Positions 1 to 64,000 of a DNA stretch of 64,000 nt are shown here, one piece after another; positions within the stretch are counted from its first letter, which is position 1; each line of letters begins with the position of its first letter. The position numbers and the translations under genes are program-made. The notes below the pieces were generated by a model. That model did no database searches, had not been told where the DNA came from, and was given only the letters and a program-made list of their open reading frames with translations. Source of the stretch: Somniosus microcephalus (Eukaryota); the NCBI GenBank assembly GCA_052327205.1, contig CM126228.1, positions 20,150,001 to 20,214,000 on the forward strand, written 5' to 3'.

Positions 1-1886
1 GATTGAACTGAATCGAACTGCTCTGTGGTACAGTGTGTCACTACACAGGGTACTGCTTATTTTTTATTAATCAGATTGATGCTATTTAATACATTACATC
101 TCATCTATGTAGCTAGCAAACGGGCTTGGATAGTAAGTCATAATGTGACATACTGCAAAGTGAGCAAAAAGTAATAAAGCAGCAGATAGATATAATAATG
201 CAATTATAATTCATTCTGTAGCATGAACAAAATCTCAACAATGGATCTCAACAACACTTCTATGCTGAAGGGAATACTAATTCCCTGACCTCATCAAAAC
301 GACTTTCAATGTAGTCATGCTTACCCTGAATGTTCTTTTCAAGATCTCACCAAATTATAATGGAGGTTAAGTCTCTATGCAGGTTAACCCTGGTAGTTTT
401 GTCAACACTCTGTTACCTTGATGCTTGCACTATGCACCAAAGAACTTGAAAAAGATCATTTGGCCCACATGTACAATTTACCTTACAATGAATTCAACCT
501 CATCTATTTAATTTTCTACAGCAACATGCGGCATAAATATCCCTGATCCCCAGATGAAGTCAGGGGAAAAAACGCTGTGTATTTAACCATCTCCATTGTC
601 TAACCCTGGCTTCCACTGATAACTGCCTCTCCCTTTCCCTGCTCGTGTGGTTCAACAGTGGCCACTGTGTTTTAAATCAATCAGAGGAGGGGTAGCAGCA
701 AACTGCTGAAAACTGACCTCATGTCCCTCATTCTCCAAGCACTGCTCACCACAGTCTGAACTGACAGCTGGGCTGCTACAGTTTTGCAGCAACCACAACC
801 AGATTCCGCACTGTGAGACTGTCGGTTCTGTGGTAAGTCAGTCCAGGGTTTGGGATTCATCTCAATCAATTATAATAAAATACGGTGTATAATTAGTGCC
901 ACACTGGTGGATTTTGTGTAGAAAACTTGCTGATTTTTAAACTTTTTTTGGTAGCAACATGCTCTACACATTTAAAATGGTTAAATATTCCTTCACTTTC
1001 TCCAATGCTCAAAACCAACTTGATACACATTAACAGACAGGACATATGGTTTGAATGTTTTATTACAGGACTGTTTCACATCTTTGTAAAAGAAAGCCAG
1101 GACTTTTCCCCCTGTATGTTTTCGCTGGACCTCTTCATGGTCCATGGTGCCAGAGATCGTTATGACGAGGTAGGCAAACTGACAGGAAGGCAGTAGGTCC
1201 TTTTACCGCCTTTCTAGTTCCTTTACTTGAACTTCAAATCTGGGGCTAACGTTCAGTCCTGTGGGATTAACAACAATTTTTCCACCCCTGTGGTCAACAA
1301 TAATCTCAAACTCTCCAATATAGCCATGCTTGATCATTACTGTCAGGGATCTCACAATCACTTTCGAGCATGGCCAAATGAGAACCCAGCACTTTCCACA
1401 TTTCTCTGCATTGTTGATGTTTAGGAACTTCGGAACAGGAGGAGGCCATTCAGTCCCTCGAGCCTGATCCGCCAGTCAATTAGATCATGGCTGATCTGTA
1501 CCTCAACTCCGTTCGTCCGCCTTAGCTCCATATCCCTTGAAACCCCTTACCCAACAAAAATGAATCGATCTCTGTCTTGAAAGCTCCAATTGTCCCAGCA
1601 TCCACAGGCTTTTTGGGGGAAGAGAGTTCCAGATTTCTATTACCCTTTGTGTGAAAAAATGCTTCCAGATTTTCCTCCTAAATGGCCTATTTTTAAGCTT
1701 ATGTTCCCTCGTTCTGGATTCCCCCCACCAGGGGCAATAGTTGCTCCATATTTACCCTATTGAATCCTTTTAAACACCTCGATCGGATTACCCCTCAATC
1801 TTCTAAACTCAAGAAAATGCGGCAAGTTTATGCAACCTGTCCTCATAATTTAACCCTCTAAGCCCCGGTATCATTCTAATATGGTG

Positions 1887-1955
1887 GGTAGGTGGGGTCA
1901 AGGCTAATGCTGAGTAGGTGGGGTCAAGGCTAATGCTGAGTAGGTGGGGGTCAAG
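1887..1955 (+). repeat. Short tandem duplication of a 26-bp unit (gtaggtggggtcaaggctaatgctga, about 2.5 copies)
   Basis: Directly visible repeat. Confidence 0.8.
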
Positions 1956-1967
1956 GGATATGGTGGG

Positions 1968-2194
1968 TGACATGAATCAGTCATTCATGAAAGAAAGACT
2001 TATGAAATAATACTGAGCGGCCTGCAGTTGGCGCTGTCCAGGGAGAGTATAAATACTCGGGCACGGGCCCAGCTTGCGCAGGACATTCTTAACAGGAACT
2101 AGTGAAGGACACAACTAGACCTCCATGTTGTAAAACAGTTGATTAAAGCTTTGTTTAACACTTCGACCAAGTGCCTAGTAGTTTTCTTACATCA
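1968..2194 (+). mobile_element. Solo LTR (227 bp), same family as the LTRs at 8103/8723
   Basis: TG...CA termini, TATAAA, ATTAAA, 5-bp TSD GTGGG (1963-1967 / 2195-2199), end-to-end similarity to 8103-8331. Confidence 0.93.
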
Positions 2195-2721
2195 GTGGGT
2201 AAGTGGGGTTGAGAGATATGGTGGGTGCCTAAATGAGGGTCAAGGGGGTATGGTGAGCAAACAGGTAGGTAGGGTTGACCTATGAAAATGACAGGCTTGT
2301 GAGCCTATTTGCTCTTACAGCAATTTTCTATTTCAAGTCCCTCCCATTCGTGTGTTGGGAAAACGAGGTGGGTTGTTTGAGTACAGGAAGAATTGGGCTC
2401 CATTGGGACGTGGCTAAGGATTACATTTTGGTCAGCAATCTTCTGCTACAAAAAAGAGTTACAACATTTTGGAGAATCTGCCCTGCACCCCCCTCCGAGG
2501 CCAATATATCCTTCCTGAGGTGTGGTGCCCAAACCTGAATGCAGTGCTCTCGATGGGGTCTGACCAAGGCTCTGTATAACTGAAGCATCACTTCTCCTCC
2601 TTTGTAATCCAGTCCCTTTGAGATAAAGGAGGCTGTTTGTAAGGGCATTAGCAAAAACATTCATGCAAACTTCTTCAGTCCGCAGTAATAGCTGCCACTT
2701 ATCACGTAGCTTTCTCCCCTG

Positions 2722-2824
2722 ATAGAGGATCAGCCATGATCATATTGAATGGTGGAGCAGGCTCGAAGGGCCAAATGGCCGACTCCTGCTCCTATTTTTC
2801 TATGTTTTTTCTATGTTTCTATGT
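2722..2824 (+). mobile_element. CR1 LINE 3' end fragment
   Basis: GATCAGCCATGATC...GGAGCAGGCTCGAAGGGCC..ATGGCC.ACTCCTGCTCCT followed by a (ttctatgt)n tail. Confidence 0.85.
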
Positions 2825-2881
2825 CACAAAGCAGCTGTGGCAGATGAGTATTAGGTAGTAGGCAGCCAATACCTAGTATAT

Positions 2882-3023
2882 TTTTCCAGTTCTGACAATG
2901 GGTCATCGGCCTGAAACGTTAACTCTGTTTCTCTCTCTACAGATGCTGCCTGACCTGCTGAGTATTCCCAGCATTTTTTGTTTTTATTTAAGCTTTCCAG
3001 CCTCTGCAGTGTTTTGCTTTTGT
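2882..3023 (+). mobile_element. Short Penelope-like pLTR fragment (family A) with a degenerate hammerhead motif
   Basis: Matches the 3' end of the GIY-YIG element at 15362-16577; 10-bp TSD CCTAGTATAT (2872-2881 / 3024-3033). Confidence 0.82.
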
Positions 3024-3228
3024 CCTAGTATATCAATATCTGGTACTCTGAATCAGAATGTTGTGAATGGACAGCAGTCTTCTAATCTTCATTGATTTAC
3101 AACTCATTAATCGCCATGGTTTTCACACCTTGCTCAGTTGCCTTCTAAACTGGACTCAGTGTTACTGATTAAGGAACTGAAATCAAGGGGGGTATTTACA
3201 TTTCTCACCGTGCACATTTCAGATGTAG

Positions 3229-3692
3229 ACACTTTACAACCTTCCAGACTTAACACTGATTTCAATAACTTCAGATCATAACCACTGCTCCTATTTTTTC
3301 AGACAGCAGGTGTTGATAATGGTTCTGTTGTTGCCATTTACAGCTCCTCTAGACCCATCTTTTGTTTCTTTACTTGTCCCATTATCACCCCCTTTTGCCT
3401 CACACCATCATCGCCTGTCATTTAATCACTCCTGCCTTCCACCCTATCACAGACCTTCCCTACTGTTCTTTCCTCCCCTCCCCCCCCCCCCCCCCACCAT
3501 TTCCCTGCCTCTGTACTTGCTTAAAAACTGTTACATCTCTAACTTCTCCCAGTTCTGACGAAAGGTCATCAGCCTGAAATGTTAACTGTTTCACTCTCCA
3601 CAGATCTGCTGAGATCTGCCTGACCTGCTGAGTATTTCCAACATTTTCTGTTTTTATTTCAGATTTCCAGCATCTGCAGTATTTTGCCTTTG
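3229..3692 (+). mobile_element. Penelope-like element 3' end (end of GIY-YIG ORF plus pLTR, family A)
   Basis: Encodes TLQPSRLNTDFNNFRS*, homologous to the end of ORF 15854-16183. pLTR with CTGACGA...GAAA core at 3555-3579. 11-bp TSD TTCAGA(T/C)GTAG (3218-3228 / 3693-3703). Confidence 0.88.
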
Positions 3693-3989
3693 TTCAGACG
3701 TAGGCTTATTGTGCAAGATATGAAATGCATGGAAATGTACAATAATTATGTCCTGACACCACTCTGATTCAGAACACTAGGTATCGGGTCCAATACAGTC
3801 GTAAAGGGGAAAACTGGGCAAGAAAAACAAGGGGAAATCAGCGGCTGCAAGTGGAAACTCTGTGGCAGGTGCTAAGGTCTATGACAGTGGAATCATGGAG
3901 CATTAGTGGCCTTAATAATAATTCCTAAACCTTTTCACCAATCTTTGCCACTGAGTCTTCTAAACAGTCCTAAAAGAGTTTTTTTTTAA

Positions 3990-4336
3990 TTCATTCATGG
4001 GATGTGGGTGTCACTAGCAAAGCCAGCATTTATTGCCCATCCCTAATTGCCCTTGAGAAGGTGGTGGTGAGTCGCCCTCTTGAACCAGTGCAGTCCGTGT
4101 GGTGAAGGTACTCCCACGGTGCTGTTAGGGAGGGACTTCCAGGATTTTGACCCAGCGACTGTGAAGGTAACATGATATATTTCCAACTCAGGATGGTGTG
4201 TGACTTGGAGGAGAACTTGGAGGTGATGGTGTTCCCATACGCCTGTTACCTTATCCTAGGTGGTAGAGGTCGGGGGTTTGGGAGGTGCTGTCGAAGAAGC
4301 CTTGGCGAGTTGCTGCAGTGCATCTTTTAGATGGTA
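3990..4336 (-). mobile_element. 3' end of a non-LTR retrotransposon (same family as 23261-23712)
   Basis: Reverse complement matches 23340-23700 (CACCACCACCTTCTCAAGGGCAATTAGGGATGGGCAATAAATGCTGGC). Confidence 0.85.
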
Positions 4337-4447
4337 CAAGAACTTTTGCCAGCCAAAGTGATGTAGTGATCCCAGTCTCCTGGTCCAGTTTTACTAATGT
4401 AAGAAGTCACACAACACCAGGTTATAGTCCAACAGTTTTATTTGAAA

Positions 4448-4484
4448 TCACAAGCTTTCGGAGCGCTGCTCCTTCGTCAGGTGA
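4448..4484 (-). ncRNA. Predicted minimal type I hammerhead ribozyme (family B), inverted copy
   Basis: Exact reverse complement of 4897-4933. Confidence 0.75.
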
Positions 4485-4896
4485 AGTGGAGAGATGCATA
4501 AAGACACAGCTTATATAGTCAGAGAATAATGCCAGATGATTACAGGTAATCTTTCTAACTGCCATTTATCACACCTCGGCAGAGAGATAATCACAGCAAT
4601 CAAAGGTGTGAATGGTGTCCAAACAGGTCAGTCAGGAAAACATTACATCAAAGAACAATGAGGTGGGGTCACAAGGGGTCAAATGTTGCAGATGCTGGGG
4701 TCTGTATGAAAAACAAAAAACAGACAAAAAAACATTTTTTTTGCTGGAAATCACAGCAGATCCGGCCGCATCTGTGTAGAGAGAGCAAGCCAACGACGAC
4801 TCGAGTCTGGATGACCCTACATCAGGTGGGGTTACCTGTAATCATCTGGCAGTGTTCTCTGACTATATAAGCTGTGTCTTTATGCATCTCTCCACT

Positions 4897-4933
4897 TCAC
4901 CTGACGAAGGAGCAGCGCTCCGAAAGCTTGTGA
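4897..4933 (+). ncRNA. Predicted minimal type I hammerhead ribozyme (family B)
   Basis: TCAC-CTGACGA-A-GGAGC-AGC-GCTCC-GAA-AGCT-T-GTGA: helix I TCAC/GTGA, core CUGANGA/GAAA, 5-bp helix II, palindromic loopless helix III (AGCU). Confidence 0.75.
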
Positions 4934-5388
4934 TTTCAAATAAAGCTGTTGGACTATAACCTGGTGTTGTGTGACTTCTTACATTTGTCCACCCCAGTCC
5001 AACACCGGCATCTCCACACCAGTTTTACTAAAGCTGCTGACATCATTTATTTACCTGAGGTATACTATCATCTTCAGACAATCTTCAGGCTAACAAATGA
5101 AAGCAGAAATATTTTTAACAGGGACTAATGCTCAAAAATGCGTTAATGTTAAATCAATTATAAAATGAACGGAATAAATAAATGTTCCTCAGTGATTTAC
5201 CTGGACATATTTTAATTGTCTTACAATGAAGCAAAACTCTGTTTTCTTGAGTGATGCAGTCTGCAGAAGAACATACGTCCTGAGGTAATTCAAAGCATTG
5301 GTAGGACTCGTTTCAAGAGACCTAGGTTTATTTGTATTCCTCCCCGCAGTCTTCCTGTCCTGAAGCAGCGACTTGTACTGGGGTACAG

Positions 5389-5629
5389 TTCACTCAGAGG
5401 GTTGTGAATCTTTGGAATTCTCTACCCGAGGGCTGTGGATGCTCAGTCGTTGAGTATATTCAAGGCTGAGATCGATAAATTTTTGGACTCTAGGGGAATC
5501 AAGGGATATGGGGATAGGGCAGGAAAGTGGCATTGATGATGTTAAAGTTCAGCCATGATCTTATTAAATGGCGGAGCAGGCTCGAAGGGCCGTATGGCCT
5601 ACTCCTGCTCCTATTTCTTATGTTTCTTA
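5389..5629 (+). mobile_element. CR1 LINE 3' end
   Basis: TTCACTCAGAGGGTTGTGAATCTTTGGAATTCTCT (FTQRVVNLWNSL) followed by the conserved 3'UTR and TTCTTATG tail. Confidence 0.88.
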
Positions 5630-8102
5630 AGTGACAGCGGCTCTTCGATACCAATTTGCCATAGTCAATACTGGAGTGTGGACAGTGACTGGCAAGATAC
5701 TCAAAGTTAAGACCAGTCCTGTGCTCATCTGCCATGCACACATATGCCTTCCAACAGAAGTATCTGGATAATAATCGGGCACAGCAATCATGACCCACTT
5801 TTTTTCTCTCATCCTTGGCCCAGAAACACCAAGACCAATTATATTGCCCTGTTGCCACCCTAGATACGATCACTTAAATCAACACAGACCAGCAATTGAT
5901 CTTGGCATCTACCTGGTCAGAATTGTTCAGTGCCATACTACGTGGCACATTTGCCCATTCAGCATTCATGAAGGTGCTGTGAATTGTATTTCTGTTGAAA
6001 TTTTGACAATGTTAAAGCAATTCCTCCGAATGTGATACTTGATTTCTTTTGTAGGAGAAGGAATGAACAATTCCATGACCGAACTTAGGAATCTGTGAAT
6101 GTTGAATCCATGAAGTGGGGTCAAATCTGCATTTAATTCTGGAAAGCAGTGTGTTTAAAAGCACATCCTGGAGCTGCCTGCTTGTTTTGAGAGACAGATT
6201 TCTTTGTTCCTATAGCCAAGCGTACATATCTGTGGTAACATTTTAAAACGCTGTGCATAATTGCTGTAATTAAGAGACAATTTACTCAACTATAACATTC
6301 TACTGTTTGAATTGCATGTCTAACTTAATATTTGCTCTTGTATATCATCAGTAATTCTGCTTTTACTCACCATGGAACCCTTCGCATGTATGCTTTCTAG
6401 AAGTCTTTGAGAAATAAGTGGAAAAGGTGACCATGTGATGTTAAAATCAGCATCTTACTTACAGTGCAATTCTAAACCCAAATAATCTCCTCGCTGGACT
6501 TTGGCGTTGGCACCATCCCTAACTGCTGTGTCAAATAGAATTCTTGTTAATGTATCTAGTATTTAGTCTATTCCTTAGAGTAAAAGTGCACACCAAATAC
6601 AATGTGATGGACAAGGGTCGCAGAAATCATTAAGGCAGTTAATCCGTTGGTGATATTTAACCTTTAGAGGACAATGGAACACTTTCTGACAAAAATAGAT
6701 AGCAAAGACAGTTGCAATCATAGCTTGATAGGTTGATGCTTTGAGTGTAGCCCTTTGTCATGTTGACGAACTGTTCTGATGATCAGGCAGACTTCAAACA
6801 TTAACCTTATTTTTCTTTCCCTGAGGCGTATCAGCCTGCTGTGACATTCCAGCATTTTTGTTTTTTGTTGCAGATTTTCAACAGCTTTTCTTTTACTCGC
6901 AATGTTGGAGCAGCCAAATGCTGTGATTTTTCAGATTTCTCGAATTCTATCTTATATAATGCTAGTCAGTTGTTGAAACTTAAATAAATTCACAGTGTGA
7001 GATGTTGTGCTGTAAAAAACGGATTCATTCACGAATCTGTGGCATTTCTCTTTAAAAAAAACACATTATAAAGCCAGGGTTTGTAGAACCTTCTCCACAA
7101 GCAACAGTTATAGCATTTAGTAATTACTCTCTATTTCTGGTACACAGATCTGTGGCAGTACAGAGAAGGTGAGATTGGATGAGTGTTTAGACTGCATCGG
7201 GTGTAATTGCATATCTGAGTCCTGACAGCAGATCCAGATGTCTGTGGTAAGTAGATGATGAATATTGGCTTCTGCAAATGTAACTGTGTTTGTTGTAAAT
7301 TAATTAAAATCCTAATCCCTCCTTTTGAACGGTCAAGAATTTAGATTTACTGCAGGAGAAATCGTTTTTCACCCACTTCAGTGAATGCAGTATTGATGAG
7401 TGCCTGTTCTCACTGACATTCAAAGTTTAAACTAGGGTCAACACAGCCTTTTCTATAATATATACACAAGAGAAAGTTCGAAAGCCAAGTTTTAATGTAG
7501 TTTAATATGCAAATTTCTAAATTCTTTAAGGCGGCAGGTCATTTAACACTTTGTTCCTATTAAAGATATGTCACTTTAATAAAGAATACTAAAGGATGAC
7601 TAGGTCAGCTTGTTGATTGCAAGCTGAAACATGTGGAATCTCAGTTCTGTGTGTATTAAATGGGTGGGTTTTACACCTGCTTTTAATAGGATAGAGGGCA
7701 TCATACAGAAAACAGTTCTTTTAATCAGTAGCCAAACCAAAATGTAATTAAATGATTTAATAAAAGTAAAAATACAAAATCACATAACAAAACTTCACAC
7801 TGCACTAGGTGTCGTGTCTGCTGCAGTGTTAACTTGCCCACGTTTAATATTTTGGGTGCAAAATAATCACAAGTACACTGGCAGCCTCAGCCATCTGCTG
7901 CTGAAACCAACATCCATTCTTTTGTTACCTCCAGACTTGAATGCTCTCCCATCTTCCACCCACCATCCCAAACTCTGCTGCCCACATCCTATCTCACACC
8001 AAGTCTCATTCACCCACAACCCCAGTGCTCACCGACCTACATTGGCTTCCGGTCGACCAACACCTCGATTTTAAAATTCTCATCCTCCTGCTCAAATCCC
8101 TC

Positions 8103-8951
8103 TGACATGAATCTTGTCATTCATGTGGAAATGACTTAGGAAATGATACTGGGCGGCCTGCTGGTGGCGCTGTCCAGGGAGAGTATAAATACTCGGGCAT
8201 GGGTCCAGCTTGCTCAGGACATTCTTTAACAGGAACTAGTGAAGGACACAATTGGATCTCCATGTTGAAAAACAGTTGATTAGAGCCTTGTTTAATACTT
8301 AGACCAAGTGCCTAGTAGTTTCCTTACATCAATTTAATCAACTGCAACCCGCTCCACGCTCTGAGTGATTTGGGAACAGACAGCTATGATTCAAACTGGA
8401 GAAGGGAACTCGGATGTAGTAATCAATCCATCATGGAGAAACTACTCAGATCCACCTGTCTTGACCTGGACCCGAATTCACTTACAGCTGCTAAGGTATG
8501 GCAATGCTGGTATTGTACCTTCAGCAACTTTCTCGAGGAGTGTGGTGAGAATGTTCCTAATAAGTTACAAATGCTTGCCAATTATGTATCCCCTCATGTG
8601 CTTGACTATATTGAAGACTATGTAGACTATGACTCCACTATCCAAACAACTGCGTCTATTCTTAGTCCGATTAATTCGGTAGAAGGAAGCTGCCGGACTT
8701 CCAATCATTCAGGCGGGAAGAATGACATGAATCTTGTCATTCATGTGGAAATGACTTAGGAAATAATACTGGGCGGCCTGCTGGTGGCGCTGTCCAGGGA
8801 GAGTATAAATACTCGGGCATGGGCCCAGCTTGCTCAGGACATTCTTTAACAGGAACTAGTGAAGGACACAACTAGATCTCCATGTTGAAAAACAGTTGAT
8901 TAAAGCTTTGTTTAATGCTTAGACAAAGTGCCTAGTAGTTTTCTTACATCA
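8103..8951 (+). mobile_element. Miniature non-autonomous LTR retrotransposon (849 bp): LTRs 8103-8331 and 8723-8951, 391-bp internal region
   Basis: Two 229-bp TG...CA direct repeats differing at 9 positions; 5-bp TSD CCCTC (8098-8102 / 8952-8956); polypurine tract AGGCGGGAAGAA just before the 3' LTR. Confidence 0.95.
8433..8648 (+). pseudogene. Truncated N-terminus of a Gypsy-type Gag
   Basis: MEKLLRSTCLDLDPNSLTAAKVWQCWYCTFSNFLEECGENVPNKLQMLANYVSPHVLDYIEDYVDYDSTIQT resembles, from memory, the M(D/E)KLLRPxRLDxDPNSxxAAKxWxHWxxTFxNF start of aquatic-animal Gypsy Gags. It lies immediately downstream of the 5' LTR. Confidence 0.75.
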
Positions 8952-11900
8952 CCCTCAATAGTCTCGCCCCTCCCTATATCTGTAACCTCCTCCAGCCCTA
9001 CAACCCTCCGAGATCTCTACGCTCCTCCAACACTGGCCTCTGGTGCATCCCCTACTTTCTTTGCCATACCTTTGGCAGCCGTTTAGGGCTGAAGCTCTGG
9101 AATTCCCTCCCAAAACCTCTTTGCCTCTCTACCTCCCCCTCCTCCTTTAAGATGCTGCTTAAAATTTACATCTTTGACTAAGCATTTGGTAACCTGCCCT
9201 AGTGTCTCATTTGGTTCTGTGTCAATTTATGTCTGACTACACTCCTGTGAAGCACCTTGGGACATCTTACTACGTTAAAGGTGCTATATAAATGCAAGTT
9301 GTTGCTGATTTACTGAATGAAAAGCAAAGTTACAGTCACACTGAAAGAACTTCAGATAACCTGGCTCCAACCACTCACTCACTGTTCATATGCGCTATTT
9401 AAAAAAGGCAGTACTGCACACTGTAACCTTAACCACAAACTGCCGTCTGACACCCAACACTGTGGCTTTAGTGTTGATTTTTCAGAGCAGTCAGTACCCT
9501 GTCTATTCAAGAATTGAATCAACCTGAAAGGTGATCCTGTTCCTTTTAAACATAAGGGCTGTGAAAATCTGGCAGCCTGGGAGGGTGGTTTTGCAGCACA
9601 ATATCTGCGGAGAGGAGAGGTGTGGCTTTGGGATGGAAACCTGACCTGGCATGGCGCTATTGCTTTTCAGTCCCGTTGAAAATCCCAGCCTTTTTGGGGC
9701 AAGCCGATAACACGCCTGCCCAAAAATGGGTGGCCATATTATATTCTAACTTAAATAGAAATATGTCATATGAAATATTTCCCTCATTTACACCCTTAGC
9801 AACACTGGATGCCAGGGACGCCCATGAGTCCCGAAGATCAGGCATTGTTCAGGCCATGGGTTTGAGGGGAGCGATTCTACAGTCACAGCCAGTTTTGGGA
9901 GTGCTACGCATCTCTCCCTCACGGGCATGGGCAACGCCTAAGATTTGGCCTGGCACATGCCCATTTTTTGTTGTTGCTGGGATCAGAAAATCAGGCCCTC
10001 ATGGTGTGCTCGATGATAATCAATTTCACCTTAGCACCATCAGCATTAAATATAAGGTACATGACTCCGGTAATTGTGTGATACAGATCAGCCCTCGCTT
10101 AATCACATGTTTCCTGAACAATGGAAACTTGCTGTGGGGTGAAAGTTGGGTCTTAGCGTTATAGTACTGAAGATGTGTGTTTGTCGTTAATCTCATTGCC
10201 AACGTAATCGCTGAAGATCACAGTGCACCATATTTCAGGTGTAACCCAAATCTACAATGTTCAATGTCCTTCTCCTACATTTTCATACTCCATTCTTTTT
10301 ATACCATTCAATACTATCTTATGCTGGGCTCCTGATCTTTTGTAAACAATGGCAAATAAATACACAGCAAAATGTTTAAATCAATTGCAACCCATTTATT
10401 TCATTCATTGTATGTGACATCTAACCAACTGCTGGTTCTCTTTTGCAAGGATTATGTATGCTGGCGGCTGTAAGATTACACCGGCCGTCTGCTGGGATTC
10501 TGGCCCCTTTGGCTTAACGTTGTGAGGGCTCTCTGCTTGTTAGCTATGTCCCAAGACTGATTGGTGCTGCTGGCTTCCTGCTGCCACCTCCCATGCCTGC
10601 TGTACCTGAGGCTTATAAAGGGCCAGCCAATAAGGAGTCCCTGATTCCTTGCAATGGGGTTTCCAGTCCCTAGACTGTAAAACTGGCTAAGCACACTCTA
10701 ACATCCCATTCTTAAGCAAAATTTTGCTCAATTAACAGCTATCTTGGACTTTCAGCTTTAAATGCCTCCAAATTTCAGTTCAAAGCTGACTGTAGCTTTT
10801 TTTTTTCATTGGTTGCCCTGCTGTGCAGGAGTTAAAGTTAACCTTTTGGCCCTAGTAGTAAACATTGTGTGTTAAGAAGGTTTCTTTGTAACCTTCAACA
10901 GTAACCCTCAGTTAACTCCTCAATGGAAACCTGTTGCAAACACCCCAACACAAGTGGTTCCCCCATAGCGTTGTGTGTCTGTGCTGCTTGCTAGCAGTTT
11001 GTAAACCTCGATTCATAATGGCAGATCTCTAAAGCACCTCATTAAATTACTACCAGCACTATGAAATAAATACTGCACCAGCAGCAATCCAGACTGCAAT
11101 TCCTTGGTATAATGTACCCGGTTGTAATGAATCCCCATCTACAAGGAACAGTTTGAAATATCCTGATTCAAATGTGTTATAATTCTATAATAATATAATA
11201 TCGCTTGAACAAATGATTCAAATGTATGTCAGCAGGTTCATTGTATAATTTGGAAAATTACACTGCTCAATCTCCGGAGAGATCCTCCACCAGCTGTATT
11301 GTCTGCTTCCTGGCTGCTCGTCCTCCATGGATTGCAGTGATTGCACCTCCATGATATGGGAACAAACCAGTCCTGTGAACACAGATAACTTATCCTGTGT
11401 TCCAGCATCTCATTAGGTTCTGCTAGCGAGAGAGAGCGTCAGACCTCCAACATAACCCCCCCCCCCCCCCACCCCACCTTCCTCCAGGGCTTTGTCAGAA
11501 TTCACTTTGTTAAAGGTCACCCTGCTTTTGAACAAGACCCCGATATAAAATGCACTTTTAGCACTGGGGAAATTGGCGCTCATTACATGTGGGGTCCGCT
11601 ATAATGGGAAAACTGAAGGAAGGTTTTCCTTCAGTGAACAGTTGCACTGCTTCTTTGCTAGATACACCACAACGGTGTGCTACTGGAGTAGGAGGAAAAG
11701 CTGGTCGCACCTTCTTGCCCACAGATGTACACCTTCTGTCAGCAGCTCCTGATGTGGAATTACCAGTAATGCGGAGAAACAGTTCAGACAGCTTCGCCTT
11801 GTGAAGTGCGGTGACAGGACGCGGCAGTCGGGGCGGAGGAGAGTCTAGATTTTTCTTTGAAAGACAAAGTGAATGTGCCGCTTTAGTTTTTTTTATATAA

Positions 11901-12467
11901 GTCATAAATTAAATAGAGCAAAAATATTTGTTTTCAAACACTAATCTTTGATTTGTAAGCTAGGAACAATGAACGGTTACATCTGGGCAGCTGATGTGGC
12001 CATGAAGTCAAAGCAATATTTGAACTGGGGAAGTAAAGCTAGGACCACCCGCATTTTGAAGACAAGACTGAATAAGACAAAAAAAAACAAGTTTGTTGGG
12101 AAACAGCATTTGAGTCATTATTATGGCTCGCACTGTGTTAAACAAAGCTTGTAGGTGCAACTTCCATCCACCGCAGGATAAAGACAACTGTGGTACTCAA
12201 CTTGAGCCCAATGATAGCTACCCAATTAAACACAATATGGGTACAAGGTAGAAAAGCACTGAAGCTGCATGTAAATCAGGAACAAATGTGGCTTATGTTG
12301 TATCCAGTACCACTGACTTTATCCCCCAACCAGATGATTATAGGTTTGACTACCATTTAGTTGTCTACCAATCAACTACGCCTGCCAATGTTGGATCAGA
12401 TTATGTCATTTGCTGAAGTGTCTCATGGTGGTTCAGTGTTATATGGTGGTTCAGTGTTATATGGTGC

Positions 12468-12935
12468 GTCAGTTGTGGCTCAGTTAGAAAGCACACTCGC
12501 GTCTGAGTCAGAAGGTTGTGGGTTCAAAGCCCCGCTCCAGTGACTTGAGCACATAAAGCTAGGCTGACGCTCCAGTGCAGTGCTGAGGGAGTGCTGCACT
12601 GTCGAAGGTGCCGTCTTTCAGATGAGATGTTAAACTGAGGCCCCGTCTGCTCTCAGGTGGACGTAAAAGATCCCATGGCACTATTTCGAAGAAGAGTAGG
12701 GGAGTTATCCCCGGTGTCTTGGGGCCAATATTTATCCTTCAACCAACATCACAAAACCGATTATCTGGTCATTATCACATTGCTGTTTGTGGGAGCTTGC
12801 TGTGCACAAATTGGCTGCCACATTTCCCACATTACAACAGTGACTCCACTTCAAAAGTACTTCATTGGCTGTAAAGCGCTTTGAGACGTCCGGTGGTCGT
12901 GAAAGGCGCTATATAAATGCAAGTCTTTCTTTCTT
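12468..12935 (+). mobile_element. tRNA-derived Deu-domain SINE (SacSINE1-like) with L2-type tail
   Basis: A-box TGGCTCAGTTAG, B-box GGTTCAAAGCCC, Deu domain GTGCCGTCTTTCAGATGAGATGTTAAAC...AAAGATCCCATGGCACT, tail GGCGCTATATAAATGCAAGTCTTTCTTT. Confidence 0.9.
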
Positions 12936-13614
12936 TATACCTCAAGGAGGGAAGGAACTGCAATAGCTCATTAATTATGCAATGCCATTAACAGGTAAGG
13001 TGACCTTTCAGAATATAAAATAAACTACACAAGGGCGGAAGGCATTTACCTGGGTCCACAGCTTTTCCAGCCATCAGAAATACATTCTCCTCCAATGTCC
13101 CAACTGGTGCTGCTACTCCTTGGTGGCCATAAATTCATCTACTAGTGATTGAAGCCAATCCCTACACTAGACTACACACAGGCAGGGATGGAATACAAAG
13201 GTTGCCACTCCCTCCCTATCCACTGAGCCCTGCTGGAAGTGACCATGTGTGGACATTGGCCGAGGACAATGCGATGCCCCCACAGTCAAACAGCCTACTG
13301 ACACACAGAAATAACAGCCACTTAAGTTAAATAGCCCTGCGGGAGTCAATACCTCCAGGAAAGAAGAGGGGAGGAAATAAAAAGTGGGACGGAGTGGATA
13401 GGGAGGAATGTTGATAAATAAAGGCACCATATCGGAATGCCTCAAAATGATGGGATGCAGGTTTACACACCGCCTTCCAATTCCCTATATGATGAGGACC
13501 TGACGTTGGCTCAGCCATTTTATAAATGGCTCAACCACAGAGATGCTTTCCTATGAGTGAGTCACTCCAGTCCTTCCCAATGTCATTCCTCACAAAATAC
13601 CACTCTTAGCCCAT

Positions 13615-13840
13615 AGAATTAGAATGTGCATGCCGGTGTTCATGCTCCACACGAGCCTCCTCCCACCTTACTTCATCTCATCTTATCAACATCTCCTTCT
13701 ATTCCTTTCTCCCTCATTTGCTTATCCAGCTTCCACTTAAATCCATCTGTGCTATTCGCCTCCTTGTGGCAGCGAGTTCCGCATTCTAATCACTCTCTGG
13801 GTAAATAAGTTTCTCCCGAATTCCCTATTGGATTTATTAG
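13615..13840 (-). mobile_element. Degenerate CR1-like 3' end
   Basis: Minus strand reads TTTACCCAGAGAGTGATTAGAATGCGGAACTCGCTGCCACAAG (FTQRVIRMxNSLP) and ends in an ATTCTAATTCTATG-type tail. Confidence 0.7.
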
Positions 13841-13939
13841 TCCAGTCACATTCTCAATGCCATGGCGGCCCTGAGGGAGTGCTTCAAGTCATAGCACAGT
13901 ACAGGCATAAGTGGACAGTCACTACATTAACACAATAGC

Positions 13940-14375
13940 GTCAATAAGCCTCTTGAGGCCCTCAGAGCCAAGTATCAACTTAATGAGGGCAACCTTTTCC
14001 GGTACCTGCAAATCCGAACATTCCTGTCCAATCACACCAACTTGCATAGAGAAGCTGTTCACAAACGTGAAGAGCTATCTATTCTAGACACAAAAACATG
14101 GCAAAATAAATTTCATGGAAATAAGAGCACCTCAGCAAAGTGAGCCCGAGGAAGAGATTTCCAAAGAATGCTAATTGATGGTGAGTAGGAATCCATCTGT
14201 GAGCGTGGTCTCAACTGCAGCAAGATAAATTAAAATAAACTCTTGCTCATGCCACACCTCTTCCTGCTCATACATGTGGAACCCTAAAGTGCTGGGGGAA
14301 TGCCTCGGGGGCTGTGGTGAGGAGGGTACAATCCTGCACATCTGGATGATCCCAAAACCCCAATCCTACTAACCC
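13940..14375 (+). mobile_element. Degenerate L1-clade ORF2 C-terminal remnant
   Basis: Translates in part to EALRAKYQLNEGNLFRYLQIRTFL, and later C..GCGEEGTILHIW..PK (FRYLQ motif and CCHC knuckle region of fish-type L1 ORF2). Confidence 0.65.
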
Positions 14376-15361
14376 AGTGGGCCACAGGAAATGTAGTAAT
14401 GACTCAGCCCCACATTGAGCAGGTCCCAGAGTTCTCCATTGTTATCTCCATAGACCCCAACATAGGCACATGTCTGGGCCTGCTCCTAACTGGAAGCCAG
14501 CTATCTGGCCGTCTGTTTGTCTGTCTATCTGCATGTTAGAAGGTCTGTCAGATCAGACTGGAGTGACTCACTCATAGGAAAGCATCTCTGTGGTTGAGCC
14601 ATTTATAAAATGGCTGAGCCAAGGTCAGGTCCTCATCACATAGGGAATTGGAAGGCGGTGTGTAAACCTGCATCCCATCATTTTGTGGCATTCTGATATG
14701 ATGCCTTTATTTATCAACATTCCTCCCTATCCACTCCGTTCCACTTTTTATTTCCTCCCCTCTTCTTTCCTGGAGGTATTGACTCCCGCAGGGCTATTTA
14801 ACTTAAGTGGCTGTTATTTGAGTGTCAGCAGGCTGTTTGACTGTGGGGGCATCACATTGTCCTCAGCCAATGTCCACACGGTCACTTCCAGCAGGGCTCA
14901 GTGGATAGCAACCTGGAGTGGGCACCATGGCTGCCCCCCACCCCACCCCCCTCTTCCATATCTACTACTCCGGGATATCGAGGCCAATTGTGATGCCCCC
15001 CAGTGACACCCCAGCTGAAATCAGCCAACAGCACAGATTGGTGCCAGCTTTTATTTGTATGATTGAAACAGAGCACAGAGGAAATGCTTTTCCATCCGAG
15101 CACTGTACTCTCAGGATTTTAGAACATTCATGTTGTAGTGTTTGTGGGGAAGCTGTAAAGTGCTGTTTCACAGTGTAAAAAGAAAGCCCACTATATCAGT
15201 TTTCACACATCACTTCACAAATCACATTGAATCTATAATTATCAACCTGTGGTTGGCTAGAGGTTTAGAAAGATCAATATGCATTAACCTTTATAATAGT
15301 TCTGTCATTCAGGGTGCATTTACACACCAACCTTGGAGTCACTCAAAAGAACGTTGACAGG

Positions 15362-16577
15362 AATAAAAACAGAAAATGCTGGGAATACTCAACAGGTCAG
15401 ACCACCTCAGAAGGCCATGTCAACCACGGTAGAGGGGAATCCTTGGTTGAGGAAAATGGAAGACACTAGTGTGGAAGCTGGCATCGTCAGAACAGGCCCG
15501 CAACCATGTCCATTCCATTTCCCGCACTTCTGCTCTCACCCCTTTCCCTCCCTCCCAGAACCATAATAGGGTTCCCCTTGTCCTCACCTTTCACCCCACC
15601 AGACTTCACATTCAACGGATCATCCTCCGCCATTTCTGCCCCCTCCAGTGTGATCCCACCACCAAACACATCTTGCCCTCCCCTCCCTTTTCAGCATTCC
15701 GAGGGGACTGCTCATTCTGCGACACCCTGCTCCACTCCTCAATCACCCCCAACAACCCCTCCCCTTCCCACGGCACCTTTCTGTGCAAGTGCAGGAATGT
15801 AACCCCTGCCCTTTTACCTCCTCCATTCCCAGGGCCCCAAACACCCCTTCCAGGTGAAACAGCGATTTACTTGTACTTCTTGCAATTTAGTATACTGTAT
15901 TCACTGCTCACGATGCGGTCTCCTCTACATTGGGGAGACCAAATGCAGATGGGGTGACCGCTTTGCGGAACACCTCCGTTCAGTCCGCAAACCTGACCCT
16001 GAGCTTCCGGTCACCTGTCACTTTAATTCACTGGACCACTCCCACTCTGACCTCTCTGTCCTCGGCCTCTTACACTGTTCCAACAAAGCTCAACGTAAGC
16101 TCGAGGAACAGCACCTCCGCTTTCGATTAGGCACTTTACGCCCTTCTGGACTCAACATAGAGTTCAACAATTTCAGACCATAACTTTTGCCCCTATTTTT
16201 TCAGATGGCAGCTGTTGCTGATGATTCTGCTGTTCCCATTTACACCTCCTCTAGACCCATCTTTTGCTTCTTTACTTGTCCCATTACCATCTCCTTTTGC
16301 TTTGTACAATCATCCCTTTTGTCATTTAATCTCTCCTGCCTTCCATCCTATCACAGACCTCCCCTTTTGTTCTTTCCTCCCCTCCCCCCTTTCCCTGCCC
16401 CTGCACTTGTTTAAAGTATGTTGCATCTCTAACTTTTTCCAGTTCTGACGGAGGGTCATCGACCTGAAGCGTTAACTCTGCTTCTCTCTCCACAGGTGCT
16501 ACCTGACCTGCTGAGTATTTCCAGCATTTTCTGTATTTTATTTCAAATTTCCAGCATCTGCAGTAGCCTGCTTTTGT
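15362..16577 (+). mobile_element. 5'-truncated, 5'-inverted Penelope-like retroelement (family A)
   Basis: GIY-YIG ORF, RT-linker remnant (RVPLVLTFHP..LHIQRIILRHF..LQ.DPTTKHI), pLTR with hammerhead motif at 16440-16478, inverted pLTR piece at 15362-15403, 14-bp TSD AGAA(C/T)GTTGACAGG (15348-15361 / 16578-16591). Confidence 0.93.
15854..16183 (+). pseudogene. GIY-YIG endonuclease domain of the Penelope-like element (frameshifted from the upstream linker)
   Basis: KQRFTCTSCNLVYCIHCSRCGLLYIGETKCRWGDRFAEHLRSVR...HFNS..HS..DL.V.GL...R...E...L.FRLGTL.P.GLN: NLVY/YIGET motifs, catalytic R/E and GLN terminus. Confidence 0.92.
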
Positions 16578-19169
16578 AGAATGTTGACAGGGACTGATAT
16601 AGCGATCTCAGAACCATCGCACCATAGCTGCGAAAGTGAAGCTCCCAGTAGCTGGGGGATTCATAACTGAACTACAGACCCTCGACTGTAATATAAATAT
16701 GGCCTTCAGCAGTTCAGGTTGAACAGCGCAGAGCGAGGGTATGCCTGGAACTTTCTCACTGAGGTAAATTGTTTTGTTTTTTATTCATGAAATTTCCAAT
16801 TGAATGTCCCTCTTAGGAATAACGTATGAAAGTCTTTTCATGCTTTGTAAATGTTACAATCTGCACACGTACTCATGCGCTCTGAGTTTCATGGTGTCAC
16901 TGTACATATATACATGGTATGATGACATCAACAAGCTTCTGCCCACTTTTGAAACTGGGGAAGTAAGTTTGGAAGAGCTAGTTAAGTCAGCTCTCCAGTG
17001 AATTCGAGAGCAATTCTCTTTCAGCTTGCTTGGTGAAGTATAAGGGTACCTTAAGTTGCGTTTTTATTCTTTGTTATTCTCACTTCATCTAAAAGTTCTT
17101 GGATTCAAAAGAGGTGTATCTTATGCTAATAAATATCACTTTCTCCACTGTTCTTATCCTGGCGAGCACTGAGCTAATATATACCTCCATGTAAAGATTA
17201 GGTAATAAGGGTGAAATTTAAATTTCATGCTTGGTTTCATATGTCAGATCAAAGTAACCATCATTTACCTCACAGGGCCATAAGAAACCTGAATAGTTCA
17301 GACTTGCCTTTCTTTGTTCCTGGATTTACCTTCAGTGACTGATTTTCATAATTTCAAACAAAAGAATGTTTCCTGTTTGAAAAAAAGAGTAAATGGAAGG
17401 TCTTTTTTCTCTCTCTTCCTCCTCAACTTTTGCCCTCCGCCCCCCCACCCCACCCCACACCTCCCTTTCTCTCCAAAGGCACTGATGTCGTACTACAGTA
17501 TGGCCCCATGGACACCCGTCAATTCTGGTAGCTTGCTCAAGTGCCCATAAATCAAGTGTGAACTTTAACCGTGAGAGCAGGCACACTGTGAAGCCCAGGG
17601 GGCATCTCAGCCAATCCTATCCTCGCCTAAAGTCCACACTTGTTTGCTTCCAGCAGGGACCACTGGATAACAATTAGGAGTGGAACCTTGGCTTAATAAA
17701 CCTGGCTCTTTCCCGGCCTGTATGGCTTAGCCATTCACTGTGGGCGTAGTCGCTGTACAAAGCTATATGTGGGCCCCACAGCAAAATATTCAAATGGGAA
17801 TCGATCCAAGAGATGGGGCCCACCAGTGATGCAGCACTGGGACAGCATATTAGTAGGTATAAAATCTGCCTGTGCTGTAACCTCCTCCCGCAATGGACTG
17901 GCAAGGTGCTGCTCCTAAATCACACTGGGTCCCTGGGGCAGGTACATCAATAGCACTGGTACTGGTGTGCGCACCCGCCCCTATATTTAAATGACCCCGC
18001 CCCTGTGATTTGGAACAGGGTCATGCTGAGGTCAGACGGGTGGACAGGTGCCCATCCCAGCCGCACACTTCTGACAACACAATGGTGCTGCCAGAATTTC
18101 CAAAGTTGTCATTTGGCCCACAAGTTACCATTTTACTTGTATCATACATTTTAACCATTTAAATATTTCTAATATTCCAAAACTCTTATATCTTAACTTT
18201 TCAGCCTTCAGAGATCTGGTGACCAAGTCACATGTCGTCTTGTGAGCTAGTTTCACCTCCAAACTGATCTTTCGTCATGTTGAACTGTGATAAAAGGTGC
18301 ACCAGTCCATTTAATGGTCAGATACAGTTACTGCTGGGCAGAAGTCAGATTTAAAAAAATATCATTCTTGAATTCAGGCGCAGAACATATTATCACTGGA
18401 AAGCACATGTAGGTCCCCCTGACCAGCACTCATCTCCCCCATCACTTCATATCTTTTTTTACTGCACTAAAACATTTCTCAACTTTATCTGCAGGTACTT
18501 ACCTTGGACTGACATTTGGGGTTGGTTGTGTTGAGGGGCAGGGGAAAGAGAATAAATTTCACTGCTGTACCACCAATAGCCATAAGCACTGTAGTCATAA
18601 GAGTGTAACAATTAATATTTTTAGTTCATTTTGCTTCCAAAGAGAGAATTTGTCCCCTTCCTGGATTGATTCGTGCCAATGCTTGCTTCTATGACCTCTC
18701 TGGAGATTGATGAAATAAAAAACATTATTTATTTTATGGTGCAAAAAAGATTTAATTTAGAACCAAACACAAGGGCTAAAATGCATAGGTATTGGAGATT
18801 AGTCTGGCTGCTTCTTCCCATGGCTGTGAATCAGTGCAGAAGGAACATTGTGTAAATGCTTTGGTTATACTGTGCATGTTGATGTAGCATTCACATCCTG
18901 AATAGAGAGATTAAGATGTCTGTTAGAAAGGAATGAATGAGAATGTGAATGTGAAGGTTACTCATAGACACTTTTAATTGGAACATGTACACGGCTTAAT
19001 CCGTCTCATCTAAAGGCATAACGTCCCTTGTAGCAGATATATCATAGCGCTGACATCAGCAACTCTTAAAGATGTTGATTTCATATGTACCTATTTCCCT
19101 GAAATCATTTCCTCTTGGATCCTGGAGCAAATTCCATCCAGCACATAAGAACGCAAGATATGCTGAGCA

Positions 19170-19378
19170 GAAGATGTCCAAAGATGTGCGGGTTAGGTTG
19201 ATTGGCTATGATAAATTGACCCTTAGTGTTAGGGGGATTAAATACGTGGGGTTACGGGGATAGGGTGGGACATGTGTTGGTGTTGGTGTAGGGGTTACGG
19301 GGATCGGGGAGGATATGTGTCGGTCTCGATGGGCCGAAATGGCCTCTATCTGCACTGTGGGGTTTCTGTGATTGTGAT
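19170..19378 (+). mobile_element. Partial HE1-like V-SINE (end of V domain plus CR1-derived tail)
   Basis: TCCAAAGATGTGCGGGTTAGGTTGATTGGCTATGATAAATTGACCCTTAGTGT...GATGGGCCGAAATGGCCTC..TCTGCACTGT. Confidence 0.75.
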
Positions 19379-20237
19379 ATCTTCAGGATTGGGAAGAGGC
19401 CATTAGGCTCTTTCTGATATATTAAAAGAAAATCCATGGGAAGGAAGAGTATAACTGATTTAAAACTCTGTAGCACCTATGGCTGGATGAGATGTCCGCT
19501 GTCCCAAGCTATCGGACAAGGAGATGCTTTTCCCCCCTTCCCTCTGAGCCAGCAGCATGCTTCAAAGCTAACCTTCTCCCCCAACACATTCCCCAAAAAA
19601 TATACAGTACTATGTCTACCTAATGCCCCATCCCAAGAGAAAAACCTATACATAACTTGGAGTGTTCAACGGGTGAAATGGACTCTTGGATAGAGCCGTG
19701 GATTTGAGAACCAATTGGATGCTGCAAAGTGGGTATGGGGGCATTCTGGCTGGATGAACTAAGATGGGCCAAGTTACCTTCCTCATTCGTAATTACCTTA
19801 GGGTCTTGTGATCTGGCAAAAGAAGAAAAAGCGTGTCTGAAACCTGAAATCACACTCGGGTCTCGACACATTAGCAGCAACTCGCTGATTCATCATTTTC
19901 TGCTCAGCTTCTTGTGGCTTGTGGCCACGTCTACATTTTCTTATCCTTGAGCAGTACCGACTCCGCACACATTTAGATTGCTTTTAACAATAATGTGGAG
20001 CAGCATGTTTCAGAGATGGAGCATTTTCTCTGATACTCTGGATTATGGGAATATACCAGCACCATTGTGACATGACTGCCTCACCGCTATCTGAGCCCGC
20101 CTATGGCATTGTTTCTTTCTTGTAAGTCCATCTCGACAGCAGCTCTTATTTGAACTTTAAGAGGGTTTCCTTTTTCCATTAGTTTTTCACGTGTACAGTA
20201 GCAGTTTGAAGCAATGTCATCTTGTGTGAAAGAAAAG

Positions 20238-20426
20238 GCGGAGTCATTGAATATATTCAAGGCAGAGATAGACAGATATTTGAGCTACAGGGGAGTCAAG
20301 GGTTATGGGGAACGGGCAGGAAAGTGGAGTTGAGGCCAAGATCAGATCAGCCATGATCTTATTGAATGGCGGAGCAGGCTCGAGGGGCCGAATGGCCTAC
20401 TCCTGCTCCTATTTCTTATGTTCTTA
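20238..20426 (+). mobile_element. CR1 LINE 3' end
   Basis: Same 3'UTR and tail as 5389-5629 and 30560-30760. Confidence 0.88.
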
Positions 20427-21091
20427 ATTCCAATGAGACTTAGAGGGGTACATACCTAATAGGCATACATAAGATATCGTAACTCTATGCTTAACTCAGA
20501 GATTTACATACTGGTGTACATTTGCGTACTTCAGAGGAGGCCTTTACCGTTACTTGATAACTTCTGGATCAGCGACCTGAATTTGATTGAAGACCAGCTT
20601 GCCTTGTTTCACTGCCTCTCGGAGATCAGAGGTATGCTTCTCTCTGTGGGTAATTTACATCCCTTATTCTGGATATAGTATCAATTTATCACACAGCCTT
20701 TACAGTTGCAATAAATTATCTCCTTTGACCTAACAGCACAGGGCAGATCCAGAAAATTCAGTCACTAACTTCTGGGGAATTCCCAGAGGTTAATCTAGAT
20801 GGCAGTTCCTGGGAATCTTTGACATTTAACTGGTATCAAGGTCAGTGCAACTAATCAGGCAGCTATTAGCAGTATGGGCAAATAAACCTTTGGGGGTGCT
20901 GAGCCCACTAGCATTTTAATAATATTGCGTTTGAAATGATCCATTCTGAAATCTCTCACTTTTCAATAAGAACTCTTGACAATGTGTTTAAAGTTTCTGC
21001 TAGTGATAAAAATATTGTGTTCATACACACTGGCACGCCACAGTTTAATTGGGAAAGGACAAGAGGGAAAATATGCATTGAAAAATACTGT

Positions 21092-21812
21092 GGGCCAGAA
21101 ATTCAGTGAGGCCCCGCCAGCTCGCTTGCGCCCAGAAGTTACCGCTGGGCGCGGAGCCACTCGCGCCTGTCGGATATTCAGTTTCAGCGCCCCAAGTCGA
21201 AGACGGCCGCTGTTCAAGGGTGTGGCCGCCCCCGCTTGGGGCGCTGAAACTGAATTTCGGTGCGCTAGTTGCCGCAGCGCCACCCGCTGCGGAGCGGCAG
21301 GCTGCGGTACTGCAGGCCTTCCTCCCTCTCTTAAGGGGGAGGTGCCTGCAACAGCGAGATCGCCGCTCGCTAGTGCCGACAAATGAGCCCGGCACCACGG
21401 AGAAGTGCCGGGCTCCCGGAAAACAGCCGGCAATGCCGCAGGGGGGTGCGTGGAGGAGGCCGGGGAAGGAGGTGCGGGCAGGCGGCCGCCGAAAAAGCGG
21501 CCGGCTGCACCTCCACCTTAACTCGCCCCACTAAGGCTGCAGTACGGCCCCGGTCTCTGAACGTTGTTTGCGGCCGCTACGGAAGAGGCGGCCGCTACTC
21601 AATATGGCAGTCACTACTCAATATGGCAGTCGGGCTGGTATCGGGGCGGTAGCGGGGCACTGCGCACGCCGATGACGTCATCGGCGGCGGCGCAGCGCTA
21701 CTGGCTAATGCCGCCATTACCGCAGCACTGAATATCGGCGCAACCTCATCAAGTGGCGCAAAAGCCCTCTTTGGGCGCAAACTGGGCGCAACGCCTACTG
21801 AATTTCTAGCCC
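21092..21812. mobile_element. GC/CpG-rich non-autonomous DNA transposon (PIF/Harbinger-type MITE, 721 bp)
   Basis: TIRs GGGC(C/T)AGAAATTCAGT at both ends with further subterminal matches (TTGCGCCCA/TGGGCGCAA); 3-bp TSD TGT (21089-21091 / 21813-21815). Confidence 0.88.
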
Positions 21813-21904
21813 TGTGTATTTTAACCAGCGGTACAGTTTTATGATGTTACACATTTTTTACCTAAATGTTAAGTACCTTGCATACAAAAATCATAACTAT
21901 AGCT

Positions 21905-22655
21905 GAGAGAGCATCGGGGGCGGGAGGAGCATTGGTTGGGGGGTGGGGGGGGGGTGGATGGTGGGCAGGATGGTGGGCACTAGACGGGACTCAGGAGCCA
22001 GAGGAGCGTCGGAGGCCGGAAGACCATTGAGGGGCGGGAGGTGGTCGGGACGTGGTCGGGACTTGGGAGCCAGTGGAGCATCAGGGGGCTGGAGGAGCAT
22101 TGGTGGGGGGAGTAGGATGGCGGTCAGGACTCGGGAGCCGGAGGAGCATCGGGGGGTGTTTGGGGGCTGGAAGAGCATCAGGGCTGGGAGGGGGGAGGAC
22201 AGGAAGGCGATCAGGAGCCGGGGTGGGGGCGTGGATCGGAGGGGTGGGGGGAAATCAGAGGCCTCATGGGGGGGAATCAGAGGCCTCGGGGGGGGGAGAG
22301 AGTGTCCAATCACGGCGGGTGGGTGAGGCAGGGACGCTGGATCCAGCAGGTAAGTGGAAAGGCACTTACCTCCCGGGTCCAGCAGTCCTCGCCTTACTTT
22401 AGTTGGTAGGTTCCCCGAGGCCCGGGAAACCCAACCAACCAGAGTTAAATTTGAAATGGTGGATCACCATGAGGCACATCAGCCTCATTATAATATTTAA
22501 ATGGTTGACACACCTCCTGGGAGCAGATTGGTTGTCCCCCCTGTCCCGCCTCCATTAAAACTAGAAGTGGGCGGGTTGGAGGCGAGTTGGGATTGGGATT
22601 CAGTTTTTTAAGACTTTAACCTCCCACACAACCCCAACCCTCAAAATTCCCCCCT
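21905..22655. mobile_element. G-rich degenerate minisatellite plus probable right end of another Harbinger-type non-autonomous element
   Basis: Imperfect GGAGCATCGGGG/GGACTCGGGAGCC units at 21905-22300; ends in AAAATTCCCCCC, resembling the TIRs of the other MITEs. Left TIR not found. Confidence 0.5.
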
Positions 22656-23260
22656 TTGTCTATCACATCATCTAATTAATCTTTTCTGAACTGTTTAATA
22701 TCTTATACTTTTATAAGGTCTCCTGCCAGCCACTACCCTTCAAGGGTTAAGATCCCTAGTTTCTCCAGTCTTTCCTTGTAACTCAATCCTGCAAGGGATC
22801 AACCTTGTGTCTCTTCTGTGAGAATGCTTAAGAGTTAACTTAGTGCATTGTAATTGTCAGCTGTATGCATGAATACTTATAAACAATCTTCAACCTTTCT
22901 CAGCTGATATCCATCTAGATTGACCTTTGCTAATCCTGCTGCACCATTTCCTAACCATGATCATTAATTCCTTTTGTGTTTCATTTGCAGCAGGTTACTG
23001 GATCAACCTGGATTAAGTAAATTAAGGCACTCCAGCAAATTTATCTGATACCTGTAACTTGTTTTGACTGGTGTCAGTTCCTACCTGCATGATAATGTTT
23101 CTTCACGCCCATTCTCATTTCTCACCTTGGCACTTGTCTTCAAGACTGGCATCTTGTTCTAGGTGACCTTCTGGGCTCTTACCCCTCAACGACTTCATGT
23201 GAGTTGGCATTCCATGACTTTGTCACACTCTGGACATTGGTGCTTTGCTCTTCCACTTCA

Positions 23261-23712
23261 AATCCAGGACAAAGCAGCCCACTTGATTGGCACCCCATCC
23301 ACCACCTTAAACATTCACTCCCTCCACCACCAGCGTACCGTGGCTGCAGTGTGTACCATCTACAAGATGCGCTGCAGCAACTCACCAAGACTTCTTCGGC
23401 AGCACCTCCCAAACCCGCGACCTCTTCCACCTAGAAGGACAAGGGCAGCAAACGCATGGGAACACCACCACCTCCAAGTTCCCCTTCAAGTCACATACCA
23501 TCCTGAATTAGAAGTATATCGCCGGTCCTTCATCGTCGCTGGGTCAAAATCCTGGAACTCCCTACCTAACAGCACTGTGGGAGTACCTTCACCACATGGA
23601 CTGCAGCGGTTCAAGAAGGCGGCTCACCACCACCTTCTCGAGGGCAATTAGGGATGGGCAATAAATGCTGGCCTTGCCAGTGACACCCAGATCCCATAAG
23701 CGAATAAAAAAA
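23261..23712 (+). mobile_element. 3' end of a non-LTR retrotransposon (CR1-group-like C-terminus, distinct from the common CR1 here)
   Basis: IQDKAAHLIG..STTLNIHSLHHQRTVAAVCTIYKM...RRSFIVAGSKSWNSLPNSTVG....LQRFKKAAHHHL*; A-rich tail; further copies at 3990 and 33290. Confidence 0.85.
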
Positions 23713-24254
23713 ATAGAGAACTTAACCATATCCTCACACCATTTATAATGATCCATTAATCTTCCTTTATGTCTTGTGAGCTCTCTGTCCATATATCACA
23801 GAAATGATGCACTCCACAGCTGTGCAGTCTCATTGTATGTTATTAATATCAGTTGTCACTGTTTACATAGTTCTGCATCATTCTTTCGCATAGTTCTGCA
23901 TCATTCTTTCAAGGTCCTTCTGATTGGCTGCTCAGCTTTGTGGCTCTTTAACATACTCAAACTTCCAGAAGAGCATCACGGTTGACGTGCCTGTGAATGC
24001 ATTTTTTTTTAAAGTAGGCAACATTTAAATTTAATTCCCACTTGAATGCACCTTTCCACAATGCAGCATTGGGAGTTCCTGCTGCAAGAAGTGCTGGAGA
24101 GAAGGATGGCCTGTTTTGGAGCAGAAGGGCACCATCTCTAGCATGATAGCAGGCCAGGTGGAAGTAGCAGGAAAAAGTGAAATATTGTCTGGCCAGTGAC
24201 CAGATCCTGAGAGCAGGTAAGGAAGAAATTTGCTGGTCTCCAAAAGATTGCCAA

Positions 24255-24362
24255 GGTCCGACGAAGGGTCACAGACCTGAAACGTTAACTCTGTTTCTCT
24301 CTCCACGGATGCTACTTGGCCTGCTGAGTGTTTCCAGCATTTTCTGTTATTTCACCTTTTGC
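24255..24362 (+). mobile_element. Short Penelope-like pLTR fragment (family A) with hammerhead motif (one core change, CCGACGA)
   Basis: CCGACGA-A-GGGTC-ACA-GACCT-GAAACGTT-AACT followed by the family A tail. Confidence 0.8.
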
Positions 24363-24705
24363 TTCATTTTACAATGTTGCTTTATAAATCACCTTTGCTA
24401 GTTTTTGCAATGTTGCATTTTTGAATAGCCACATAAGCATCCAACAACACGGTCTTCTAATCCAAATTCTTCCAGACAAAACTGTAAACAAGGTTATGCA
24501 TATAGAACAAGGCGTATTTAATAACTAGTAATAAAGATTCAAGTCAGCAACTGCAACAGTATTGCACTTTCTGCATCTCTCTTCCGCCATTGGAACCTTT
24601 TTGGGTTTTGCCTTATATGCCCAACTTCCACTTCTCCTTCCCCGTGGGTGAGAAAAGCCACCGCTGCAACTACTCACAGCTCAGTCCCTCAGGATCATTT
24701 ACACT

Positions 24706-25028
24706 TTCTTCTCTTCTTAGGCAGTCCCTCGGAACTGAGGATGACTTGCTTCCACATTAAAAATGAGTTCTCAGGTGACTGATGAGTCCAATGCAGGACC
24801 TACAGTCTCTGTCACAGGTGGGGCAGACGGTGGTTGAAGGGGCGGGTGGGTGGGGTGCTTGGGTTGACGTGCGCTCCTTGTGCTGCCTGCGCTTGGCTTC
24901 CGCTTGCTCCCGGCGAAGAGACTCGAGGTGTTCAGCGCCTTCCCGGATGCTTCTCCTCCACTTTGTGCGGTCTTGGGCCAGGGATTCCCAGGTGTCGATG
25001 AGGATGTTACACTTTTTCAAGGAGGCTT
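24706..25028 (-). mobile_element. RTE-clade (BovB-like) LINE 3' end
   Basis: KKCNI.IDTWESLAQDRTKWRRSIREGAEHLE..RR..AEAKRR..KER...VCPTCDRDCRSCIGLISHLRTH (WE.LA.DR..WR motif plus C2H2 finger), short 3'UTR and (AAG)n-type tail. Confidence 0.92.
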
Positions 25029-27687
25029 GAAAAATTACACTTTACAATGGATCTCAACAGCACGTCCCTGTAAGCTTAGTGGAACATCACCAAGGAAGAA
25101 TGCACAGCACACTGGCGACTGTTCACATACTTGTATGGTTTAGCACTTCACTCTGCGTCGCGGCCATGTTAATGTGTTCGCCCTGTGGCCCATGAAATGT
25201 GGCAAGGAACAAATGCCAATTAGACAAGCCAACACTGCTTGCTACATGTTCGCAGCCTCACATTAAGTGACTGATGGGAAAGGCCCTCTTCTGTCACGAG
25301 ATGAGGTACGAACTCTTCTTCTTCACCCATGACATTGACTCTTTACAGGCCAAAGCTACGGAAGGTGCATTAGGTTGCAATCATCTTGGATACCTAAGCA
25401 GGCCCGTACTGTGAACCTCCTTGGATTTTGTCCTTCCTCCTCTGGAATCGGCAGAGAGAGGGGAGTGGCCAGTGGGATAGTCATAAGTTCTGCTTCAACA
25501 GAGCTCAGTTATGATTTCCTCAACCAACAGCCACCTGCCATGGTTATTCATTGACTCCACTCCCCGCTTTAATGTCCGCTCAGTTATGCTTGCATTGCAT
25601 CAGTCGCTCCGAGGCTGTATACCTACCACCAGCGGTGGGTATAATGAGTCAACATACTGTCCTTCCATCTCTTAAACCTGGGGTTGAGTCAAGCTCAGAC
25701 TCTCAAATTGAAAGTCGGATTTCTCTGCTAATTACAACAATAACAACTTGCATTTATATAGCGCCTTTGACGTAGTACAACGACCCAACGTCCCACGTGA
25801 AATAAATTTGGAGAATCACAAGCCTGTTCCTAAAGACGGTGGATCCACAGCGCCAAACTGTCCACAGGTTAGTAGAAATTGGCAATCAAGTTGGTAAATT
25901 TCATTCAAAGGCCATTCAAATGACCTGTATGTTATGGAAAATTCACACTGGGGAAGTATGAAGTGCTTTTCTGAGGCAGAACAGCATGCATCCTCATGAG
26001 ACAGAATAAAGGGAGCTTTATGTTGCATATGGCTATTCTATACCTAACCTTGTAGTGCTGGGTGCCTGAAAATAAAGTGCATTATTCCCTAATTCTGTCA
26101 TCCCTCGCCTTGCTGAACACAAAAAATAATCAAAAAGGTACATTTTGCTCTCACTGTTTAGGGAGGATGGATATAATCGAAAAGGATAAAATTAGCCTTT
26201 TAACATTATTCTCTGCTACATCAAAATACCTTGCTCAAATGAAGAGTTCTATTTAAAATGCTAATGTGTTGTTCTCATTCAAATGGTGACTGCCTTGCTG
26301 TTTATTTCCAAAATGTCCTGTTTTTGTTCAAATAATTCAATCAATCAGTAGGGGATTCATTAGAGCAAGAAAACAGCAAGACTTAATGTGGCTGAACTGT
26401 TCAGGCAATGAAATTCTACAGACTTTCCCTAGCCTGACCTACATTTTCATTATCTGGTTTTTCAGTTTCATCAATGTTTTAACTAGATGGGCTTTAGAGA
26501 TTATTCTCCTCAATCACTGATGTCAATGGAAAACTAAGAAAAAGTGGCAGTCCAAAGCCCTCGATCTGCCTGAAGTCCCTAATTTTCTCAATCAACATAT
26601 ATGGCTGTGTACAATATTTAGATTTGGGTTCAGAGTTCTGTTTTGCTTAGGGTCTCGGCAACAAGCTAAACCCACTCCCATTGGAGGAGGTGAAAGAGCT
26701 GAGCCATTCCAATCTATATCAGTCTGCAAACATTGCCATAATTAAGAAACACTACATTATTAATCATATGACAACAGATGGTACATAACACTGACCATAG
26801 AAACTCGCCTGAAGACTCACATTAGGATAATAAGTGCCTTGGGATGTTTTACTATGTTAAAGGCACTGTATAATACAAATTGTTGTTGTTGTCATAGCAT
26901 GATATGGGGCAGAGAGTGGGTGAAGACAGTCAGGAATAAAGGATGTGTAGTGAAAAGGCACAGGAAACAAGAGAATAAAGATCCTACACTGTCGAATGGA
27001 TCATTTTAATGTATATACTTTACATTTTAAATATGAGATTCTGGAATATCAATAATTTCAGTACATTTAAATCCAATCAACAAGGAACGTCTACTTGATT
27101 ATCTTCCTGGAACGCCCAATCACTTCTTCTCTGGAAAATTTCAAAGATAATTCTGACCAGACGAGTATCTAGGATTTATGTTCAACTTAATAGTATAACC
27201 ACTTTATAATATTCAAGATAAATAGGCTGAGGAACATGGGTACGAAGCTAATAAGGACACATGAAGGCTTTCATGAATGCTTAATGTTCATAAAGCCAGT
27301 ACTAATGTTTGGCTAAGATTATTCTAGTTGAAGGTGTTACAACCAATGTATTTGACCCCTTCTAAGGCAAAGTATTTGACTATCTGATACTTACGGGCAC
27401 TGTGCCCAGGATGATAGACATCATATGCATATGTTAAGGAGGTGCCCAGCCACAGCCAAGTTCTCGGAGGATGTCTTTGATATCCCGAAGAGTATACTGA
27501 AGTACACATGACCACAAATTGCTGGAATAGCAATTACTGGAATAATGCCATTGCACAGTAAGCCTATAAATCATAAGAACTGCTTTAGCTAGGTTTAGTT
27601 CTAGTTTATATATATATATATATAAGCATTAGAAAGTAATGCAAATGTCTGCCACATAAAAAAGAATGGGAAAATATACAGCTTGAT

Positions 27688-27897
27688 TCCTAACGGTCTG
27701 CCTGAAACGGTGGTGGGAGCTGATTCCATCAATAATTTTAAAAGGGAGTCGGACAGGTACTTGAGGATGAGGAACTCACAGGGTGAGGGACACGAAGCGG
27801 GGATGAGGGGCTAAGCACGACTGCTCTTTCAAAGAGCCAGCACAGGCACGATGGGCCGAATGGCCTCCTTCTGTGCTGTAAGTTTGTATGATACAGT
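27688..27897 (+). mobile_element. CR1-like 3' end (second subfamily)
   Basis: CTGCCTGAAACGGTGGTGGGAGC...GGCACGATGGGCCGAATGGCCTCCTTCTGTGCTGTAA. Confidence 0.8.
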
Positions 27898-28999
27898 TTA
27901 GGCAGAACTGCTTTTGGTTTAAAAGGTTGCACAGATGTGCACAAGATCCCTTTAGGAATTTGTAGTAAAGGCCTTATAGTCATGATTGGTTCCATGAAAC
28001 AGCGTCACTGCTGGAAAGGAACAGAGAACATTTGTCCTCCTGCAACTTCCCATCAATTCTTTAGAAAAAATGTAACTCTCTTTCCAGTTAGTTATTTTTA
28101 CGTGTCATCTTTATTCCGTGAGAAATGGGTATTTGTCGGATTTTTTCTGTATTCATAATATCAAGATGACATCCATTTCAATGATGAGGAAGTGAAGTGA
28201 CTGCAATCCAGTGGGGTAATTTGTGGGGTTTCCTGTGGAGGACATCCGCTGACAAGCATTGCTATGAATGCAACTGGTCAGTGTCCAGATCAATCAGGAG
28301 CTGTCTCTTTTCTTTTATTAACTTGGTTCCCCCCACTCTCCCAAGAGTGTCTGTTGTTTGTGTAGAAAAACAGGAACAGAAGTAAACAAGAAAACTGAAA
28401 ATTAGGATAATATAAGCTTTGCAAACAGTTTACTTTTTGCAAACTTATTAGTACCAGTTTCCATAGCTACTGGGGCACATGAGGCCATGAAAACTTTTTT
28501 CTTTTACCAGCATAAGCACGCATGTAGTGTTTAAAATAATACCATATAATTGCATATGTACCTGGGAGAAATCTAATAATGGGATGGGTAATGCTATAAT
28601 TTATTTAGGAAGAACCTAGGATCAGCAGATTGGCTGCTGAAACAGAGATCTGAATTGGAATAAAGACAGAGAAAGCGGTTTTGTAAAAGGAATGGTTTCT
28701 CTTGAATATTATTCAAACCCAGCTTTATATATACATTGGTTAAATTGCATGCTCTGGCGGACTACTATCATAACCAGGGTGCTGACAATTCATCCAGAGC
28801 AGTATCCTTTTCACAGGCACGTTCACATCAGAGTGATTCAGTGTTGTTTACGCCACCAAGTTCATGCAATCTGTATGGGATCCACTTGAAGGCCCAATTA
28901 ATAGTTTCAGTAAGACAGAGTTAAAATTCAGATTGCATTGAGGGCTATATGTGGCCCTTCTTATGTGCTTCATCTCCTAGTATGACTGAGAGGCATTGA

Positions 29000-30470
29000 A
29001 TGTGGTAACTGGGCACTTAGAAAATCAGAATATGATTGGGCAGAGTCAACAAGGATTTATGAAAGGGAAGTCGTGTTTGACAAAGCTGAATTTTTTTGAG
29101 GTTGTAACTAGTAGGGTAGATAAGGGGGAACCAGCGGATGTAGTGTATTTAGATTAAGTGAGTGGGCAAGAACATGGCAGATGGAATATAATCTGGAGAA
29201 ATGTGAAGTTATCCACTTTCGTAGGAAAAATAGAAAAGCAGAATATTTTTTAAATGGTAAGAGACTGGGAAATGTTGGTATTCAGAGGGACCTGGGTGTC
29301 CTTGTACACGAATCACTGAAAGTTAACATGCAGGTACAGCAAGCAATTAGGAAAGCAAATGGTATGTCAGCCTTTATTACAAAAGGATTGGAGTATAGGA
29401 GTAAAGAAGTCTTACTACGATCATATAGGGCCTTGGTGAGACCACACCTGGAGTACGGTGTACAGTTTTGGTCTCCTAGGATATACTTGCCTTAGAGGGA
29501 GTGCAATGAAAAAAGAAAAAAAAGACTTGCATTTATATAGCGCCTTTCACGACCACCAGACATCTCGAAGCGCTTTACAGCCAATGAAGTACTTTTGAAG
29601 TGTAGTCACTGTTGTAATGTGGGAAACACGGCAGCCAATTTGCGCACAGCAAGCTCCCACAAACAGCAATGTGATAATGACCAGGTAATCTGTTTTTGTT
29701 ATGTTGGTTGAGGAATAAATATTGGCCAGGACACCGGGGATAACTCCCCTACTCTTATTCGAAATAGTGCCACGGGATCTTTTACGTCCACCTGAGAGAG
29801 CAGACGGGGCCTCAGTTTAACGTCTCATCTGGAAGACGGCACCTCCGACAGTGCAGCACTCCCTCAGCACTGCACTGGAGTGTCAGCCTAGCTTTATGTG
29901 CTCAAGTCCCTGGAGTGGGACTTGAACCCACAACCTTCTGACTCAGAGGTGATTGCGCTACCAACTGAGCCACAGCCGACACTAAGGTTCACTAGATTGA
30001 TTCCTGGGATCAAAGGGCTGTCCTATGAGGAGAGATTGAGTAGACTAGGCCTATATTCCCTAGAATTTAGAAGAACAAGAGGTGATCTCATTGAAACATA
30101 TAAAATTCTTAAGGGGCTTGACAGGGTAGATGCAGGGAGGATGTTTCCCCTGGCTGGGGAGTCTAGAACCAGGGGTCACAGTCTCTGAGTAAGGAGTCGG
30201 CCATTTAGGACTGAGATGAGGAGAAATTTCTTCACTGAAAGGGTTGTGAATCTTTGGAATTCTCTGCTCCAGAGGACTGTGAATGCTCAGTCGTTGGTTA
30301 TATTCAAGACAGAGACCGATAGATTTTTGGATACTAAGGGAACCAAGGGATATGGGGATAGTGCAGGAAGGTGGAGTTGAGTTAGAAGATCAGCCATGAT
30401 CTTATTGAATGGTGGAGCAGGTTCGAAGAGCTGAAAGGCCGACTCCTGCTCTCATTTCTTAAGTTCTTAC
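29000..30470 (+). mobile_element. CR1 LINE (RT C-terminal half, internally deleted) with a nested SINE
   Basis: ORFs 29181-29495 (MEYNLEKCEVIHF.RKN...QRDLGVLVHESLKV...[15 protein letters not shown]) and 29898-30188 (FTRLIPG.KGLSYEERL.RLGLYSLE.RR.RGDLIETYKIL); intact 3' tail. Confidence 0.93.
29509..29983 (-). mobile_element. SacSINE1-like Deu-domain SINE inserted in CR1
   Basis: Full-length reverse complement of 12468-12935. Confidence 0.9.
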
Positions 30471-30559
30471 ATTGCCACATCTGACTGTCCTAAACACATA
30501 TTGTAGGTACTCTAACTTTCTCTGAAACTTGAAAAAACACTGCACATAAGCAGGCATTT

Positions 30560-31656
30560 CATAAGAACATAAGAAATAGGAGCAGGAGTAGGCCATTTGG
30601 CCCCTTGAGTCTGCTCCACCATTCAATAAGATCATGGCTGATCTGATCTTGGCCTCAACTCCACTTTCCTGCCCGCTCCCCATAGCCCTTGACTCCCCTA
30701 CAGCTCAAATATCTGCCTAGCTCAGTCTTGAATATATTCAATGACTCCGCCTCCACAGCTCTCTGGGGTAGAGAATTCCAAAGAGTCACGACCCTCAGAG
30801 AAGAAATTCATCCTCATCTCTGTCTTAAATGGGTGCCCCCTTATCCTGAAACTATGTCCCCTAGTTCTAGATTCCCCCACGAGGGGAAGCATCCTCTCAG
30901 CATCTACCCTGTCAAGCCCCTTCAGAATCTTATATGTTTCAATAAGGTCACCTCTCATACTTTTAAACTCCAATGAGTATTGGCCCATCCTGCTCAACCT
31001 TTCTTCATAAGACAACCCTTTCATCTCAGGGATCAACCTAGTGAACCTTCTCTGAACTGCCTCCAATGCAGGTTCGAAGGGCTGAAAGGCCGACTCCTGC
31101 TCTTATTTCTTAAGTTCTTATGTTCTTATAATGCCACAATAAGGAGACCAAAACTGCACGCAGTACTCCAGGTGTGGTCTCACCAACGCCCTGTGCAGTT
31201 GTAGCAAAACTTCCCTACTTTTATACTCCATCCCCCTTTGCAATAAAGGCCAACATTCCATTTGCCTTCCTAATTACTTGCTGTACCTACATGTTAACTT
31301 TTTGTTTCATGTACGAGGACCCCCAGATCCCTCTGTACCGCAGCATTCTGTAGCCTCTCTCCATTTAAATAATATTTTGCTTTTCTATTCTTCCTACCAA
31401 AGTGGATAACCTCACAATTTCCCACATTATACTCCATCTGCCAAATGTTTGCCCACTCACTTACCCTATCTATATCCCTTTGCAGACTCTGTGTCCTCCT
31501 CACAACTTGCTTTCCCACCTATCTTTGTATCGTCAGCAAATTTGGCTACAGTACACTCGGTCCCTTCATCCAAGTCATTAATATAGATTGTAAATAATTG
31601 AGGCCCCTGCACTGATCCCTGTGGCACCCCACTAATTACAGTTTGCCAACCTGAAA
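30560..31656 (-). mobile_element. CR1 LINE, tail-to-tail with the previous copy
   Basis: Minus ORFs [39 protein letters not shown] (RT catalytic motif), LQRDIDR.SEWA..WQMEYN, and EAVQRRFTRLIP.MKGLSYEERL. Confidence 0.95.
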
Positions 31657-32185
31657 AGGCTGCATCATGTGTCACATATATACCCACACAATACACGGTG
31701 GTGCTTCGACTTTCAGAGGAACATGAAGCGCCCAACAGTAAGAAAAATGTTATACATAACTACTGGTACATCATCTAAAAGGTCAAACCTGCACTAGTAA
31801 ATCAGTATTAATATTGGCCCCAAGGAGTACAATGACATTTTGATGTCATAACATGTATGGGTTTGTGGGGGGTGGGTGTTACAGTGGCTCCAACATAACC
31901 TTAATCCACTGTTTGACCTCCCTCTGATTGTAGGGGGGAAAGTGACAGTGTAAAACCACTTGGACATATTGGATTTATACTGGGATTTTTTTGCCTTGTT
32001 TATGCCACTATGAGCAGGATGCAGTTTTGCCGTCACCTTTGCAATAAAGCCTTGCATTAAAGTAAAAACACCATATAACTCAGGAGTCAGATTAGCACTG
32101 TGAACTATAGGAGGACAAGTGATTTTGTACTATATCCTCCTGGTCTCTCCAATAATGTCCTAATATCCTTTAGGGAAGGAATAAT

Positions 32186-33178
32186 GGGGGCGAAATTCGG
32201 TATCACCCCGTTTGGGGCGCTAGTATTGGCGGTGCGCAAAGTTTAGCGCCAGGCGCAAATTATCGCCACCTCCTGTGAAATTGGGTACCTGCGCCCCTGA
32301 GGGTGATTGCGGCGCTAAATCAGGCGCTGCACGACAGTCTTAAGGCGCTAACCCAGCGGAGCGAGGCGCTATCTCACAGTGCTGGCGAAGCTCATGTGAT
32401 TTCAGTCAGCAATGGAACACAGACACACTGGCACCATCCAATTCTTAAAGGGGAGTTCTGACGAATGGTCATCGACCTGAAACGTTAAATCTGTTTCTCT
32501 CTTCACAGATGCTGCTTGACCTGCTGAGTTTCTCCTGCATTTTCTGTTTTTTTCTTAAAGGGGAGGGTTGATCTTGCCTTGCTCTCCATCCACATCCTGC
32601 TCATTGCAACCTTGAATCTCAGCCTGGAGAGACCTGTACATCTAATCTGCTGGAAAGAACAATGGAGAGAACCAGGGAAAGATCTCAAGAGTGCAGCCCC
32701 CACAGTCTCTTCTAATTCGATACAAGGAAGGGCAAATCAAAACCAACCTGCAAAACTCCTTCACACAGCGTGGAATCTCTCCAGAAGTCTCTCTCTCTCT
32801 CTCTCTCTCACAATGTGTGGTGCAAAAATGTCACCTTCAAAAAAGGCAGGAGGTGTTCCCCTTTAAATAGCGCTCCCTTAGTCCCTTTCAGACAGCATAA
32901 CGGTCCCCTCAACCAGTCATTGCTAGCGCCAGGCGGTAAGGCAGGGGGCGCCACTGAATTTCTGGACTGGGGCGTCCCAAGGGCGTTGCACTCTGGAATG
33001 ATGTCATGATCTGCGTGCGCCGGTGAGCGGGCGCTACGGTTTAGCGCCGGCGCTAAATGTCCGCTCAATTTGGGAAGAGGCACAGGGTTCGCTGCGCCCA
33101 GGCGCTAGTTGGTTAGCGCCCCACTTCTCGACCTCTTTAGGCGCTAATGGGTGGTGCAACCAACCGAATTTTTCCCCC
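32186..33178. mobile_element. GC-rich PIF/Harbinger-type non-autonomous element (993 bp including nested insert)
   Basis: TIRs GGGGG(CG/AA)AAATTCGGT; 3-bp TSD AAT (32183-32185 / 33179-33181); many GGCGCTA/TAGCGCC subterminal motifs. Confidence 0.87.
32456..32551 (+). mobile_element. 96-bp Penelope-like pLTR fragment with hammerhead motif, nested in the MITE
   Basis: 14-bp TSD TTCTTAAAGGGGAG (32442-32455 / 32552-32565); TT-CTGACGA-AT-GGTC-ATC-GACC-T-GAAACGTT. Confidence 0.88.
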
Positions 33179-33186
33179 AATATCTC

Positions 33187-33385
33187 TAATATCCTTTAGG
33201 GAAGGAAATCTGCCGTCCTTACCTGGTCTGGCCTATATGTGACTCCAGACCCACAGCAAGGTGGTTGACTCTTAACTGCCGTCTGAAGTGACGGCTCACC
33301 ACCACCTTCTCTAGGGCAATTAGGGATGGGCAATAAATGCTGGCCTTGCCAGCGACGCCCACATCCTAGGAACAAATAAAAAAAT
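33187..33385 (+). mobile_element. 5'-truncated SINE-like element sharing its tail with the 23261 LINE family
   Basis: A distinct body (CCTTTAGGGAAGGAAATCTGCCGTCCTTACCTGGTCTGGCC...) joined to the tail GGCTCACCACCACCTTCTC.AGGGCAATTAGGGATGGGCAATAAATGCTGGCC. Confidence 0.7.
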
Positions 33386-33897
33386 AGGTGAAAAATATCA
33401 TGCTGTCAGACGATATATTTGAAACTATGAATTGTTTACTCCTAGTAAGAAGTAAACACAGAAGTGAGTTTATTAAACAGATACAAATACCGATACAGTA
33501 CCTATTCAAGTGTTATCTTAACCCAACATGTTTTGGAATAATTAGATTCATTTTCTCCAGCATTTCAGATGAAGCATAATATGGGCTCCAAGTACCATGG
33601 AGTTCCTTCTCATCACAGTGACTTGGGTCTGTGATAAGAAGCCTTTCATATCATAGGTTTGAATACCAGCTTCCCTAACATGATGCCCCTGGACAGGGTT
33701 GGCTATTATAGATAACAGCTGTATCTCGGTATTTGGAAAATTTACAAGGATTGCCTGAGGAATTGATCAAACCAGTTTAGCCCTGATAGGCTTGCCATCC
33801 TTTGGAGTTAGCGCCTATACTCCAGACAGGTGCATGGTATTTGCTTCTACTTATAGGCTAATAAAGATGAAAGGACCAAAAGAAACATTTTTTGGAA

Positions 33898-34296
33898 CAG
33901 GGGAGGCTGAAGGGAGACCTACTTGAGGTGTATAAAATTATGAGGGGCCTAGATAGAGTGGATAGGAAGGACCTATTTCCCTTAGAAGAGAGGTCAATAA
34001 GCAGGGGCATAGATTTAAAGTAATTGGTAGAAGGATTAGAGGGGAGTTGAGGAGAACTTCTTTCACTCAGAGGGTGGTGGGGGTCTGGAACTCACTGCCT
34101 GAAAAGGTGGTAGAGGCAGAAACCCTCATCACATTTAAAAAGTACTTGGATATGCACTTGAAGTGCTGTAACCTACAGGGCTACGGACCAAGAGCTGGAA
34201 AGTGGGATTCGGCTGGAGAGCTCTTTGTCGGCCAGCACAGACACGATGGGCCGAATGGTCTCCTTCTGTGCTGTAAGTTTTTATGATTCTATGATT
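33898..34296 (+). mobile_element. CR1 LINE 3' end
   Basis: RLKGDLLEVYKIMRGLDRVD.KDLFP...RRTSFTQRVVGVWNSLPEKVVEAETLITFKKYLD and an ATTCTATG tail. Confidence 0.9.
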
Positions 34297-34429
34297 AACA
34301 GAAACAACAGTTAACAAAAATCAGTTTTTTTTTATTAATAAGTGATGCTCCCAGACAGAATTGTGTGTATTTGCTCAAAGCACACTCATCCACACAAAGA
34401 CAGAATAAGCAATGAACAGAGATTAATTT

Positions 34430-34614
34430 TAAATAAAAACAGAAAATGCTGGCGATACTCAGCAGGTCAGTATTTGAACCTGACGAAAGGTCATCGACCT
34501 GAAACATAAACTCTGTTTCTCTCTTCACAGATGCTGCCTGACCTGCTGAGTATCTCCAGCATTTTCTGTTTTTATTTCAGATTTCCAGCATCTGCAGTAT
34601 TTTCTTTTTGTATT
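34430..34614 (+). mobile_element. 185-bp Penelope-like insertion: short inverted pLTR piece, hammerhead motif and tail
   Basis: 34431-34470 is the reverse complement of 34539-34578; CTGACGA-A-AGGTC-ATC-GACCT-GAAAC at 34480-34505; 12-bp TSD AGAGATTAATTT (34418-34429 / 34615-34626). Confidence 0.88.
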
Positions 34615-35232
34615 AGAGATTAATTTAAGATTGTCAAATGTAGACCAGCAAAACTTCATATTAAAAGATATAAATGTTCAAATATTACTTAAAGCAGGAC
34701 GGATTCCAGTTCTGTCAGAAACCAGCCACAGAGCCCATCTATTGCATATTTAATAGTTCTGTATTGAGGAGAACTGTCTGGATATGTCGTGTGTCACAGA
34801 CCACAGGCTTAATCTACATCTGGACTTTGACACCGATGAAAGACTAAGATACGATATTGCCCTTGGTCCCTTCTCAGCAGATTCCCGGAGCAGTTCTGGC
34901 TAAAGCTGGCATCTATCAGAACCCCTAAGCATTGATATGAATCATCAATTGGGACGGGAGCCCCTTGTGCCTTCCATTCAATTTCCTTTGAAAGTCATAA
35001 TACTGTACCTGTGAACACCCACCACCGTCTGCCACTGTTTACCAATATTCCAGCTGATGTTATATTAACACCAGCATTTACCCAAAATGAGTTACGGTAG
35101 ATGTTAAACAAATGGCAATCAGATAATCTAGAATGGAGTGTTCAAGAGTAGAATGTATTAAATCCTCAGGCGAGTCTGCCAACAATATGTCATCTATGAT
35201 GGGAACACTGTAAATCTTCCAGAAATATGTTC

Positions 35233-35490
35233 AAAAAAAGAAAAAGAAAGACTTGCATTTATTAATAGCACATTTCACAACCACCGGACGTCCCAAAGCG
35301 CTTTACAGCTAATGAAGTACTTTAAAAAAACGGAGTCACTGTTGTAATGTAGGAAACGCGGCAGCGAATTTGCGCACAGCAAGCTCCCATAAACAGCCAT
35401 GTGATAATGGCCAGATCATCTGTTTTAGTGATGTTGATTGAGAGATACAATTGGCCAGGACACCGGGCATAACTCCCCTTGCTCTTCAGA
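35233..35490 (-). mobile_element. 5'-truncated SacSINE1-like SINE
   Basis: Matches the 3' half of 12468-12935 in reverse. Confidence 0.85.
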
Positions 35491-38336
35491 AAAGACACTC
35501 TAAGACCATCCCTTACAACAACACCCAAAGACATCATTGATGAGGGCATGGGATAGGGTGGGTAGCAGTGGACCACCTTGCTTTACTCCTTATGATAACA
35601 CGCGTCTATGATTCTGCCATCTGGCTAAAGGAGCCAGTTTTAACATTAGGAGCTGGCGCACTAACGGTGCTGTCCTGCGATCTAAATTACTGAATACTAA
35701 AAAAAATACCTTATTGCACCATTAATGTGGTGAGAATGCAATAATAACCATAACAATGGAAGCCAGCCTTCCATTGGTATGCGTGGGATTAGATTAAGGG
35801 TATTCTTCTTCCTCTTAGGCAGTCCCTCGGACCCGAGGTTGACTGAGGGTATATGCTGGGTATGAAGGACGCCTGCATCCAGGAAATTTGCATCAGTTTA
35901 TTTATAACCGGCAGATAGAAATATCTTACTTTACAGCTCCACACAATTTAGAGAAGTGACTATAAGTCCCCCCCACCCCCTACCGTGGAACCTGATAGGA
36001 GACAAGGAATTCCGTACATTGAGTTGTGGATAATCAGACTTGCTGCACATGACCCACACAAAACCCAAATAAATAAACATCTGTAAGGACAGTTCCAAGC
36101 AATTTTAGCGTGTTTCTGAGGGAGGAATGAAACTCGACCCCCCCCCACACACACACACACTTTTCCATTAATTTACAGATCGAATCCTGGGAGAGATTTT
36201 TAAACAAAAAAAGAATGTTATCTTATCTGTTTTGCGGGCAATGGTAATTGTGCAAGACGGGGAAATGTGGGCTGGGTCTCTGTTTACGAGCTCGATACGT
36301 CACTGCAGCGTTGACACTGGCAATGACATTGACACTGAAACTGATACAAGCGCCGCCTCCAATACTGTAAAACCAGCAACAACTGCCTGCAAACGCAATT
36401 TAAATTCGGTCGGCACTCGCTACTCACAGACAAGAGTGGCTTTGACTTATGGTGAATTAGTGCAGAAAAAGTACCCACATTAAAGAATTAGTGATCGTTC
36501 GATTCTTGAAAACGAGGATTCTTTTTCGCCCGGTTGGAGGATAACTTTATTAAATAGAACACAGTTCTTGTATTACCGCTGTCAAAGGCCAAAAATGGTA
36601 AGCTGTTTCACAACAAACTTGCCAATTTTTAAGTTATTATCAGTATAAGATTGAGAAACACGTAGATTTCTGGCTTCTAGCGTCTATATTTCGGATAACA
36701 TTGATTGCTATTGTCAGTTTTGTACAATTGTACTTGCATTTGCGTGTTTCAGTTTGCACCCACTTGCATCGATTACATGTAGTTCCCTTCTTGAAGGCGC
36801 CTATTGTCGTCCGTAAGTCAATTGGAGTTAAGTGAGTTGTTACTGTTTGTTCGCTGTTAACTGGCGTGATGTACAATGTCTCACCGATGTGAAGCGGTAA
36901 TATTGTTCATAAGTTTGACATGCCATTTCATTTTGAAATCCTGATTTGTTTTCGCTTATAAGGTCGAAACTTTATTAATTGGAAATTTTCAATCGAGGAT
37001 AAAGTGGTGTATTTTTCCCACAAACCACCTCGTTAAAGTTTAAACATGAGTGAATTTCTCTGACCTATAAACAATTACTCAGTCCATGTACCTGGCATGT
37101 CATGCCTGCTACCCATTTTCCAACTCCAGTTAGAAAATACAAAATAATATATGCATCTATTAGAATTTTACTTATTCCCCTTCTAGTGTCTAAGAGTACG
37201 ATTGTCATGATACTGAGCAAAAGCATTTAAAAAAAGTTATGCTACTTATTGCAATAATGGTTTTACCCCCAAAATCCTGATTTTTTTTGTATCTATATAC
37301 ATAATATGCACCTAATGTAAAACAAAATTGGATTGTAAGCAACATCTCTTTCATATAGTAAGGTTTTTTTTCACATTTAATCCAGAGTGGTGATTGAAAT
37401 ATAACTGCATTAGTTACGGTAATACGGAACATACCTTACAATCAGGCGAGCTCATTTCTGAAGGGATTAAAACGAATAAGGAAACAACTCTTGGAGGTAG
37501 TAGGTTATCTATTCATATATACAGGCATTTAAAGGTGCGATTTAATGTTCATTTTTAGATCTGCTGCTTTGGATGCTCTTCGTGTGATGTCAATGGTTAA
37601 AGCAAATGGCACAGTCTGCCGCGGACAGCGTTACGTATACAGTGTCAAATTACCATGCAACTTCAAAAACAATACTCATTTAATTCATTGTTTGGTCACT
37701 TCATTGTACCTGTAGTTACTATGGTAATCTATGTTATTTCCTCACTTTTGTCGTGTTGTAGGAAATAAGCACTGGATACATAATGAATGTTGCTTCCAAC
37801 TGGACTTTTATGTTAACATTATAGATTAAGTGAAGAATAAAGCAGACTTGGTGAGCATATGCGTAGGTCAGGCCAAATATAGTTTTGACAGCATTCACAG
37901 AAGGTGAGAGGCAGATACATTTGATTTGTAATTGTACAGAAATAAAAACAGCGAATGTTTACATCCGTCAGTAATTTAAAAAAAAAGCTTAAGGTCGCGG
38001 TGGAAACTTTGCTGTCCATTTGAAACATTAACCTGCGGGTTTTCTTTCAGATACTGACAGACGCGCAATGTAGCCTCGCATTTCGTGTTCCTATTACACA
38101 TTTGTACTTGGAGCAAAATAGTGCGGATGCTGGAAATCCGAAATTTTAAAAAAACTAGAAAAGGCTGGAAGTACTCAGATGGTCAGGCGGCAGGACTGCC
38201 AGAGATGCTGTGGAGTATTTGCACCATTTTCTGCTTTTATTTGGGGAGAAATGCAAACGAGAGAACAAGCACGAGTCTGTAATTATAAGCAGGAAAAAGG
38301 CTGGAAATACTCAGATGGCAGGCAGCATGACTGCCA

Positions 38337-38728
38337 GAGAAACTTATAAAATTCTAACAGGGCTAGACAGACTAGATGCAGGAAGGATGTTTTGGATCCA
38401 GAACCAGGGGTCACAGTGTAAGAATAAGGGGTAAGCCATTTAGGACAGAGATGAGGAGGAATTTCTTCACCCAGAGTGGTGAACCTGTGGAATTCTCTAC
38501 CACAGAAGGCAGTTGAGGCCAATTAATTAAATATATTCAAGGAGTTAGATATATTTCTTAAGGCTAAAGGGATCAAGGGATATGGGGAGAAGGCAGGGAC
38601 AGGGTACTGAGTTTGGATGATCAGTCATGATCTCATTGAAACATAGAAGATAGGAGCAGGAGTAGGCCATTCGGCCCCTCGGCTCGAGGGGCCGAATGGC
38701 CTACTCCTGCTCCTATCTTCTATGTTTC
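38337..38728 (+). mobile_element. CR1 LINE 3' end terminating in a perfect palindrome
   Basis: ETYKILTGLDRLDAGRMF... then the 3'UTR; arms 38638-38681 and 38685-38728 are exact reverse complements. Confidence 0.9.
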
Positions 38729-38729
38729 T

Positions 38730-39170
38730 AAAATAACAACAGAAAATGCTGGAAAAACTTAGCAGGCGAGGCAACATCCGTGGAGAGAAATTAAGAGTTG
38801 ACGTTTCGGGTGAACCCTTTTTCAAAACTGGAAAGGAAATAAAATAGATCGAAGGCAGGGCTGCGATAGAACAAAAAAAGTAAAGAGACATTAAGAGGTA
38901 TTCAAAACCAGACGAGATGGTAATAGGACAGTGGAGACAAAAGATGGCTCAGATTAGGTGTGAAGTGTACTGGCAGGATGAGAAACAGCTGCCATGTGGG
39001 AAAGAGAAAAAAAAAGGAAAGGGGGGGGGGAGAAAGGGAAGACCCAAAACAAAGGGGTGGAAAAGAAATATATAAGTAAAAATGTAATAGGGGCTGAGGT
39101 TATGATCTGAAATTGTTTAACTCGATATTGAGTCCGGAAGGCTGCAAAGTGCCTAATCAGAAGATGAGGC
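38730..39170 (-). mobile_element. Penelope-like 3' end (GIY-YIG terminus plus pLTR), family A-related
   Basis: Minus strand LIF*LGTLQPSGLNIELNNFRS* at 39168-39103; degenerate hammerhead CCAGTT-TTGAAAAAGGGT-TC-ACCC-GAAACGTC-AACT near 38795-38832. Confidence 0.85.
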
Positions 39171-39175
39171 TTTAT

Positions 39176-39259
39176 TTCGTCAGGTGAAGGAGCAGTGCTC
39201 CGAAAGCTTGTGATTTCAAATAAAGCTGCTGGACTATAACCTGGTGTTGTGTGACTTCT
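39176..39259 (+). mobile_element. Penelope-like family B pLTR fragment with an inverted 5' end
   Basis: 39186-39259 matches 4906-4979; TTCGTCAGGTGAA is the reverse complement of the expected TTCACCTGACGAA. Confidence 0.82.
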
Positions 39260-39279
39260 CTGATTTTGAGGACTGAGAG

Positions 39280-40262
39280 TGAAGTCAGACGGCGGGGACG
39301 GGACGAGGCGGGCAGCTCTGGGGTTTGAAGTTGGCGCCGGCGCGCGGGGGGTGTCGGGTAGCGGGAGGCCGCGCGCTGGATGGTGGGTCCTCGGTCAGTG
39401 CGCCTTCCTCGGGCGGCGGATGCGGCAGCAAGCGGCACTCGAACCTCTCTTATGCTTTTGGGACGCCGAGTGAGTTAAAACCTCGAGGAGGCGGTTTTTG
39501 GGGCTGCTCGGGTGTTTTTGATTTTTGTTGAATGAATGAGGTGGGGGGTGAGTGAGTCTCTCTCTCTCTAGGCCGCCGTGTCCTTTGTTTGACGGGTGAA
39601 GGGGGCCGGCGGGCGGGTGGGTGAGGTGAGAGGGAGAAAGGACGACGACGGCGGCGCTTTTTCTCTCTCTTTCCCCGCTGAGGAGAAAGTCGGCATTATT
39701 CCGCCGGTTGGAGGCTTTACTCAGCTTCCTCAGCCGCTTAAATTCCCAAACGAACCGGCTCCCGGCTTTTTTTTTTCTCTCTCTTCCTCCCCGCCCCCAC
39801 CGAGAGAGAGGAAAAAAAAAGGCTCAAAGTCGCCGAGCTCGGTGAGTGACGGCGTCACTTTGATTGACAGCGGCGCCGGCCATTCAGAGCCCGAGCCGGC
39901 TGCGATGGGCGGGGCCTCCCGGCGCGGGCCGACCTATCAGTCGGCGGCGAGGGCGGGACGTGTGGGTGAAGTCAAGTGTGGTTGATCGTGTTTTATCAAG
40001 TGTAGTGGAGCTGCGAGGTTGGCTGTTGCTCAGATAGTCTTAATGTGTGGGGGGGGAATAAATAAGAGGCGCCTGTCGTCAAAAACCCCAAAGGGCCTGC
40101 GGGCCGGCAGGGGGGCTATTGTCCGTGTCGCAGTGACCACAGTCGCCGGACAGCGCTGAGCGGTCAAGCCCCAGCGGTGTTTGCCGCATCGTGTCTGGCC
40201 GGCCTGCGGCCACTCTGCCTCATTGTTCAGGGACACGCGGTGCGGCTCCAGCAAGGCGCCTG
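39280..40262 (+). promoter_or_regulatory. MAPK6: CpG island: probable MAPK6 promoter and non-coding first exon (candidate donor CG|GTGAGT at 39841/39842)
   Basis: Very high GC and CpG with no TIRs or repeat homology; GC boxes; about 7.3 kb upstream of the strong acceptor at 47182. TSS position not determinable from sequence. Confidence 0.8.
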
Positions 40263-42214
40263 ACTTGAGACCTCGAATCCCCTATTAAATCAAATTCCCT
40301 ATTGGGATTCCTGGCTTTAAGCAATCGTTTTAACTTACAGTAAAATTGCAATTGCTGCATTTTTAAAAATAAAAGTGGAATACTTTCCGCGATTTAAAAA
40401 AAAACATCTTTTTTGAGTGTTACTGCGCCCTTCTCTATACTGCAGCGCATTTCAGGTGACTGCGCAAGAATGTGTCCCTGACATTTAATATTCAGATAAA
40501 GTTAATAGGGATGAATCTGAAATGTTTCTCAATTCAATAGGTTTCTTTTCGTTGTTAAAGGATGGTTAGATTCGCTTTCCATGCCCCCCGCCCCCCCCCC
40601 CCTGCTAATAGTTAGAATTTTTACGTGTTAAATAAAACTGAAGACCTCTAGTCAGTGAGTAATCTTTTCAGGGCGATGAAACGTCAACGAATCGTCTTGC
40701 CCACAAACGGCGACGTGGCTCGTTTTCATGTGACTCATACGGGATTTTTTAAAATAAAAGTTGCTGTTTATTTTCCTGTGACGCGAATGCCGGGTTTTAG
40801 TGGCCACTCCAGGCATTGACTCGGCTGTGTCGTGTTACACAGGTAATTTTCAGTAGCCTGCTCCTAAAACACATTGAATTTGTTAAATCCACCGAGTTTA
40901 TTTCAAGTCCTAAAAGCGTGACCGTGATCAGAAGTGGCAGTCCACAATGGTTCCCCCTAATGTTCGCTGCAATGTTGGCTATATATTTTCCATGGAAACA
41001 ATTCTCGGAATTATAATTGAGTTTAGTTTACCTGTGCCATTACCTTTGATCTCATTTCAAAGGCGAGAAACTATTGGGTTAGTCAGCCATGTGATCAATT
41101 CCCGTTGGGGATTTTTTTTGCGGAAGGGTAATTCTTCACTGAAAATTACTTTCCGACCGAGAACTCCGTGTGAGGTAACTGCGTTACCAATTGGGCTGTC
41201 CCCTTTGAGTCAACTATTTTAGATTCATGCCGATGAACTTTATCTGAATATTAAATGTCAGTGTTGAACAACGTGGTCAGTCCGCGACATTCAGATATTG
41301 CATATGGAACGGAACAGTGGGGTTTTTGACGTTTCTGATCTGAACCAAGGATAGGTATTAGAAGTCGTGATTTTCTTACACAAGCGAGGCTCCATACATA
41401 ATTTACAGGTAATGGTCGTGAGGGCTATCTTGCTGGTGTGGTGCTTAGAACAACGCTCTTGTGTTTCTGTAATTAGTGTGCGAATGTGATCTTGTTCCGT
41501 TCTGGTGGCGATTCCTTTGGGTTGGAGGAGTGCATGGGAGGCGGAGAGTGTGAAGTTTGCAGCCTAGTGTTTTTGGTCAGACGCTGAATTAAATACTTGG
41601 ATTTTTATTGTGAAGATTGTAGTTAGAGGCAGAAGAGAATAAGTACAGCGGTAACAGTCCTCTTGTTTCTCCGACTCCCAGAGGCAAACGTTCCGACTGT
41701 GACGTTATTACACCAAATGGTACATATTCTTCGCAGTATCATGACGCTGTGATAGGAAATTAATTCCACGTAATTATATTACGAAAGGGTTTTTGTCTCT
41801 GCCATAAATGTCAGAAGTGAGCATTTCAACAGAGGATTTTTTTAAATTATGGAGATATTTGAAGCAACTAAGCTTTTCATTCCCGTAAATTTCGTTTTAA
41901 TTTTCTTTGTCACGTGAAGCAACAGGAAATATATATTTTTTAAATCGATGCTGCTGTAGCTCTTGCCAGGGCACATGACAATACTTTGAACTGTTCCAAA
42001 GCCAAAAGTATGTGTGTCTTTTTTTGAAGGGGGGATTATATGGGCTACCACATTTTTCCTAAAATTCACAGTCCAAAGTGTGCGATGTATAATATATAAA
42101 GTTATTGTGTTAAATTGAATATTTGTTCATGGCACTTACTGGCATGACTTTGAAAGTATGTATTTGAAAGTGAAGTTCTAAATGACATAAGTATGAGGAA
42201 AGTTGTATGAACAC

Positions 42215-42343
42215 AGAATCATAGAAGTTTACGGCACAGAAGGAGGCCATTCGGTCTGTCGGCTGAAAAAGAGCCTAATCCCACTTTGCAGCACTTTGTC
42301 CGTAGCCCTGTAGGTTATGGCACTTCAAGTCCATATCCAAGTA
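42215..42343 (-). mobile_element. CR1 3' end fragment in intron 1
   Basis: Reverse complement of 34140-34296. Confidence 0.8.
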
Positions 42344-43110
42344 AACAGAATACATAAATGATGTAGGTTAATTTTGAAACATACACAGGGGGCATAAGTC
42401 ACATGATTGGTCATTTGGGGTTTTTCCTCATTCCTTGTGTGATTAATAAGGCAGATAAACAATAAGTATATAATCCACGACAAAAGAGACCCGAGTTATG
42501 ACGGTTCTCTAACAAAATTAAATTCAAATTCATTTATTAAAGATGAAAGTCACTTTTACCAAGTCCCTGAGGGTGCTTTTATTATGGTTATATTGTGAGG
42601 AGCATTTTCACCACGATCGAGTTTCTGCTTCCCTGTTGCCTCTCCAAAAAGTGTCAAGATTTTAACTCCAAACCATGATTATAAATACTTGCCTTAGAGC
42701 TATCTTGAAATAATAATCCTGACTAAATGTAACTACAGTATTACAAAAATGTAATGTGTCTGTTAACATTGGGACCTTATCACTAAATGCTGGTGGTGGT
42801 GACTCACTGTCCACCTTTTTCCCCATATTCAGCACTTGCATACCTGCTGAATAGAAAACTGAAGCAGTAAGCTAAGATGTGTATTAAAATCCAGAATGGT
42901 ATGGAGTTAAAAGTTTTAATCTAGCTCTGGAACAAATTTTAAACTAATATATAAAGGGTTAATTGTGGCAATTGGGTTGGAGGAACGTGGACTGCCACTC
43001 TAGCTCCACTGTCTGAATACATTGTGGCATTTATCCCGTGCTTGTATGATGCTTACCTGATTTTTCTTCCCAACCCCAATTTGGGAATTTAAGTAGAATA
43101 GGTGTGTCTT

Positions 43111-44361
43111 AGAATCATAGAATGGTCTCCTTCTGTACTGTAACCATTCAGCCCATCAAGCCCATACTGGCTCTCTGCAGGAGCACTTCAGCTAGTCCCA
43201 CTCCCCTGCCCTTTCCCCGTAGCCCTGCAAAGAACATTCCTTCGGGTACTTGTGCAATTCCCTGTTGAAAGCCCCGATTGAGTCTGCCTCAGGCAGCGCA
43301 TTCCAGATCCTAACCACTCGCTGCGTAAAGTTTTTCCTCCTGTCGCCTTTGGTTCTTTGCCAATCACCTCAGATCTGTGTCCTCTGGTTCTCGATCCTTC
43401 TGCCAATGGGAACAGTTTCTCTCTATCTACTCTGTCTAGACCCAATCATGATTTTGAGTACCTCTATCAAATCTCCTCTCAACCTTCTCTGCTCTAAGGA
43501 GAGCAACCCCAACTTTTCTAGTCTATCCACGTAACTGAAGTCCCTCATCCCTGGAACCATTCTCGTAAATCTTTTCTGCACCCTCTCTTAAGGCCTTCAC
43601 ATCCTTCCTAAAGTGTGGTGCCCAGAATTGGACACAGTACTCCAGTTGAGGCCGAACCAGTGTTTTATACAGGTGGTTCATAACTTCCTTGCTTTTGTAC
43701 TCTGCCTCTATTTATGAAGCCCAGGATCCCGTATGCTTTTTTAACCGCTTTCTCAACCTGCACTGCCACCTTCAACGATTTGTGCACACATACCCCCAGG
43801 TGTCTCTGTTCATGCACCTCCTTTAGAATTGTACCCTTCAGTTTATATTGCTTCTCCTCGTTCTTCCTACCAAAATGTATCACTTCGCACTTTTCTGCGT
43901 TAAATTTCATCTGTCACGTGTCTGCGCATTTCACCAACCTGTCTGTCTTCTTGAAATCTATCACTGTCTTCCTCGCTGTTCACTGTATTCCAAGTTTTGT
44001 CTCATCTGCAATTTTGAAATAATGCCCTGTACACCCAAGTCCAAGTCATTAATATATATCAAGAAAAGCAGTGGTCCTAGTAACGACTCTTGGGGAACAC
44101 CACCTTCCTCCAGTCTGAAAAACAACCGTTTCCTGTCACTTAGCCAATTTCATATCTATGCTGCCACTGTCCCTTTTATTCCATGGGCTTAAACATTGCT
44201 GGCAAGCCTATTATGTGGCACTTTATCAAATGCCTTTTGGAAGTCCATGTACACCGTGTCAGCCGCATCAACCTTCTTTGTTACCTCCTCAAAAACTCGA
44301 TCAAGTTAGTTAAACACGATTTGCCTTCAACAAATCTGTGCTGGCTTTCCTTCATTAATCT
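43111..44361 (-). mobile_element. CR1 LINE in intron 1
   Basis: Minus ORFs MKFNAEKCEVIHFGRKN...[31 protein letters not shown] and GLDRVDREKLFPLAEGSRTRGH; DFQKAFDKVPH region near 44215-44250. Confidence 0.93.
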
Positions 44362-47182
44362 TCTTAGACTTCATGTCCCTAGCTCAGAGGGTGGGCGGGT
44401 AACCTCCTGTGCTACAGTCGCTCAATAAGCAGCATCTAGACAATGAGAGCTTTTGGCCACGTCGTTATTCTCCCTTCTGTGGGAAACCTATGGCGGCTGC
44501 TGCCTCTCTGAATAGCACAGCAGAGATTAGAAATCCCGAGCATGGGGATCAGTGTTTTTTAATTCTAAATCCTCCCACTCTGTATGGCACATTACATTAA
44601 CACCCCAATACATATCTGCCTGTCAAATTATTTTTTTGAAGGGAACAGTTATTTGTAAACCTCAATTGTGTTGCACGTAAGTGGTATATTGATATTGTAG
44701 AAGAAGCTATGTCTTATTGTTTTGATATGTGAAAAATATGAAAAGTAAGTAATAGAGGAGAATAAGAGCTAATACACGAGAGAAGTGCCCTCTAAATAAT
44801 GTTTGCTGTGTGAAGGAAAATATTTGGTGGAAATTGTTGTTATGGGCTAATGTGATGGCTTTACATATAGCCACATACTCCCACCTACTGTGTTGCATCA
44901 GCACACCATTCCATTCCATTTTTGTCAGGTTGACCAGATATGTACCCATCCATTGTTCAGTGGACAAAATCATTACCAAGTGAGTCAACTTCACCAAACC
45001 TGAGCAGCTGTAGTTATTACATTCATTCGAAGAGCTGTAAAAACACAGGAAATGAAAGAACTTGGGTTGTATGTTTGATCCATTTTATTCTTTATATTCA
45101 TAGCTGAAAGGTTTACGGTAGAATTAAAACATTTTGCATTCGGGTGTATTCTAACGAGATTCAGAAGATACTTGAGCGTTTTTGACATTGGCAAAATGGG
45201 GCGTCATTGGTCACATTCTTCGTGTCTAACTTTGGTATTGCACTCCGAGCAAACTCCAGGCTCATATCTGTAATGTTTGGATAAGCAAAATGAACCGTAA
45301 ATTGTCTTGAATTCCAGGGTAACTAATATTTTCCTCATGTCTTTTATGAAAATTTCATAGTATTTGTATTTTGTAGCATTAAATAAGCCAACAATATTCA
45401 CAGTTTGTTTGTTAATCCCTGGAATCAGAATAAAATTCATTACAAGATGTTCTTTGGTGTGTTGAAGTTCATTAAACAGAGATGGTGGTCTCCCAACTCA
45501 ATTAATGGGTACATTCACAGGGTAGGGATAAGAACTAGCTCATTCTAAATCTAATTTTTGCTTCAAAAATTAAATGCAAATTTTGGACATGTTCACTTAT
45601 CCCTTTCTAAGAACCATCTGTTCTGTCATGTAGTAAATCCAGGAGGGGAGATTTGGGTAAATTTGAAGTGCTTTACCAAGCTTAATATTTAACCCACAGG
45701 AGCTGAAAGATTTATTTTGTGCTCAATTAAGTTTATTCCATTAAGATTTATATACCTGATAATGGGGGGGGGGGGGGGGGAACTTGACCTGAATAATAAA
45801 CTGCCATAACTGCAAAATGACTTGAATTATTTGAGATTATTAATGCACGTGGTGTGCAAAAACACTCCTGGAACTTAGACGTTTTGTTTATGCAAACATT
45901 ACATAGAGCTATATGATGTTCAATCTAACTAAGAGGCATTATTTCTTCATGTACAGCAAGAGAGGGTCTCCAGAGCTTCAAGGCAGCCATCTTGAAAATC
46001 ATATAGGCAGCAACACACTTTCCCTTGCTGCATAGCCCCCAATTGTGGTTTCAGCACTGAAGTAACACCAGCAGTGTTTTTTTTACTTCACACAACAAAC
46101 ATTTCTCTTCAAACTTAGTGTTGTCACCAAACTACCAACGGTGAATGTACAGACCTAGTGCTGTAAACATCTAACTGCATAGAAAATAATAATGGGACTA
46201 TCTTTGGTTACTGGATAGGCATTCTGGAGAAATGGTGCAAATCTGCTTGCTAATGATGTAATAATGGATTTTTTAAAATTTCAAAATTCCCATTCAAGTT
46301 TTGTAGTGTTTTGTCCACAAATAGTTTAAAACCTTTTTATAAATCTACTGATTCTTGCTTTGTCCGCAGATGGGTCGCCCAAGTATTTTACAAATATATT
46401 TGTAATGTACATTTCATTAGGTAAATTATAAAGCTGGAATTATTTTCAGTGTAACTAATGTTTCGATACAAGCTCAGTTGTTCTGTTCAGCTCAATTTCT
46501 GCTCCTAACTTCTGTATAATAAATGTCTTGATGTGAAAGTAAATTAACTATGCATGTTAGTTGCAGAGAAAGATTAGGCTGAATATACTGGTGCACAAAA
46601 TGCCCTAGTTGTACAAATTGGAATTGAATAGCTTAAATTCCAAAATCACCCAGGTCATCAAATAAGTGTCAGATGATCACTTTCATATGTACTTTAACCT
46701 TGATTAATTTTTTTCCGTTACTTTTTCCTTTTATCCTCATTTCTTCAATCCCCTCCCTAATCTCCAAAAGCTTGTAATCCAATACTCCCGATCTTTAAAT
46801 AGAAGTGGCTGCTGTGCTCTGGTTTGTAGTACAGCGCCAACATTCCAAGAAGGTTCCTGTCACTGTTTAGACTGCTTTAGTTGTAAAGCCAGAAAAGCAG
46901 GGGGGCAGCACACCTCGCACAAGAAAATATTTAGCTGATTGGCACATCTATACCTTGCAGTCTCTGCAACACATTTCCAGTCTCCTGTATCGATTAAGTC
47001 GAGCGAATCACAAACCTACAGGACTATTAGCTGGTTTGTTTTCTCCCTGCCTCTAAAAAGTGAACGTAATGGAAAATTGAAAAATAAACAGATTCTGCTA
47101 TTCAGTATAATTATATTTATAGTTGTTTGATACAAAGACTGTGGATCCATTACTTAACACTTCTTTTTCTTTTTGTTTATAG

Positions 47183-48425
<1,243 letters not shown>

Positions 48426-50148
48426 TAAGGTAGTTGTGTTGCTGGTAGTGCTGGCTGTCATTGTTCAGATGTTTTGCAATAATATTTGGCAAGAGCACAA
48501 TATAGTATAAGGAGGGTTGAGCAGCGTGTCACTTGTCTATGAGGAGCATTTATGCTAGCATTTTACAATAAGAATTTTCATGCGGTTTAAGGACCAACTG
48601 TGTAAACTAAATTTCCTAGCTATCCAACAGCAGTCTTAACAATATTTAATGACTGCAATTCTTGCAACCCTTAGTAGTGCAACAAAAATATTGTTTTTTA
48701 AGTAGTGCATTCTGAACGCAGAATGTATCCCACAAGTGAGGACTAAAGTCGCGTCCCAGAGGTATGGAGCGTTGTATTGGTTCTATTGACTGACTTATTT
48801 CAGTCGGCAGCTTGTCCTCAAATATTGGTCCATATCACAGCTGTAATGTAACACCATGTTGAAATACTATACTGTAGTTTAGCAGGGACTGGAATGCATT
48901 TTATTATTTGACAAGAAAATGGTACTGCTGGGAATAAAATGTTAATTTTTAATGCCCCGTGTCAATAGTAAATTCTGCCTTGTATCAACTAGACGCAGAA
49001 AGATCTGCCTCAACCCTTATTTCAGAAGATTACCTTCCTTTTCCTGCTGCCACTTGTGCAAGTTTCATATTGTAAGCAGAGATAAATCACTCAAATCACT
49101 GAAAAGGCAGGATTTCATCTAATTTATTTTGCTTTGTAATTTTAAAATATTGTCCCTATGTGTGAGCCCAGTTGGTGTGTCAGCAGGTTATCTTTTTCAT
49201 TGAACAAGGAGCACAAGCCTCTTCCTTTCTCTGCCCCCCTCTCCCCCCCGCCCCCACCAAAGTTTAGGGTGCCGAGGCCAATTGAAAAGATTGTCTTTCT
49301 GCTTTTCAAGCTAGCCATTCTTGTGGCTTGTGCACGAAACTACTTTTAATGGAAAATTGTAGCAGTAATTGAATTGGGACTTCAAACTTGCAGTCTGGTT
49401 ATTTGAAATGTTAGAATAAAATAAATAGCATGCACTTCCACCAATTGCCAATTCTAAAATGTGTTCTTGTGGTATTGGAATTTTGGGGCTGAATGAAGTA
49501 AGAAGTTAATTGCAGTCTACACAGCTAAATACATCTACGCAATTGATACTGAAAGGTCATTTATTCTTTAAATATTAAACTGATATTTAATTGATCACTA
49601 TAGGAGGTCGCTAGGGCCAGTCAGATTGTTAATATTTGAGAAAATTTAGAGGGTGTTCTTCCAAAGTCCAGAGCTTCTATGGTCACGGAATTACAGAATC
49701 CTGACGTTCTTGCTGTGCTGTTGGGAGACATTTGCAGTCCAGCCATTATCCGTCTGTTGTTTTGATCTGAGCCTATGGTCATATCTTGGTTTTCTGTTGC
49801 TGACATTGTTCCAGGATGTAACTTGTGGCTTGCATTCTGGCGTTTTATAATGGCAGCATGTGATGCGGGTAGTGTACAATAATACTGAGGTGGTGTGACC
49901 TTGCTGGTATCCCATTTTGTAGTCCCTTTGGAAATTAAGGCACTAGAATGTTGACATCTGTCATAAGGTTAGCATCTGTTCCTTGAGTGCAGATTAAATG
50001 TCTGGATGCTTCTGCTCATGCGTTACATTTTATCAGGGAGCAGCATATCCCTACAGTGAATACTGCATAAGAAATATAAGCCATCCTGATAGTAATAAAA
50101 TCTTTAGTTTGACAGCATGGTCTCTTTCAGCTCGTGGATAGAGTTCAG

Positions 50149-51625
50149 GAGAATCATAGCACGATACAGCACAGAAGGAGGCCATTGTGCCTGTGCCGGC
50201 TCTTTGGTGGAGCTATCCAATTAGTCTCCTTCCCCTTAGCCCTGTATTTTTTTCCCCTTCAAGTATTTATCCAATTCTCTTTTGAATGTTACTCTGCTTC
50301 CACCACCCTTTTCAGGCAGTGCATTCCAGATCACAACAACATTTTAAAAATTGTTTCTTAATGTCACCTGTGTTTTTTTTGCCAATCACCTTAAATCTGT
50401 ATCCTCTGGTTACTGGCTCCTTATTTACTCTGTCAAAACTGTTGGATTTTGAACACCTGTCAAATCTTCTCTTAACCTTCTCTGCTCTAAGGAGAACAAC
50501 CCCAGTCTCTCCTCATAACTGAAGTCCCTTATCCCTGGTACCATTCCAGTAAATCTCTTCTGCACCCTCTCCAACGTTTTGACATCCTACTTCAGCTGAT
50601 GCCTAACCAGGGGTTTTATAAAGGTTTAACATAACTTCCTTGCTTTTGTACTCTCTTCCTCCATTAATAAAGCCAAGGATTCCATTTTTTTAAAAAACAG
50701 CCTTCTCAACTTGTTTTGCCACCGTCAGGCTCTCTGTTCCTACACCCCTCTCATTCTTCTTACCAAAATGAATCACTTCACACTTCTGTGTTAGATTTCA
50801 TCTGCCATGTCTGCCCATTTCACCAGTCTGTGTCCTCCTGAAGTCTGTTACTATCCTCCTCATTGTTTACTACATTTGGGTTTCGTGTCATCTGCACACT
50901 TTGAAATTATGTCCTGTACACCCAAGTCCAGGTCATTAATATATACATCAAAAAGAGCAGTGGTCCCAATACCAACCCCTGGGGAACAGCACTGTATACC
51001 TCTCTCCAGTCTGAAAAAACAGCCGTCCACCACTACTCTCTGCTTTCTGTCTCGTAGCTAATTTTGTATCCATGCAGCCACTGTCCCTTTAATCCCATGG
51101 GCTTTAATTTTACTAACCAGTCTATTATGTGGTACTTTGTCAAATGCCTTTTGAAAGTCCATATACACAACATTAACCGAACTACCCTCGGCAACCCTCT
51201 TGGTTACTTCATCAAAGAACTCGATCAAGTTAGTCAAACATGATTTGTCTTTTAACAAATCCGTGCTGACTTTCATTTATTAGCTCATACTTTCCAAATG
51301 GCAATTAATTTTGTCCCGGGTTATTGTCTCTAAAATGTTCTCCCACCACTGACGTTAGGCTGACTGGCCTGTAGTTGTCAGGTTTATCTCCCTCCCCTTT
51401 TTAAAAAAAAAACGGTTGTAACATTTGTAACCCTCCAGTCCTCTGGCACCACCCCCATATCCAAGGAGGATTGGAAGATTGTGGCCAGAGCCTCCTGAAA
51501 TTTCCACCCTTACTTCCCTCAGTAACCTAGATGCATCCCATCTGGGCCAGGTGACCTTTCTGCTTTTAGGACTGCCAACCTTTTAAGTACATCCTCTTTA
51601 TTTTTATCCTATCCAATATCGCTAC
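50149..51625 (-). mobile_element. CR1 LINE in intron 2
   Basis: Minus ORF KSCLTNLIEFFDEVTKRV.EG..V.VVYMDFQKAFDKVPHNRLVSKIKAHGI; CR1 tail at 50149-50185. Confidence 0.93.
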
Positions 51626-54600
51626 TGTTGCAAGTCTTAAGTGGTTGCATAGTTTTGCTTTTGAGTCGGGTTGAGCTTACTGACCCAACAAATACAATAT
51701 TCTTAGGATAAGCGGTTGGGCTGAGCAGCATAGACATATTTGCATGTTGTGATGTGAGCATGAGAATAGAACTTAGAATGTACAAGGAACAGGCTTTTTT
51801 AATTGAAATAGATAATGGAAATTTGTATATTAATCTTTATGAAACAACTTAATATAGCGCGACTTCCTTGTGAAACACCTGAATGTTTTTCATGCTTTGG
51901 CACCATTATGCTTGAGGAACACCATTTTTTGTTGTTGTTTCTACCCACACGTGCGTCAGTTGATCAATTATTAAACTGAAAACAAAAATAAATTTCAATG
52001 CTGTGGGCATTTTTATCCCAAACTGTTCTACCAGTTTTCTGGGTTCATGTGTGCATGGAGACATTACAGTATTAAGGAGTAAGTCTGGGAGGGTGTGCAA
52101 AAATCATATTTGAGCCTATGCTAGGAGCTCAGCGCTGAGCCAAATGCTGGATTAAAGTTATGTAACGTCTGCTGAAAGGTCTGTATATTTTGTTTTAGTT
52201 CAGTGCCTGATGTAGCACTAAAGGAATGGGGCCTTGGTGGTCTGCATTCTAACTTCATTTTGAGCGAATGTAGAAGGACTGTACTGAATGTAATGATCCC
52301 AGTACAGTAAGTGGCAGTTGGCAATCTATGGAGCCAAGTTTTAACTTGAGTGAATGTTAAAAGGCAGAGCACCAAATATCCTAGAAATGGTCTGTAATGA
52401 GGGAACTGTGCACCTAGAAATAACATTGCCTGCAAAATGCTCCGTTTCTCGCACTGTAAAATGTATATACCACTATGAATCCGGAGTGCCGTTGATGCAG
52501 CAAATATTACAACCCACGACTCATTATGTAAATGTGTAACTTGCCTTTTTAAATTTGAGGAAAGGAAACTGCTAGGTGTTGTTTTGGTAAATGCTGATAA
52601 TTGAAATGGTGCTGCAAAGGCTGATTCCATATACATTGCATGCTTGGCTTCACCGGTGCATAAAGCTGCAGTGAGGTGGATCGTGGCCTTCGTACTTAAT
52701 CATTTGTGATTTAATTTTGGATTGTGCTGTGCAGCCTAGTTTGTAACTGGTTTTGAGTTGCATGCACTGAAGATTCAATTTAAAAAAAAAAAATCCAGTA
52801 TCTTCCTCTGCGGACGAGAGTTTAAATCCTTGTCCCTTTTGCCTACCGCATGGTGCGGAGTTAAAATGATTGCTCACAGACAACACCCACTTCAAGTGTT
52901 TATTTTTCAACTGTAGAAAATGCTGGTTTCTAAATTAGGAGCTCCCTTCCAACTTTTCAATAATTTTTGCATAAAATGATATTTTGAAGTTCAGTTTCCC
53001 AGAAATGTAACTTCTAACTTTCTGGCATAGCTTCTGACCCCATTCTTCTAGGTCTACCATTTTATATATTGACTTTTTAAAAAACTTAATTCTACAATCT
53101 TCAGTTTCTACATTTGAAAATCAACTTTCAGTCTTGCGCATTTTAGTTTCACAAATAATCGCTAGTTTGGTTTCAGTTTTATAGTTTGCCTCTTTAAATA
53201 AACTAGAGGATTTTTCTTTGAACTGAGTATTTTCTTTGCAGAATGTTAGATGAGTTTCGTCTTATGGTTGCATTTGTGATGCGCTGTGACCTTTTTCTTA
53301 ACTTTTTTTAATATATTAATCCTTTTGCCTGGAGTGATAGGAAGGGGGTGGGAAAGACTATTCAAAGTAATATTTGTCTCAGTTGTTCACGCATCATTCT
53401 AACTACTTCTCCACGTTTTAATTAAACTTGTGTGTCTTCCCCTTGTCTGACACAAGTCCCGTACAGAAAAGTGAATGTTTGGAAACATCCCTGTAAAAGT
53501 AAAGGGTCTCACAACTTTCCACTTAGCAACTGATTCCTCAACCCAGAGCGAGTGCATCAGGTCAGGCATCTAAAAAGCGAATACTTGAGCATCAGTGCCC
53601 TCTTGAATTTTAAAACCTTTTCAGATTGTCACCAAATTGAATAAAGGACTCTTCATCATACTTATTTTCTCTTCAAATTGTTCAATCTAAAAATATAAAA
53701 TAGTAACAGAAAATGCCGGTCAGCCAGCAGTTGTAGGGAATAAATAGGTTATGGTGTTTCGGAAGTGTACCCTGCATCAGAACAACATTTACACACAAGT
53801 CATAATATGGCTGACCTGTGTATTTCTAACATTTTCTGTTGTTTCTGATTTTTTTTTTTAATGCTACTAAACTCAAGATTATGACCTTGTTGTGAGACCT
53901 AGTAAATCAAGACATAACTACATCCTTAATTTACTGACCCACTGCCTCTATTTAAAAACAACTGCATTCATGGGTACCTGCTTGACCCCTTAAACACTGA
54001 AAAATGCTGAGAACTAGGGAAAGCATTAAAAATGGAATGTAAACCCTGAAGTAACATGAATATCGCAAGCCAAAACCAGCATTTGCTTCACCCATTGCAT
54101 ATATCTTTTTAAACATTTAGATTTTTTAAAAAACTATTTGCAGCTTTTCCTAGAAGTGGTGTTTTTGGGATGGTGATATTTGAGTTATTGCATCTTCAGC
54201 TGATGACTAAATGTCAAATTAGAGATTAATTTTTGATCTATACAAATACTGTATAAGCCTATTCCCATAAGGGAAGACTGGAGCCCAGAACCTGTCTCTG
54301 TTGGTTTATCTCTAACTTGGCTTTGCATAAGGAACTGTTGAAGTCTTGCTAGATTCATTTGGGATTTATAGTCTCATGAAATCAAGTTGACAGTATGATT
54401 TCAAGGGCGCCACCATTTTTGAATAGAAAGCTGGGAGATTTCTACATTATTATGACATTGTAACCTTGCACCAAGTACACATTGACAGGTCTTTAAAACT
54501 GTTTAACTTTGCAGTTCCTGTTGAAACCGCATCAATATTAGGGAAGGAATGTATAGAAGTAGAACTTGCTACGTTCCAAATACTTTTTTCATCAGGTGAT

Positions 54601-57600
54601 TTTGAGTAACATAGTGTGGGTTTTTAAAGTTTCAAACTTCTATTTAATAGCAGTCTGCTAATCCAGTTCTTTGCAAACTGGCCCATGTACAGTATTCAGA
54701 TTGGCTGGGTTTATATTTGCTTAATTTGGTCTGAATTTATGTTGCGCTTTTTTGGAGCAGAAAGAAGATTGAGAAAATGTAGGCTTTTTCCATTTAGTCT
54801 AATCTTATTTTATAGAAATGGATATAACTAGTTCTCCTTTATTGTGGATTCGAAGCTTTGCCAGATTACTTCACTGTGGGTTCCATGTAATATTCTCTCC
54901 GTAGTCGTTATTTGTGCTGCGGAATGAGGCAGAGTTAACAACTTCTACTTGGGGTAACGAAAGCAGACCGCCAACATGGCAGGTCCATATGGTCTTCAGT
55001 TTAACTTCCATATCGAAGTTGACTTGTTAATTCTAGTGTTTCAACTCTGTCACTGCTAAGAAGCATTTAGTCTTCTAATGAAGTAACTTTTATTGCAGTG
55101 GAAGGTTTTATATTACTAAAATTGGTTGCAGACTTTTACTTGTGTGACGAGTCAGTTTGGGTGCAAAATCTGTTAAATTTTGAACTTCTGGACCCTGAAT
55201 GATAAGTTTTGGGCTCTGGTATTAACCTGGCAGCTGCTCTACTTGGTGGCTTGTTTAATACTTGTTTAAGCACTTATGTAACCAAAAGTGTATCACTGAA
55301 ATATTTGTAATCACTTAATTTGATATAAAATGGGCATTCTGTTATGGTGCAGTCTACCTATCCATAATCACTAACTTGTTCCTAAACGGTTTCTTTCACC
55401 AATTTGCTGCACTGGGGTATAGTCTCACAGACACTGCCTAATGACACCTCCCCCAAGTGCCCATTACTCATGTGAGCCTTGGCAGCAAGTGAAGAGATCA
55501 CTTGAACCTGATTGTGGTCCTCGCCTGCTCGCGGTCACAGCAGGGGTTGCCGGATAGCAGTCTGGAGTGGGAACCCTGGCATTCTTGTAGCACTCTTGAC
55601 TGCTGTCCCTGCTGAGCAGCAGCACACAGCACAGATTGGAAGGCGCATGTCCTGTATAACCTCATTGAGCCACTGGTTTTAACCAAATATTTCACTGGCT
55701 TCCTTGACTTACTGAGATTCTTTTTAAAATCGATTGTTGAAAATTGATGATAACACCTTTTGCCCTGGAAAACACCAGTAACATTTGAGCATCAAACACA
55801 AGCTAGATAAATGCACCCAGTTTCAAACCTGTTACCTCAATGTTGGGCATCTCATGCTTGATGCTGTCTAATTAGGTCTTCTAATTGCATGCTGTGACTA
55901 TTTGAATGTGCACCTGAATGTAAAGTTTTCATTAAATGTTGGTAATGCACAGATTTTCCATGTAGTTAAACATTCCACGTACAAGGGTCCCTTTATCTTT
56001 CCTCCAGACCTCTCCCTTCCTCTCCTGAAGGCAGCAGTTTGTGCCAGGATATGGTTCCACACGCAGTGGCCCCCAGTAGCTCTGAAATGGCCATTCTTCA
56101 TGTGTGAACCTGGATGGTGAGTGCTAATTCTGCTATTCACAGCCAAGCCCTGCCCTTGTTCACTTGACATTCACTTGAAGCAGGAATTGCTGATCTGACG
56201 GGCTGAGTGTTTCCAGAAATTTCTGTTTTTGTTTGAGTTCCAGCATATGCAGTTTTTAAAATGTTTATTTATACCTTGTCTCTGTATGGCTTGGAGCAAT
56301 AACCGTGCTTGTACCCACTGAGCAAAGACCAGAACACCGAGCGTTTGTAGTCTGGAGGCATAGCTTCTATCGGCCAGAGGAGCATTGGTGCAGGGACGCT
56401 CAGTACTAAAGCCTGTGAGCCTTGATTCTCCATTGTGGTCAGTTCCTGACCTACGCTGTACCAAATGGAAATTTTCGAATCTCCTTGTAGGCCTCATCTG
56501 TGCACTACCTTTCATCACCTAGTGCTTCATTTAAAAGAGACCGTGGTGGCGGTCAGGAAGCAGGCCACCCACTTGCCCTCCTTGCAGAGGGAAAAAAATA
56601 CAGGAAAATATGTTCTAGTCTGAGGATGAAGTACATATTTACAATTACTGGTCGATAATTAGTGGTTTTGATGAATGATGTGAGTGATTGGAATACGGTA
56701 TTGAGCTCCTGTCAATTCACCACCTTGCTTCTGTCTTGATAGTTCCAGATTTTGTTGTTTTTATGCTGAATTTATCAAAAATGGCAAAACAAATTCCATG
56801 CAATCACATCATTGAATTAGATACAGGGACATTACTCTCCAACCTTCCTTCAAAAGTCTTATTTTTTTCTCCCTTGTAACCTCTCTAATAGGGAAGTTAG
56901 GTTAGGTTGGGTTTTTGTTCCTAATATTTTGGGTCTATTTTCTTAAGTTTGCTATTTTTAGCAAGAGGAAAATGGGTGAATGGAGAAAAATACAGTATAC
57001 CCTGTTCTAAGGGTGGACCAAAAGTCGGTGTTTACACTTACCTTCAAACTTAGCAAAACAGGAGGAACAGTATTATGAATGGAAGCTAACGTGTCCCCCC
57101 AAATATTCTGATGTGCATTGTTGAATGACCAAATATTGCTGGATCCTTTAGGTCTTTCACTAGGCAGCCGATGGGCATTAACCTGCAATCGGGGGTGAAT
57201 TTAGGAGAAGAGAGAGAAAGATGTATTACCATGTGGATTTGATCGGAGTAGTGGATAACCTAGATCAGTTGTCAATGCTCATGTTGCATGGCAAAGCACA
57301 TTTAATTTTGATGGCATGCATTGAAAAATTGCATAATGGCCTTATTTAAAATTGCAACCCGCATTAATATACTCTTCAAATGCCCACTAAAAGCTAATTA
57401 AAAAAATTTCTGTTGAAGTAACTACAATTTTCCTTTGTAATAGGAAAAGACTACATGTAAAATCTTAGTGAACACTAGGTTAGAACCATAATTATGCTGC
57501 ATTGTGTCTTTTATTCGACTTTTGCTGGCCTACTTCTAAGTTTTTTGAACTGAATTATAAACATTTAGCCATGGCATCAGAATGGTGCACCGAATTGGCC

Positions 57601-58190
57601 TTCCTGGTCACTTGCATTTTGTTCCCCTGACCATGAATGTAGCAAGTATTCACCCACACGTAGTAAATGGATCCACCTAGAAAAGTAGCAGAAAAATGAA
57701 CTTTTATGGCCCAAGTTATGATGGAACATTACATACAATATTTCTAGGATTGGAAGGCACTGCTTATTCATGTTAGTGTTTCTAGAACAGAGGCTGGCAC
57801 CACTGAGTTTTGTGGGGTTAAAAATAGGATGCTTGCTGGCAATTGACCCTTTTTTTTATTTGTGTGATAGACCAATAACGTAAGCATATTACCCACAAAT
57901 GACAGTTTGTTGACGAGCAAGTGAATCAGTGACGCAGTTTCTGATCAGATCCAGTATCCTGTTGTAAGTGTAAGCAGTTTCCAAAACTTAAGTTTAAATT
58001 CCAGATTGCTGCATGGAATGTCTTATCTAATGTATTTTGCAGGAGAGAATAATACAGAAGATCTGTAAACCAACCGATTGTGTTTAAATGGCGCGTGCAT
58101 GGATTATTGTATTCTATTTTTGGGTGCAAGTGACTTAGCATGCAACAACTCTTTTTGGAGGGGAAAAAAATTGATATCTTACTTTTCTAG

Positions 58191-58367
<177 letters not shown>

Positions 58368-58615
58368 TGAGTGCATTATTGTACAGTTTAGTACAGTAAT
58401 TTAGCCTGCACTAAACTGCTATGTTTTGAACTACGCAATTATTTTGTTCATAAAACAGAAAAGGATATAAGTAAGTGTTTACGTGGAATTTATCCTAAAC
58501 GCTTATTTTATCCCTTTTAAGCATTTGTTGTATTGAGTTCAATGCAGCACTTCATTTGTAGAGCCCAGACATTTCACGATGTAGCAGTTAATGGAATGAT
58601 CCAAAGCTCATTTGA

Positions 58616-58909
<294 letters not shown>

Positions 58910-59268
58910 TAACTTCTTGTCCTGAATTTGTGTTCTTATTGAATTAATTCAAATTTATTTCAGATATTTATATTCTAATTTAGTCTGTAATCTGTGAATT
59001 GAAAAAAATGATAACCAACTCTTAACTAATTTTGGCTGAGCTATTGGATAGAAACTGAAGGGAGGGGAAACTTGAAGAGTAAATCCAGGCTCCTGCATTA
59101 TAACATCCGGTTAGAGTGGGAGTTTAGGGACAAGATTGCCTTCCTGCTTTCCCTGGAGTTGGGAATTATTGATGCAATTATCTGTTGACGGGCAGACAGG
59201 AGAATAATGAGACAAAGGTACTTGCGGAATTGAAGAGTAGGTGAAAGGAAAAGTTGAGGCTCCTATAA

Positions 59269-59496
<228 letters not shown>

Positions 59497-60575
59497 TAAT
59501 AAGTTTGCTACATCACTTTTGTACACCGTTCGTCTTGTGTTTGGTAAAATACTGTTGCTCTGAGAATCCATTTTTAAGAAAATCTAATTCAATAATTAGA
59601 CCAGAAGGGAGTTACTTTAACCGAAACGGGTAGCAGCAGAAGCTTTGTCATTTACTTATTGTAGAGAATTATTCAGTTTACACTTTCAGTGCATTGGCAC
59701 ACATGGTGACCTTTCTGCAACATTACAAAGGATTTGTCCCCTCCTTTTATGACTCAAGGATATGCCTGCCTACTACCCTTATGGCAGGGAATTTTGCATC
59801 TTTTAAATGAAGTTTGGTACCAGTTAACTGAAGTTTTCTTTCTTTCTGGTAAGTCATTTTTAATGGCCTGGAAAGCCACTTGCATTCATTAAGGAATAAT
59901 GGTGGGACCTTCCAAGGAAGATTTTCAGTAGAAGACCTTCACTTTGATGAAGAAAGCTAGTGAGCGGGTAAAAATAGATGATTGAAAAGTGGAAGGTACT
60001 ATCACAAATTAGACAACAAAACCGTATGACTGTTGTAGCGCAAAATAGACTGACGAGTTGCTGTAGTTAGGTTTTTTATCACTTTTTGTCGTCCGTAAGC
60101 ATTCTTGCTACGTGTAATGAGTTCAGTGCACATTAGATTTGCACTGTTCCTTTAAGATGCTATAAAGATCCTCCCTGTATCATGGTAACACTATTTCCTT
60201 GGCTTGCCATCCTGATTTGGTAGAAAGATTTGCATATAGAATGAGATGTATGTTTTAAAATTGATCAACTAATGCTAAATCTTGGATAGTTGGTTCTATG
60301 CTCAACTGCATTGGAACTTCCTAATTTTAACAGCTATCCAAGAAAGGACACTTTGTCCCTTTTTTGGTCCAGACTGAGTTAGAATCAAAGATGAAGTTAT
60401 CCCACTGGGTGTCCAACTTTTCATAGATGATTTATAAAATAAAATATCTAATATGTACCAGTGAAACACTTGCCGTAAGTTAAAATGGTCTGTTGTATTC
60501 AATCTTTGAATCATTCAAACTGTAGAAATTATGCCAGATCTCCAGATTTTACAATGCTTAAATTGTTTGTTTCAG

Positions 60576-61710
60576 ATACCATGAAAGCGAATTGTCCGAC
60601 CATGACTGGCCTTTGCACAGTAACTTTGAGGCAGATGATGTTCAGCGTGATCCACGAGCAATGTCTGACATGACTGAAGAGGAGGAGGTGCAAGTGGACC
60701 CTCGCAAGTATTTAGATGGAGACCGTGAAAAGTATTTGGAGGATCCTGCATTTGACTTGAACTTTTCCAGCGAACATTCTTGGCCACATCCAGATCACCA
60801 TGAAAACAAATACTGTGATCTGGAATGTGGCCACACCTGTAACTATAAAGTGGGGTCACCATCCTACCTGGATAACTTGGTGTGGAGGGAGAGTGAAGTG
60901 AACCATTACTATGAGCCCAAACTTATTATAGACCTATCTAACTGGAAAGAGCAGAGCAGAGAGAAGCCAGATAAAAAAGGCAAATCAAAGTGTGAAAAGA
61001 ACGGGCTGGTGAAAGCACAGTTAGCTCTGGTGGAGGCATCCCAACAGATTGTTGAGAAGGACAAAGAGAAGATCCGGGGGTTTGACTTTGATTCTTTCAT
61101 GGCAAGCACCATCAAGCTTAGTTTGCAGCCAGAGTCTCCTGATGTAGACAAGCTGAATGACTTGAACAGCTCAGTGTCCCAGTTGGACCTAAAAAGCTCA
61201 ATGTCAAATTGCAAATCTGTCAGTCAGGAGAAGGAGGAGAAGGGGATGGCCAATTTGGCTCAACTAGAGTGTCTAAGCCAGAATCCATGGGAGTGCCAGT
61301 TTGCAATCGATGGAAGTGGTGGCGGGGATGAAAGCTTTCTAATTCACCTCGATGAAGATGTTTGTTGGGACAGCAGGAAAGATGAACAGCTAGAAAAAAG
61401 TACATTCACTAGTTACTTAGACAAGTTATTCAACAAAAAAGAGGATGTAGAAATAGCAGAATCAGAGCCGGCAAGTGACAGGAAGCTGGGGGACAGAATT
61501 AGCGAAGAGAGTGTGAAAGAGATGAGCAGAAATGGGGAGATCCCCTTTAGCAAGCAGTTGGAGTCCATTGGTATCCCCCAATTTGACAATCCTGTCAGTT
61601 CACCGCTGAAATCTAGAGCGATTCAGACCACTTTAGCACCTGCGGCTGCAAAACTGTCTCCTCAGATTCCTCATAAGACCTATAGTAGCATCTTGAAACA
61701 TTTGAACTGA
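60576..61710 (+). CDS. MAPK6: MAPK6 last coding exon (1135 nt; C34 domain and C-terminal tail); total CDS 2202 nt, 733 aa
   Basis: TTGTTTCAG| YHESELSDHDW...EEEVQVDPRKYLDGDREKYLED...HYYEPKLIIDLSNWKEQ...SPQIPHKTYSSILKHLN*. Confidence 0.98.
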
Positions 61711-63120
61711 ATAGAACACTCAGCAGACATTTGTTTTGTATACTTTACTATGTGCATTTGTCTTGTTTTCTTAAGTCTGGAATCATTTTTATTTTTGTAA
61801 TTTCAATATGTGCTTTTAGTTTGAACGGTTTACCATTTTTACAAGTCAAATTATTTTGACATTGCATTTTAATTTTTTGTAAACTTGTACGTCATTTGCA
61901 CACAGTTTAAAATAATGTACATTGCAAAAAAAAAAACAATGACTAATGCAGAAAATTGTGACTATGAAACAGTGGTGAGAAAATGCACTAAGCCAAGTGG
62001 ACACATTTTATTGGTGAAACACAAAAAGCCACCAAGCACAGTCTACTTGTTTTACAAATGGAATGAATTCCATTTTGGCAAATACACAGTTGAAATATAC
62101 GTGCATGAGATTTTTTTTTCCCAAAAAATTTCATTTGAAAACAAATTAAAAGTGTTTTAAGTCCAAGCAGTAAAGTGCATTTGTTTTCCCCAGCAGTATA
62201 TATTAGACATTTTCTGATAGCTTAAATGTTTCTTAAACATGTGATGCCAGCAAAACCAGCAAATGAATGCAGAACATGGTACGCATGTGTTATCTACCTC
62301 AAGGTAACGGCAATGAGTGGCTGACCTTGAGCCACCTACAGTGCTTCACAGCATGCACGTGAACTTAGCCAGCATCGCTGTACTCGCAGCTATTCCCCGT
62401 TTGAAAAGCTGTCAGTACTTGTGATGCTCTGGTATGCATTTTCCATAGTAAAGTGTTCGGAGACATTATTTATTTTAGCAGATGTAAGATTTTTTCTGTA
62501 TTTATTTTAATTTTATAGTTTCATTGTGACTTTAAAATGAATTTGAGGCATTTTGAAGCTAACTTTGTGTTTAGCACTATGGTTAATTGTGTAAAATGAA
62601 AACCTCCTTGTCCTGATGCTTTCCCTGCCTTTAGAATTGGCTTGTTTTGAAAAGAGCATTCACTACATATATAGGAATTGGCACATTCTAGTGGTGCTTG
62701 ACTCCCCATTAAATACAACTTTTAACAATTTAGAATCCATTTCAAAACTGAATTTTGGAAATGCTCCAAGAAGTCTTAAATACTGTATTTAATTTGTTAA
62801 AACTGATGAGACTAGAATTCTCTGCATGGAAATAACTGAGTTACAAACATTACTGTAAAAGTTAAAACTATAGACTACAGTAAGATGAATGTTGAATTTT
62901 CATCTTTATTTTTATTGTACCTTTTTATTAAATTTGTAATTTCTCAAGCCAGCATGATTTCCATAGGTTCAGAATATAGCATGTAGAATTATTTCTGGAA
63001 ATTTATTTGCATTTACCAATTTAGATACTAAGTTTCTGTATTACTGGTTCTCGCCCTCTTCCCTACCACCCCCACCACCCCCCAATCCAAAAAGGAACAA
63101 ATAAACATAACCAGAACCTG
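61711..63120 (+). promoter_or_regulatory. MAPK6: MAPK6 3'UTR (U-rich) with miRNA seed matches and candidate poly(A) signals
   Basis: CTACCTCA (let-7 8mer) 62294-62301; AGTCTTAA (miR-499-5p 8mer) 62772-62779; ATACTGTA (miR-144-3p 8mer) 62780-62787; ATTAAA at 62708 and 62927, AATAAA at 63100. Exact end unknown. Confidence 0.65.
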
Positions 63121-63253
63121 AATGCTTGTGGCTTGCTGTGTTACCTGAATTTTAATAGGATTTCTGCCCAGAATTTTTAAGTCTAAAGAAAACCTTTGTT
63201 GAGTTGGGCATTTGTTGTAAATAGAACAAATGGTTCCTCTAGTGCATGATACT

Positions 63254-63723
63254 AAAAGAAAAAAGAAAGACTTGCATTTATATAGCGCCTTTCACGACCA
63301 CCAGACGTCCCAAAGCGCTTTACAGCCAATGAAGTATTTTTGGGGTATAGTCACTGTTGTAATGTAGAAAACGCGGCAGCCAATTTGAATACAGCAAGCT
63401 CCCACAAACAGCAATGTGATAATGACCAGATAATCTGTTTTTGTTATGTTGGTTGAGGGATAAATATTGGCCAGGACACTGGGGATAACTCCCCTGCTCT
63501 TCTTTGAAATAATGCCATGGGATCTTTTACATCCACCTGAGAGCGCAGACGGGGCCTCGGTTTAACGTCTCATCCGAAAGATGGCACCTCCGACTGTGCA
63601 GCACTCCCTCAGCACTGCACTGGAATGTCAGCCTAGCTTTATGTGCTCAAGTCCCTGGAGTGGGACTTGAACCAACAATCTTCTGACTCTGAGGCGAGGG
63701 TGCTGCCCACTGAGCCACAGCTG
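63254..63723 (-). mobile_element. Full-length SacSINE1-like Deu-domain SINE
   Basis: Nearly identical to 29509-29983. Confidence 0.9.
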
Positions 63724-64000
63724 AGAAATGAGCAACTAGAAGACTCCTGTTGGGCTCAAAGATTACTCTGCTGTTATCCTTGAGAGGAAGGCTGAACATT
63801 TGTGAACCAACCTGCTTCTAAAAATAAAACATTTAAATCGTACTGCACAGTTAGCAAAAGTGGAATGGAGAATTTGATTTAACATTTAGTGGGCAGCCAT
63901 TTGAATCCCATTTGCAGTTTGTTCTGCTCAGTAGAAACTACTGTTTTTTTGACCAAGGAGATATATTGCAAAACAAAACTTGATTAATTTTATTAAATGT

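Follow-up and report, generated by a model that had tools for sequence, protein, structure and literature searches.

Short hammerhead-bearing insertions scattered through the window (the whole 64-kb stretch of DNA analysed) are, to judge from their sequence, 5'-truncated copies of two families, A and B, of Neptune-type Penelope-like retrotransposons (PLEs), and their 5' ends pile up just in front of the ribozyme. The stop in front of the motif likely marks the start of the element's RNA. The reading that we prefer, at slightly better than even odds (about 0.5), is that copies starting just ahead of the ribozyme core arise by reverse transcriptase (RT) priming in the start of the ORF, followed by run-off from an uncut mRNA that begins at the ribozyme's first bases. 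The elements belong to a known class, and hammerheads in PLE repeats, like the mass occurrence of single motifs in truncated PLEs, are already in print in the available text of PMC4209133. Clustering of PLE 5' ends at the ribozyme is unreported in the literature searched (subscription papers, Repbase and Dfam lying outside that search). Many copies together with young, intact elements make up a record of RT end points at base resolution. This record says that the usual template is uncut RNA, indicates a single boundary, at the first bases of the ribozyme, and bears on the role of the PLE hammerhead and the origin of PLE partial tandems, which are questions in PMC4209133, PMC2377424 and PMC11167929, as far as their available text goes.

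The autonomous element and its copies

Intact units are ~3.15 kb long, carry RT and GIY-YIG domains and are arranged as head-to-tail partial tandems. Intact 977-aa frames are found in many loci outside the window, in a genome of 6.45 Gb, and the intact elements are young (99-100% identical). A single ORF encodes RT and then a C-terminal GIY-YIG endonuclease; in the translations of both families the endonuclease is preceded by a CX2-5CxxC linker and has the CCHH residues, two cysteines lying inside the GIY-YIG motif and the histidines later (definitions of both from the available text of PMC8557442). Domain order and linker motif argue for placing the elements with Neptune. Partial tandems forming pLTRs, the inverted 5' copy, the optional 30-40-bp tail and target-site duplications (TSDs) of variable length are all present. 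The proteins of families A and B are only ~27-46% alike; an 841-aa frame (locus L171) matches RVT_1 and GIY-YIG, both below the Pfam cut-offs. The ribozyme lies 48-51 nt upstream of the ATG, which follows the predicted cut by ~21-23 nt.

Copies are inserted with TSDs, often with an inverted tail-less arm, and TSDs of ~9-15 bp are visible in many rows of a first-pass 5'-end listing. The short copies comprise the ribozyme and the ORF's opening 15-27 codons: every copy terminates at either of two ORF sites, 15 or 27 codons in, and a census of the 5' and 3' ends of genomic copies has two 3'-end clusters ~35 nt apart.

The window's features are collected in Table 1. The preliminary description placed at least six family A copies here, and all six that it lists are found in the sequence, five with duplications of 10-14 bp as claimed; reading the flanks of the sixth, at 24254, yielded no clear TSD. 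The shortest do begin within about 10 nt of the core: with core C3 as 0, their 5' ends fall at about -10 (2882), -4 (24254), -4/-2 (32456) and 0 (34480, behind a 40-bp inverted arm). None of the six is free of lesions in core or helices, and the window's copies are mostly fossils whose ribozymes are damaged. The insertion at 15362, which had been taken for the GIY-YIG-encoding parent, is a truncated, endonuclease-only stump; its frame shares 87% identity, over 116 aa, with the C-terminal end of the intact ORF (977 aa) in L353, and the intact frames lie elsewhere. What looked like a degenerate A insertion at 4690-4826 is part of a family B 3' UTR. The copy noted at 38795 is a real family member, of another subfamily. 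The flanks of the 96-bp copy at 32456 are common to four other loci (L003, L018, L044 and, downstream, L024; five loci in all), which therefore makes it one insertion carried by another repeat.

Table 1. PLE-derived features of the 64-kb window
Feature	Position	Strand	Details
Family A1 short copy with tail	2882..3023	+	core C3 at 2892, G8 changed to A; TSD 2872-2881/3024-3033 (10 bp, exact)
Family A1 copy: endonuclease end, 3' UTR, ribozyme, tail	3229..3693	+	C3 at 3555
TSD of the 3229 copy	3218-3228/3693-3703		11 bp, 1 mismatch; 13 bp with 2 mismatches
Family B head-to-head unit	4398..5018	.	TSD 4385-4397/5019-5031 (13 bp, exact)
Family B unit, minus arm, tail-less	4398 to ~4831	-	core at 4480
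Family B unit, plus arm with tail	4832-5018	+	core at 4901
Dead A-like ribozyme/ORF-start module in family B 3' UTR	4690..4826	-	flank shared by 19 copies
Old family A short copy	6768..6886	+	core at 6776
Truncated A1 insertion, 1.2 kb, without RT	15362..16577	+	TSD 15348-15361/16578-16591 (14 bp, 1 mismatch); in order: inverted tail-less 40-bp arm 15362-15400, inverted ORF piece ~15400-15495, forward ORF end, UTR, damaged ribozyme, tail
Damaged core of the 15362..16577 insertion	C3 at 16445	+	changes A9G, A15.1G
GIY-YIG endonuclease frame, 126 aa	15803..16183	+	Pfam GIY-YIG E 0.006, below cut-off
Family A1 short copy, tail-less	24254..24353	+	start at -4; core U4 changed to C
Family A1 copy, 96 bp, tail-less	32456..32551	+	core at 32458; TSD 32442-32455/32552-32565 (14 bp, exact)
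Carrier repeat around the 96-bp copy	32190..32958	.	bounds approximate; right end beyond 32958
A1 unit	34430..34614	+	TSD 34418-34429/34615-34626 (12 bp, exact); main copy with tail, starting at C3 (34480), behind a 9-nt filler and the inverted tail-less arm 34430-34470
Two head-to-head family A ends without room for a ribozyme	38113..38245	.	
Family A copy, A2/A3 type, ~440 bp	38727..39169	-	U3-A8 core, position 3 at 38825
Short family B piece	39173..39259	+	head-to-head with the A copy 38727..39169
Decayed, old head-to-head family A pair	53687..53843	.	

Where the 5' ends fall

Positions are counted from core C3 (0), with negative numbers upstream. Plotted in this way, truncation points are not uniform: they pile up at the ribozyme, as the preliminary description had supposed, and do so in family A, in family B and in the youngest subfamily, A3. 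In a census whose loci were partly chosen by ribozyme motif or endonuclease, 55 of the 217 A1 copies at risk end at 0..-9 (3.4%/nt), compared with 25/248 at +10..+1 (1.1%/nt), 10/132 at -10..-19 (0.8) and 0.1-0.4 in the rest. For family B the corresponding figures are 23/101 at 0..-9 (2.5%/nt) and 11/112 at +10..+1 (1.0), the other bins holding 0.0-0.4. Censored were 120/306 A1, 5/43 A2 and 15/125 B copies; anchors whose ends fell inside the anchor (19 A, 6 B) were excluded. The pile-up spans about -4 to +6 in A and -8 to +5 in B, and its ends retain the whole motif, starting at or just past the first strand of helix I. The A1 edge is the softer one, with 21 ends at -12..-5 against 44 at -4..0 and several inverted junctions reaching -11/-12. 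A2, for which the reference had A1 ribozyme letters and many copies were picked on the endonuclease, is counted as a miss (0/36 ends at 0..-9, 4 at -10..-19). The first pass also yielded false 5' ends, caused by subfamily differences in the UTR, by another element inserted at the palindrome (~+25 to +28) and by shared carriers, and these were censored in the later census.

The A3 copies were picked by a motif downstream of the ribozyme. Ten of 39 arms (7/28 sites) end at -4..+6, none at -5..-31, six at +10..+35, four at -32..-68 and 19 beyond -80. A sequence-only model read 28 of these arms; the other 11 were read by eye because the model had put several 5' ends as much as 15 nt out of place. 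Three wide inverted pairs were skipped for size, and inclusion of their 6 arms makes the count at least 10/45. Two of 12 near-full-length loci start exactly at -4. All 18 of the loci L353-L370, picked for their long frames, have a partial upstream unit that continues past -4.

The predicted cut site is without a peak (ends at +28 and +29: 1 and 1 in A1, 0 and 1 in B), and cleavage therefore does not set the boundary. The proposal that the ribozyme defines a template boundary stands to the extent that ends cluster there, and fails in that the boundary is not the site of self-cleavage.

The hammerhead

The core, CUGANGA...GAAA..UH with helices I and II and a palindromic helix III, is that of a minimal type I hammerhead. 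Exact motifs of 33-39 nt are found 3,368-14,883 times in the genome, and the reversed control gives 0; this recurrence is not chance. Exact core matches number at least 31,389, and roughly half a million by local density, which bears out the very large ribozyme population that had been predicted. A1 and B have a C3-G8 core pair; among the first 100 of 19,225 A7-pattern matches, 81 are U3-G8, 17 U3-A8, one C3-G8 and one C3-A8. The covariation proposed between the two families is also seen: helix positions pair in 87.1% of 240 cells against 81.8 when shuffled, with two-sided change at 10/12 pairs, most of it owed to the single distinct B row. Folded as monomers, none of the 9 does better than its shuffled versions (z -1.18 to +0.26). 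An Rfam scan of the window gave no hammerhead family match at E<=1, none to tRNA, 7SL or 5S (Pol III promoter sources), and three unrelated weak matches. A core-like match also lies inside the ORF, in antisense.

The proposed run-off, and its rivals

In the run-off reading, the mRNA would hold two sets of the priming sites, one close to its 5' end and the other at its 3' end. From the 5' set, synthesis would cover no more than 100-135 nt, a length that matches the short copies; from the 3' set would come ordinary truncations and, rarely, full run-offs to the same base. Tandems longer than the unit would require read-through transcripts or template jumps. The hard upstream edge of A3, with its downstream tail, fits run-off. 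In vitro, a PLE RT starts at two internal ORF-start sites and uses uncleaved RNA (PMC11167929, available text), and Penelope transcription starts inside the upstream pLTR (PMC2377424). Counting against run-off, the start of D. virilis Penelope lies 46 nt before an intron (PMC2377424 and the available text of PMC4209133), and therefore well upstream of the ribozyme. The softer A1 edge, the A2 miss, the motif- or endonuclease-picked loci of the census, the upstream units that in most intact copies continue past -4 and the RNA reads described next weigh against it as well.

Two raw RNA runs cover the junction and the ORF start and have no read-start pile-up at -4 or at the cut; their strands disagree, the reads come from many host-embedded copies, and the libraries need not keep RNA ends. 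The initiator consensus is YYANWYY, and the edge fits it if +1 is placed at -4 (A) or -7 (B), a short match made post hoc. An untemplated G before -4, of the kind expected from copying of the cap, appears in one row of the first-pass listing and is absent in L376, L396 and L398.

A fuller scenario, speculative and rather doubtful, makes the hammerhead the first element of the mRNA, which would start at the first helix. Cleavage would clip a capped leader of ~30 nt some 20 nt before the AUG, and the ribozyme would switch between translated or decaying RNA and uncut template. The hundreds of thousands of short copies would then be integrated strong-stop products, the PLE counterpart of retroviral strong-stop DNA, whose jumping to the 3' pLTR would account for partial tandems.

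The main rival, a real if lesser possibility, is a structural stop at the finished hairpin: 3'-primed RT would be released once helix I is complete, and the cDNA would fold back (helix I/II, palindrome) and then snap back or join the target. Helix I begins exactly at the A edge (-4), many of the junctions at the ribozyme consist of fold-backs or short palindromes (palindromes at inverted junctions are noted in PMC3846280), a second priming site becomes unnecessary and most long copies continuing past -4 are explained. However, helix folding is weak (z from about 0 to -1.2), the B peak reaches -8, beyond the helix I base (-4), and a block by RNA structure or bound protein would be expected at +30, on the 3' side, and no peak lies there. 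Capped 5' end and structural stop offer a sharp contrast, with intact natural elements as material. That the ribozyme's own cleavage determines the template's 5' end is, as the main cause, already contradicted and exceedingly unlikely: the main peak is ~30 nt upstream of the cut with the whole motif kept, neither A1 nor B nor A3 shows an excess at the cut, and the main in-vitro substrate is uncleaved RNA in the available text of PMC11167929. The covariation of core and helices between families speaks for it, as does one of the 12 near-full-length A3 copies (L399), which starts at +27, the predicted cut after GUC.

The preliminary description saw in the short copies SINE-like mini-elements. Their spread as a SINE- or retrozyme-like non-autonomous family from short master loci is improbable, although secondary spread exists (the carrier repeat at 32456; the L372 unit) and PLE-derived non-autonomous ribozyme repeats are known (PMC4209133 and bioRxiv 10.64898/2026.07.22.740005, available text). 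A SINE has its own master with a fixed 5' end; here 5' ends vary base by base over ~15 nt, the arms of inverted units vary independently, inverted arms and tails are PLE-like, the short copies have the sequence of the autonomous element's ORF start, and short A3 copies are identical to intact elements, letter for letter in the stretch read. The peak also persisted after copies with shared flanks were censored. It is very improbable that alignment, sampling or a splice acceptor (CCAG before the core) merely simulates the ends. The false ends of the first pass and the motif-picked part of the A1/A2/B census lend this some weight, but many ends at -4..+6 adjoin an exact TSD or an inverted arm, and the A3 copies, selected by sequence downstream of the motif, hardly differ from the reference. 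The splice-acceptor version was rejected, since family B has no AG there and the census shows no shared upstream exon.

Relation to known systems

The following comparisons hold for the available text of each source. EN+ PLEs of the Neptune type (Craig et al. 2021, PMC8557442) share the single ORF with RT and C-terminal GIY-YIG, the CX2-5CxxC linker, partial tandems, frequent 5' truncation, the inverted 5' copy and the optional 30-40-bp tail; the pile-up of 5' ends at the ribozyme is undescribed there. Minimal type I hammerheads of metazoan PLEs (Cervera and De la Pena 2014, PMC4209133) have the same short helix I, bulge before helix II, G10.1-C11.1 pair, palindromic helix III and U3-A8 core variant, and their thousands of single motifs are attributed to truncated PLEs. 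The numbers given above are far higher, although the counting methods are not comparable, and the youngest expanding subfamily here is U3-G8, which goes unmentioned there. PLE hammerhead dimers are treated by Lunse et al. 2017 (via PMC6765202).

Poseidon PAc of Anolis (Frangieh et al. 2024, PMC11167929) resembles our elements in its ribozyme at the pLTR-ORF junction, two 3' ends one tail apart in the ORF start, use of both target strands and uncleaved RNA as template. In contrast to the arrangement here, its start codon lies inside the ribozyme, and that text does not discuss genomic 5' ends relative to the ribozyme. Non-LTR retrozymes (bioRxiv 10.64898/2026.07.22.740005) are likewise short, ORF-less, hammerhead-bearing and derived from PLE pLTRs, dispersed monomers included. 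They are defined as tandem arrays with at least two ribozymes, whereas the window copies are single or head-to-head; only L372, an internally deleted unit of ~320 nt that occurs outside the window in tandem and inverted forms, resembles such a unit.

Copies of a known class of element

The ribozyme-bearing insertions of the window are copies of two families of Penelope-like retrotransposon (PLE), here called A (with subfamilies A1, A2 and A3) and B. All six family A copies of the preliminary description were recovered (6/6), each with at least one lesion in the core or helices, and the target-site duplications (TSDs) given for five copies are confirmed (10, 11-13, 14, 14 and 12 bp); none was found at the flanks of the copy at 24254. 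A typical insert has an inverted tail-less arm followed by a main copy that carries the tail, the whole flanked by TSDs (an arm is one half of a head-to-head unit, the tail an optional 30-40-bp extension at the element end), which is the PLE layout described in PMC8557442 and PMC3846280. That PLE repeats contain hammerheads, that single motifs abound in truncated copies, and that PLE insertions have tails, inverted arms and TSDs is already published; the elements are new PLE members of that known class, and the added point is a signal in the position of their 5' ends.

The anticipated very large ribozyme population of this 6.45-Gb genome is borne out by at least 31,389 exact core matches (4,052 + 8,112 + 19,225; reversed controls 0-1). 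An Rfam scan of the window returned no hammerhead match. A covariance model trained on 21 hammerhead motifs matches the window at 11 places, of which 10 belong to its own training set; 200 kb of flanking sequence taken without selection gave 19 matches at E<=1, of which 18 reach E<=0.01. That density, ~1 per 11 kb, would imply about half a million motifs in the genome if the sampled region is typical.

The ribozyme motif

Pairing is kept across families in helices I and II, in the palindromic helix III and between positions 3 and 8 (87.1% of 240 cells paired vs 81.8% in shuffles). The proposed structural covariation between families A and B holds in that 10 of 12 pairs show two-sided change in the cross-family comparison, representing few independent events, since most of these changes come from one distinct B sequence. 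For a pattern requiring A at position 7 (19,225 matches), the first 100 have U3-G8 as the 3-8 pair in 81 cases, U3-A8 in 17, and C3-G8 and C3-A8 in one each. The youngest, still intact subfamily has the U3-G8 core with a GUC triplet (locus L353, 6043-6085, and genome-wide), a wobble that may weaken cleavage of the predicted ribozyme; a sister group has U3-A8, a published variant (PMC4209133), and A1 combines C3-G8 with a GUU triplet. Folded as monomers, 9/9 motifs gain nothing over shuffles, as expected, since such motifs are proposed to act as dimers. At six loci elsewhere in the genome (L189, L208, L236, L097, L211, L234) an element with G/C-run ends has inserted at the ribozyme's palindromic loop.

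The parent element

The copy at 15362 had been taken for the parent within the window; lacking a reverse transcriptase (RT), it cannot be. Positions 15803-16183 of this copy hold a GIY-YIG frame, a domain with 89,220 first-look candidates genome-wide; following it led to an 841-aa frame of RT plus endonuclease. Intact 977-aa frames are many; they lie in head-to-tail units of 3,153-3,157 bp that are 99-100% identical, and define the young subfamily named A3. Among PLE clades, the CX4CX2C linker suggests Neptune (or Nematis). Counting from hammerhead core position C3 (=0), as throughout, the ATG lies 48-51 nt downstream and copies stop inside the ORF start at about +96 or about +131, two sites separated by ~35 nt; each "mini-element" thus consists of the ribozyme and the opening 15 or 27 codons of the ORF. 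A1-type ribozymes likewise continue into the ORF (L322, L323).

The inverted arm at 15362-15495 comprises 40 nt from the end of the element joined to the piece of ORF that lies directly upstream of the point where the main arm stops, a layout suggesting that both cDNAs were made from one RNA. Elsewhere, loci L351-L352 (G000:C22, about 1.048-1.057 Mb) form a seamless head-to-tail array of ~2.85 intact units, 99-100% identical, which fits a circular or read-through template.

Clustering of 5' ends

The claim that 5' ends gather at the ribozyme is upheld, and the clustering is a real positional signal that can be tested. After censoring of edge copies, interrupted copies and those with shared flanks, 55 of 217 A1 copies at risk end at 0..-9 (3.4% per nt), against 25/248 at +10..+1 and 10/132 at -10..-19; the 12 remaining bins have 0.1-0.4% per nt. 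For family B the figures are 23/101 at 0..-9 (2.5% per nt), 11/112 at +10..+1 and 0.0-0.4% elsewhere. Ends at the predicted cut (after +28 in A1 and B, after +26 in A3) number two in A1 and one in B. The A2 group, aligned to a faulty reference, has 0/36 at 0..-9 and four at -10..-19. Loci selected for their ribozyme motif or endonuclease are among those counted for A1, A2 and B; such selection depletes core-internal ends and does not favour 0..-9 over positions further upstream.

A3 copies selected on a motif that lies downstream of the ribozyme allow a cleaner test, which covered 28 sites and left out three wide pairs; 11 junctions were read by eye. Ten ends (7 sites) of 39 arms fall at -4..+6, where the downstream background rate predicts ~1.3 (a hand estimate), and none at -5..-31; six lie at +10..+35, four at -32..-68 and 19 past -80. 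In a set of 12 near-full-length loci, selected because their frames are of unusual length, two apparently start exactly at -4 and one at +27, the predicted cut. No report that PLE 5' ends gather ahead of the ribozyme was found in searches of the text of open-access papers.

What sets the boundary

Self-cleavage cannot set the main boundary because the copies retain the complete motif. The peak is explained, with a probability of about 0.5, by run-off of uncut mRNA starting at the ribozyme's first bases. The mRNA would begin near -4 in family A or near -7 in family B, and RT would prime at its start-site copy near the mRNA 5' end and run off after 100-135 nt. Both positions match, post hoc, the initiator consensus YYANWYY. 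The hard upstream edge in A3, the start of near-full-length copies at the same base (-4) and a B edge outside helix I argue for run-off. Against it stand the less sharp edge in A1, with 21 ends at -12..-5, the upstream partial unit that continues past -4 in many intact copies, and the lack of any pile-up of starts in RNA reads from libraries that need not keep RNA ends.

Release of the cDNA by a structural stop once helix I is complete agrees with the fold-back junctions but sits poorly with helices so weak, and is the more doubtful account. As to precedent for run-off, PMC11167929 describes priming internal to the ORF start, shorter products from 5'-shortened templates and use of uncleaved RNA, and the Penelope transcription start lies within the upstream pLTR, the repeat formed by partial tandem of PLE units (PMC2377424). 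In D. virilis the mapped start is upstream of the ribozyme.

Secondary spread of short copies

The flanks of the 96-bp copy at 32456 recur at four other loci (L003, L018, L044, L024); the copy is one insertion multiplied within another repeat, possibly a non-autonomous DNA transposon. Locus L372 (minus strand, 190-920) holds an internally deleted unit of ~320 nt in which the ORF start runs straight into the 3' UTR; the unit occurs both inverted and as a partial tandem, and is a retrozyme-like derivative in the sense of bioRxiv 10.64898/2026.07.22.740005. RNA reads contain joints "going back" 276-302 nt, which fit L372-type units or small circles.

Family B and other features of the window

Family B has the same build as A, with protein blocks 27-46% identical and no DNA-level match found between the two. 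In its 3' UTR, immediately behind the stop codon, family B contains a dead A-like module of ribozyme and ORF start, which suggests that PLE families once recombined or captured sequence from one another; the supposed degenerate A copy at 4690-4826 is this module. Between 38727 and 39259 a family A copy faces a family B piece head-to-head, a few bases apart and with no TSD seen, either by chance nesting or as a mixed insertion.

Further features of the window
Feature	Position	Remarks
Carrier repeat of the 96-bp hammerhead copy	32190-32958	non-coding, G-rich ends; same copy at many sites
Protein-kinase exon	47793-48428	
Second exon of the same kinase gene	60562-61710	

Two head-to-head ends of a common repeat make a near-perfect hairpin at 38641-38725, which produced a spurious Rfam MIR529 match. 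In its repeat content the window resembles a cartilaginous fish. The kinase gene is presumably MAPK6/ERK3-like, and its promoter may be the GC-rich sequence around 39.3-40 kb.

Follow-up and report, generated by a model that had tools for sequence, protein, structure and literature searches.

Two hammerhead ribozyme motifs lie back to back, on opposite strands, in a short insertion at 4398-5018 of a cartilaginous-fish genome (i.e. within a window, the whole stretch of DNA analysed, of 64,000 nt). This locus raises the question of whether such a layout constitutes a working ribozyme pair or is a by-product of the insertion of a mobile element. The best reading is that of an ordinary, non-coding relic of two-ended target-primed reverse transcription. 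With a probability of about 0.85, 4398-5018 is a 5'-truncated, head-to-head Penelope-like element (PLE) of a family termed B, most likely formed by two-ended priming. It contains a nested pLTR of a second family (termed C), and its ribozymes are probably silent.

Anatomy and classification of the family B insertion

The insertion is flanked by a 13-bp TSD (4385-4397 on the left, 5019-5031 on the right) with 13/13 matching positions, and only 1 of 19,976 random 25x25-nt pairs shared a match of at least 13 nt. As the last 2 nt of the TSD also match the element, the left edge is uncertain by 2 nt. Two family B pLTRs form 152-bp inverted repeats within this TSD. The left arm is inverted and terminates at a short, tail-less end (4398-4549, minus strand); the right arm is in direct orientation (4832-4983, plus strand), and the arms differ at 3 of 152 positions (i.e. 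149/152 identical). The inverted repeats of ~150 bp within a 13-bp TSD that were claimed in a preliminary description of this DNA were thereby confirmed. Only the right arm continues into a tail, an A/C-rich segment of 35 nt (4984-5018, plus strand) that is predicted to form a stem-loop closed with 4946-4956. The left arm goes no further than the base of the inner hairpin, a point that the right arm exceeds by 35 nt. The predicted fold was not significant on its own, as the stability of 4894-5018 did not rise above that of shuffled sequences (z -1.3; separate tests, -1.4 and -1.9). The spacer between the arms comprises 282 nt and contains the pLTR of the second family. Its leftmost part (4550-4669, minus strand) is an extension of the left arm and, judging from continuity, is probably the upstream 3' UTR of family B; no second copy of 4550-4669 was found within the window. 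A 14-nt quasi-palindrome (6-bp stem, 2-nt loop) is located at 4538-4551, and the right arm has its 5' end within the counterpart of this sequence. The tail, the nested family C pLTR at 4670-4823 and a set of outward-facing TATA/Inr motifs had not been part of the preliminary description.

A third copy of family B was detected at 39169-39259 (plus strand). This copy is also head to head, has lost its left arm to a deletion and is inverted at a point within its ribozyme core: the reverse complement of 39169-39177 is identical to 4938-4946 and that of 39176-39189 to 4895-4908, whilst 39186-39259 matches 4906-4979 at 72 of 74 positions. A search for a TSD around this copy found none. Hence both family B loci of the window are inverted.

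No coding sequence was identified in 4398-5018, in agreement with the earlier claim. The longest stop-free stretch is 103 codons, there was one weak, sub-cutoff Pfam match and a tblastn search with 23 Penelope-type proteins produced no match in this interval. An ORF combining RT with a C-terminal GIY-YIG domain was demonstrated for a further family of the window (family A); for family B, neither the window nor protein searches with two arm translations yielded one (antisense, 51 aa, 0 of 10 candidates fitting; sense, 47 aa, 0 matches). The family A remnant at 15451-16183 gave a GIY-YIG match below the Pfam cutoff (E 0.006) and its relatives carry both RVT_1 and GIY-YIG; a species name accompanied 8 of its 23 protein matches and all 8 were sharks or rays. 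There is no ATG between 4894 and 5018, and so the ORF of family B must start further on.

By architecture, 4398-5018 is a truncated EN+ PLE insertion, having a pLTR with a hammerhead, a one-sided tail in the range of 30-40 nt (35 nt) and a TSD of a type that varies in length (13 bp). The accessible text on Adineta vaga (PMC3846280) describes PLEs with an inverted pLTR, a one-sided 31-bp tail, TSDs of 8-10 bp, TATA and Inr motifs and unrelated DNA between solo pLTRs. Pen2a_Av of this rotifer, together with the general PLE scheme (PMC8557442), resembles family B, as far as the available parts of both sources go, in head-to-head pLTRs, a one-sided tail of 30-40 nt, a TSD, TATA and Inr motifs, a palindrome near the junction and non-coding DNA between solo pLTRs. 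In contrast to the A. vaga insertions as described in that text, the family B insertion has no ORF, its TSD is 13 bp instead of 8-10 bp, and the enclosed DNA is a pLTR of another family with a short repeat of its own. Poseidon PAc of Anolis carolinensis, in the accessible portion of PMC11167929, is similar in that two ends bound an A/C-rich tail within a predicted stem-loop, the pLTR carries a hammerhead and the cleavage site is uncut in inserted copies; the PAc ORF starts at stem II, whereas family B lacks an ATG between 4894 and 5018. Non-LTR retrozymes, as presented in the available text of a preprint (bioRxiv 10.64898/2026.07.22.740005), share with family B a non-coding nature, a derivation from PLE pLTRs and a type I hammerhead, and are present in the one chondrichthyan genome sampled there. 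These elements are defined as head-to-tail tandems of at least two ribozyme units. The family B insertion was not assigned to them, being head to head and not tandem, and 0 of 6 tandem arrays in the window overlapped it.

A literature search did not find a description of family B, although this family may already be catalogued. Similarly, a search on shark Penelope hammerheads, Penelope twin-priming inversions and template-switch chimeric pLTRs retrieved no paper on these points. The main text of PMC4209133 contains no occurrence of shark or Callorhinchus; the supplements of that paper and of the retrozyme preprint may hold chondrichthyan examples. All of the features listed in the preliminary description are already published. 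As one more truncated Penelope-type copy, the insertion matters little in itself, but it provides a clean teaching case.

Hammerhead motifs of family B

Each motif is a minimal type I hammerhead of 37 nt, the right copy being at 4897-4933 (plus strand) and the left copy at 4448-4484 (minus strand), 412 nt apart. The right copy is identical, letter for letter, to the reverse complement of 4448-4484, confirming the back-to-back motifs reported previously as exact. In the right copy, helix I consists of 4 bp (4897-4900 with 4930-4933), the core residues C3-A9 correspond to 4901-4907 and are followed by an extra unpaired A at 4908. Helix II has 5 bp and a 3-nt loop and is followed by G12-A13-A14. 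The palindrome AGCU occupies 4925-4928, with U17 at 4929 (mirrored at 4452 in the left copy), such that cleavage at the CUU triplet is predicted after nt 4929 in the right copy and after nt 4452 in the left copy. The core (i.e. CUGANGA ... GAAA ... UH) is intact in both copies. Other characteristics of minimal hammerheads were also observed, namely a helix I of 4-5 bp, G10.1-C11.1 in helix II, one unpaired base after A9 and a palindromic 15.1-16.1 segment (AGCU in family B, ACGU in most family A copies) permitting helix III only in a dimer. The minimal type I geometry, the dependence of helix III on two copies and the predicted site after 4929, all proposed earlier, are supported by these observations.

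Minimal hammerheads are known from PLEs generally (according to the accessible text of the review PMC6155905). Those described in PMC4209133 have a base between positions 9 and 10.1 and a palindromic 15.2-16.2 without loop 3; they share with family B the 4-bp helix I, the unpaired base between 9 and 10.1, G10.1-C11.1, the palindromic helix III and the occurrence of opposite-strand pairs. The extra A, noted in the preliminary description, is accordingly not an oddity but a conserved and described feature of PLE minimal hammerheads. A difference was noted in helix II, which is 7-8 bp in the Schistosoma families of that study and 5 bp in family B.

The motifs are unlikely to have arisen by chance, as a strict descriptor found 3 in the window (both family B copies and one of family A) compared with 1 in 300 simulated windows, and 100 shuffles yielded no match to the motif pattern. 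A search with hammerhead models, proposed earlier as a check, gave a divided outcome. No hammerhead family of Rfam was matched: the whole window gave 3 weak and unrelated matches at E<=1, and 4300-5100 (801 nt) gave 4 of this kind at E<=10. However, a covariance model built solely from 6 family A motifs detected both family B motifs at 21.8 bits (E about 0.0014, under a short calibration). As this model recovered both motifs, we infer that the Rfam result reflects a limit of models built on fuller ribozymes. The family A model also gave a weak match to another hammerhead-like sequence at 2556-2593 (plus strand; 16.5 bits, E 0.046).

Family A pLTRs have the 37-nt motif layout of family B and one of them directly follows the RT/GIY-YIG remnant at 15451-16183. 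The claimed origin from a Penelope-like pLTR is therefore supported by anatomy, by homology to family A and by the match to the family A-trained model. When families A, B and C were compared, both sides had changed in 7 of 11 helix pairs and 88.6% of 88 cells were paired, a value reached in 0 of 500 shuffles, for a sample of about three lineages from one window. Family B itself contributes two full copies and one partial copy, and the single motif change of the latter falls in loop II. The covariation between families would point to selection on the motif in active elements and is silent about the copy at 4398-5018. Relatives of the motif were found neither in plasmids nor in prokaryotic genomes.

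Formation of the inversion and the nested family C pLTR

The frequency of inverted layouts was assessed from the other Penelope-type copies of the window. TSDs of 9-14 bp were present at 6 of 9 loci, a test that left out the fragments at 6.8k, 26.2k, 38.1-38.8k and 53.8k; searches at 24.2k, 3.5k and the third family B copy found none, and neither did a separate search at 56k. Apart from the nested family C pLTR, five copies are bounded by TSDs. Three of these are head to head (4398-5018, 15362-16577 and 34432-34614) and two are simple solo pLTRs (2882-3023 and 32456-32551), each starting at the ribozyme and flanked by a TSD (10 and 14 bp). The family A insertion at 15362-16577 consists of a short inverted arm, an RT/GIY-YIG remnant with a frame change near 15800-15950 and a pLTR with a tail, within a 14-bp TSD with one mismatch. 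The family A insertion at 34432-34614 is a smaller, non-coding twin of 4398-5018 with a 12-bp TSD and a 6-nt junction filler. In both families, one end is short and the other, about 35 nt longer, carries the tail; this holds for each of the 3 inverted copies. Since 3 of 5 TSD-bounded copies are inverted, the back-to-back layout is a routine product of these elements. It is the commonest layout among these copies, and opposite-strand minimal hammerheads 100-700 bp apart, mostly in truncated copies, are described in PMC4209133.

Additional observations were made on pLTR starts. Five pLTR 5' ends (2882, 24250, 32456, 34476 and 4829) lie close to where helix I begins, about 12 nt away at most, and none is at the cleavage site, which suggests an RNA 5' end or an RT stop near helix I. 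By eye, 3530-3552 and 16420-16441, located 5' of family A hammerheads, resemble 3' splice sites (branch point, pyrimidine run and CAG) ending at helix I; they can alternatively be read as a weak TATA at -30 with an Inr. A 3' splice site-like sequence before the hammerhead is described for Drosophila Penelope (PMC4209133).

The inversion is best explained by priming from both target strands. The RT/GIY-YIG protein would nick these strands 13 nt apart and each 3' end would prime reverse transcription on an uncleaved family B RNA. Priming of the left arm would occur at the inner start site (i.e. the end equivalent to 4983) and that of the right arm 35 nt further on, with inclusion of the tail. 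Both cDNAs would then pass through the pLTR and hammerhead, stop early and join head to head. As the two cDNAs would share a template pLTR, the two ribozymes would be one motif copied twice, and as both arms span the cleavage site, the template RNAs would have been uncut or religated. The short and tailed ends of all 3 inverted copies are expected if the target strands use both internal start sites of one RNA or of a protein dimer. The accessible text on the Anolis element (PMC11167929) reports that the purified protein cuts and extends both strands, that two internal RT start sites bound the tail, that ribozyme mutants insert normally, that cleavage by the ribozyme requires the protein and that no RNA-seq reads end at the ribozyme site.

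Fold-back self-priming at the 14-nt quasi-palindrome is an unlikely alternative to two-ended priming. Self-priming on an antisense template, from palindromes, is the preferred explanation for head-to-head inversions in the available text of PMC3846280, where it is argued for palindromes at inverted junctions, and it would suit a right arm that starts inside the quasi-palindrome and a third family B copy that is almost without a spacer. A simple fold-back, however, leaves no spacer, yet the arms at 4398-5018 are separated by a further 120 nt even when family C is discounted; nor does it explain why every inverted copy (3 of 3) combines a short end with a long one. It is very improbable that the insertion is a miniature inverted-repeat DNA transposon or an assembly artefact. 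Although long inverted repeats, a TSD and an absence of coding sequence might suggest either, the 35-nt tail is one-sided and outside the inverted repeat, the arms differ at 3 sites, the termini are the family-specific short and long ends and the TSDs of the window range from 9 to 14 bp. A MITE/TIR transposon was rejected as the inverted repeats do not both abut the TSD, there being 35 nt between the right arm and its TSD copy.

The family C pLTR, a solo pLTR plus tail at 4670-4823 (minus strand), belongs to a second Penelope-type family that is related to family A (nhmmer with 6 family A pLTRs, best E 6.7e-07). It starts at its hammerhead, has a 3' end in register with the long end of family A and sits at the inversion junction of the family B insertion. 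By alignment, its hammerhead-homologous segment (4791-4829, minus strand) has three core changes (positions 9, 14 and 15.1) and an intact helix II; the family A covariance model did not detect this segment at E<=2. A perfect 10-nt palindrome (4798-4807) extends across the broken GAAA, and two of the three core changes could have come from one template-switch, palindrome-correcting event at this site. Lunse et al. 2017 reportedly dealt with PLE hammerhead variants. The pLTR is flanked by a perfect 9-bp direct repeat, with a left copy at 4661-4669 (13/15 matching if extended to 4658-4672) and a right copy at 4824-4832 that overlaps the 5' start of family C and the first base of the right arm. 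Matches of 9 nt occurred in 31 of 19,976 random pairs, a frequency to be read with the repeat having been noticed post hoc, though the ends of family C were set by homology. This repeat is 33% A+T as compared to 50-83% in 5 other TSDs, and such a G+C-rich sequence fits endonuclease targeting less well. Family C retains 5 CpGs, with an observed/expected ratio of 0.63 versus 0.41 for the window; CpG counts did not date family C relative to family B.

The simplest reading, to which we give roughly even odds, is that family C was a later, independent insertion into the family B element, because it resembles the free solo pLTRs at 2882-3023 and 32456-32551. Insertion into or beside other PLEs is known (according to the accessible text of the review PMC6765202). 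There is perhaps a one-in-four prospect that family C was already present in the 3' UTR of the source family B copy, the left cDNA having read through it and stopped at the upstream copy of its TSD. Three core changes in family C, set against a 2% difference between the family B arms, suggest that family C is older, and the extension of the repeat to 13/15 is also in keeping with prior residence. Conversely, the cDNA would have had to terminate almost exactly at the TSD, a few bases away at most, the 5 retained CpGs (0.63 versus 0.41) suggest little decay and two of the three core changes may represent the single palindrome-correcting event. Slightly more doubtful is a one-step, two-family chimera, in which the left cDNA jumped from the family B RNA to the tail of a family C RNA, copied it to the 5' end and was joined by microhomology. 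The left arm and family C have the same orientation, allowing one cDNA strand to hold both, and family C is exactly at the inversion junction, bounded by a G+C-rich repeat. A 6-nt filler occurs at the junction of an inverted family A copy (34471-34476) and DNA caught between solo pLTRs is on record in the available text of PMC3846280. Against such a capture are the perfect 9-bp repeat flanking family C (31/19,976 by chance) and the likeness to free-standing solo pLTRs with a start at the ribozyme and a TSD of their own (10 and 14 bp). Were the RNA of a second PLE family captured in one step at an inversion junction, which we consider improbable, this would be the smaller novelty of the locus.

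Predicted folding and activity, and the genomic setting

Each arm contains a TATA-like box 30 nt before an Inr-like motif, with a putative +1 located 3 nt before helix I and an outward direction. These comprise, on the left (4483-4517, minus strand), a box at 4510-4517 with +1 at 4487 and, on the right (4864-4898, plus strand), a box at 4864-4871 with +1 at 4894; both are motif matches from which promoter function is surmised. A TATA at -28 to -33 accompanied 12 of the 1,541 Inr-like motifs of the window, and 2 of these 12 are the family B arms. A bacterial promoter scan was disregarded as irrelevant to a vertebrate. The promoter of Drosophila Penelope is TATA-less (PMC2377424).

Whichever strand is read through, the antisense arm precedes the ribozyme in the RNA. 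Sense-antisense pairing was predicted with a probability of 0.9996 and helix II with a probability below 1e-17; forcing the ribozyme fold cost 68.9 kcal/mol, and sequestration was predicted to occur already in the nascent RNA. In RNA from an arm's own start there is no antisense, and helices I and II were predicted to fold (probabilities of 0.7-0.8 and 0.93-0.94, respectively). As outward putative promoters would yield sense-only RNA, fold-back silencing would be confined to read-through transcripts. The earlier proposal of such silencing thus stands for read-through RNA, at a penalty of about 69 kcal/mol, but not for any transcript. The description of the ribozymes as 'intact' likewise applies to their sequence, whereas energy calculations give the helix III dimer no advantage. 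The double hammerhead had an energy of -19.1 kcal/mol versus -21.6 kcal/mol for two monomers, in a nearest-neighbour calculation that ignores the catalytic core, tertiary contacts and help from proteins; the intermolecular helix III had a probability of 0.0 in the energy model, and co-folded outward RNAs gave a structure other than the double hammerhead.

The ribozymes at 4398-5018 are probably silent, since the two motifs are on opposite strands, allowing no tandem double hammerhead in cis, and the antisense arm made first in read-through RNA would sequester the motif. RNA from the putative promoters of the arms would present a single motif needing a partner RNA and probably also the protein of the element. 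The CUU at the cleavage site obeys the NUH rule, U being the poorest H at a hammerhead cleavage triplet. Non-GUC cleavage sites are generally weaker (as given in the accessible text of PMC2238771). Minimal hammerheads show no cleavage as monomers and weak cleavage as dimers, even in tandems (PMC4209133).

We regard as quite unlikely the proposition that the inverted arms act as a divergent promoter pair, whose two nascent sense RNAs, starting 3 nt before each hammerhead and 400 bp apart, would cleave each other as a trans dimer. Retention of a TATA at -30 and an Inr-like motif in both arms would accord with this, as would the predicted folding of helices I and II from those starts (0.7-0.8 and 0.93-0.94). 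The inverted piece of the third family B copy, moreover, ends at 4895, one base from the predicted +1, but a 4-nt microhomology alone could explain this end. The disfavoured dimer (-19.1 versus -21.6 kcal/mol, helix III probability 0.0), the other structure adopted by co-folded outward RNAs, the mere 4 bp of each of helices I and III, the weak cleavage of published minimal hammerheads even as tandems (PMC4209133) and the TATA-less Drosophila promoter (PMC2377424) all argue against trans cleavage. Should the outward promoters fire and their RNAs cleave in trans, the partner that a solo minimal hammerhead is missing for its dimer would come from inverted pLTRs, and this would bear on the role of these very numerous but weak ribozymes. 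The corresponding model, of a self-sufficient trans-cleaving pair that is switched off by read-through fold-back, is a long shot.

Other features were noted elsewhere in the window. At 38727-39259, a 5'-truncated family A copy (minus strand), with a GIY-YIG C-terminus at 39095-39169 and a decayed hammerhead at 38796-38829, lies directly against the third family B copy in head-to-head orientation, near a CpG-rich region; a single event for this fragment and the third family B copy was dropped as they share no TSD. The tail of a family A copy is interrupted at 38638-38728 by a perfect 44-bp hairpin with a 3-nt loop, which is the source of a sub-threshold MIR529 match in Rfam and is probably a fold-back of a short repeat end. 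The left flank of the family B insertion is a dispersed repeat up to 4338. No host exons were identified in 1-12,500, where a Pfam scan covered 107 of 190 listed stop-free stretches (those in this interval of at least 42 aa and with little repeat overlap), and a scan for acidic exons found nothing. In the Pfam scan, 5 stretches gave a match at E<=0.01, the only one to reach its cutoff being a ribosomal protein S8-family fragment at 1206-1475 (minus strand; E 3e-05), possibly a processed pseudogene of RPS15A. From their translation, we take 47793-48428 and 60562-61710 (plus strand) to be coding exons of an ERK3/MAPK6-like kinase, the former lying about 43 kb downstream of the family B insertion.
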